Below the pieces are notes generated by a model that had not been told where the DNA came from, ran no database searches, and saw only the letters and a list, made by a program, of their open reading frames with translations. 41,053 bases of DNA from Lentisphaeria bacterium (lineage in GTDB: Bacteria; Verrucomicrobiota; Lentisphaeria; JABSQK01; JAWLHB01): contig JAWLHB010000059.1 in NCBI GenBank assembly GCA_041690595.1, positions 1 to 41,053 of the forward strand, given 5' to 3'. Of this stretch, positions 1-41,053 are shown piece by piece. Within the stretch, counting starts at the first letter, position 1. Each line of letters opens with the position of its first letter. A program made the translations under genes and the position numbers.

Positions 1-591
1 GCCGATGCGCACCAGCGGCCCCCTGCTCTGACCGAGCAGACACCGATCGCCATCGACGATCAGCATGATGGCCACCGGGTCGGTGCGCGGAAAATGGTCC
101 GCGCCGCAGCCGGGGCACGTACGAACCACGCCGCCCCGGCGCTGCTCGGTGCGCTCGCCACACCCGCTGCAGAACTGGTGACGCTGGTGCCAGCCGATCT
201 GCGCGCGCGCCTGCGCGAGGATGCCGGTCTCCGCGCCCGGCAGCGCCATGGCCGCGCTGCGCGATTCCTGGAACGACAGCCCGGCGGAGAGATTGAGCTC
301 GTGGTTGGGGTCGTGGATGGCGGAGATGTCCTGGGCGAAGCACGCCACGCCCTGCTCATCGAGGCCCAGGAACACGGGAGGCACGTCCACCTCGAGCCAG
401 CGGATGTCGTCATACTTCAGCCAAGCCAGGCGCGGCGCGGGGCCCAAGGCGTCGACCAGCACATTGAGCTGGTGCATGGGCAGATAGCGGGTCTCGGGCG
501 CGCGGGCTGCGGCCTCCAGCCACGCGGGGTCGCGCCGCTCCACGTCGCCTCGGTCAAGCGGGTTGCCGGCAAAGGTGTGGACAAAGGACAC
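1..591 (-). CDS. nudC: NAD(+)/NADH diphosphatase NudC (5' part; runs off window start)
   Basis: Not in the ORF track. Manual translation from GTG at 591 (GAAGGAG RBS upstream) gives MSFVHTFAGNPLDR...AQARAQIGWHQRHQFCSGCG...CPGCGADHFPRTDPVAIMLI...CLLGQ. This is the NudC zinc ribbon followed by the FPRTDP motif. Confidence 0.9.
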   Translation of the reverse strand, partial: MSFVHTFAGNPLDRGDVERRDPAWLEAAARAPETRYLPMHQLNVLVDALGPAPRLAWLKYDDIRWLEVDVPPVFLGLDEQGVACFAQDISAIHDPNHELNLSAGLSFQESRSAAMALPGAETGILAQARAQIGWHQRHQFCSGCGERTEQRRGGVVRTCPGCGADHFPRTDPVAIMLIVDGDRCLLGQSRGPLVRIG

Positions 592-613
592 GGGCGGACT
601 CCTTCAAAAGCGA

Positions 614-1126
614 TCATTGTACGGGGGCGTCGCTTGGCGGGGGGCCTTCCGGGTCGAATGTACGCTGCGGCTGGTTGCTGAGATCGGCGCCGGTCACCCG
701 CACGAACCTGGCGCCCTCGGCGAATTCGATCGAGTGGATGTCGCCGACATCGAACAGCCCGGCCTGCCCGGGCTCGAGCCGGAAGCTCCGGACGGGCGTG
801 GCAACACCGTCCTCAGCGGACCATACCGTCATGTCGGTGTGACCCACCGCCTGACCGTACACGGCCCAGGAGCTGCCGTGGTCGTGAGGCGGCGCGCTGC
901 GCGGCGCCGTCATGTTGTAGGTGAGCACGCAGAAGCCCAGCTCCGCATCGGCATGGATCTGCTGCACGCCCGGCGGCTGGTCTGCCGCGAGATGCTCGGC
1001 GCGGAACGTCGGGTCGCGCAGCGCCTGCTCGAGCCTGCGCCGCACCTGCTCCCGGCCGTCGTGGTCGTCCCGCTCACGCAGGATGGCCCGCACGTCGTCA
1101 CAGAGTTGCTGAAGGGAATCGCTCAT
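614..1126 (-). CDS. Cupin-fold / cysteine dioxygenase-like metal-binding protein
   Basis: PPHDHGSSWAVY motif plus a distal 'GDIHSI' His, as in CDO-like cupins. Start taken at the ATG of MSDSLQQ (1126). Confidence 0.7.
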   Translation of the reverse strand: MSDSLQQLCDDVRAILRERDDHDGREQVRRRLEQALRDPTFRAEHLAADQPPGVQQIHADAELGFCVLTYNMTAPRSAPPHDHGSSWAVYGQAVGHTDMTVWSAEDGVATPVRSFRLEPGQAGLFDVGDIHSIEFAEGARFVRVTGADLSNQPQRTFDPEGPPPSDAPVQ

Positions 1127-1154
1127 GTTCGTAGACCTCGCGTTGCGTGGCAGG

Positions 1155-2182
1155 CTAACCGAGCACCAGCTCGGCGCAGGTGCGAAGCTGGGCGACATCG
1201 CGTGTCGACACCAGCAGCGAGGTCACCGGGCTGTCCCGCCAGGCCGCCAGGCCGCCAGGCGATCCTTGATCCGCTCCACCGGACCCACCAGCGAGATCTC
1301 ATCGGCGAGCTCGGTCGGAACCGCCGCCGCGGCCTCGTCCTTCTTGCCGGCAAGATACAGATCCTGGATTTTTTTCGCGGCCTCCGGAAACCCCATGCGC
1401 TGGATCAGCTCGTTGTGGAAGTTGCGCGACTTGGCACCCATGCCGCCGATGTACAGCGCGAGGTTGTGCTTCAGCGGCATCAGCGCCCTCTCGACGTCGT
1501 CGTCGATGATCACCGACACGCCCTGCATGATCTCGAAGCCGGACTTGGCGTGGGCGATCTGGTCGGCGTACACCTCCTGGCGGTAGGGCGAGCAATACAG
1601 GGGCAGCCAGCCGTCGGCGATCTCCGCCGTCATCGCCACGTTCTTCGGCCCCTCTGCGCCGAGGAAGATTGGCAGATCCGGCCGCAACGGATGGGTGATG
1701 GACTTGAGCGGCTTGCCCAGGCCCCACGATCCTTCGCCGGTGTAAGGCAGCGGATAGTGCTCGCCGGCGCTGGTCACCGGCGCCTCGCGGCGCAGCACCT
1801 GTCTGATGATGTCGACGTACTCACGGGTGCGCGCCAGGGGCTTACCGAAGGGCCGACCGTACCAGCCCTCCACGACCTGGGGACCGGACACGCAGAGGCC
1901 GAGAATGACCCGCCCCTTGGACAGATGGTCGAGGGTCAGTGCGGCCATGGCGGTGGCGGTCGGCGCACGGGCGGAGAGCTGCGCGATGCCGGTGCCGAGG
2001 CGGATCCGTTCGGTGTGCGCCCCGATCCACGCCAGCGGCGTGAACACGTCCGAGCCCCAGGCTTCGGCGGTGAAGACTGCGTCGTAGCCGAGCCGTTCCG
2101 CCTCCTGAGCCATCGGTATCATGTTCGGGTTGGGCGCGGCGCCCCAGTACCCGAGTTGCAGGCCGAGCTTGAGATCTGCCAT
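1155..2182 (-). CDS. LLM-class F420-dependent oxidoreductase (frameshift near C-terminus)
   Basis: MADLKLGLQLGYWG, AEAWGSD, TLDHLSKGR..LG..SGPQVVEGWYG and GPKN motifs. The natural C-terminus (..AAWRDSPVTSLLV..ELVLG*) continues in another frame to a stop at 1155. Confidence 0.88.
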
Positions 2183-2328
2183 GGCGTTCCTTCCTGAGCG
2201 GCATCTGGAGGCAATGGCCCCCAGTGTGTCCATCGTGATGGCGATTATAGGGACCTTAGGAAAATTAGCTTCACCGGATAAACTCGCGAATCCTCCGCGA
2301 CGGGTGCTGGCCAGGCCACGCTTACAGG

Positions 2329-2346
2329 CATCAAATGATGTACGAT
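2329..2346 (+). promoter_or_regulatory. Putative vapBC operator palindrome with adjacent -10 box
   Basis: CATCA-AA-TGATG palindrome followed directly by TACGAT, about 30 bp upstream of the vapB ATG. TA operons usually autoregulate through such sites. Confidence 0.4.
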
Positions 2347-2376
2347 TCTACGCCCACCCAGCGAGGCACGACCGCC

Positions 2377-2574
2377 ATGCGGACCACCCTCAACATCGAC
2401 GAGGATCTGCTCGACCAAGCCCAGCGGATGACCGGTATCCAGGAGAAAGCTGCCCTGGTGCGTGAGGGGTTGCGCGCGCTCATCGAGCGCGAGAGCGCCC
2501 GGCGCCTGGCCAAGCTTGGAGGATCCGACCCCGACCTTCGCCCCGTGCCGAGGCGTCGCACCGACCCGGCATGA
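2377..2574 (+). CDS. vapB: Type II TA antitoxin, VapB family (RHH)
   Basis: MRTTLNIDEDLL..A...TG..EKAALVREGLRALIERESARRLAKLGGS. ATGA overlap with the downstream PIN gene. Confidence 0.88.
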   Translation: MRTTLNIDEDLLDQAQRMTGIQEKAALVREGLRALIERESARRLAKLGGSDPDLRPVPRRRTDPA

Positions 2575-2939
2575 TCCTCGTGGACACGTCGGTCTGGGTG
2601 GACCACCTGCGGCGCAGCGATGCTCGCCTGGTCCGCGCTCTGACCGACGCTCAGGTGCTCACTCACCCCTTCGTGATCGGCGAGCTGGCGTGCGGCAATC
2701 TGAAGCGACGCGCGACTGTGCTTTCGCTGCTACGAGACCTGCCCCGAAGCAGCCTCGCCAGCGATGACGAGGTGTTGTTCTTCATCGAGCAGCAGTCCCT
2801 CATGGGCCGGGGTATCGGCTATGTCGACGCGCATCTGCTCGCCGCTGTCACGCTGAGCGGCGGCACGAAGCTTTGGACTCGGGACAAGCGGCTCAGTGCG
2901 CTCGCTGGTGAGCTCGGACTTGCGCACGTGCCGACATAG
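2571..2939 (+). CDS. vapC: Type II TA toxin, VapC PIN-domain RNase
   Basis: MILVDTSVWVDHLR, HPFVIGELACG, GIGYVDAHLLA and LWTRDKRL give the PIN acidic residues. Confidence 0.92.
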   Translation: MILVDTSVWVDHLRRSDARLVRALTDAQVLTHPFVIGELACGNLKRRATVLSLLRDLPRSSLASDDEVLFFIEQQSLMGRGIGYVDAHLLAAVTLSGGTKLWTRDKRLSALAGELGLAHVPT

Positions 2940-3019
2940 CGCGAGCGTCACGGAAAGCCCAGCGCGCTCCCGGCGTGAGCTGAGAACCGCCCCTCGCACT
3001 GGTTCCACGCGTCGGTGCG

Positions 3020-4156
3020 CTAATCCAGGTCCAGAGGCCGATAGTAATCCTTCCCCTGCGCCTCGTACTCCCGCCTCAGCTCCCGGAACGTCTCGCCGGC
3101 CGATCCCTCTTCCGACAAGGTGAGGTTCTGGCGGAAGAAATTAATGCTCTCCGGATTCAGCGACTGCGCCAGGTTCCAGTAGTGCTCGGCGTTGTCTCTG
3201 CGGCCGTGGCTTCGGAACAGGTTGGCGAGCCGAAACGCCGCATCGGCTTTCTGCTGATCGACGCTGAACTCGCGGATGTTGCCGGTGACCGCGGCGGCCG
3301 ACTGCACGTACTTGCTCGCCGCGCCCTTGGCGGCCCAGTCCTTGACGGCCGGCGCATAGACGTCGGTGCCGAACCGGATCTTCTGCTTGCCTTCGCCGAG
3401 CTCGTGGCTCTTCGCATAGGCGCCTTCGTCGATGCGAACGATTCTGCCCGTCTCGTCCACCCAGGCCGCCGACGGCACGTTCACGAAGTGGAAGGCACTG
3501 CTGATGAGATGGTTCTCGTCGACGATCTGGACGTAGGTGGGACTGGCGGCATCGAAGATCGGCCCCGCGACCGCCTCGCCGCCGGTATCCTCCGCCACCG
3601 AGATGATGACGAAATTCGGATCGTTGATGTCTTCGTAGATACGTTGCCACACGGGCACGTCAAATTGGCATCCTCACCACGAGGACCAAGTGACGATCAG
3701 GGCTTTCTTGCCGGCGAAGTCCGCCATCTGGATGACGTTGCCCTGACGGTCCGGCACCTCGAAGTCCGGCGCCATGGCGTCGACCATCATGCTTTCGCGC
3801 TTGGCGGGTATCTCGGCGAAGCTCCAGACCCGGGCTTCCTCGTCCGCTATGTAGGGCTGTTCGAGGAGATCGGCAAAGGCGGTCAGATCGAACCATTGCC
3901 GGCCGTCCCGCTCGACGAGCAGCCGACCGTTCATCGGGATGCACATGTCCTGATAGCACGCGCCTTCCGGCTTCAACTCGAAGCCGTTCACCCGGCTGAG
4001 ATCTTCCGGCCGGATGAGCAGCCCGTCTCCAGGACCCGTTTGGTCGAGGCGGATCGTATGGCCCCGGTACAGAACCGTCGCCTGCCCCTGTGCGTGGATG
4101 GGCGTTTCGTCGAACGGGTGCCGCAGTTCCGGATACGCCATGAAATTTCTGGCCAT
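3020..4156 (-). CDS. Selenocysteine-containing redoxin (TlpA/ResA/AhpC-TSA-like, W-x-x-W-U-G-C motif); one CDS read through UGA at 3674-3676
   Basis: ORFs 3674..4156 and 3020..3658 are in the same frame, joined by TGA-GGA-TGC-CAA-TTT-GAC. This reads APDFEVPDRQG...GKKALIVTWSSW[U]GCQFDVPVWQ, placing the TGA at the redox-active Cys position. Start could be 4141. Confidence 0.85.
3641..3660 (-). promoter_or_regulatory. Candidate bacterial SECIS hairpin
   Basis: The mRNA 13 nt after the UGA reads ACGU-GCC-[CGUGU]-GGC-A-ACGU: a 7-bp stem with one bulge and a G at loop position 2. Confidence 0.6.
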
Positions 4157-4292
4157 GGACGTCGCCTCTGGCGTTTGGAGTTGACCCTCATCCTAGCGGA
4201 GTCGGGTTGGGCGGAGAAGGCGCTTCGTGAAACTGTGGACAACTACGCAGTCAGCATTTGACCACACGGTGGGCGAATTCACGACAGGCGCC

Positions 4293-4870
4293 TCAGGGCG
4301 ATAGCCCCGCGTCGATCACCAGCTCAGTGCCGGTGATGTAGGCGGACTCGTCGCTGGCCAGGAACAGCACGCGTTGGCGATGTCCCGCGGCTTGCCGAGC
4401 ACCCCGGTAGGCACCGCCGTCTCGGCCAGCTCGTGCGGGTCGATGGTGGGGCTGTTGCTGCCCGGCTGCAGGGCCTCCCCTCCCGCCTTGGTCCAGATGG
4501 GCGTGACGATGACGCCGGGGTGCACCGAGTTCACGCGGATGTTCCAGCGTTCCTGCGCGCATTCCAGCGCCACGCCCTTGGTGAGCAGGCGCACGCCGCC
4601 CTTGGTGGCGTTGCAGGCGGCGAGCCGGGCGCTGCCTTTCAGGCCCGCCAGCGACGACATGTTGATGATGGAGCCACCGCCACCCTCGTGCACCAGCGGA
4701 ATGGCGTGCCTTATGCCGAGGAACACGCCGTCGAGATTGATGCCTGCTGACGGTGCCAGTCAGCCAGCGACAGCTCCGCGATGCTCGACGCGATGCCAAT
4801 GCCGGCGTTGTCCACCAGAACGTCCAGGCGGCCGTGGCGCGCGCGGACACCGAGCACGCACCCATTGGGC
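4293..4870 (-). pseudogene. Short-chain dehydrogenase/reductase (SDR) remnant
   Basis: Fragments in different frames: LDVLVDNAGI, GGGSIINMSS, CNATKGGV (catalytic Tyr appears replaced), RVNSVHPG, FLASDESAYITGTELVIDAG. The N-terminal Rossmann GxxxGxG is missing. Confidence 0.8.
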
Positions 4871-4981
4871 ATGCTGACGGTCTGAGGACTCCTGTTATCG
4901 CTCCGAATTAACCAGCGCTACCAACGGCCATGACGACATAGGCATTCGTCGGAGCTAATGGTTGGATGTCACAAGTTGCCA

Positions 4982-6585
4982 CAGACCGTGTAAAAACTCA
5001 GCGTCGCCGCCGGTTCCGATGCAGGGCCCCAGGTGCAGTTGATGAAGCGATCAACTTCTGGCTATCTCATCGCACGCAGTCGAGACGAGATCTCCAGTTC
5101 AGGCCCGTATTGCTGCTATCAGTTGCTGCGTTCCGATGATGGTTAGCAACCTTCTGAAGTTGTAGGCGAGCACGCTCAGGCTTACCTCGGTACTGACCTT
5201 GGGCAACGTGCGCGTGAGTAGTGGGTTAACGCCCATCCATGCCTTCAGCGTGCCGAAGGGATGCTCAACCGTCTGTCGGCGCATACGCATACGCTCGGGT
5301 TCGTTGTCGAGGCGCTGCTCAAGCGCTTCCAACACGGCCTCGTGCTCCCAACGACTGATCCGGCGCTGCACACCAGTCGTGCACTTGTCTTTGATCGAAC
5401 AAGTCGTACACGCCGAACTCCAGTAGCGCCGCATCATCTTTCCGTTCTCTTCTCTCGAGAAGCGATAGGTCGCAGCTTCGCCAGCTGGGCAGCGGTACTC
5501 GTCCTTCTCCGGGTCGTACACGAAGTCGCGCCTGCCAAAGAGGCCCTTTGCCTGGTTACCCGATCTCTGCGGCTTCGGCAGATAGGCCGTGACGCCAGCC
5601 TTTTCGCAGGCGAGAACCTCGCTCCCGTCGTAGTATCCGCGGTCGGCTACGACCTCCAGCGTTTCTGCACCGAGCGCTTCCTTCGCCTGCTTGGCCATGC
5701 TGGCGAGCTGGCCGTAGTCGAGGCCATCGTTGGTAACTTCATGAGCGACGATCAGATGGTTCTTCGTGTCGACCGCGGCCTGCACGTTGTAGCCGACCAC
5801 GAGCTTCCCTCTGCCCGCACTGGTCATCGCGCGGGCGTCGGGGTCCGTCAGCGAGATCTGCTGATCCGGAGCTGACAGCACCTGATCCTCCATCTCCTTC
5901 AGCTGAACCATTTCCTTTTTCAGGGCTTCGATCTTGCCCGTAAGCCGCTGCACTTTGCCCTTGCTCGCCTTGGGCTCACGTCGATCTTCGCTCGCGATCT
6001 CACCCAGGTAGCGTTCGATGCTCTCGTCGATCTGACGAAGACGCCCCTTGAGCTTCGCCTTGGTGAAGTTGCGGTTACGGTTGTTCACGCCCTTGAACTT
6101 GCTCCCGTCGATCGCTACGGCCGTGTCGACGAGCAGCCCAAGCTTTCGGCAGAGAACGACGAACTCCCTGCAGACCGCACGGATCGCTTCGCCGTTGTTC
6201 TTGCGGAAGTCCGCGATGGTCTTGAAGTCGGGCGCCAGTCGACCTGTGAGCCACATCAGCTCGATATTTCGCTGGGCTTCCCGCTCCAACCGGCGCGACG
6301 ACTGCACGCGATTCAGGTAGCCGTAGACGTACAGCTTCAACATAGTGCGAGGGTGATAGGCGGGGCGGCCGGTCGCGTTAGGCTCGATACGGAATCCGAT
6401 CTTCGAGAGATTACGCTCGTCGACGAACACGTCGATCGCGCGAACATCGTTGTCTTCGGCGACGTATTCATCAAGGCTTTCGGGGAAGAGCGTGACCTGG
6501 CTCCGGCACTGACCTTCGATGAATCCGCTCATCCGAAGCCCCTGCTCTGGGATGGCTGATTATACCGGAGTTTTCACACAGTCTG
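4982..6585 (-). mobile_element. IS1182-family insertion sequence
   Basis: Terminal inverted repeats CAGACCGTGTAAAAACTC (4982-4999) and GAGTTTTCACACAGTCTG (6568-6585), matching at 16/18, flank a single transposase. Confidence 0.88.
5099..6532 (-). CDS. IS1182-family DDE transposase
   Basis: GRPAYHP..MLKLYVYGY..SSRRLE, PDFKTIADFR, AIDGSK, TDPDAR, ADRGY and R..TVEHPFGTLK motifs. Confidence 0.95.
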   Translation of the reverse strand: MSGFIEGQCRSQVTLFPESLDEYVAEDNDVRAIDVFVDERNLSKIGFRIEPNATGRPAYHPRTMLKLYVYGYLNRVQSSRRLEREAQRNIELMWLTGRLAPDFKTIADFRKNNGEAIRAVCREFVVLCRKLGLLVDTAVAIDGSKFKGVNNRNRNFTKAKLKGRLRQIDESIERYLGEIASEDRREPKASKGKVQRLTGKIEALKKEMVQLKEMEDQVLSAPDQQISLTDPDARAMTSAGRGKLVVGYNVQAAVDTKNHLIVAHEVTNDGLDYGQLASMAKQAKEALGAETLEVVADRGYYDGSEVLACEKAGVTAYLPKPQRSGNQAKGLFGRRDFVYDPEKDEYRCPAGEAATYRFSREENGKMMRRYWSSACTTCSIKDKCTTGVQRRISRWEHEAVLEALEQRLDNEPERMRMRRQTVEHPFGTLKAWMGVNPLLTRTLPKVSTEVSLSVLAYNFRRLLTIIGTQQLIAAIRA

Positions 6586-6779
6586 TGGCATGTCGTGTCA
6601 GTTCCCCACCCAGATGGGAATGCGAATCCAAGGCCTACAAGCATTTCAGCCTACAGATTCGGGAAGCCTCGAGGTGGTATACGTCTACGAACGCACACTG
6701 GCCAGATTGACCGCCCTCTAGGAAGAACAAGCTAGACCCCTGAACGAATCCACTGCAATTGTAGGAGCGAAAGCGCGTG

Positions 6780-6825
6780 CGAGCATCGAGCATCGAGCAT
6801 CGAGCATCGAGCATCGAGCATCGAG
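6780..6825. repeat. Heptanucleotide tandem repeat (CGAGCAT)x6.5
   Basis: Six perfect GAGCATC units at 6781-6822 plus partial units. Confidence 0.95.
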
Positions 6826-7021
6826 TGGTAGGTTTGAAAGGAAGGCAGCAATTGTCTATGTCGCAATTCTCGCCGTCCTTGCGGACGCGGATAGGAGATT
6901 GCTTCGGCGGCCATGATCCACGAAGGAATCCCAGGACTCAAGATCCCGTGTCGGCTGTTCCAAAGGGCGCTTTTCGACTCCCCGCGGTGTTAGTGTTGCT
7001 CCTTCAACGACCGGCGAATAC

Positions 7022-7068
7022 ATTAAATGCAAACACCGTGTTGCAATGGTGATGCATTTAATTAGGAT
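7022..7068 (+). promoter_or_regulatory. Putative sigma70 promoter of the dpd operon embedded in an inverted repeat (operator)
   Basis: ATTAAATGCA (7022-7031) and TGCATTTAAT (7053-7062) are perfect arms with inner CACC/GGTG. TTGCAA (7041-7046), a 16-bp spacer and TAGGAT (7063-7068) lie just upstream of the first operon gene. Confidence 0.55.
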
Positions 7069-7082
7069 ATGTCTCGAATGTC

Positions 7083-8084
7083 ATGGAACAAAAAATGCCA
7101 TCGAGACTCTACGACTTCAGCCTCATTACTGCCTGCACGGCCCGCAAGCGGGTCCCGGCGCACCCGCGGCTAAACGCATGTGATTTGCCTAATGGCACTC
7201 AAGAGGCGGTCCTTGGTGCCTGGATGGGACAACTGGAGTCCGTGACCTCCGCAACACCCGTGCCGGGGCGCCTTGCAAGTCGAACTTACTGCGGCCGAGG
7301 TTTCGCGGAAGCACTGACCGCAGCGGGAGAGAAGAGCGCGCTTTATGTTGTGTCAGCGGGGCTCGGGCTGATTCGTTCAACCGACATAATTCCTTCTTAC
7401 GCCTTGACCGTAGCGGGAAAGGGAAGGGACAACATCGCGGCAAAGGTAGCTGGGTTCAACCTCACCGACTGGTGGACTGGCCTCAGGGATTCACCTTGCT
7501 CGGTGGGCGATGTTAAGCAGGCCTTCAAGGATAGCGGTTCGGTCGTCATTGTGGCGGTTCCGCATACCTACTATTTGATGATAGAACGCGAACTGAATTT
7601 GCTGGAACACCGCAATCGCGAACGACTGCGCATCGTCGGTGTGGCGCCATCAAAGGTGGCACACTCACTCCAGAAGTACGTTATGCCATTCGATGAGAGA
7701 TTGGACGGTCCCGACAGTCCGATTCCGGGGACGAAAGCAGATTTTTCGCAACGTGCTGGTCGTTACCTCATTGAGCATGTGATCGCAGAGGCCCCAATGA
7801 ACTCCGCAGACGAACACGCGCGTCGCGTGCGCGAATTAGTTCGCGCTTGGCGAAGACCACAGAAGCGCCGTCGGCAAAAGCTTTCAGACGATGAAGTTAA
7901 ATCTCAGATCAGGAACTCCTGGGACGCTGTGGAGGGGCGTAGTTCGATCATGCTCCGTTACTTCCGCGATAACTTGGGAGTTGCCTGCGAGCAGACGAGA
8001 TTCAAAAACCTATTCAAAGAAGTGGCGATCGAGCGGGAGGCAACAAATGAGTGGATACATACGTGTCCGAGCATTACGAACTAG
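7083..8084 (+). CDS. YaaA/DUF6884-like protein, probable DpdC-type accessory factor
   Basis: ITACTARK...A...YCGRGF...LYVVSAGLGLI..IPSYALT resembles the YaaA-like fold. It is the first gene of the dpdA operon, and DpdC is known to carry YaaA-like similarity. Confidence 0.55.
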   Translation: MEQKMPSRLYDFSLITACTARKRVPAHPRLNACDLPNGTQEAVLGAWMGQLESVTSATPVPGRLASRTYCGRGFAEALTAAGEKSALYVVSAGLGLIRSTDIIPSYALTVAGKGRDNIAAKVAGFNLTDWWTGLRDSPCSVGDVKQAFKDSGSVVIVAVPHTYYLMIERELNLLEHRNRERLRIVGVAPSKVAHSLQKYVMPFDERLDGPDSPIPGTKADFSQRAGRYLIEHVIAEAPMNSADEHARRVRELVRAWRRPQKRRRQKLSDDEVKSQIRNSWDAVEGRSSIMLRYFRDNLGVACEQTRFKNLFKEVAIEREATNEWIHTCPSITN

Positions 8085-9171
8085 GCAGGGAGATGGGCTG
8101 GAGTTGTACTCGTTCTTTATTCCGGGAGCCAAGGTCTCTGAGATTGCAGACATTAGTCGCATTCATCGGGACCACAAGGAAGAACTGCAGGGATTTCAAC
8201 GCAAGGAAATTAAGAATCACGTCAAGGCGATCGTAGAGTACCTGAATCAGGGAAATGTCCTATTCCCCAATGCCATCATCCTGGCGCTTGCGCCGGAGAT
8301 TGAGTTTAAGCAAGCAAGAGGGCGAGCGCCTGAGGGCGCTTTGGAAGTCGGTGAGATTGGAACACTCTCCATTCCTGTTCGAAAACCGGGAGATCGCGTC
8401 GCATGGATTGTAGATGGTCAGCAGCGATCATTGGCGCTATCGAAAAGCACCAATCAATCGTTGCCAGTGCCAGTCATCGCGTTTGTGGCAGAGGACCTGG
8501 AAACGCAGCGGGAGCAGTTCATCCTCGTGAATAAGGCGAAGCCGCTGCCCTCCCAGCTAATCAATGAGCTACTACCTGAGGTGGATCGACGACTTCCCAG
8601 AGATCTGGCCATTCGGCGAATTCCGAGCGAACTATGCAACTTGCTAAATCGCGACCCCGACTCGCCTTTCTATGGCTTCATCAAGCGGGCATCAACCAGT
8701 GGCGACAAAGAAGCAGTCATTTCGGACACTTCAGTGATGGATATGATCAGCCGGTCGCTTGGCAATCCGCTAGGGGCGTTGTCCCAGTTCAAGGGACTTG
8801 GCACGGAACCGTCTGATGTCGAAAGCATGTACAAAATCTTGGTTCTGTTCTGGAACGAAGTAAAGACCGTGTTTCCCGAGGCGTGGGGACGCACACCGGC
8901 CAAGAGTCGCCTAATGCATGGAGCGGGCATCAAGGCTATGGGCGTGCTCATGGACCGGGTGGTGTCGCGCGCGATGACCTCGCGCAATCCACAGAAGGCT
9001 ATACGCAGTGCATTACAGAGTATCGCCGCTCAGTGTTGCTGGACTGAGGGCACGTGGGATGACCTGGGCCTAGGCTGGCGCGAGATTCAGAACGTGCCGC
9101 GCCACGTAAAGGCGCTTTCGGAACAGCTACTGCGCCTGGACTATGCCGCCTCCCAGGAAAGGGTGGCGTGA
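8047..9171 (+). CDS. dpdB: DGQHR-domain (DndB/DpdB-like) protein, copy 1
   Basis: Start at ATG 8047 after GGGAGG. Motifs GFQR.EI..HV..I..YL, FPNAIILA, IVDGQQR and QFILVN.AKPL. Adjacent to dpdA. Confidence 0.82.
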   Translation: MSGYIRVRALRTRQGDGLELYSFFIPGAKVSEIADISRIHRDHKEELQGFQRKEIKNHVKAIVEYLNQGNVLFPNAIILALAPEIEFKQARGRAPEGALEVGEIGTLSIPVRKPGDRVAWIVDGQQRSLALSKSTNQSLPVPVIAFVAEDLETQREQFILVNKAKPLPSQLINELLPEVDRRLPRDLAIRRIPSELCNLLNRDPDSPFYGFIKRASTSGDKEAVISDTSVMDMISRSLGNPLGALSQFKGLGTEPSDVESMYKILVLFWNEVKTVFPEAWGRTPAKSRLMHGAGIKAMGVLMDRVVSRAMTSRNPQKAIRSALQSIAAQCCWTEGTWDDLGLGWREIQNVPRHVKALSEQLLRLDYAASQERVA

Positions 9172-10445
9172 AGTTTATCTACGCAGATAGCCTTGATTAC
9201 GTCGACCCACGCTTCGACTTCCTGCGCGATGAGTTTGCGCCGCGGCGACGTCCCTACTGGGACGATGTGTTTGCCCACGAACTCTTTCCCGCTCCACCCT
9301 ATGACGGACTGCTAGTCACTCGGGCCCTCATGGGAGGCGCCAGCGCCTCCGGAAAATACACCGAAAGCCAGACCATGCGATTTATGCGAGACGGCGCTAG
9401 GGAGTTTCTGCGACTCTCTGATGCACGCTTCGATGATTTCCTCCTCTTTGGCGACTGTGGTGCGTTCACCTACCACCAGTTGGACAGTCCGCCATATTCG
9501 CCAAGCGAAATGGTGGAGTTTTACCAGTACTCGGGTTTCACGCACGGGTGTTCGATTGACCACATTGTCTTCGAGTACGGTGATGATTCAGCAGGCTCTG
9601 AGGAAGCCAAGCGTCGTTATGAGATCACGCTCGACCTCGCGGACGCGTTTATCGCTGAGCATCGTCGACAGAGCGCCTCGTTTACACCCATCGGAGTCGT
9701 ACAAGGGTGGTCAGCTGAAAGTATGGCATCAGCTGCGCGCTCGCTATTGAAGATGGGCTTTCGCTACCTTGCAATTGGGGGATTAGTGCCGCTCAAGATG
9801 CCTGCGATTCGGGAAGCGGTTGCCGCGGTCCACGGAGCCATTGCTATCGAGCGGGACGCACGTATCCATTTGCTCGGATTTGCCAAGGCTGAGCACATCG
9901 GTGAACTGAAGCAGTATCGGGTAGCAAGCTTCGATTCCACCTCACCTCTGCTACGGGCGTTCAAGGACAACACTCGAAACTATTGGACCACGGGAGAGGG
10001 TTTCGGGCTTAGCCACTACACGGCGATCCGGGTACCCCAGGCGCACGAGAACGTGACACTACAGAACCGCGTCAAGCGTGGCGAAGTATCCCATGAAGCG
10101 CTCATCGCAGCGGAAGCGGACGCGCTGTCTTCGTTGCGCGCGTATGACGTTGGACAGGCCGGACTCGAAGAAACTCTGGATCACGTGATGGCCTACTCTC
10201 GCTACCTGCTCGAATCAAGGATCCTTACCGGTTCGCGCCTCGAACAAAAACTCGAAAAGCTGCGCGCCGTCTATAAGGTGACACTAAGTGAAAAGCCTTG
10301 GCAGCGCTGCACGTGTGTCGTGTGTAGCCAATGCGCTATTGAGGTGATGATCTTCCGCGGCAGCAACCGAAACAAGCGGCGCGGCATGCATAACATGGGC
10401 GTGTTCCACAACTACGTGCAGAGCCTGTCAGGAGCGAGCCGATGA
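9168..10445 (+). CDS. dpdA: DNA 7-deazaguanine transglycosylase DpdA (TGT paralogue)
   Basis: TGT-like motifs GDCGAF, IDHI, GVVQGWS, AIGGLVP, HLLG and SFDSTSP, plus a C-terminal Zn site CxCxxC...H. Lies in an operon with queCDE and DGQHR genes. Confidence 0.9.
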   Translation: MKFIYADSLDYVDPRFDFLRDEFAPRRRPYWDDVFAHELFPAPPYDGLLVTRALMGGASASGKYTESQTMRFMRDGAREFLRLSDARFDDFLLFGDCGAFTYHQLDSPPYSPSEMVEFYQYSGFTHGCSIDHIVFEYGDDSAGSEEAKRRYEITLDLADAFIAEHRRQSASFTPIGVVQGWSAESMASAARSLLKMGFRYLAIGGLVPLKMPAIREAVAAVHGAIAIERDARIHLLGFAKAEHIGELKQYRVASFDSTSPLLRAFKDNTRNYWTTGEGFGLSHYTAIRVPQAHENVTLQNRVKRGEVSHEALIAAEADALSSLRAYDVGQAGLEETLDHVMAYSRYLLESRILTGSRLEQKLEKLRAVYKVTLSEKPWQRCTCVVCSQCAIEVMIFRGSNRNKRRGMHNMGVFHNYVQSLSGASR

Positions 10446-11539
10446 ATACATTCACGTTTCCCGCGCTATTCGCAGAGCAAGGCAAAGATAAGCGTGTGTT
10501 CGTGTTCTGCGCGCCTGCGAAGGACGTGTTGAGCTTTGCGGCGATTGATCGTATCGGGAGAGGTGCGCACGGCGAACTCAAAGGGTTCCAGCGACCACAG
10601 GTTGCGAACCATATCAAGGAGATTCGTGAATACCTCCAACGCGATGATGCTGTACTCCCAAACTCAGTGGTAGTGGCTTTCCTCCAAGGAGTCGATCTGG
10701 TAGCGAAAGCGGGGCAAGCAGGGACCATCAGCATTAGTGCGGACCCCGCAGATCCCCCGGGGTTAGTCGTGGACGGACAGCAGCGGTTATCAGCGTTGGC
10801 GCAGATCCCCCAGTCGGATTTTCAAGTTTTCGTTACGGGCATGCTGGTTGAGGATCCTGATGAACTGCGCAAGCAGTTCATTCTCATAAACAACACCAAG
10901 CCGCTACCGAAAGCACTGATCTACGAATTGTTGCCGACCGTGGATGGTCTACCGCACCGGTTGTCGTCTCGATCCAGGGCAGCTTCTCTCATTGAACGTC
11001 TCAACTACGACGAGGAGTCGTCACTCAAGGGTCAGATCAAGCAGCACACCAATCCCACGGGCGCTATCCAAGACACGGTGATGCAAAAACTCATAATGAG
11101 TTCCTTAGCGGATGGTGTATTACGACGATGTTTCGAGCGAGAGGATGGCGAGACTGAGGCGTTTCGCCTGCTAAGTGAGTTCTTCTCCGCCGTCCAACAG
11201 GTGTTTGCCGATGCGTGGATCGGCCGTATACCTAGAACGTCACGTCTTGTGCATGGGACCGGCATTGTCGCTATGGGCTATGTCATGGAACATCTGTGCG
11301 CCACCGAAGGTGCAATGAAGCAAGCTCAGTTCGCTAAAGGGATGCAGCCGCTCACAGAGAAGGTGCGGTGGACCGCTGGGACCTGGGTGTTTGGGCAGGA
11401 CAATGTCCGCCCCTGGAACTCGCTTCAATTTGTGCCCCGCGACTACATGGAACTCAGCCAATACTTGGTACGGGCGTTGAGACAGGCACAACGTCAAAAA
11501 ACGGCGCCGTTGTCATTAGTAACGGGAGGAGAAACGTGA
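10442..11539 (+). CDS. dpdB: DGQHR-domain (DndB/DpdB-like) protein, copy 2
   Basis: [38 protein letters not shown] and [11 protein letters not shown] motifs. A clear paralogue of 8047..9171. Confidence 0.82.
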
Positions 11540-12237
11540 AAAGGGCGGTAGTTTTGCTGAGTGGCGGATTGGATTCGTCTACTGCATTGGCCATCGCGAG
11601 AGTCGAAGGGTATGAAATTCATGCATTGTCCTTTGACTACGGACAGCGGCATCGAGTTGAACTGAGGGCGGCCCACGATGTGGCTTCCGGTTTGGGCGCT
11701 GTACATCATAAGGTGATTCAGTTGGACCTCCGTGCGATCGGACGATCGGCTTTAACCGATGAGATTGAAGTCCCCAAGAAGCGCTCTGACGCGGAGATCG
11801 CGCACGGCATCCCCGTCACTTACGTGCCGGCGCGAAACACAGTCTTTCTTTCGTATGCCTTGGCATGGGCTGAGGTCCTGGAAACCGGACACATCTTTAT
11901 TGGTGTGAATGCGCTCGATTACAGCGGCTATCCCGATTGCCGCTCGGAGTACATCGATGCCTACCAGGCCATGGCGAATTTAGCTATCAAAAGTGCTGTC
12001 GAGGGCGCTACGCGTATCGAGATTCACACGCCGCTGATCCATCTATCGAAGGCAGCAATCATTCATCGAGGCACAGAACTAGGCGTCGACTATGCACTTA
12101 CCAGCAGCTGCTACGATCCTAGCGAAGCAGGGGAGCCTTGCTCCCAGTGCGACTCCTGCCTCCTTAGAGCGAAGGGTTTTGCTGAAGCGGGTCTTCAAGA
12201 TCCTCTTTTGGCACGGTTCCAAGGAGGGAGTCGATGA
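11536..12237 (+). CDS. queC: 7-cyano-7-deazaguanine (preQ0) synthase QueC
   Basis: GTG start after GGAGGAG. Motifs [32 protein letters not shown] and CY..CSQCDSC. Confidence 0.96.
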
Positions 12238-13325
12238 TGACAGAACGACTCTTCTATATCGCCTTTGCACCCTTTGAGGCTGCGAGGCAGGTTTCGATAT
12301 TGCCGGAAGGACATCCCTCGGCACGGCTCCACGGACACAGTTTCTTGGCAAAGGTACGGGCACGAAACGCCGACAGCTTAGTCGGGGAAGGTGACCGTCT
12401 CGATCAGTTGGGCGAAATGGTCCATAAGGTGGTGGAGCCACTGAACTATCGCCTCCTCAATGAGGTCGTTGATGTGCCCACGGACGAGAATCTGGCGAGG
12501 TATGTTCGTCGCGGGCTGTCACTAACTGAACTCGACCTTGTCGGAATACAGAGCACTCGGGGCCAAGGCGTCGACCTAGACGTGGAAGATACGGCGCACA
12601 TCTGGAAAAGGTTCAGGTTTGAGGCTGCACACCGACTTCCGAATGTGCACGAGGGGCACCCGTGCGGACGAATGCATGGGCACGGCTTCGAGGTGGTGCT
12701 CCATGTGCGTCAAAACGTGAGTTCCATGGATATGGGCGTTCAGTTCGAAACCCTAGAAGCCGCGTGGCATCCGCTGCACCAGCGTCTCAACCGTGCCTGT
12801 CTCAATGAAGTCGCGGGACTAGAGAATCCGACCAGTGAAATGATTGCCAGATGGATCTGGCGAGTGTTGATCGCAGATGTGCCTTCACTGTCCTGGGTAA
12901 GTGTGTTTGAGACGCGCACAGCCGGTTGTCACTTTGACGGTACGAAGTATCGAATCTGGAAAGAACAAACCTTCGAAAGTGCGGTAGCACGCATTCGTAA
13001 CGCCTCCTACGACTACAACTCCTTGCATGGCCACAGCTATCTCATCCGGCTTCATCTCTCGTCGGAACTGGACGAGGTGATGGGGTGGACGGTCGATTAC
13101 GGGGACGTGAAGACCGCGTTCAGGCCGGTGTTCGAACGGCTGGATCATCACGCGCTGCACGAAATTTCTTCGCTAAAGGACACTGATCCTGCGTCGATAC
13201 TGGAATGGGCTCGCCAACAAGCGAGCAATAGCATTCCACAGCTCGATCGAATCGATCTGTTCGAATCACCTTATCGTGGAGCATCGATCAGCTGGGGTGT
13301 CGATCGTCTCGCGTTGCCTGCGTAG
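12234..13325 (+). CDS. queD: 6-carboxytetrahydropterin synthase QueD, three tandem PTPS domains
   Basis: Three T-fold repeats: [65 protein letters not shown]. Confidence 0.88.
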
Positions 13326-13333
13326 CGCGAACC

Positions 13334-13966
13334 ATGTACTCAGTCAAAGAGATCTTTTATACGCTCCAAGGGGAAGGGGCGAACGCTGGTCGAGCTGCGG
13401 TGTTTTGCCGTTTCACCGGGTGCAATCTCTGGAGCGGCCGAGAAATCCACCGCCAGCGCGCGGTTTGTCAGTTCTGTGATACCGACTTTATCGGGACGGA
13501 CGGAATCAACGGTGGAAGATTTGATGGCCCTGTCCCCCTTGCGGACGCGATAGAAAGGCAGTGGCCCAACTCCACTAGAAACAATCGGTTCGTCGTGTTC
13601 ACCGGCGGGGAACCACTGCTTCAATTAGACGGGAGTCTAGTCGCCGAAGTGCGGCAGAGAGGGTTTACGGTTGCGATCGAAACCAATGGAACCAAACCTA
13701 TACCGGAGTTCGTTGATTGGGTCTGCGTAAGTCCAAAGGCTGGAGCACCACTAGTCGTCCATCGAGGCGATGAGATTAAGTTCGTGTATCCCCAACGAGG
13801 CTTCGACCCGGCAGAGGTGTGCGACCTGGCGTTCGACAATTTCTATATCCAGCCGATGGATGGTCCAAATTGTTCCGAGAACTGCAAGTTGTCTATAGAG
13901 TATTGTTTAGCTCATCCAAAATGGCGCCTCAGCCTACAGATGCATAAGGTGTTGGGGATCGGCTAG
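13334..13966 (+). CDS. queE: 7-carboxy-7-deazaguanine synthase QueE (radical SAM, Cx14CxxC type)
   Basis: YSVKEIFYTLQGEG, C-NLWSGREIHRQRAV-CQFCDT, TGGEPLLQ, IETNG, SPK and WRLSLQMHK motifs. Confidence 0.96.
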   Translation: MYSVKEIFYTLQGEGANAGRAAVFCRFTGCNLWSGREIHRQRAVCQFCDTDFIGTDGINGGRFDGPVPLADAIERQWPNSTRNNRFVVFTGGEPLLQLDGSLVAEVRQRGFTVAIETNGTKPIPEFVDWVCVSPKAGAPLVVHRGDEIKFVYPQRGFDPAEVCDLAFDNFYIQPMDGPNCSENCKLSIEYCLAHPKWRLSLQMHKVLGIG

Positions 13967-14158
13967 GCGACCGCGATCGACAGAACTTTTGTCCCATCCG
14001 CATGCAGTCGGTCTGCGTCGGGTTAGGAGAAATTTGATGTTTGGCCAGAGCTTTGGGATCCCCTGGGGGGCGCTCGGCTTGCTCAATCGAGCAGTTGTGC
14101 TCGAAAAACCTAACGTTGGGGACGCGACAACGTTGAACCCATCCAGGCGTCAATTGAG

Positions 14159-17100
14159 GTGACTCTGCGACCGCATATTGGCTCACTAATTCGGACCAGA
14201 GATAACCCCGAACTCGGTCCCGGTAGGGTTGTTGCGTACTCCGCAGGCAATATCGAGGTCAGCCTTCTGTGGGAAGGGACCCGGCGTATCTTCAATACGC
14301 GGAATCTGACGATTGAACGCTACATGCTTTTCGGCAATGTACCAGTCGCGATCCACATCAATGGTAGCTCGGAGTCCTTTCACGGTGTGATTATCGGGAC
14401 CGAGGAGGCGCCCGAAGAGGGACTGTGGGTATATCGAGTTGCCACCGTAGTGGACGACAACTGGGAGGCGGTCACCGCCTCCGAAGCTGACCTACACCCG
14501 TTGCCGCCGAGTTCGCTCGATCCGCTCGACCAGTTCAAGACCCTAAGCTGGCGTGGTCCAGCGCGATTTGTGCGCCGCTGGACTCTGCGTTCGTGCCAGT
14601 CGCGTTGGTTACAGGACTCGGGTGGCATACCTGCTTTCCTAGGTGCGCGCATCCGCCCGATGGGACACCAACTCTACGCGGCGCGACGCGTTCTCTGGGA
14701 CCGCACCCCACGCTTCGTGCTCGCTGATGAGGTTGGCCTCGGTAAAACTATCGAGGCGGGGCTTGTTATCCAGAGCCTGATGGCAGAAAAGCCGGACCTG
14801 CGGGTCCTCGTCATAACACCTGGCTCGATGGCCCGTCAGTGGCAGACGGAACTCTACTTACGATTTGGTGCCCTTGCCTACCGCTACGTCGATAGCGCGA
14901 CACTCACCGGCTTGACGCCGAAGGCCGCACGCTCGGCGCTGCGCGGACCGCGCCTTGTGACGACTACCACTGCCCTCCAGACCGCCCCTCAGGCTACCGA
15001 GGCGCTCATCACCTCCGACTGGGACCTACTAGTCGTGGACGAGGCGCACCAGTTCCCGCCGGGGAGCATTCTCTTCGATGTGCTTTTCCAGCTAGCCAAA
15101 CGTACTCATGCGGTGTTAGCGCTCTCTGCAACCCCATCGAAGCGGGAGCTCACAAGTCTTGCAGGACTGCTGGCGCTTGTTGCACCGGACGTCTATGCGC
15201 CGACTGATCTCGAGGCGCTCACGCGCAGACTCGACGCACAGCGAGATGTCTGGGACCGACTAAGCTTTACCCGCAAGGCGCTCGAGGCGGCGGAGCGTTC
15301 TGGTGAAGAACTCGACGCAGAGGATCTTGCCTATCTCGCGGAGCAGTGGCAAGACCTAGTCCCGGGTGACCCAAGTGTTCATCGGTTCGTTGGCGAACTC
15401 GCAAGTGGTGACGTCGGGGCGGCGGATCGTCTCATCGCCTACGTCCAGGAGTTCCATCGTCTCGACCACCGTATCATCCGAACTCGGCGCAGCACCATCG
15501 CTAGCTCCCACCAGCACTGGTCAGACCGACAGGTGGAGGTCCTCGAATTTGAGGGAACCACAGCCGAGGCGGTGCTTGCCAATCACCTCGACGAACTCGC
15601 GACAGCTGATTCCCTCGCCGAGCAGCAATGGCTGCTGCGAGGGCTATACTTGCGAATGTCCCTGACGACGCCGTCAGTCTTCGGGAGGTTCCTCGAGAGT
15701 CGGCGGGGGGTGATCGACCGCGGCGTTGCCTCCGCTACTAGTTCGACTTGGCTCGATCTGATGTCCACGGACCCGGGCCCGGTGGAAGAGGCGTTGTTGA
15801 TCGACCGTGTTGTCGCGACAACGCCAATGTTGCCAGACGAGTCGGCGTGGCTCGACGTCGCCATTGGATTGGTGCATGAGTGGGCTCAGGAGGGCCAGGT
15901 CACTGAGCGCACTCGCCATGCGCTCCTTTGGATTGAGCGACATCTACTGGACTCTTCGGAAAACCAGGTGCTGGTCTTCGCCCAGGACCGCGAAGTAGTA
16001 GTTGAGCTTGCCGTTGCGCTCCACCGGTTGCTTCCAGACTTTCCGGTGCTTAAGTTCGAACACGGTATGGAGGACGAGGAGCTCTCGAGGGTATCCCTAA
16101 AGTTTCAGCGGAACGATGGTTGTCGAGTGCTCGTATCCGACGAGCTTGGAGGCGAGGGGCGCAACTTCCAGAATGCGACCGCCGTGCTCCACTTCGATGT
16201 GCCTTGGTCAGTCGCACGGCTCGAGCAGAGAGTCGGTCGCCTAGATCGCGTTGGCCGCGGAAAACACCGGCCGGTTCTCTCGATTGTCATGCAGGGACCG
16301 TTCCCGATCGAGGGGTCGCTGGTCGCTGTCCACCGGGAAGTGTTTAAGGTGTTCACGCGCTCGGTCGGCGGGCTAGAATATGCGCTTCCGCGTCTGCAGC
16401 GGGAACTTAGCAACGCGATCTGCGCTGGTGCGGATCGCGTAGACGCTGTCGCGGCACGTCTTGCGGAGGAGGTCAATGCAGAGTTGCGCGACGTCGATGA
16501 GGCCTTTGAACTCGCCCTCGACGCATCGCGCTACCAGCTTGCTGACGCGCAGGAGGTCGCGGACATCGTCGCGGAGTCGGATGAGTCGCGCTTTGAGGTC
16601 GCGAAGTTCGCACAGTGGGCTCGCGAGATTGGCATTAGGACGACCCATCGCCCGGATGGCTCATGGGAGTTCAGCTGGCAAGAAGATGCTCTCGCGCGGC
16701 CAGTTCACGGGCTGCGATCGAACGGCTTCCTGACGGGCACGTTTGGTCGTGAGGCGGCGCTCGCCGACGATTCTCTGCAGTTCCTCGCGCCAGGCCACTC
16801 CTTGATCAACGCCCTCATGGGCGACATTGAAGCATCCGGAGAAGGGCGAGCGACCGTCCTGACTGCGGAACTAGGTCCCCGAGCAAGGGGCCGAAAATTC
16901 ATGCTGTTCGTTGGCCACTGCCATTTAGACTCGGCGCTGCTGCGCGGGGTTGACGCCTCACCCGGACTACGGTTAAGAGCTCACCGGTATCTGGCACCAG
17001 AGGTCTGGACGACAATGGTCGAGCTGTTTCCAGGCGAGGAGCCGGCGGCGCGGCCTCTGCAGAGCGCTGAAGTTCTCGCCCAGTTCCGAAGTCCCGAGAA

Positions 17101-17431
17101 CATCAAGGTGAAGATGCAGAAGGTGCCGCCCAACACGCTTGGTAAGGCGATTGATCTCACCGAACTATGGGCGTCGGTTGAGGAAGGCATCCCGATTGGC
17201 ATTGACCTGATCCGGACTCAACGCGAAGGCATTCCCGAGGAGGCAGCGCGGCAGTTTGCGAGCGAGTTGGCACCTGAGCTCGGCTATCTCGCCTGGCAAT
17301 GCGAGCAGGCCGGTGCACCTGAGCGTAGAGCCTTGGAGGCAGAGATCCACGCGCGCCGCAAGTACGTCGAGGCGATCCGCAACGAGCGGATCGATGTCGA
17401 GGCTATAGCGGTGATGGTGGCAGTTGGATGA
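14159..17431 (+). CDS. dpdE: SNF2/RapA-like helicase DpdE
   Basis: LADEVGLGKTIEAG, VVDEAH, LSATP, GGEGRNFQ and LEQRVGRLDR motifs. First gene of the E-F-G-H-I block. Confidence 0.82.
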   Translation: MTLRPHIGSLIRTRDNPELGPGRVVAYSAGNIEVSLLWEGTRRIFNTRNLTIERYMLFGNVPVAIHINGSSESFHGVIIGTEEAPEEGLWVYRVATVVDDNWEAVTASEADLHPLPPSSLDPLDQFKTLSWRGPARFVRRWTLRSCQSRWLQDSGGIPAFLGARIRPMGHQLYAARRVLWDRTPRFVLADEVGLGKTIEAGLVIQSLMAEKPDLRVLVITPGSMARQWQTELYLRFGALAYRYVDSATLTGLTPKAARSALRGPRLVTTTTALQTAPQATEALITSDWDLLVVDEAHQFPPGSILFDVLFQLAKRTHAVLALSATPSKRELTSLAGLLALVAPDVYAPTDLEALTRRLDAQRDVWDRLSFTRKALEAAERSGEELDAEDLAYLAEQWQDLVPGDPSVHRFVGELASGDVGAADRLIAYVQEFHRLDHRIIRTRRSTIASSHQHWSDRQVEVLEFEGTTAEAVLANHLDELATADSLAEQQWLLRGLYLRMSLTTPSVFGRFLESRRGVIDRGVASATSSTWLDLMSTDPGPVEEALLIDRVVATTPMLPDESAWLDVAIGLVHEWAQEGQVTERTRHALLWIERHLLDSSENQVLVFAQDREVVVELAVALHRLLPDFPVLKFEHGMEDEELSRVSLKFQRNDGCRVLVSDELGGEGRNFQNATAVLHFDVPWSVARLEQRVGRLDRVGRGKHRPVLSIVMQGPFPIEGSLVAVHREVFKVFTRSVGGLEYALPRLQRELSNAICAGADRVDAVAARLAEEVNAELRDVDEAFELALDASRYQLADAQEVADIVAESDESRFEVAKFAQWAREIGIRTTHRPDGSWEFSWQEDALARPVHGLRSNGFLTGTFGREAALADDSLQFLAPGHSLINALMGDIEASGEGRATVLTAELGPRARGRKFMLFVGHCHLDSALLRGVDASPGLRLRAHRYLAPEVWTTMVELFPGEEPAARPLQSAEVLAQFRSPENIKVKMQKVPPNTLGKAIDLTELWASVEEGIPIGIDLIRTQREGIPEEAARQFASELAPELGYLAWQCEQAGAPERRALEAEIHARRKYVEAIRNERIDVEAIAVMVAVG

Positions 17432-20007
17432 AGGCAGCGCTTACCCGTGCAACTGATTTGATGGAAGTGCTAAACCTGGTGGCGACTGCCAGTGACTCCT
17501 CCACAACGGAGGCAGAGCGCTGGCGCCTCGGCGCACTCCACCGCGCGCTCCGCGCGATGTCGCACTCGCGGTCGTTCGCGGACAAGGGCGCTCTGCTGCG
17601 CGAGGCGACTCGTCTTGCTGATGGCTCGCTCACGTTGCCGTTCGACGGTTCGGTCCTGACCGTGAACGACCTTGCATCGCTCGTCCGCTTCGGGCTTGAG
17701 GCTCATGCTCGGAATGCGCGTACCTTCGACGTGATATTGACCGACCGCGAGCCGCTACCGGAGCCCCTCGGCCGGGCTCTCCGGCTTGATCCGGTATCGC
17801 GCCGCCCTTACGAGCACGCGATCGCAGATGCCGTGCTCCATCGCGCGACGGAGTTCAACACCTACCAGACACCGACGCAGAAGGCGGCGTTGCGCGCCGT
17901 GGTCACTATGCCACCTGGAGGTACGCTTTCAGTGACAATGCCCACGGGTGCCGGCAAGAGCCTGGTCTTCCAGGCTGGCGTCGGGTGGTGGCGCCAGTTC
18001 GAGCCCGGCGCGTGTGCCGCGGTCATTGTTCCCACCATCGCACTTGCTCAGGACCACGAGCGCACTTTGCGGACGATGCCTGGACTCTCCGCGAGCCGCG
18101 CCATTACCAGCGAACTCTCGACAGAGGAGCAAGTCGCGGTGCTGCGCGATTTCAACCGCGGGGAAGTGCCAATCTTGATCCTGTCGCCGGAGCTCGCCCT
18201 GGGGCGCGCGCGCGAGTCACTGCTAACGGCGGCGAAGCCTCCCGACAAAAGGCCGCTGGCTGCAAAAGGGTCCCTCACGGCGTTCGTTATAGACGAGGCA
18301 CACATCGTGGAGAGCTGGGGACGGAGTTTCCGACCGGACTTCCAGCGGCTTCCGGGTCTGGTCCAGCAGCTTCGTTCCACGGGAGATCAGCTGCGGCTGA
18401 TATTGCTCTCGGCGACGCTCGGCGACGAGGCACGCGCCGAACTACGCCGCGGATATGGCTTCCACACCTCTTGGCTCGACATCGACGCGCGCGTGCCGCG
18501 CTACGAACTCGACATAGTCTCCCTGCCCTTCCCCAGTCCTAAGGTTCGCGACGAAGAGGTCCTGCGAGTCGTTGATAGGCTTCCGCGGCCCGCGCTCGTC
18601 TACACGACCAAGGTCGAGCATGCGAATGCGATCTACAACGCGCTGAAAAGCGAGTCTGGTTACGAGCGCATCGCGGTCTTTACGGGTGGCGTTAGCGACT
18701 CCGGCCAGCGCCGAAAAATCGTTCAAGCCTGGAGCGAAGACCGTCTCGACCTAGTGGTCGCGACGTCCGCATTCGGTCTCGGGATCGACAAGTCAAACGT
18801 GCGCGCCGTAGTGCACGCCTGCGTTCCCGAGAGTACCGCGCGTTACTACCAGGAGATTGGGCGGGCGGCGCGCGACGGTCATCAAGCCCTTGCGCTATGC
18901 CTATGGCACCGTGCGCCCGGGTCAGGGTGGAGCGAGAAAGACGATCGCTCTGTTGCCTTCGGTCTAGCGACGCGACAGTGGATGACTGTAGATCTCTCGC
19001 TGAAGCGATGGCGAGCTATCGTCCAGCGGCCTGGCGCCATCTCTTGGAGCGGCGGTCGTCGTTACATCGAAGTGAATCTGGATGCGCTCCGGGAAGGGCT
19101 GGGGAGCCGAGAAAGCTCGGACTACAATCGGCTGTGGAACATGACGCTGCTCAATCTCCTCCAGCGTGCCGGCGCGGTCGTGATCAACATCGTCGACCCG
19201 GCGGATTACGCCACTCCGGTCTGGCAGGCAGAGGTGCGCGATCCGCGAATTCTTGACGCTGGGGAAAGCGGCGCGAATTACCTTCGCGAGCTATTCTCGC
19301 TGCGGGAGGTCGAACAGGCTCGCAGCCGAGAAGACGTTCGCCAACTCATCGAGATCCTAGACGACCGCGAACCCGAGGACTGCCTGCTCGCAAGCGTCTT
19401 CCGCGCAGTCGAGGCAGGCGACCCGAGCGCTGAGCCCTGCGGTCATTGTTCCTGGTGCCGTCGAGTCGGCTGGGCGGCACCCGATCGGGTTCCGTTCAAA
19501 GGACTTGCCTCAACCTGGCCGCAGGCGCCGCAGTGGACAACCTCCCGCTTCCCATCGGTACCGGTCATCATCCACCCGGACGACCCCTCGTTCGAGCGTG
19601 GGTTCCGCCAACTGCTGATGGCGCTCGCGACCGCTGGGATTGAGCAGTTCGTCGTCCCTCGGGATCGCGCCGCTGAGTGTGGCGCAATCCTCGCCGAGTC
19701 ACCCGCGCGCGCTGGTCTCGTCCTCAAATCGGACAGTCTTGTCGACGCATCTGGATGGGGGCTAGCGAACCTGCCGACGGCCGCGCTGCTCGAGTCCGAT
19801 TTCCCTGCGCTGGACTTGCTGTACGATCGGCTGCGAAGTTGGGAGGCTGGACATCCGGAACAGAGTCTGGTGCTCGTTGCGCCGCCTGGCCTCGTGGTCA
19901 ACCGGAAGCCTCTGGAGCAGATCGCGTCGGTAATGCCCACGTACGGCGAGTCACATCTGGCCGCGCTGCACGGCACACCCCCGCAGGAGGATGGATCGAC
20001 GCGATGA
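17428..20007 (+). CDS. dpdF: RecQ-like DEAD/DEAH helicase DpdF
   Basis: MPTGAGKS, IDEAH..SWG.SFRP, LSAT, ATSAFGLGIDK, YYQEIGRAARDG and a CGHCSWC Zn motif. Confidence 0.85.
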   Translation: MKAALTRATDLMEVLNLVATASDSSTTEAERWRLGALHRALRAMSHSRSFADKGALLREATRLADGSLTLPFDGSVLTVNDLASLVRFGLEAHARNARTFDVILTDREPLPEPLGRALRLDPVSRRPYEHAIADAVLHRATEFNTYQTPTQKAALRAVVTMPPGGTLSVTMPTGAGKSLVFQAGVGWWRQFEPGACAAVIVPTIALAQDHERTLRTMPGLSASRAITSELSTEEQVAVLRDFNRGEVPILILSPELALGRARESLLTAAKPPDKRPLAAKGSLTAFVIDEAHIVESWGRSFRPDFQRLPGLVQQLRSTGDQLRLILLSATLGDEARAELRRGYGFHTSWLDIDARVPRYELDIVSLPFPSPKVRDEEVLRVVDRLPRPALVYTTKVEHANAIYNALKSESGYERIAVFTGGVSDSGQRRKIVQAWSEDRLDLVVATSAFGLGIDKSNVRAVVHACVPESTARYYQEIGRAARDGHQALALCLWHRAPGSGWSEKDDRSVAFGLATRQWMTVDLSLKRWRAIVQRPGAISWSGGRRYIEVNLDALREGLGSRESSDYNRLWNMTLLNLLQRAGAVVINIVDPADYATPVWQAEVRDPRILDAGESGANYLRELFSLREVEQARSREDVRQLIEILDDREPEDCLLASVFRAVEAGDPSAEPCGHCSWCRRVGWAAPDRVPFKGLASTWPQAPQWTTSRFPSVPVIIHPDDPSFERGFRQLLMALATAGIEQFVVPRDRAAECGAILAESPARAGLVLKSDSLVDASGWGLANLPTAALLESDFPALDLLYDRLRSWEAGHPEQSLVLVAPPGLVVNRKPLEQIASVMPTYGESHLAALHGTPPQEDGSTR

Positions 20008-20894
20008 GTTTGATGACTGACACGCAGGGCACCCCCGAACGCGTCTTCGCCCTCGCCCAACTGATTGCCGCGCGCGGCGGGCAGATCCCACGCGATGAGG
20101 TTCGGCATTGGTTGGACCTTACGAGCGCCGATGACAAAGAGTCAACTGCGGTCAGACAGACGGTGGGAGCCGCAAGCAGCCTTGGTCTGGTAGGAGTCGA
20201 TACGGCGTCGAAGTCGCTAGTGCTCGGAGTCAATAACCTGCCGAGGGATAGAGCCACATTCTCCGACTGGGTCCACGAACAGCTTGTCAGCCTGCCGCAG
20301 GCACATCCGGACGCAGTGGTGCTAAGGGCGTTCGCGTGGTTCGTAGCGAACGTGGGCAAGCATCGGGGGACGACCTGGCTCAGCGATCTTTCGAATCAAC
20401 AGATCGCAGATGCCATTCGCAGTGATATTGCGAGTGACGAAGAAGGGAGCACCTTTAACGTGACTCGCTATCCAAGGTGGCGCGACTGGATCACATTCCT
20501 CGGCCTCGCGTACGATGTACCGCTGAAGGGAGGCAATGTCTTCTATCCCTACGTAACCGAACGCCTGCGCCGCCTGTACGACGAACTTTTCGAAGGTATT
20601 GACGCGGGTCAGGAGATGGAAGTGGAAGCATTCTTGACGAGGCTCTCTGATCGGATGCCATACCTCGACAATGGCCCACTCTTCGTTGACATGACTGAGC
20701 GCGTCGAGTGGTCACCCAGTCCCGGACGCCTGTCGCCAGTTACGAGCACTGCGCTCCGGGATTTGCATGACAGTGGCGTACTGGAACTCCGCATGCACGG
20801 TGACGCAAGAGACGCTTATTCACTTAGTCCCGATCCGACGCATCGGATCGCTGCTTTTCGCGCCGTCGTCCCGACCGCGCGGAGGGCGAAATGA
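20004..20894 (+). CDS. dpdG: DpdG-like protein
   Basis: ATG at 20004 overlaps the dpdF stop. About 296 aa, between dpdF and dpdH, with W..FLG, PYLD.G and STALR.L...G motifs. Assignment rests largely on synteny. Confidence 0.68.
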   Translation: MSLMTDTQGTPERVFALAQLIAARGGQIPRDEVRHWLDLTSADDKESTAVRQTVGAASSLGLVGVDTASKSLVLGVNNLPRDRATFSDWVHEQLVSLPQAHPDAVVLRAFAWFVANVGKHRGTTWLSDLSNQQIADAIRSDIASDEEGSTFNVTRYPRWRDWITFLGLAYDVPLKGGNVFYPYVTERLRRLYDELFEGIDAGQEMEVEAFLTRLSDRMPYLDNGPLFVDMTERVEWSPSPGRLSPVTSTALRDLHDSGVLELRMHGDARDAYSLSPDPTHRIAAFRAVVPTARRAK

Positions 20895-23800
20895 CTGATT
20901 TGCCCAGGACGGCCTGCTGGCGCGCCGACGATGCGCGTCACGTACTTGCGACTGAAGCGCTCGAGGGGTCAGAAGCGGCATTTCTCGCCACGCACTTCCC
21001 TATCACGGATTTTGAGATCGAAGGAACCCGTAGCGCGGAGGTCGAGACATGCGACGAGGAAGGTCTGTACGACGCGCTGTCGTCCTCTGACGTGCGCCAC
21101 GCATTCTGCGTTGTGGAAGGTGAGCCCGGTTCAGGTAAGTCCCATCTTATTCGGTGGCTTCGGGGGAGATGGTCCATCGAGGACGACGAGGTCTTGCTGA
21201 TTCAACGACTCGACGGCAGTCTCGAAGGTACTCTGCGGCAATTGCAGCTCAAGCTCCCGGGGCTCGAGGCGCGATTCGAGGGATTTGCCGCGCGGGCTCA
21301 GGACTTGACAGCAACTGGCCAAGCGAACGAGTTTTTCTCTAACCTCGTGCTGGCACTTAGGCATGGCCACCTCACCAATCCACCCCCTGATCAAGACTGG
21401 TGCGAGAAGTTCAGCCTTGACCAAGTCCTACATCCCGCAGAGGTAATGGAACGCTGGTCGGCGCCACGACGAATTGTCGAACTACTGTCCGGACGCAAGG
21501 GCGACGAAGATCGCGACCAGGATCTCGCGCGCTTCGTCCTTGATGACATCGCCGAATTGGAGGAGATCTTGCGTCCTCTACCGGCGCCGTCGCCGCGCGC
21601 GGTGCGGTTCTTACGCGAGTTACAGAAGGAGGCGCAAGGAATCCGATCACTGACTGATGAGGAGAAATCTGGCTCGGACAATCAAGAGGCGCTCCGAATT
21701 CGCTTCGAGAATAGCGCGCAACTCGTTGACGCCCTCAACGCTCGCCGCAATGGTGCAGTCCAGAATGTGCTTGGGATCTCGACTGAGGGCCTCAAGGAAA
21801 TGTTCGACACCTTACGCCGCGAGCTTGCTCCCAGACGGCTGGTGCTACTTCTGGAGGACATCACCGCGTGGGAAGGTGTCGACAACCAACTCATCGACGT
21901 TCTCGTCACCAACGTCGAGACACGTGAGGACAACGATCTCTGCCCGATGGTGTCCGTTGTCGGCCTGACTCCAGTCTACTTTCAGGACCGGCATTTCCAA
22001 GCGAACTATCGCCAGCGCATTACGCACCATGTGCGCCTCGGTCATGCTGATTCTAGCGGATCTTTCCAGGAGGTCTCATCACTCAGGACCGGTGACGCCC
22101 AGGTGCGTTTTGCAGCCTCCTACTTGCGGGCGATCCGCGCAGGGAGGGAGCGACTCGAGTCTTGGGGAGGCGGACCGGATCCGGTGCCCAATACGTGTGA
22201 CGGCTGTCGGTATCGCACCGAATGTCACGCCGCCTTCGGGGAGGAGCGCGGTGTCGGACTGTTCCCGTTCAACCGTCAAGCGATCCCGGAATTGTACAAG
22301 AGCCTCGTCGACCCGACACATCGCTCTACGTTTCAGACACCGCGGGGAATGCTCCAGGGCGTTCTTGGTCCGACGCTCAACGACCCGTATTCGATCGCGG
22401 CTGGCGAGTATCCTAAGGCGACCATCGTTTCTAGTTGGATTCCCGAGGAGACCCAGCGTATTCCGACGTTCACGGCGGAGACCATCGCGGCCAAGTGTCA
22501 TGACGAGGACGTTCAGGAACGACTCGCTCGACTCCTGAGGTTTTGGGGTTCCTGTGAAGCGGGTGCAGCGACGACTACCCTGGACGATACGGGCGAATTG
22601 CGCTTTGGCAATGTGCGCCGTCGAATATACGACGCCTTCGGGCTGCCTTGGCTCGGGGAAGATCACCCGGCTCATGACGATGGCGGTCCGACGCCACCAC
22701 CGCGCAGCGAGACCGATGCCCGGGGGTGGAAGGCGGGCGACGAGCATGGTCAGCCTAGCGATGACCGCGTGCCAGACGATCGGACCGATCGAAACAAGCG
22801 GCCGAATAGGGCTGATAGGCCTTTCCGACCGGTGAGAACTGCGGAACTACGGCGCTTTCAGGAACTTCTCTCTCGCTGGAGGTCGGGCGCACCAAGACAA
22901 ACCGAGCAACTCAACCGAGTCGCCGCTGAACTAGTCCTCGAGCGGTTACCCTGGAACCGGCTCGATATTCCTCAATGGGTTCGGACCAGGCTTTTTACCC
23001 GAGACTTGATAATCCTTGAAGGTACGCGGCAGGCTCGGTCGACGCACTTCGTGCTGCCCAACGAAGACTGGGTCAGCCGTGGGATAGAGGCTTTCCTCGA
23101 CCTGCGCGACGCAGGGAGCGCACTCGACCGCAATGAACTGGAGCGGCATCTGCGGGCCTATGCGGCGGCGTTGCTCGAACTCGAGGCGCGCGTCAAGGAG
23201 CATGCCAAACTGCTGCTGCCAGCACTCGAGGACGGTATGCAATGGCCGCTAGCGGCGACGGCTACGCAGGTCTTGCTTGCGCGAGCCTGGTTGCGCGGAG
23301 TGGCGTCGCCCTTAGATCCGCCGTGGCAACAATGGCGCAACATCCTTGCCGCAGAAGAGGAAGCCACAAGCGCCCCGCAGGAGAGAGTTGACAGCTGGAA
23401 CGAGACCGTCGAACGCACGCGTGGTAGCCATGGTAAGCACCGCACTATGCTGCAAAGCCTTGTCAACCTGCCCCAGGGAGATACCGATGCATTGGCGTTC
23501 GCGGACGCAAGTATCGGCGCACAAGCGATTGAAGAGCTGTCTCAGTCGTTCCGTCTCTCAAGGGTCCCCACCCTGACCGAAAACTTGGTGACGCAGATTG
23601 CGGAACTTGGGTATCTCATAAGAGATGCGAACGAGACTGACCAACGACTTGGTAAGGTGCCAGCGCGTGAGCGAGATAGACTCAAGAGGCTAGCTTTGAT
23701 CATCGACAAATCGCTGCGTGGACTGTCTGTGCACGACCACGTGCAACGTGTCGACAGAGTCATCGAAGATGTATCCAACCGGTTGCCGAATGCAGCACCA

Positions 23801-24172
23801 CGTGCCGTGGATGAGTGGAAGTTGAGAAAGGCGGAGCTTGGGAACCTCGGGTTCCTCGACCCCGACGAAGACGGTCCAGGCCGCGACGTCGAAGACCTAG
23901 TGGACGGTCTGCTGGTGTCAGAGATGACGCTTCCCGAAGCGCAAGCGGAGCTTCTCGACTGGCTGCTACGAGCGCCTGTGCGATCTTTGAATGTTCTGCA
24001 CCTCGCGCTGAACTCCGCCGAATACGCAATAGGCGAACTCCATCACTTCGTTGCAACTTTCCTCTCGGAGGGGCCTGCATCCCAGGGATCTTTCCGCGAG
24101 ATTCAAAACGCCGGCGAGCGAATCACCACAGCAGCAAGCCTAATGCTTGCCATTCTGAGGGGATCCCGATGA
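20891..24172 (+). CDS. dpdH: P-loop ATPase DpdH
   Basis: Walker A GEPGSGKSHLIRWL, Walker B LVLLLED and LFPFN..A motif. About 1,090 aa at the dpdH position. Confidence 0.78.
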   Translation: MTDLPRTACWRADDARHVLATEALEGSEAAFLATHFPITDFEIEGTRSAEVETCDEEGLYDALSSSDVRHAFCVVEGEPGSGKSHLIRWLRGRWSIEDDEVLLIQRLDGSLEGTLRQLQLKLPGLEARFEGFAARAQDLTATGQANEFFSNLVLALRHGHLTNPPPDQDWCEKFSLDQVLHPAEVMERWSAPRRIVELLSGRKGDEDRDQDLARFVLDDIAELEEILRPLPAPSPRAVRFLRELQKEAQGIRSLTDEEKSGSDNQEALRIRFENSAQLVDALNARRNGAVQNVLGISTEGLKEMFDTLRRELAPRRLVLLLEDITAWEGVDNQLIDVLVTNVETREDNDLCPMVSVVGLTPVYFQDRHFQANYRQRITHHVRLGHADSSGSFQEVSSLRTGDAQVRFAASYLRAIRAGRERLESWGGGPDPVPNTCDGCRYRTECHAAFGEERGVGLFPFNRQAIPELYKSLVDPTHRSTFQTPRGMLQGVLGPTLNDPYSIAAGEYPKATIVSSWIPEETQRIPTFTAETIAAKCHDEDVQERLARLLRFWGSCEAGAATTTLDDTGELRFGNVRRRIYDAFGLPWLGEDHPAHDDGGPTPPPRSETDARGWKAGDEHGQPSDDRVPDDRTDRNKRPNRADRPFRPVRTAELRRFQELLSRWRSGAPRQTEQLNRVAAELVLERLPWNRLDIPQWVRTRLFTRDLIILEGTRQARSTHFVLPNEDWVSRGIEAFLDLRDAGSALDRNELERHLRAYAAALLELEARVKEHAKLLLPALEDGMQWPLAATATQVLLARAWLRGVASPLDPPWQQWRNILAAEEEATSAPQERVDSWNETVERTRGSHGKHRTMLQSLVNLPQGDTDALAFADASIGAQAIEELSQSFRLSRVPTLTENLVTQIAELGYLIRDANETDQRLGKVPARERDRLKRLALIIDKSLRGLSVHDHVQRVDRVIEDVSNRLPNAAPRAVDEWKLRKAELGNLGFLDPDEDGPGRDVEDLVDGLLVSEMTLPEAQAELLDWLLRAPVRSLNVLHLALNSAEYAIGELHHFVATFLSEGPASQGSFREIQNAGERITTAASLMLAILRGSR

Positions 24173-24903
24173 CCGAAGCGGACTTGCAAGCAAACCACGA
24201 CACGTCCGGTGAAGACCTCCTCGAAATGCTAGAGGGACTTGCCGTACGGTTACCCGAGGCTATTCGAGAGCGCGATGCGGGTGACGCTTTGCGCGCAACG
24301 GACGAGGCGGTCGTGCAAGCGGAGGCGGACATCGCTATGTTGGAGCGGCTCGCAGGTATCCTCACTCTTGCCCAGGAGAGCATTGGAGCCGACGAACGCG
24401 TGCGCCTCCAGGAAGATGTCCTCGAACTCGAGCACGCCGGCGACGTCATCAGCGCCGCCGCCAATGCCCAGACGCTCGACGCAGCCGCGGAGGAGTTGTC
24501 GAGTCTGCCCAACCGCGTACAACTAGTCGAAAGAGTTATCTCCCGGGCCTGGCAGGCGCGTGTCGATGGAACCTTCGGTGCAAGCGATGGACTCGGTCGT
24601 GTTCTGCAAGAGATCCCGGAGACGCGAAATCTCGGAGCCAAGATTTCTAGACTTCATGCAGAAGCTATCGCACTTAAACATAGACAAGATGACGCTGATA
24701 CCCTAGCCGAAGCTTTCGCTCAGTTTCAGACGCAACTAAGCAGGTTCCACGCAGAACTTGCTCGAGTTGGAGCAAGCAAAGAGGTAGTCGACTTTCTGGT
24801 TGCAGTGTCCGAGCGCGAGTCACGGCTTGACATGGTCACTGATGAAGTTAGGGGCTGGCTCTTTGATCGAAATGCGTTGCGACTCTTCAAGATCAGCCTT
24901 TAG
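24169..24903 (+). CDS. dpdI: DpdI-like helical protein
   Basis: ATG at 24169 overlaps the dpdH stop. 244 aa, helix-like composition. Call based on position and size only. Confidence 0.5.
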   Translation: MTEADLQANHDTSGEDLLEMLEGLAVRLPEAIRERDAGDALRATDEAVVQAEADIAMLERLAGILTLAQESIGADERVRLQEDVLELEHAGDVISAAANAQTLDAAAEELSSLPNRVQLVERVISRAWQARVDGTFGASDGLGRVLQEIPETRNLGAKISRLHAEAIALKHRQDDADTLAEAFAQFQTQLSRFHAELARVGASKEVVDFLVAVSERESRLDMVTDEVRGWLFDRNALRLFKISL

Positions 24904-24951
24904 TAGCGGCAGTGAAGATGAGCGACATTAATCGCTTTTCGATGGCAACGT

Positions 24952-27900
24952 TCACCCTCCAACCGCGATTCCGGGCTCGAATCGCAGAAATCGCTCGAGT
25001 AAGGCTCGACTCAGTAGAGCCTCCGATACGAGGCCCGAGACGACATCGCTACCAACATGGAGACAGCCCTGACAGCCGTCGACACACAGGCGGCCACTCA
25101 AGCGGTAGGCTTGATCGGCGACCCGCGCCGCGCCGCTCAGTGACTCCTCCTGCGAAGCTCCTTCAAGCGTCTCATACGCCGCGAGCAGGCGGGTGAACTC
25201 GGGAGTATCCTCCGAACAGGACCGCGCTGCACTAACGACTGCACTCGTGAGCTCCCAGGTAGAGGGCTGACGCTCCAGACGCTCTACGAGACGCGCCCCG
25301 ACCGCGCGCGTCTCCGCAAACAGGTCGAATCGGGCGAAGCGTTCGTGGCCCGCGCTTTCGTGACCGAAGAGCAAGGTTACGATGCCCTGGACAAAAGTAT
25401 CGTTCGTGCGTGCGTCGACGCCAAGCTCTCCAAACAGCGCCTCCAGCTGTTCGGAGTCGCGGACATCCATCGAACGCCAAACTCGGTGGCAGTCTTTTCG
25501 AGCGTGGATCGCGTCTATGAGCGCGTCTTCGCGCGCGTTTGGACATTCAACCAAGGCGCCATCCCGCCACTCTTCGAGCACTGAATCGATGTTCTCGATG
25601 AAAGTGCGGGTCGTTCCGTCGCCATGCGCACCCGTCTCCGCGACGGTGATCGTATCCTCGGCCTCCGCGCCGAACTGCACGGGAAGTTTTGCGTGGCAGA
25701 GCACGCGGCGCTCCTCGCCACGCCCATGCAGAACGAACCACTGCTTCACGCGTACAGCGAGGCTATGCAGGAGGACGCTACGCAAATAAGCCTCTACTGC
25801 TTCTCGCGAACGTAGCTGCTCGAGTGCGGAGCTGAAGAGTGTACGAAACCGGTGGTCGCCGAGACTTCTCCCAAGACGCTCAACGCGTGACGGTGTTAGC
25901 AGCGGATGGTGCGAGAGCAGTTCTTCATAGGTTTGCCTCAGCAGGTCCAGTAGCCGCGTCGAGTCCCAGCGTCGTAGCAGACGGCGGAGTTTATCCCGAA
26001 GTTCGGGGGGACCAGCGGCGCTAAAGAGCAACTCTGCGGCGCGCTCTGCCTCGTAACCGTTTAGGCCCGCCGAGCGAGACCTCGAGCCGATGAGATATCG
26101 TAGAAACTGCCCGCGGTGCCATCGTCCGTCCGAGCTCTCGGCTAGCCGTGCCGCCTCGTCGCGCACGAATTTTCCCACTCGTTCCGAATCGAGGTGTAGC
26201 CGGATCCCTTCGGTCTCTACCTGGTAGCCATGGAGGAGCGTCTGGCCGCCATTCGGGTGAACGAAGACCTGAGTCATCGGAACGTCTTCCATGTCCGGGT
26301 CCATGAGACGAAGTTCGGCGTCAGCGCCCCAGTTCACCCGGCCAATCGTGAGTCCGGTGCGGCCTCCGGCGGCATCATTGCCGCGAAACGATAGCGCCCT
26401 CGGGAACAGCCAATCGAATCCTGCGAGAGATAGTGTCCGGCCCCGAGCATCATCGGATAGAACCCAACTCGCGCCGCGAAGTTGCGCCTGGCTCTTGTGG
26501 TGAACAAGCAACCCACGAGCATGCGAGTCGCCTGGCTCGATGCGGGACAGATGTCTCGTGTTCGGATCAAACACCCAGTCCGCCAACCAGTCTGCACCGC
26601 GCATTCGCCCGGCCGTCCGCAGCGGGACCCTATGCGGAAGGTATACGCCAGGATAGGGGTTCGGCCCGATCTCCTCCCGGATCTCTGATGGCAGTTCGTT
26701 CAAAAGTGCATCGATACCACCTCCATGGAAGGACTCCGGTAGCGCAACCGTTTCCACGTCTGTCCAGGGTGCCCGGCCGTCGATGGGAACAGTCCAGTGG
26801 AGATGATGGACCCCATAGCGTCGAGTGATGTTGCCGGGTGTAGCGGCGTCGAAGGCTATATCGATTGGTTCCTCGCGTTCGTCTTCGCTGCCTTCGAACG
26901 CAACTACAATCGAAGGTAGGTTCACCTCTTCAAAGAGAACGTCCGGTACCCACGGCAAGATCTGTCTCCAAGCGCGCGGCTCGGCCTTCAATGGGATTGG
27001 CGCTACCGCCGAACCAACAGCACTTGCCCAGAAGTGGGAGAGGTCAACTACCTGAAGCGTCTTGTAAATCCGATCTCCGCAGACCGCCCGAACGGCACGG
27101 TCGGCGTCAGCTAACAGTGCCGGTTCCAGCAAGAGACCATCGGACCCAGTTATTACGCCAGATCCAAGGTCTCTTGCGCGGTGGCGAGCGATGTAATCGA
27201 GGAGCACCGCGAGCACCTGGCCACGGACCACAAAGTAGTTTTCTAGATTGACAGGGACTTCGAACCCTGAAGCATCCAGCATTCGCGCGGGCCGGCGAAA
27301 GTACCAAGAGTCGCGCGGCGAGTACGGAGATAGGGTTACACCGGTGACAGGACGGTCGTCAGCACCTCGACCGCCTCGGCCCTTGCGTTGAATGAAGCTC
27401 GCGAGGTTACCCGGTGCGTAGTGCTGGTACACGAGCGTCATGTCGGGGTCATCGTAGCCGACCTCGAGAGAGGAGGTAGCAAAGACGACGTCGCTGCGTC
27501 GAATCATCTCCTCGACCCGCCCGCCCGTGCCTGAGAAGACCGGCCGGTCCGCAACAATAACGTGGCGGCCCGGGAAGTAGTTACCGGATGCTGTGGTCTG
27601 CGCAGTGTCCGTCGCTGCGAAGTACCAGCACTCACCGTCGCGGAAAGTGTCACAGGTCGCAGGGTCACGGCAGCACTCGCGGCGCGGGATTCCGGATGCT
27701 GGGTCATCGTCGTAGAGGCGGGTGCGGTAGCTCGCGAGGCGCTTGCCCTCCTCAGCGTCCTGGTAGTCGCCATGCAGGCGCTTGAGTTTGTCAATTGAGT
27801 CAAGAAAGACAATCCCACGGTAGCCGCCGCTGGCTCCTGAGCGGCGACGCATCCCGTGGGCGAGGCACATCAGTGCCTGGATCGTCGTCGCAGCGCCCGC

Positions 27901-30900
27901 GATGTCCTTGCCACGAGACTCTACTTCGGGTTGCACGAAGTAGAAGTACTCTCGCCCGCGAGGATTGATTTCGCGCTCCTCGGGCTCTGGACGGATATCA
28001 ACGACGTGCGGGCGACCTGTCAACGCACCCCACACCTTTGCGGGGCGCCCGAGCGTTGCGCTCATGCCGATGGCGAGAACTGGAGGAGCGTCGTTAGCGT
28101 TAAGTGTAGCCCGCGCGAGGAGTCTCCGAAGGGCGTAGCCGACCTGCGAGCCGTGGATATGCGTGTAGAGATGGATCTCATCGGCTACTACCGCGCGCGG
28201 AGGCTCGAAACCGGGACGATCGCCGAAGAGCGCACCGTATTGGCTGTCCTGCTGCCACTGGTGCAGCGACTCCGTCACCGGAAGAAAGAAGTCAGGCGGA
28301 CGCTCGCGCATACCAGCCTTGGTTCCAACCCAGCCGGCGTAACTCCAACCGCAACTGCAGGTCAACCGATCGGCACCGCCTTCGCCATCGCCAGGCAGGA
28401 GGGTGAGGTCGCCATCACACGCGGGGCAGCCGAAAAAAGGAAAACTCAGGCCGCCCCGAGTTACAGGCGACCAGAGGTCAGCAATTGACGAGTGCACCCG
28501 ATCGAAGACTTGTGGAACCTGGCCATTCTGGAGCCCGATTCGCAGCGTGGGCATCCCATCGCGGACGGCAAGAGCCGCAAGATATCCGACCAGACGCTGG
28601 GCCTGATTGGCGCCGAGGCGTATCCGCGGATAGACGAGAACAGCGCGTGTGCCCTCCCGCCCTTCAAGCGCGTCACACGTGGCTCCTGCGATGAGCGGCA
28701 GCAAGGCGGCTTCGGTTTTGCCTGAACCAGTATCGGCAGTCACCACGAAGGTGTCTTCCGTACTGACGCCCCGCCACGACGTAAACAACTGCTGCAGCGC
28801 ACGCCTCTGAAAGCCCGCGAGAACTGGATCGTCGTCCTGCCACACATCGCGCAGCATGGCGGCCACACCTTCCAAGGCGCTCGCACCAACCGGGTCGCCT
28901 GCGGTGGCATGGCTGACTTCGCCGACCACGCTCGAAAGCCGAGAGTCGCGAACAGGCTTGTCGCGCGACTTGAGTTCCACCTTAAGTGCGCGAACGAGAT
29001 ACGGGCGACGACTCGCATCGTCGGTTCGAAATCGCTGTTTCACGTAGCGAACCTCGCGTGCAAGTTCAGCCATGCGGCTGCGTACGCGGCCGTCGGCATC
29101 CAAAAGTACGTAACCTGCGGTGGCGAGTTCATTGATCGCATCCATCACTTCCCGACGTCCACGGCCCAGTGCCTGTGCGAGCTCCGGAGGTGATGACCAG
29201 GACTCGAAGACGCCAAAGTTGATCCGCCTTGCCTCCATGTCCTCGAGTTCGTTTAGAACCTCGAACGATGCATCCACCACGGGTGTCGCCTCGACCTCCG
29301 ACACCAGCGCGGGGGCCTCGTCGATCCAGTCGATCGTTTCGCTACCATCTTTGACTTCGAGCCGGACGACACCCTCGCGTACAAGCAATTCGACAAGAGG
29401 GTGTAGTACATCTTCACCCCCCACTCCGACCCAGACGAACTGTCCCTTCACCTGGTCATAAAAGGGCGGTAGCTGTGTGGTTCGTACGGTGGCGATCGCC
29501 TCCTCTAGTCGCACACGCACCGTGTCTGCACGGACCGGAAACGGGATCTGTGGCGGATCCACCGGGCGCACTGCCCAGAAATCTCCGTGTCTGCCCCGGC
29601 GACGGTACAAGCGCACGTGACCTAGACGAAGTAGATCGCGCAGATCGGACACAGGTATCTCGCGCAAGAGTTCTCGTTCTAGATCAAAAGTCGCTGCGGT
29701 GCCATACGGGTTCTGGAGGGCGAGTTCACGTACCTTGTCGAGAAGTTCTTCGAGTTCTGGGACCATCACCGGCAGCGATTCGTCTTCCTCCGGTGTCGAC
29801 TCAGTTCGCTCAGGCAGTTCGGGCGGCAACGCGCCAGGGAAACCGCGCACCCGGATCGAGACCAGAGCGGATCCGTGTTGCGGATCGCGGAGCATTATGC
29901 TGCCTATTTCGACGGCATTGTAGACAAACTCACGCACGATCTGCGCCGCGTCCAGGATCCCCTCGTCCGGCGGCACCACTTCCATTAGCCGGCGACTGAT
30001 AATCAGCACAAGCTTCGTGCGAGCACGTGTGATGCTTACGTTGAATCGCTCGGTGCTGAAAAGAAACTCAGCTTCGGCCAGAGCGAACTCCGGATCGGAG
30101 ACGGTGTAGGACACAATCACCGCATCACGCTCTTTGCCCTGGATGCGATCGACCGTTTCCACCACTGGAGCAACACCTCCGGGATCGAGAGCGAGTGCAG
30201 ATCGAATTGCCGCGTTCTGCGCCCGGTGTGGACTCACAACGGCCAGGCGGTCCTGCCAGAACCCCTCAGGTGTCACTCCAGGGCTCGGCGCCATCGCCGC
30301 GCGAAACCGCTCGACCAGGCGGGCGGTGATGTTGACCTCGAACGGGTTGACGGTGCCGGCTGGCGCCGCTTCGTGAAGGAGCACGCAAACTGGTACATCA
30401 GGATCGAGGACCACACGCTCCCAGTCCTCGAGTCCAGCTTCCCAGCCATCACGCAGCGCGAGACGGCGCTCCGCCACGTCGTCAGCCGAGCGATAGCGCC
30501 CAGGGTAGAACTTTGTCTCCGGGAACGACGTGAGCGGCGCGTTTAGTCGGAACGTCTCGTCAAGCGCGAACTCCGCTACGTTGCCCTGTTTCAAGAAGTC
30601 GTACAGCGAGCCGCCGATCCGGCGGCCGTCCACTTCCTGTTCATGAATCGCCCGTACTGGCGGCAACTGCTTATCATCGCCAGCTACAAGTACACGACCG
30701 TGCGGGCGCAACGCCGCAAGCGCCATTAATCCCTGGCTTACAACGAGTTGTGATGCCTCGTCGATGCAGACCAAGTCGAAGATGGGTGCCGTGCGCCCGT
30801 CGTTGTCCTGCCCGAGCCCTTCCGAGAGCATCCGCCCCAGCGTCCAGACCGTGCAACCGACCACGAGCCCGGGTCTGTCGAGGCGTTCTGCAGCTCGCCG

Positions 30901-31371
30901 GATCGCCCGCCGCCCGCGCACTCTAACGTGCTCGACAGTGTCGGAGAGTCCGGCTGCGGGTGCGTTTCCAATGTAAAGCACTTCGGGGGGGTGATCGAGA
31001 TGAGCTACCGCCTTCTCGGCGACGGCATCGAGGAGATTACCGATCGCATTCAGCGTGAAGGCCGTGACGAATATCCGGCACGGGGATCCTGCGCGCCGTC
31101 GCGCCTCGGCGTAGCCTAGCGCCATCCACGACAGAGCATATGTCTTTCCGGTGCCGGGCGGACCAAGGACGAGCCCGGCCCGGTGCGATGCTAACCCATC
31201 CCATGCCGCGACCTGTGAGGGACGAAGCGGTGGGTCTCCGCTAGCCGCGAGAGCGGGTGTCGCCACCTCAGTCATTCCACGCATCCAGCACTCGGCGTCG
31301 CCTTCATCGAGGGTCGCCGCGAAAGCCCTCGGATCACGAAGAAACTCGAGGATGTCTGCGCGCACCGACAT
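24952..31371 (-). CDS. Dual-helicase fusion: N-terminal DNA2/NAM7-type SF1 helicase + C-terminal DpdJ-like DEAD/DEAH SF2 helicase with terminal Cys cluster
   Basis: SF1 motifs: GPPGTGKT, IDEASQ, GDDKQLPP, SPHRAQ, TVDRIQGKE, RFNVSITRAR. SF2 motifs: ADTGSGKTEA, CPAC, DEIH, SAT, TSSLEVGYD, QRKGRGGR. C-terminal CVDGCQGC. Start at ATG 31371 (alternative TTG 31383). Confidence 0.85.
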   Translation of the reverse strand: MSVRADILEFLRDPRAFAATLDEGDAECWMRGMTEVATPALAASGDPPLRPSQVAAWDGLASHRAGLVLGPPGTGKTYALSWMALGYAEARRRAGSPCRIFVTAFTLNAIGNLLDAVAEKAVAHLDHPPEVLYIGNAPAAGLSDTVEHVRVRGRRAIRRAAERLDRPGLVVGCTVWTLGRMLSEGLGQDNDGRTAPIFDLVCIDEASQLVVSQGLMALAALRPHGRVLVAGDDKQLPPVRAIHEQEVDGRRIGGSLYDFLKQGNVAEFALDETFRLNAPLTSFPETKFYPGRYRSADDVAERRLALRDGWEAGLEDWERVVLDPDVPVCVLLHEAAPAGTVNPFEVNITARLVERFRAAMAPSPGVTPEGFWQDRLAVVSPHRAQNAAIRSALALDPGGVAPVVETVDRIQGKERDAVIVSYTVSDPEFALAEAEFLFSTERFNVSITRARTKLVLIISRRLMEVVPPDEGILDAAQIVREFVYNAVEIGSIMLRDPQHGSALVSIRVRGFPGALPPELPERTESTPEEDESLPVMVPELEELLDKVRELALQNPYGTAATFDLERELLREIPVSDLRDLLRLGHVRLYRRRGRHGDFWAVRPVDPPQIPFPVRADTVRVRLEEAIATVRTTQLPPFYDQVKGQFVWVGVGGEDVLHPLVELLVREGVVRLEVKDGSETIDWIDEAPALVSEVEATPVVDASFEVLNELEDMEARRINFGVFESWSSPPELAQALGRGRREVMDAINELATAGYVLLDADGRVRSRMAELAREVRYVKQRFRTDDASRRPYLVRALKVELKSRDKPVRDSRLSSVVGEVSHATAGDPVGASALEGVAAMLRDVWQDDDPVLAGFQRRALQQLFTSWRGVSTEDTFVVTADTGSGKTEAALLPLIAGATCDALEGREGTRAVLVYPRIRLGANQAQRLVGYLAALAVRDGMPTLRIGLQNGQVPQVFDRVHSSIADLWSPVTRGGLSFPFFGCPACDGDLTLLPGDGEGGADRLTCSCGWSYAGWVGTKAGMRERPPDFFLPVTESLHQWQQDSQYGALFGDRPGFEPPRAVVADEIHLYTHIHGSQVGYALRRLLARATLNANDAPPVLAIGMSATLGRPAKVWGALTGRPHVVDIRPEPEEREINPRGREYFYFVQPEVESRGKDIAGAATTIQALMCLAHGMRRRSGASGGYRGIVFLDSIDKLKRLHGDYQDAEEGKRLASYRTRLYDDDPASGIPRRECCRDPATCDTFRDGECWYFAATDTAQTTASGNYFPGRHVIVADRPVFSGTGGRVEEMIRRSDVVFATSSLEVGYDDPDMTLVYQHYAPGNLASFIQRKGRGGRGADDRPVTGVTLSPYSPRDSWYFRRPARMLDASGFEVPVNLENYFVVRGQVLAVLLDYIARHRARDLGSGVITGSDGLLLEPALLADADRAVRAVCGDRIYKTLQVVDLSHFWASAVGSAVAPIPLKAEPRAWRQILPWVPDVLFEEVNLPSIVVAFEGSEDEREEPIDIAFDAATPGNITRRYGVHHLHWTVPIDGRAPWTDVETVALPESFHGGGIDALLNELPSEIREEIGPNPYPGVYLPHRVPLRTAGRMRGADWLADWVFDPNTRHLSRIEPGDSHARGLLVHHKSQAQLRGASWVLSDDARGRTLSLAGFDWLFPRALSFRGNDAAGGRTGLTIGRVNWGADAELRLMDPDMEDVPMTQVFVHPNGGQTLLHGYQVETEGIRLHLDSERVGKFVRDEAARLAESSDGRWHRGQFLRYLIGSRSRSAGLNGYEAERAAELLFSAAGPPELRDKLRRLLRRWDSTRLLDLLRQTYEELLSHHPLLTPSRVERLGRSLGDHRFRTLFSSALEQLRSREAVEAYLRSVLLHSLAVRVKQWFVLHGRGEERRVLCHAKLPVQFGAEAEDTITVAETGAHGDGTTRTFIENIDSVLEEWRDGALVECPNAREDALIDAIHARKDCHRVWRSMDVRDSEQLEALFGELGVDARTNDTFVQGIVTLLFGHESAGHERFARFDLFAETRAVGARLVERLERQPSTWELTSAVVSAARSCSEDTPEFTRLLAAYETLEGASQEESLSGAARVADQAYRLSGRLCVDGCQGCLHVGSDVVSGLVSEALLSRALLERFLRFEPGIAVGG

Positions 31372-31376
31372 CCGCT

Positions 31377-33665
31377 CTAGCAACCGCTACTGAGGTAGGC
31401 CAAGAAATCTGCTGCGCGCTGGGTGGTGAAATCCTTGAACGTGCGGTCGAGGTACCATTCACGGTCGTCGCATTCACGCAGAAGTCGGTCGAACTCTGGT
31501 GCCTCGTAGACGCTGGGGTAGATGTTCACTAACAGCGTACTAGGACCGTACTCAATCCGCTCTTCCGCAATCTGAACTTCGAAGCTCGGCCAGAACTGAG
31601 GATTGAGGCGAATATCGGGGTCATCGTTGGTGAGGATGAGATCCAGGTTTGTCGAATTGAGCTCACTCTCGCGACTTTCCGGCGGTACGTCGAAATGCAT
31701 CCAGTACCCGCGTGCGTTTTGCCCAGAGCGCCTAAGTGTCATTTGCGGAATGCACCGTGCGCGGTCACGGCGCTGGCGCCATGGCCGCGCGAGCTCGACT
31801 AGAGCCTCCAGCAGACCAGCGCGATTCTCGAGCAGCTCGAAGGCGCGGAGCATGTCCAGGTCGATGACGTCGAGTGGATCAAACGTCTCTTGGAACTGGA
31901 ACGGGCGCTTTCGAAGGCGCAGAAAGGCTCGATCCTTCGGGCGCGCTTCGGCCGCGGCATTCTCGTGGAGTAGCCATCGCGTGAGATCCCGGATCGCTTC
32001 AAGGCGTTTCCTTACATCTGCGGCGACGGCCTCGGCTGAGACATCGCCTGCGCGCAACTTCCGACAGATATCGATTCCAAGTCGCGACGAAAAGGGGCGC
32101 TCGAAGTCTCCGACAGGTTGATACGGTCGACCGTAGCCTGGCACTGTCCGGGCAAGACACTGCGTCACATTGCGCAGGTCGTACGCCACCATCACCGGTA
32201 GGGCGAACAACTGCTCAATAACACTACGCAGAGCGGTCGCCGGGAGGTGATGAACGCCCCGGAATTCGGGCTCGGGTACGATGTCTTCGGGAGGGAAAAT
32301 CCGTACTAGGTTAAGCAAGCCACTGCGCACGACCGGATCTGCGAGATGGCGCCCAACTACCTCTTGGAGGGACACCGCCTCCGATGGCTCAAAAAGAAAG
32401 ATGTGCGCGTGCAGTTGTCCAGGATCGTCGGCATCGAGTTTCTTGTTCGTGCGTTCGATCGCCTCGAGGTCACGGAGCAGGCTGCCCATGATCTCCACTA
32501 GCGCCGCACATTCGCGCGCGGGTGTGGCGTCCGAAAGCGTCGTCACGGCACTGTGCTCGCCATGTGCACCGTCGCGGAGGTAGCCTATCGCTGCCAAGGT
32601 ATTCTCAACTGGATCGACGTCGACTACTAGGTAGAAGCCAACGTCAACCCGCGGTGGCATGAGATAGGAGGATACGTCGGGAATGCGTTGCGGCGCGTCC
32701 TCTACTAGCGCTTGTGCACGCGCCACGAGAGCATCAGCCCGGCGGCTGAGGTTCCAGCTCGATGCGCCCGCAGCACGCAGTCCGCGGGCCGTCGCGAGTT
32801 GCCCCACCTTTCGTACGCCGAGGCGTTGCGCTGCACGCTTGGACTCGTGCGACATTCCTGGCACCGCAGAGACGTCGCGTTGCTCAACGGGGACGTCTAG
32901 CGCGATGTTCTTGCTGCAATGCTGCAAGTAGTCGCACTGCTCGCACTTGAAATAGAGGTGAAAGAACGTGTCGTCGCACTCAGGACTAACTGTTCGCCCA
33001 GCGACCCGAGGAACATGGTACTTGAAGAAATCGAGCACGAGTCTCGTGTAGGGCGCCAGGTTAAACGACTCGACTCGGTAGTCGCCGTCTTGGCCACTCG
33101 AACCGGCCTGAAGGCACCAAATCTCGGCCTTTGGTGCTACCCGCGCCTCGACCCGCCACCGCAACAAAAGAGATTCGAGCATGAGGCCATAGAACGCAAC
33201 CTGAGCCTTGTGAAACGGAGTAGAACGCTGCGTCGCCTTGATATCGATCGGGACTAGTAGACGACTACTGCCATCACGCTCTTCGCGGACAAGATCTGCA
33301 TAGCAGCGCCGAATCGAGACATCGTCAGGAAGTTGCAGTCGGACCCGCAACTGATCGCAAGGGTTGAGAATGAGCTGGTGCGCTAGTGTTTCCTGCCGTT
33401 TCCCCACAATAAAGGCCATGGATTGCGCCTCTGAGAGAAACTCCTCTGAGGGTGTAGGCATGAGCAAACGCTCGGTGCGAGCGAGCTTCGCCACAACTTG
33501 ACGTTCGAATTCCGTACCGAGTTGCGCCCAGGGCGCTGCGCGAACCTCTTTCACAATCGATGCCGCTTCGCGTTCTTTCCCCGACATCATTTCGTAGCGA
33601 GTCTTTCGCTCGCAGCGGTATTGGAACCACGACTTCACCGTAGAGGCGCTCAGCGCGAGGCTCAT
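31377..33665 (-). CDS. RecB/Cas4/Dna2-like PD-(D/E)XK nuclease (TM0106-like architecture)
   Basis: N-terminal Cys (YRCERK), ADLV...IDIK..QVAFY nuclease motifs and CEQCDYLQHC, giving four likely Fe-S ligands. Followed by an HhH-like VPGMS..LGVRKVGQLA and further domains. Confidence 0.78.
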   Translation of the reverse strand: MSLALSASTVKSWFQYRCERKTRYEMMSGKEREAASIVKEVRAAPWAQLGTEFERQVVAKLARTERLLMPTPSEEFLSEAQSMAFIVGKRQETLAHQLILNPCDQLRVRLQLPDDVSIRRCYADLVREERDGSSRLLVPIDIKATQRSTPFHKAQVAFYGLMLESLLLRWRVEARVAPKAEIWCLQAGSSGQDGDYRVESFNLAPYTRLVLDFFKYHVPRVAGRTVSPECDDTFFHLYFKCEQCDYLQHCSKNIALDVPVEQRDVSAVPGMSHESKRAAQRLGVRKVGQLATARGLRAAGASSWNLSRRADALVARAQALVEDAPQRIPDVSSYLMPPRVDVGFYLVVDVDPVENTLAAIGYLRDGAHGEHSAVTTLSDATPARECAALVEIMGSLLRDLEAIERTNKKLDADDPGQLHAHIFLFEPSEAVSLQEVVGRHLADPVVRSGLLNLVRIFPPEDIVPEPEFRGVHHLPATALRSVIEQLFALPVMVAYDLRNVTQCLARTVPGYGRPYQPVGDFERPFSSRLGIDICRKLRAGDVSAEAVAADVRKRLEAIRDLTRWLLHENAAAEARPKDRAFLRLRKRPFQFQETFDPLDVIDLDMLRAFELLENRAGLLEALVELARPWRQRRDRARCIPQMTLRRSGQNARGYWMHFDVPPESRESELNSTNLDLILTNDDPDIRLNPQFWPSFEVQIAEERIEYGPSTLLVNIYPSVYEAPEFDRLLRECDDREWYLDRTFKDFTTQRAADFLAYLSSGC

Positions 33666-34096
33666 AGCTGGCCAACCGCTTTGATCACGAATACTCGCGC
33701 TTCTCCTGCGACCATCGAATTCCTCCGATATGCCAAATCCTCGGTCATTGCCTCGCTATCGGCGGCGGCGCGCGATAGTCCGTTGTTTTACGGGAGCAAG
33801 ACTATAGCTCCCTGGGTGCAGGGTGGCCAAGCTGTAGACGGCATGCCTGACATTCTTCATTCAATACGATGCGGAAGACTACCTGCCCGGATATTGATTT
33901 TTCAGCGACTAAGAGACCAGCGCAGGAAGGGGGGGCAGTCCTTCCAACCGGGTGACCGCAGGCCTCCGTCCTGCCAGTCGTCTTGTACAAGCAATCAGGA
34001 TATCCAGTGTGAACCTCGGGTGGCTTCCCCTTGGACGCAACCGTTTCGAAATGTCGTCAACCCCCCAATCTGCGGGGACACCGCAGTCACGCCGAG

Positions 34097-34746
34097 CTAA
34101 CTTCTGTAGACTACGAGGCCCCTGGCGCCGGCCGAGAAGTATCTCTGCATCTCGTTGAGGCCGCCGAAATCAACGTCCTCGCTAGCAATGGGAGCGTCTC
34201 GCTCTATCACTTCGGGCCGAAATTCGCGCTCGGCGAACGTGCTCATCGGTTCAAGCGCTGCATCGACTGGGTCTGAGTAGATCGTGACCATGCTCCGGCG
34301 GACGCGCGCATGGTGCCGACGGCTCGCCCGAGGCGCGCCGTCGGCCTTCCTCGGCGCGCCGATGGTTCCCAGCTTTGAGACGTCAAGTAGCAGCGTGTTC
34401 GCCAGCAGATCCGGTGAGCGGTAAAGCTCGCCCGCGATTCCGACCAGCGGAAACGCGTAGTAGACAGAGCAACGGCACGTCCCGGTGTGCCGTGTCAGGG
34501 CCACAAGCTGCTTATGGTCGAACTGGAACTTGCGGTCACCATTCCGTAGGAGATGCCTCGAAGCCTTGAACTGAAACAGCATTAGCCGGCCGTTCAGGCT
34601 CGCACACGCATCGAAGCCCTGCTGCGCTCCTGCTTTTGCGTCAGCCCGAACCATAACAGGTTGAACTTCGGATACACATGCCGATGGAGCTGCGAGCAGA
34701 TGTTCAGCTCCAGCGTCTTCTCGGACAGCCTTGCGCCAGCGCTCAT
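34097..34746 (-). pseudogene. Restriction-endonuclease-like PD-(D/E)XK protein with one frameshift
   Basis: ATG 34746 gives MSAGARLSEKTLELNICSQL..LWFGLTQKQE. A single-base shift at ~34628 continues into QQGFDACASLNGRLMLFQFKAS...VYYAFP, an E...GFD...QFK catalytic pattern. Confidence 0.62.
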
Positions 34747-35047
34747 GACTCTCATGACCGTCTTCTACCATGCCGGCGGCCAGCCAAGCTACTCTTCGAA
34801 ACCACTTGCGCATCCGTAGCTTCCGCCCCGACATCTTCTTGGTGGTAACGCATTCAATCTCCTCCGAGAGATCAGAACCTGAACCGAATATCGGAAGAGC
34901 AAATAGCCGCCAGGTGACCGCGGCATCCAAACCCGATCCACTGCCAAAAGGTATCGTCTTCGCGCAGCGATTCACTCACCACCCGAATCACGAATTGATA
35001 CCCTCCCCCCTCAGAATTCCACTACGACCTTCTAACGGACCCGACCC

Positions 35048-36113
35048 TTGAAACTCCTCCACACCTCCGACTGGCAACTCGGCCTGCGCCTGAACTTCGT
35101 CGGCGGTGACGCCGCGGTACGCCTGCGCGCCCAGCGCTTCGACACCGTCCGGCGCATGGGGCGCCTGGCCCGGGGCGCCAGGTGGACGCCGTCCTCGTTC
35201 GCCGGCGACGCGTTCGATGACAACGGCGTCGAGGCGGACACGGTCCAGAAGGCCCGGGACGCCCTCGCCGAGTTCGGTGATATTCCGGTGATATTACTTC
35301 CGGGCAACCACGACCCTGCCACGGCGGATTCGGCCCTGCGCCGCCTCCTCCCGGGCCCAGAGAACGTCTACCTGGCGCTGACCCGGGAGGTGATCACCGT
35401 CGGCGGCGCCACCCGGCCGCTCGAGATCTACCCCTGCCCGCTCATGACCCGCCACCACTACGACGATCCGACCGCCTGGCTGCCGGGGCGCGGCGCCAGC
35501 ACCGCCATTCGCGTGGCGGTGGCCCATGGCGGGGCCCTGTCGTTCGGGGAGACCACCGAGACCCCCAACCGCATCGACCTGGCCGCGATTCTCGGCCGCG
35601 GCTTCGACTACGTGGCACTCGGCGACTGGCACGGCGTCTACCAGGTGGCGCCCCGGGCCTGGTACGCGGGAGCCCCATGCTGATCGTCGACATCGACGCC
35701 CCGGGCGCCGAGCCGCGCGTGGAGCAGGTTCCCGTGGCCCGCACCCGCTGGCTCACACAGGTCCTGGACCTCGCCAGCGACGACAGCCTGGATGCCCTGG
35801 CCGCCCGGCTCGAGGCGCTGGAGGAGAAGTCCTGGACGCTGCTCGAACTCACGCTCCACGGCCAGCTCTCGCTGGCAGGCCACGCCCGGCTGGAGGCCCT
35901 GCTCGATGAGTATCGGGGGCGGCTGGCCCACCTGCGCGTGGATGCGAGCGGAGTGACGGCCGCGCCCACCGCCGCGGACCTCGACACCCTGCGCGGCGAA
36001 GGCTTCCTCGGCGCGCCATCGAGCGCCTGCACGAAGGCGAGGATCCGGCGGATGCCGACACGCTGCACTTGCTGTACCGGCTGCTGCAGGAGCCGTCGGC
36101 GGCACCTGGCTGA
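35048..36113 (+). pseudogene. SbcD/Mre11-like metallophosphoesterase, frameshifted
   Basis: LHTSDWQLG, AGDAFD, LPGNHD, VAHG and YVALGDWHG motifs. The C-terminal half is split into ORF 35677.. and carries further shifts. Confidence 0.8.
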
Positions 36114-36148
36114 ACGTCGGTCGGCCAGGCTTCAGGGAGGTCGGCGTG

Positions 36149-36420
36149 ATGTGGAGTCGTCGTGTCGCGGTGCAACACTGGCGCGGCCTCAACCGCGAGC
36201 CCGCCGACCTGTCGCCGCACCTGAACCTGGTGTTCGGCCCCAACGAGGCGGGCAAGAGGCGGCTGGTGGAGGGGATGCGCTTTGCGCTGTTCGAAAGCTC
36301 GAGCGGCAAGAGCCAGCACAACAAGGCGCTGACCACCTGGGGCAGGACAGAGAAGACGAGCGTGACGCTCGACTCCGAGCTGAGCGGAGGCGCGCCGGCA
36401 GCTCCAGAAGATTTTTCTAG
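36149..36420 (+). pseudogene. SbcC/Rad50 (YhaN-like) ATPase N-terminal fragment
   Basis: LSPHLNLVFGPNEAGKRR (degenerate Walker A) directly after the Mre11-like gene. Truncated after about 80 codons. Confidence 0.7.
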
Positions 36421-36618
36421 GAACGGACTAGAACACCAGGGTGCGCGGCGCGGGCGAGAGGCTGGAGGAGATGGGGATCGAGGGCGCGTTAGATATGGTG
36501 CCAATCGTGCAGTCAGCTCACGCGCATCCGTCGTTGTACAGCCTGCGGCCATACCGTAGCCTTGCCGATCGCCGTCGCGGCCGGCACCGTCTCTGATCTA
36601 TTCGCTGATGCTGGACTG

Positions 36619-37029
36619 TTAGCCCGAGCAAGCAAAGGGATCAGGAGCGTCGGAAGCTAAACGATCTGCGAGTGTGTAGCGGCACCGCGGAAACCCGGAG
36701 CAGCCCATGACGGGTTCGCCGGCGTCGCGGCCCCGCCTGGCCACTCGACGCACCAGTTCGCTTCCGCACCTCGGGCACCGCTCTACGGCCTCTTCCCCCT
36801 CCAGCGACTCGAGTCTGAGCATGCTCGCCAAGCCCTCGCCATCCACGAGTCGCATACCTGCAAGCGCGGCAATGGTGAGCGTGGGAATCAGAGCGCGCTG
36901 CAACGGGCTCGAAAGGTTCAGCGGCAGAATGTGCGCCATGAACCCATACAGACCCAGACCGAGCAGCAAGCTTACCCACCACGGAAGTCGGGCGGTCAGT
37001 TCGATTAGATCCTGCTTTCGCCGTGCCAT
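36619..37029 (-). pseudogene. Mrr-type restriction endonuclease remnant (TM N-terminus + topoisomerase Zn ribbon; catalytic domain deleted)
   Basis: Hydrophobic LPWWVSLLLG N-terminus, then only the tail of Mrr_cat (MRLVDGEGL), then CPRCGSELVRR..GCSGFPRCRYT. Confidence 0.65.
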
Positions 37030-37544
37030 GGCTCAGAGACCAGCCACGACGTGACAAGTCCGCGAAGTCGACAGTTCTTCCGCGTCGGCAGCCGGCAAGC
37101 TGCTCCATGATAGGTGATCCACTTGCCCAATCCCTTCCTCAGGACTTTCCGTTCAACCATTCTGGCCTCGAAGCCATAGTCGTCGGTGATCCGCACCACC
37201 ATCACCTTGCTGAAGTTGCCGGAACGCTTCACTCGGACCTTGTTGCTGCGGTTTCCGGGGCCAATCGTCTTGATCTCGATGAAGTCATTGCCCAACCGGC
37301 CATGGGAACCTGCTGCATGCAGTCGATGGCGCTTGATGCCGAACTTGACCTCGGCGTACAGCTCGCCGAGTTCACCGAAGATGCTTAGATGGCGCCCGGT
37401 CAGCTCTCGATACTTCGCCGCAACCTGGACGAGACTGTGAAAGGCCTCGGCCACTTCCGGATCGGCGCGGGGATAGTTGTCCCTCAGGCCATTCAAGTAG
37501 ATGTGGCGAACCGACTTCGCCTTGGTCGATCCTGTCGCCGTCAT
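37005..37544 (-). CDS. Small PD-(D/E)XK-like protein (DUF6998-like)
   Basis: GELGELYA...GS(H)G..IEIKTI..GNF motif. The expected catalytic Asp reads His, so it may be inactive. Confidence 0.5.
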   Translation of the reverse strand: MTATGSTKAKSVRHIYLNGLRDNYPRADPEVAEAFHSLVQVAAKYRELTGRHLSIFGELGELYAEVKFGIKRHRLHAAGSHGRLGNDFIEIKTIGPGNRSNKVRVKRSGNFSKVMVVRITDDYGFEARMVERKVLRKGLGKWITYHGAACRLPTRKNCRLRGLVTSWLVSEPWHGESRI

Positions 37545-37753
37545 TCCAGATCCTTTCCACTGATCCTCCGAGCGTGTACAGCGCTTCAGCGCCTCTCGCC
37601 GTGCGTCGTGCGCCGCAGGGCTACTCGACCATACACGGCGCAGGCGCGCGAAATGGTGACGACAATCACGCTCATCCGGTCACGGTGAAGTCTCGCCGAG
37701 GACACGCTAAAGGCTGCTCCTCCGGCCGTCCCACGCACCCTACGCTGTCGGCC

Positions 37754-37980
37754 GTGAAGACTACCCGATACTTTGCATACACCTGCCAAGGGGCGGATCG
37801 GCGCGTCATCCTGGACGAGTGGATAAAGAGCGCGGTCAACTCGCTCATTGCCGAGCAGATTCAGGCGGGTGGCCGGATTCGCCGCTGCATAAAAGCCATG
37901 GACAAGTACCTTAGGGTCGTCCTCCTGCCCGACGGGGAGACCGTCACAACGCCTTCTTCGATCGAGACTTCAAGCCATGA
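37754..37980 (+). pseudogene. Small RelE/DUF4258-like toxin, frameshifted
   Basis: GTG 37754 gives MKTTRYF...GRIRR..KYLRVVLLPDGETV. Restoring one base gives HNAFFDRDFKP*, whose stop overlaps the DUF2283 ATG. Confidence 0.6.
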
Positions 37981-38183
37981 AGGTCAGGTACTTCAGAGAC
38001 ACCGATACCGCGTTGCTCGAGTTTCTCGATGCGGCGGTGGACGCCACGCGCGAGATCAACGAAGACGTGTACGTCGACCTGGACGCAGACGGCAACGTGG
38101 TCTCGATTACCATCGAGCACGCACGGCGCAACTGCCAGCTACCGGACGTGCTCGTTCAGGAGTTCGATCAGCGCACGGCATGA
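37977..38183 (+). CDS. DUF2283-family protein (putative antitoxin)
   Basis: MKVRYFRDTDTALLEF...EINEDVYVDLDADGNVVSITIEHA. Confidence 0.8.
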   Translation: MKVRYFRDTDTALLEFLDAAVDATREINEDVYVDLDADGNVVSITIEHARRNCQLPDVLVQEFDQRTA

Positions 38184-38200
38184 GCCCGACAGGAGCTGAC

Positions 38201-38503
38201 ATGACGGAAGGCAAGTGGGTTCGATCATCTGAGAACATCTTCGAGGACCTTGGATTTGAGGGCGAAGAGGCTGCGGTACTCAAGATCAAGGCTGACCTGA
38301 TGATCGAGATCGAAAAGGCGATGAAAGCTCTAGCCTTGAACCAAGCTCGCGCAGCTCAGGTCATGGGAGTACCGCGTCCACGCCTCAACCGCATGCTGCA
38401 CGGACGGTTCGATGGAATCACCATCGACAAGATGGTCCAGATGCTGGAACGAACGGGAAAGCAAGTAACCGTGAAAGTTGGCCGTAAGAAGAAGGCGGCC
38501 TGA
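38201..38503 (+). CDS. XRE/HigA-like HTH antitoxin or regulator
   Basis: AGGAG RBS. SSENIFEDLGF..KADL...LNQARAAQVMGVPRPRLNRML.G motif. No cognate toxin directly upstream. Confidence 0.82.
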   Translation: MTEGKWVRSSENIFEDLGFEGEEAAVLKIKADLMIEIEKAMKALALNQARAAQVMGVPRPRLNRMLHGRFDGITIDKMVQMLERTGKQVTVKVGRKKKAA

Positions 38504-38626
38504 ATTGGCCCCGGACACGGCGCGCTGGTCACAGTCCCTTCGCCCGCTGATCTCTCCAAGAGCCTGGCTCGACAACTGCTCCGGTAGGTAACCAGTCGCC
38601 CCAATTGGGCTCGGCGTCGGCGCTAC

Positions 38627-39028
38627 CTACTTCACCGCGTTCTTCAACGACACCGCCACCGATCGGAACTTCCTGAGAACCTGCCGATCCACCGTGATCA
38701 GCCGCGCGCCCAGGAACTCCGCCAGCGCGACGAATTCACAATCGTATGCTGCGCACCCGCTGGAAGCGGCCAGCCTCAATACCTCCAGCGAGCCCACGTC
38801 ATACTCGCGGCCGGCCAGCAACGATTCCGGCTCGGTCTGAATGGCGTACGCCCCATCGAAATCGAGCAGCCCTTGCCGGAGATAGAGTGCCAGGACGTTT
38901 CTGAGCTCGCTGCGCCAGAGCAATGGCGCCGCCCATTCCGGATCTCGGACCAGCAGGGCTTCCGCCAGGGGCGTGTACTCCGTAGGCAGGTATAGATACG
39001 CGACGACGTTAGTGTCGACGACGATCAC
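38627..39028 (-). CDS. vapC: VapC PIN-domain toxin (no intact antitoxin seen upstream)
   Basis: GTG 39028 gives MIVVDTNVVAYL..WRSELRNVL..AYDCEFVALA..LITVD. Confidence 0.88.
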   Translation of the reverse strand: MIVVDTNVVAYLYLPTEYTPLAEALLVRDPEWAAPLLWRSELRNVLALYLRQGLLDFDGAYAIQTEPESLLAGREYDVGSLEVLRLAASSGCAAYDCEFVALAEFLGARLITVDRQVLRKFRSVAVSLKNAVK

Positions 39029-39390
39029 GCACGACCTTGGCGGATCGCTTCTGCAAGCGAATCCGGCGGACCGCGTTGAGGCCCCGGCTGTGGGTGCTTC
39101 CGAACTGGCACGAGTCGGAGCCACCGTCCGTGGCGAACTCGCCGGAACAATGATGTGCACCCCACACGCGCAACCCGGTAGCCTTGCACCATCGGAGAGC
39201 GCTACTTAACATGACTCGATACCAAAGTTCTGAGCCAAACATGGGCAAGAACGCAGCAGGCGATGCTCTGACACCGGCCGAAGTGGTCGCCCACTACGTC
39301 GACCACTCTCCCGCGCGAAGCAAAGCGCAAACCCGAAAGCTGTTGGCGTCGTTGCGCCGGCTTCGTCGCGAGGACGACACCCGCCGGGCC

Positions 39391-39443
39391 GGGTCGGGTC
39401 GGGTCGGGTCGGGTCGGGTCGGGTCGGGTCGGGTCGGGTCGGG
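39391..39443. repeat. Pentanucleotide tandem repeat (GGGTC)x10
   Basis: Ten perfect GGGTC units at 39391-39440, followed by GGG. Confidence 0.95.
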
Positions 39444-39598
39444 CTGAGAGTACCTACTTCCTTTTGCCGACCACGTCCTGCGCCTGGTCAGCTCGAAGCT
39501 GGAGCTCTAGCTCAGCGCTGACGTCCGGATCCCCTCCGCGACCCACTCCGCCGGCTGACGTGTACACTGTCGGACCAGACGGTCTCACAGGGGGGCTC

Positions 39599-39940
39599 GT
39601 GCCCGGGACGCTCGACATTTCTGCACTCCAGGGACGACTGCGGCGCTTCGCCGCCGACCGCGACTGGGAGCAATTCCACTCCCCGAAGAACCTGGCCATG
39701 GCCCTCTCCGTGGAGGCCGCCGAGCTCGTCGAGATCTTCCAGTGGCTCACCGAGGCGCAATCGGCCGAGCTCGATGACCGCGCCCGCAGGGCCGTCGCGG
39801 AGGAGATCGCCGACGCGCAGATCTATCTCGCGCGCCTGGCGGACCGGCTGAGCATCGACATCCCCGAGGCGGTGGAGGCGAAGCTGGCGCTGAACGCCCG
39901 CAAATACCCGGCGGACGAGGTGAGACGAATGCGTGGCTGA
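39599..39940 (+). CDS. MazG-like nucleotide pyrophosphohydrolase (dCTPase-like)
   Basis: FAADRDWEQFHSPKNLAMALSVEAAELVEIFQW..EEIAD..K..N..KYP. Start codon uncertain. Confidence 0.88.
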   Translation: MPGTLDISALQGRLRRFAADRDWEQFHSPKNLAMALSVEAAELVEIFQWLTEAQSAELDDRARRAVAEEIADAQIYLARLADRLSIDIPEAVEAKLALNARKYPADEVRRMRG

Positions 39941-40039
39941 AGGCCCGTGCCCCCGGCCGGCCGGACCCGGCGGGGAGCCTGCTGATGGCGGCCGAAACCT
40001 CGCCTTCATACAAACCGTCGCCGGGCGCGAACTGATGCC

Positions 40040-40438
40040 TTACTTCAGCGCAAACGCCACGCTGACGTCCGTGTGGACGAAGTCCTCGCCCTTGAACAGC
40101 AACGGTTCGGCCCGTGTCGACGCCAGGGCGTAAGAGAAGCAGTCCCCGAAGTTGAGCCCCGCCTGGTGACGCCCCTTGCCGAAGCGGCTGAATGCCCGCC
40201 GTGCCACCAGGGCCTGATCGCCATCAACAGGAACGACGTCGACGCCTGCCGTCGTCAGGAAGAGATCGAGGTCGCGCACTCCCTCAGCCCCGTAACGGCT
40301 CTCGATCACAATCGACGTCTCCACGAGGGTGGCGGCGGACATGAGCCGTGCGTCCGCCGCCTCGATGGATTCGATCAAAGCCGCGCGCTCGGGCTCGCCC
40401 GTGAGAATGGCCACGATCGCCGAGGTGTCGATGACCAT
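40040..40438 (-). CDS. vapC: VapC PIN-domain toxin
   Basis: MVIDTSAIVAIL..E, FGKGRH.A.LNFGDCFSYALA and LLFKGEDF motifs. Confidence 0.93.
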   Translation of the reverse strand: MVIDTSAIVAILTGEPERAALIESIEAADARLMSAATLVETSIVIESRYGAEGVRDLDLFLTTAGVDVVPVDGDQALVARRAFSRFGKGRHQAGLNFGDCFSYALASTRAEPLLFKGEDFVHTDVSVAFALK

Positions 40439-40692
40439 CAGCCGGGAAGTCCACGCTCGTCGTAGCCAAGGATCTCGTCCGCCGGCCGCCTATCGAGCAG
40501 CGGCAGCGCCGCGCAGTGGCGCGCGATCGCGTCGAGTTCTTCCGCCAGAGACCGCCCGGCTCGTTCCCGTCGCAGCCTAGCCAGCCGGTCGCGCAGAGCC
40601 TTCGTGACGGCCTCGGTTTTCGTTTCGCCAGTCTCCCGGGCCAGCTCGTTGGCGAGTCGCTCTGTTTCCGGATTACGGATGTTCAGCGCCAT
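40438..40692 (-). CDS. vapB: VapB antitoxin (Rv0623-like)
   Basis: MALNIRNPETERLANELA..TGETKTEAV..AL..RL...DEILGYDERGLP. The stop overlaps the vapC start. Confidence 0.9.
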   Translation of the reverse strand: MALNIRNPETERLANELARETGETKTEAVTKALRDRLARLRRERAGRSLAEELDAIARHCAALPLLDRRPADEILGYDERGLPG

Positions 40693-40903
40693 TTTCATTA
40701 CGTATAGCAAAGAAGCTACACAGTGGCACGGTGCCCCACCGCGGTCAAGCGACCGTTGCGCTCCACGGCGTGCGAGACCGCTGCTGATCCGTGCGCATCC
40801 TGCCCACCGGTCGGCATTCGACGGGTCACCCCCGAGGGGGGGGCTGGCACTCGCGCCCGCAAGTCGCCACCATCGTGGACCTCCAGGGCTAAGGAGCTCA
40901 CCC

Positions 40904-41053
40904 ATGGCAGAGTACATCCCCCCATCAATCGACTGGGTCCGCAAGCACGTCGAGAAGTACGAAGGCAGTGGCGGCACCGAAGCGACCACCCTGCCGAACA
41001 CCGACCTGCCCTGCATCATCGTCACCCACAAGGGCAACAAGACCGGCGGCGTC
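40904..41053 (+). CDS. Deazaflavin (F420H2)-dependent nitroreductase family protein (5' part)
   Basis: Not in the ORF track. AAGGAG RBS, then MAEYIPPSIDWVRKHVEKYEGSGGTEATTL...LPCIIVTHKGNKTG, a typical Ddn-family N-terminus. Confidence 0.82.
   Translation, partial: MAEYIPPSIDWVRKHVEKYEGSGGTEATTLPNTDLPCIIVTHKGNKTGGV

Follow-up and report, generated by a model that had tools for sequence, protein, structure and literature searches.

The 41,053-bp stretch of DNA analyzed here (the window), which comes from a Lentisphaeria bacterium, very probably contains a complete Dpd restriction-modification island of a distinct and recurrent subtype, in which a Cas4/Dna2-like nuclease and a fusion of an SF1B helicase with DpdJ replace DpdK and DpdD. 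The core of this reading, a Dpd subtype carrying a nuclease in place of DpdK and DpdD, had been put forward in a preliminary description of the sequence, and it is supported by the genome-wide searches and by the recurrence of the layout in other dpd islands. The subtype is widespread, barely described and catalogued only in part. Its logic would be the same as that of canonical Dpd systems of the Salmonella Montevideo type, in which own DNA is marked with a 7-deazaguanine and unmarked DNA is restricted.

Gene content and organization of the island

Gene identities were assigned with PADLOC, NCBIfam and Pfam profile searches (Table 1). An ORF check of the window confirmed that the island consists of 14 ORFs, that none of them is interrupted by internal stops, and that they mostly overlap. 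On the + strand the order is dpdC, dpdB, dpdA, dpdB, queC, queD, queE, dpdE, dpdF, dpdG, dpdH and an ORF in the dpdI position; convergent to these 12 genes, the − strand contains the gene for a 762-aa nuclease followed by that for the 2139-aa SF1B::DpdJ fusion. The + strand operon had been described as translationally coupled, in agreement with the 4-nt start/stop overlaps at eight junctions in the island and the 38-nt overlap of dpdC and dpdB. Gaps of 8 nt and 192 nt separate queD from queE and queE from dpdE, respectively, and the nuclease stop codon lies 5 nt from the DpdJ ATG. The island lacks folE, and an IS element adjoins it on the left.

Table 1. Features of the dpd island, with their positions in the window and the matches on which the assignments are based.
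Feature	Position	Strand	Basis
dpdC (DUF328/YaaA-like)	7083..8084	+	PADLOC PDLC02815, 275 bits; YaaA match faint, E 0.07
dpdB copy 1 (DGQHR/ParB-like ATPase)	8047..9171	+	NF041060, 467 bits, cut-off 300; start ATG 8047
dpdA (DNA guanine transglycosylase, TGT-like)	9168..10445	+	NF041059, 512 bits, cut-off 200; PDLC02807, 504 bits
dpdB copy 2	10442..11539	+	NF041060, 384 bits, cut-off 300
queC	11536..12237	+	PF06508, 254 bits; TIGR00364, 210 bits
queD, 363 aa, three tandem PTPS-like units	12234..13325	+	PF01242 matches in 3 stretches
queE (Cx14CxxC type)	13334..13966	+	TIGR04508, 336 bits, cut-off 240
dpdE (SNF2/RapA-like helicase), variant lineage	14159..17431	+	NF041062, 346 bits, below cut-off 500
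dpdF (RecQ-like SF2 helicase), variant lineage	17428..20007	+	PDLC02862, 636 bits; NF041063, 478 bits, below cut-off 550
dpdG, variant lineage	20004..20894	+	NF041064, 75 bits, below cut-off 80
dpdH (large P-loop ATPase), variant lineage	20891..24172	+	PDLC02884, 557 bits; NF041065, 301 bits, below cut-off 450
244-aa ORF, dpdI position	24169..24903	+	NF041066, E 0.09, 12.7 bits, C-terminus co-linear
SF1::DpdJ fusion (long DpdJ), 2139 aa	24952..31371	−	PDLC02895 DpdJ, 1950 bits, positions 1-2108 of 2112
YprA-family SF2 helicase core, C-terminal ~1440 aa of long DpdJ	24952..29271	−	NF041067
SF1B (Upf1/Dna2-like) helicase, N-terminal 700 aa of long DpdJ	29272..31371	−	5eax; Pfam
Nuclease, 762 aa	31377..33665	−	Cas4-like PD-(D/E)xK Fe-S, DEDD/DnaQ-fold, stalk and beta-barrel domains

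The modification genes are as similar to those of canonical islands as to those of variant islands. The DGQHR genes, dpdA, queC, queD and queE had been correctly recognized: DpdA, both DpdB proteins, QueC, QueD and QueE all exceed their NCBIfam cut-offs. The gene that had been called YaaA-like is dpdC, the resemblance to YaaA itself being faint. Each of the two dpdB copies has a separate orthologue in related loci (49-55% identity), and canonical-type islands also contain two copies. The three units of QueD are recognizably related to each other (self-BLAST of its thirds, E 6e-18, 3e-13 and 1e-3). According to the accessible text of PMC5699537, DpdC is DUF328-like, and that of PMC10164549 states that the Salmonella protein converts dPreQ0 in DNA into dADG. 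By analogy with the characterized Salmonella proteins, QueC, QueD and QueE would produce preQ0, DpdA together with the DpdB ATPase (here two paralogues) would replace guanine in own DNA by preQ0, and DpdC would convert the preQ0 in DNA into the amide form dADG.

It is barely credible that the island is a remnant without function, or that it only modifies DNA while its restriction genes decay. Modification-only dpd islands do exist, for instance on a Sinorhizobium americanum plasmid and according to the accessible part of GATOR-GC, and the adjoining IS element would fit such a history; however, all 14 ORFs are full length, without internal stops and with overlapping junctions, the motor and nuclease motifs are intact, and the island proteins align end to end with their orthologues at 36-51% identity.

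Absence of DpdK and DpdD, and the lineage of the restriction genes

Canonical islands and the island studied here have in common DpdA, DpdB, DpdC and the preQ0 genes and probably also DpdE to DpdH and a YprA-family DpdJ. The canonical order, as found on Enterobacter cloacae plasmid pPOL9A, is dpdE-F-G-H-(I)-J-K-D. Unlike canonical Dpd, the island here lacks DpdK, a PLD protein, and DpdD, contains a Cas4/Dna2-like Fe-S nuclease upstream of DpdJ, and encodes a DpdJ to which an SF1B helicase has been added at the N-terminus, while the C-terminal Cys/His cluster is kept.

The PADLOC search matched Dpd genes in the island, and HMM searches of the host genome (G000; 8.1 Mb, 99 contigs, 97% complete) did not detect DpdK or DpdD. 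The DpdD HMM gave no match in the whole host genome, and the best DpdK match there scored 21.9 bits (cut-off 100). The latter, on contig C41, is a 385-aa two-domain PLD protein without dpd neighbours. A tblastn search of the host genome with DpdD, DpdK and DpdI of two canonical islands yielded a best E of 0.23 (0.73 for DpdD). Neither DpdK nor DpdD exceeded the cut-off in any of the six nuclease-bearing genomes (G000 and G401-G405), two of which (G000 and G405) contain sub-threshold PLD matches of about 22 bits. In G363 and G572, two control genomes that encode DpdA but not the nuclease, the same HMMs gave 554 and 556 bits for DpdD and 175 and 203 bits for DpdK. The absence of both proteins, previously noted for the window, therefore holds genome-wide in HMM and tblastn searches alike, and a dpdK or dpdD gene linked to the island from elsewhere in the genome was looked for and not found.

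The preliminary description held that the cutting module had been replaced, and in this respect it has to be corrected, since more than this module differs: the entire dpdE-J block is 23-33% identical to canonical islands (25-33% in the comparison with one canonical island) versus 36-51% among variant islands. Judged by these identities, the whole block belongs to a separate lineage. The best matches of DpdE, F, G, H and J are Dpd models, yet all five score below the NCBIfam equivalog cut-offs; PADLOC subfamily models cover DpdF, DpdH and DpdJ over nearly their full length. DpdE is 39% identical over its full length to its counterparts in three variant islands, versus 25% to that of a canonical one; DpdG shows 37-40% identity to variant islands and gave no match against the canonical island of G572. 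The 244-aa ORF in the dpdI position is probably a very divergent DpdI. It has no significant HMM match (PADLOC, Pfam, NCBIfam) and is not similar by BLAST to the ORF that canonical islands have there, and a DpdI profile search of the whole host genome found nothing; tblastn matches with 28-34% identity are present at the same position in three variant loci. DpdE, F, G, H and this ORF may act with the DpdJ helicase in restriction.

The nuclease and the long DpdJ as a probable split Dna2-like unit

The 762-aa protein is composed of a Cas4-like domain (residues 1-255), a helical linker, a DEDD/DnaQ-fold domain (340-587), and stalk helices with a beta-barrel (600-760). The combination of a Cas4-like Fe-S domain, a DEDD-fold domain and an Upf1/Dna2-like barrel is new here. 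All profile matches of the full-length protein are sub-threshold, including that to the RecB-like TM0106 family (TIGR03491, 40.2 bits, cut-off 97.45); the N-terminal part alone scores 22.2 bits against PF12705 (cut-off 22). No Dpd model of PADLOC v2.0.0 matches it even at E ≤ 10, the Cas4 models give E values of 0.03-0.4, and there is no BLAST similarity to DpdD. In the predicted structure (pLDDT 87), the Cas4-like domain resembles Cas4 7mi4_A (Z 14.2, rmsd 3.4, 187 aa) and 8d3l_I (Z 13.3), and Foldseek matched the model to Cas4 (1.8e-4) and Dna2 (3.4e-4). The DEDD-fold domain, for which no sequence-level match was found, resembles the PolB exonuclease domain 5mdn_B (Z 13.7). The C-terminal domain resembles the Dna2 barrel 5ean_A (Z 8.4), but its fold matches (Z 7.7-8.9) are close to values that, according to the tool, unrelated models often reach, and Foldseek gave no match for it at E ≤ 1e-3.

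Cas4/RecB-family nucleases are marked by D...(D/E)xK and QxxxY motifs, one N-terminal Cys and a C-terminal CxxCx5C. The corresponding residues here are D124, D141-I-K143, Q155...Y159, and C18 with C241-x2-C244-x5-C250. In an alignment of 44 sequences no substitution occurs at D124, K143, Q155, Y159, C241, C244 or C250, and conservation is at least 90% at D141 and C18. By motifs and fold, the protein is a Cas4/RecB-family PD-(D/E)xK nuclease with a 4Fe-4S-type Cys set; together with the adjacent SF1B gene this bears out the earlier suggestion of a RecB-family Fe-S nuclease with an SF1 motor.

Cutting would be the task of this nuclease, in place of DpdK (a PLD nuclease) and DpdD. Another Dpd protein might cut instead, the nuclease being an accessory end-processing or scaffolding subunit that is possibly silent in vivo, and such an arrangement would accord with its second nuclease-fold domain of uncertain activity and with the fact that the cutter of canonical Dpd is not biochemically identified, the accessible text of PMC10164549 describing the specific roles of DpdD-K as not known. 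We consider this unlikely: the 44 sequences show little or no variation in the PD-(D/E)xK, QxxxY and four-Cys motifs, the PADLOC, NCBIfam and Pfam profiles detected no other nuclease domain in the island, and the nuclease occurs exactly where DpdK is missing.

The SF1::SF2 helicase fusion that had been described is an SF1B helicase followed by a YprA-family DpdJ core in one protein. Among solved structures, the helicase domain of mouse DNA2 (5eax, E 2.8e-20) is the best match to the N-terminal part. Pfam assigns AAA_11, AAA_12, AAA_19 and AAA_30 to this part, and neither its Walker A motif (GPPGTGKT) nor its Walker B motif (DE) varies among 30 sequences. NF041067 matches residues 710-1404 with 330 bits, below its cut-off of 800, and the SF2 core is 26% identical to canonical DpdJ (E 2e-52); its TGSGKT and DEIH motifs and a C-terminal C-x3-C-x2-C-x-H cluster are invariant.

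Proteins in which these parts are joined are also found. Among the best 150 library matches of the nuclease profile, 30 are at least 1100 aa long, and all 11 long proteins scanned contain AAA_11/AAA_12 SF1 helicase domains directly after the nuclease part. One protein of 3312 aa is a nuclease-SF1B-DpdJ fusion (DpdJ core, PDLC02895, 826 bits), and in five other fusions the PADLOC long-DpdJ model aligns through its N-terminus with the helicase part at 163-257 bits, versus 107-134 bits for Mokosh MkoA.

In solved Dna2/Upf1-like structures the barrel and stalk touch the motor within one chain; for the nuclease here, docking on the SF1B motor is predicted. Modelling of DpdJ residues 1-700 with nuclease residues 575-762 scored 0.76, versus 0.00 for the best of three controls; contacts agreed to at least 62% between runs, and partner pLDDT was at least 75. 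Of 157 solved complexes 116 attained the docking mark, as did 2 of 215 mismatched pairs; these calibration counts hold only roughly, because alignments made for this analysis were used. The pass may mirror likeness to the solved Dna2/Upf1-like structures, and what it shows is this likeness rather than binding. On the basis of domain make-up, predicted docking and fused forms, the pair appears to be a Dna2-like nuclease-helicase in split form that DpdJ has captured; the predicted docking, the single-chain nuclease-SF1B proteins and the 3312-aa fusion are new here. The stalk and barrel would dock on the SF1B (5'-3' type) motor at the DpdJ N-terminus, so that a nuclease-helicase of the Dna2 kind would be encoded by two separate, translationally coupled genes, and with the SF2 core of DpdJ this unit would form one assembly of two different motors and a nuclease able to act on DNA without 7-deazaguanine.

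Recurrence of the layout and comparison with known systems

The layout is widespread and not special to the host genome. The nuclease and the long DpdJ are adjacent inside dpd islands in all 11 other full-length cases examined, a sample of loci that come mostly from Alphaproteobacteria and are related to each other, and no homologue of the pair outside dpd islands was seen among them. Eight genome loci with the nuclease were found: in seven the long DpdJ directly follows it, with overlapping start and stop codons in six of these seven and dpdA within about 20 kb in all seven, and the eighth has a 270-aa partial match only. Four of 17 DpdA-positive plasmids encode the nuclease, and the same four contain an adjoining SF1B::DpdJ; none of them has a DpdD match, which was obtained for three other DpdA-positive plasmids. 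In one Methylosinus chromosome the gene order is identical up to dpdH. The arrangement of the pair in dpd islands varies, some pairs lying on the same strand as dpdCBAB-que.

These data bear on the possibility that the pair is an independent two-gene defence or repair module merely beside a Dpd island. Its location on the strand opposite to the other 12 genes would be in line with this, and the module can stand alone, since single-chain nuclease-SF1B relatives without the DpdJ part exist. We nevertheless regard it as highly improbable: the larger protein itself holds the DpdJ core, and no second DpdJ was detected in the island with the PADLOC and NCBIfam profiles; each of the 11 full-length pairs examined lies within a dpd island, and several different arrangements occur; and DpdK and DpdD exceed the cut-off in none of six genomes with the pair and in both Dpd genomes without it.

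As to novelty, the long DpdJ matches the 2112-position PADLOC model PDLC02895 'DpdJ' from end to end, and therefore the fused form is already present in a defence-system database. Table S1 of the YprA preprint (10.1101/2025.09.15.676423), as far as this is accessible, gives a relative of the long DpdJ from plasmid XJLW the label 'Dpd-like helicase' rather than BRIGADE, and the accessible part of GATOR-GC includes counts of islands that lack dpdD and have an additional dpdB. No published text describing the nuclease was found, and PADLOC and the accessible parts of Table S1 and GATOR-GC name neither the nuclease nor the SF1 fusion.

BRIGADE resembles this subtype in its Dpd-like 7-deazaguanine chemistry and in that its PLD nuclease is sometimes swapped for a PD-(D/E)xK nuclease. 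According to the accessible text of Bell et al. (10.1101/2025.09.15.676423), it is reported only from halophilic archaea and is defined by YprA helicases of the ARMADA-like kind, which have a BrxA-like insert, whereas the helicase here matches the bacterial Dpd branch and the split Dna2-like unit has its motor fused to DpdJ.

Eukaryotic Dna2 (5eax, 5ean) has the same order of a PD-(D/E)xK domain with a 4-Cys Fe-S cluster, a beta-barrel with stalk, and an SF1B helicase. Unlike the single Dna2 polypeptide, the unit here is split over two genes and contains an additional, inserted DEDD-fold domain, and its helicase is part of a fusion with an SF2 helicase; the resemblance is one of fold and order, not of orthology. 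AddAB, AdnAB and RecBCD likewise have two motors together with RecB-family nuclease domains of the Fe-S type (nuclease domain here versus AdnAB 6ppu_A, Z 10.2; versus AddB 3u44_B, Z 9.3), but differ in subunit make-up, the second motor here being a YprA-type SF2 helicase. Going by family membership, the two motors would have opposite polarity. MrfA/MrfB (YprA/YprB) also pair a YprA-family helicase with a DEDD-fold exonuclease. MrfB (8un9_B) aligns with nuclease residues 329-571 (Z 10.0, rmsd 4.4, 171 aa), a score that many unrelated DEDD exonucleases equal or exceed, and, unlike in MrfB, the principal nuclease of the pair studied here is Cas4-like.

Gene content and surroundings of the dpd island

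The island is genuine, complete in its reading frames and coherent, and belongs to a Dpd subtype that is widespread but under-annotated. The window is the entire contig of a genome of 8.1 Mb (99 contigs, 97% complete), and the island holds 14 ORFs, none of which is interrupted, as the preliminary description had stated. We assigned the genes by family scans (see the table); the first gene, previously called YaaA-like, is indeed present and is named dpdC by these scans, DpdC being DUF328-like according to the portion of PMC5699537 available. At eight gene junctions of the island, start and stop codons overlap by 4 nt. The modification and preQ0 genes exceed the curated NCBIfam cut-offs. For DpdE, DpdF, DpdG, DpdH and DpdJ the top matches are their own Dpd models, yet they remain under the NCBIfam equivalog cut-offs; PADLOC subfamily models, in turn, span nearly all of DpdF, of DpdH and of the long DpdJ. 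In the long DpdJ (SF1B::DpdJ), residues ~1-700 correspond to an SF1 helicase and the remainder to the DpdJ core.

Features of the island, its surroundings and the nuclease
Feature	Location	Strand	Details
Toxin-antitoxin-like genes, left flank	2571-2939
IS element	4967-6600		directly left of the island
IS inverted repeats	4967-4999 and 6568-6600		33 nt, 82% complementary
DDE transposase (DUF772, DDE_Tnp_1_6)	5099-6532	-	in the IS element
Heptamer tandem repeat	6780-6825		CGAGCAT x 6.6, perfect
Island	7083-33665		14 ORFs
Plus-strand genes		+	order: dpdC, dpdB, dpdA, dpdB, queC, queD, queE, dpdE, dpdF, dpdG, dpdH, 244-aa ORF
Modification and que block	7083-13966		G+C 55.3%
queD	12234-13325	+	363 aa
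DpdF		+	PDLC02862 (PADLOC), 636 bits
DpdH		+	PDLC02884 (PADLOC), 557 bits
244-aa ORF		+	occupies the dpdI position
Nuclease		-	762 aa; converges on the plus-strand genes
Nuclease, Cas4-like PD-(D/E)xK domain	residues 1-255		predicted model
Nuclease, DEDD/DnaQ exonuclease fold	residues 340-587		predicted model
Nuclease, barrel/stalk	residues 600-760		folded alone, pLDDT 78
Long DpdJ		-	2139 aa; begins 5 nt past the nuclease stop codon; PDLC02895 (PADLOC), 1950 bits, model positions 1-2108 of 2112
ORFs rejected as parts of the system	33498-34100, 34097-34975
Toxin-antitoxin-like genes, right flank	37574-41052
Second queC	contig C47, 59684-60355		housekeeping-like

The QueD protein consists of three tandem PTPS-like units, the thirds of which match each other with E values of 6e-18, 3e-13 and 1e-3. 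The QueD of a Methylobacterium plasmid has a single unit (~126 aa), and that of G572, a DpdA-positive control genome without the nuclease, apparently about two. No folE gene is present within the island. The second queC found elsewhere in the genome shares 39% identity with that of the island, so that the island duplicates part of the host preQ0 pathway.

The tandem repeat separates the IS element from dpdC, whose start lies about 260 nt further downstream. It could be prone to slippage, close to the region of the operon promoter. The G+C content of the dpdE-I block and of the minus-strand pair is 61%, that of the genome 61.5% and that of the flanks 64-66%; the differences between the blocks suggest that the island is a mosaic. 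Besides PIN-domain ORFs (three on the right, one on the left), the flanks contain a Rv0623-like antitoxin factor, a MazG-like ORF and an HTH_37 protein, and there is no tRNA gene in the window. Between the convergent operons no terminator-like site was found, and the hairpin there is no more stable than shuffled sequence. The two ORFs to the right of the island were rejected as parts of the system, as they have neither family matches nor counterparts in related loci.

DpdK and DpdD, and the relationship with canonical islands

Canonical dpd islands carry DpdK and DpdD; we use the term variant for those with the nuclease and the long DpdJ in which DpdK and DpdD are lacking. The absence of both proteins, claimed before for the window, was upheld for the whole genome (97% complete), where the DpdD HMM gave no match and the sole match of the DpdK HMM (21.9 bits, contig C41) was a 385-aa two-domain PLD protein whose neighbours are not dpd genes. 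Likewise, the best E value in tblastn searches of the genome with DpdD, DpdK and DpdI of two canonical islands was 0.23. These HMM negatives are informative, because the same HMMs match in the DpdA-positive, nuclease-free genomes G363 and G572 (554 and 556 bits for DpdD; 175 and 203 bits for DpdK), of which G363 belongs to the same phylum as the window. Neither protein was over its cut-off in any of five other genomes with the nuclease-DpdJ pair. In the genomes surveyed, and for DpdD also on the plasmids, the nuclease and DpdK/DpdD have a complementary distribution. We also considered that the nuclease might be a diverged DpdD; this was rejected at the sequence level, the best BLAST E value being 1.1 and no PADLOC DpdD model matching at E <= 10. 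In the parts of the published surveys available, dpdD is reported in 90% of dpdA-bearing genomes (PMC5699537), and clustering with dpdAB is least frequent for dpdD and dpdI (GATOR-GC, PMC12235509).

We then compared the island with that of G572, which is canonical and also has the B-A-B arrangement. In the modification module, identities to G572 and to variant islands are 46% and 40-53% for DpdA, 51-53% and 37-55% for the DpdB copies, and 60% and 57-63% for QueE. In contrast, identities to G572 are lower than those to variant islands for DpdE (25% versus 39%), DpdF (33% versus 39-45%), DpdH (26%, N-terminus only, versus 29-43%) and the DpdJ core (29% versus 45-51%), and DpdG, which is 37-40% identical to its variant counterparts, has no match in G572. 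This pattern argues that the subtype is not a recent single-gene swap. Judged from these sequences, it is a whole restriction-operon lineage joined to a shared modification module, with an effector end unlike the canonical one.

In the canonical-type island of G363, the DpdK match (contig C284, 2433-2948) lies inside a 1748-aa open frame, and DpdJ and DpdK may be read as one frame there.

The nuclease and its proposed partnership with the long DpdJ

The AlphaFold model of the nuclease, built with 44 sequences, has a mean pLDDT of 87. Its N-terminal domain superimposes on 7mi4_A (Z 14.2, rmsd 3.4, 187 aa), and Foldseek matched it to Cas4 (1.8e-4) and Dna2 (3.4e-4). D124, K143, Q155 and Y159 are invariant, D141 is conserved in at least 90%, and there are four cysteines (C18, C241, C244 and C250). 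The second domain, a putative exonuclease, resembles the PolB exonuclease domain 5mdn_B (Z 13.7); MrfB (8un9_B, Z 10.0) is one of many DEDD enzymes that match it. Its D349 and D351, located where the first strand ends, are invariant, and searched alone this domain had no Pfam match and only a chance-level PDB sequence match. The C-terminal domain is most similar to the barrel/stalk modules found in SF1B helicases of the Upf1-like type (Setx, Z 8.9; Dna2 5ean_A, residues 461-568, Z 8.4, rmsd 3.3, 104 aa; Sen1, Z 8.3; Ighmbp2, Z 7.7); these Z values are modest, but generic barrels score lower (Z <= 6.8). Foldseek returned nothing for this domain at E <= 1e-3, and the nuclease profile had no match among PDB chain sequences at E <= 1.

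For residues 1-700 of the long DpdJ, the closest solved relative is the mouse DNA2 helicase (E 2.8e-20). Walker A and B are intact in this SF1B part, the SF2 half retains TGSGKT and DEIH, and the C-terminus contains an invariant C-x3-C-x2-C-x-H. The nuclease and long DpdJ genes lie strictly side by side with translational coupling, and fused forms occur: 30 of the best 150 matches of the nuclease profile are at least 1100 aa long, and in all 11 fusions scanned AAA_11/AAA_12 helicase domains lie right behind the nuclease part. A 3312-aa protein from a public sequence library (P0301), with a nuclease (131-879), an SF1B helicase (929-1373) and a DpdJ core (from ~1790), is a full fusion of the two minus-strand genes. 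In five other fusions, the helicase fits the N-terminus of the PADLOC long-DpdJ model above every other PADLOC model.

A docking model of DpdJ 1-700 with nuclease 575-762 scored 0.76, against 0.00 for the best of three controls; 116 of 157 solved complexes attained this mark, as did 2 of 215 mismatched pairs, counts that are only approximate here, where own alignments were used. The runs share at least 62% of contacts, with a partner pLDDT of at least 75, and the predicted contacts are between nuclease helices 601-616 and 746-761 and DpdJ residues 4-12 and 176-253. Since Dna2/Upf1-like structures have already been solved, the docking result may reflect likeness rather than independent evidence. 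Together, adjacency, fused forms and docking model support that the two proteins work as one. The same three lines support a Dna2-like nuclease-helicase split after the barrel, with the motor fused to DpdJ. The earlier proposal of a RecB-family Fe-S nuclease with its own SF1 motor is supported.

In the Salmonella system, as described in the part of PMC10164549 available, DpdA and DpdB insert preQ0 into DNA, DpdC converts the inserted preQ0 to dADG, and the remaining Dpd proteins restrict unmodified DNA. By analogy, modification and restriction would be divided likewise in the island. We propose that the Fe-S nuclease, held on a DpdJ with two motors, would do the cutting. The replacement by a nuclease-helicase at DpdJ points to DpdJ as the place of cutting. 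It is conceivable, if rather doubtful, that the nuclease and both motors (the SF1B motor and the SF2 motor of DpdJ) make up a single bipolar machine resembling AddAB or RecBCD, which degrades DNA unless it meets 7-deazaguanine marks. Speculatively, such a machine would load on DNA, degrade it processively and halt at 7-deazaguanine. If so, Dpd restriction would proceed by degradation coupled to translocation, the modified base would mark self and act as a "stop" signal, the Dpd effector end would be a swappable cassette (PLD DpdK plus DpdD, or a captured Dna2-like nuclease-helicase), and a subtype with recognisable enzymology would be the easiest way into the Dpd restriction mechanism. The subtype swaps the two least understood Dpd end components for a well-studied nuclease-helicase type and offers clear mutants for testing. 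The series from split pair to nuclease-SF1B to nuclease-SF1B-DpdJ is a clean case in which an enzyme of the repair type has been captured by a defence system.

Recurrence and annotation of the subtype

In a scan of one genome per species, the nuclease was present in eight loci, from Sphingomonas (2), Brevundimonas (2), Methylosinus, and Sphingopyxis, Myxococcota and Rickettsiales MAGs. A Sphingopyxis strain is reportedly among the LC-MS-positive organisms of Thiaville et al. 2016 (PNAS). The long DpdJ (45-48% identity over ~2100 residues) directly follows the nuclease in seven of the eight loci, with dpdH converging on it; the eighth locus offers no more than a partial match of 270 aa. Start and stop codons of the pair overlap in six of these seven loci, and dpdC-B-A-B-que lies at most 10 kb away in five and 16-20 kb away on the same contig in the other two. 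Over the stretch compared, the gene order in Methylosinus is that of the window, and dpdE-F-G-H, with 39-45% identity to the window, were found in three variant islands. The nuclease is also encoded on 4 of 17 DpdA-positive plasmid records (Methylobacterium XJLW, Caulobacter S6, Skermanella rosea and Azospirillum brasilense), where SF1B::DpdJ always adjoins it; none of these four has a DpdD match, whereas three other DpdA-positive plasmids do.

At 90% identity, the nuclease forms at least 462 clusters and the long DpdJ at least 697. Searched against 1.84 billion representatives at 50% identity, the nuclease profile matched 934 with E <= 1e-3, of which 183 reached E <= 1e-30. DpdA itself was over its cut-off in 2 of 401 sampled genomes of the window's phylum, and again in 2 of 401 from the class to which G401, another nuclease-bearing genome, belongs.

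The layout had been put forward as one without a known description, its novelty unconfirmed. For the nuclease and the SF1 fusion in bacterial Dpd, we found no description in the full texts searched; the original account of dpd clusters (Thiaville et al. 2016) and the GATOR-GC composition tables may already include the layout. The long DpdJ, however, is already modelled in PADLOC, and in the accessible part of the YprA preprint (10.1101/2025.09.15.676423) the XJLW protein has an entry in Table S1, under "Dpd-like helicase". The same part mentions "many uncharacterized ... Dpd-like classes", and occasional PD-(D/E)xK nucleases and DNA2-like fusions in haloarchaeal BRIGADE systems. The subtype also occurs in other genomes and has been catalogued in part; the core reading of the nuclease and SF1::DpdJ is supported.

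For the XJLW island, NCBI gives names to no genes of the system other than dpdA, dpdB and the que genes, and parts of the subtype appear as "hypothetical" or "AAA domain-containing"; PADLOC has no model for the nuclease. Because of these labels and the missing model, Dpd surveys are likely to miss some complete systems, or to record them as effector-less. In the part of the GATOR-GC report available (PMC12235509), 146 dpd compositions and 801 extra dpdB copies are listed.

The XJLW island belongs to the same subtype. The stretch searched there (NZ_CP017427.1, 12000-50000) yielded no dpdE, and dpdE may therefore be dispensable in the nuclease-bearing subtype. This island also carries a gene for a VUT (YhhQ-like) preQ0 transporter.
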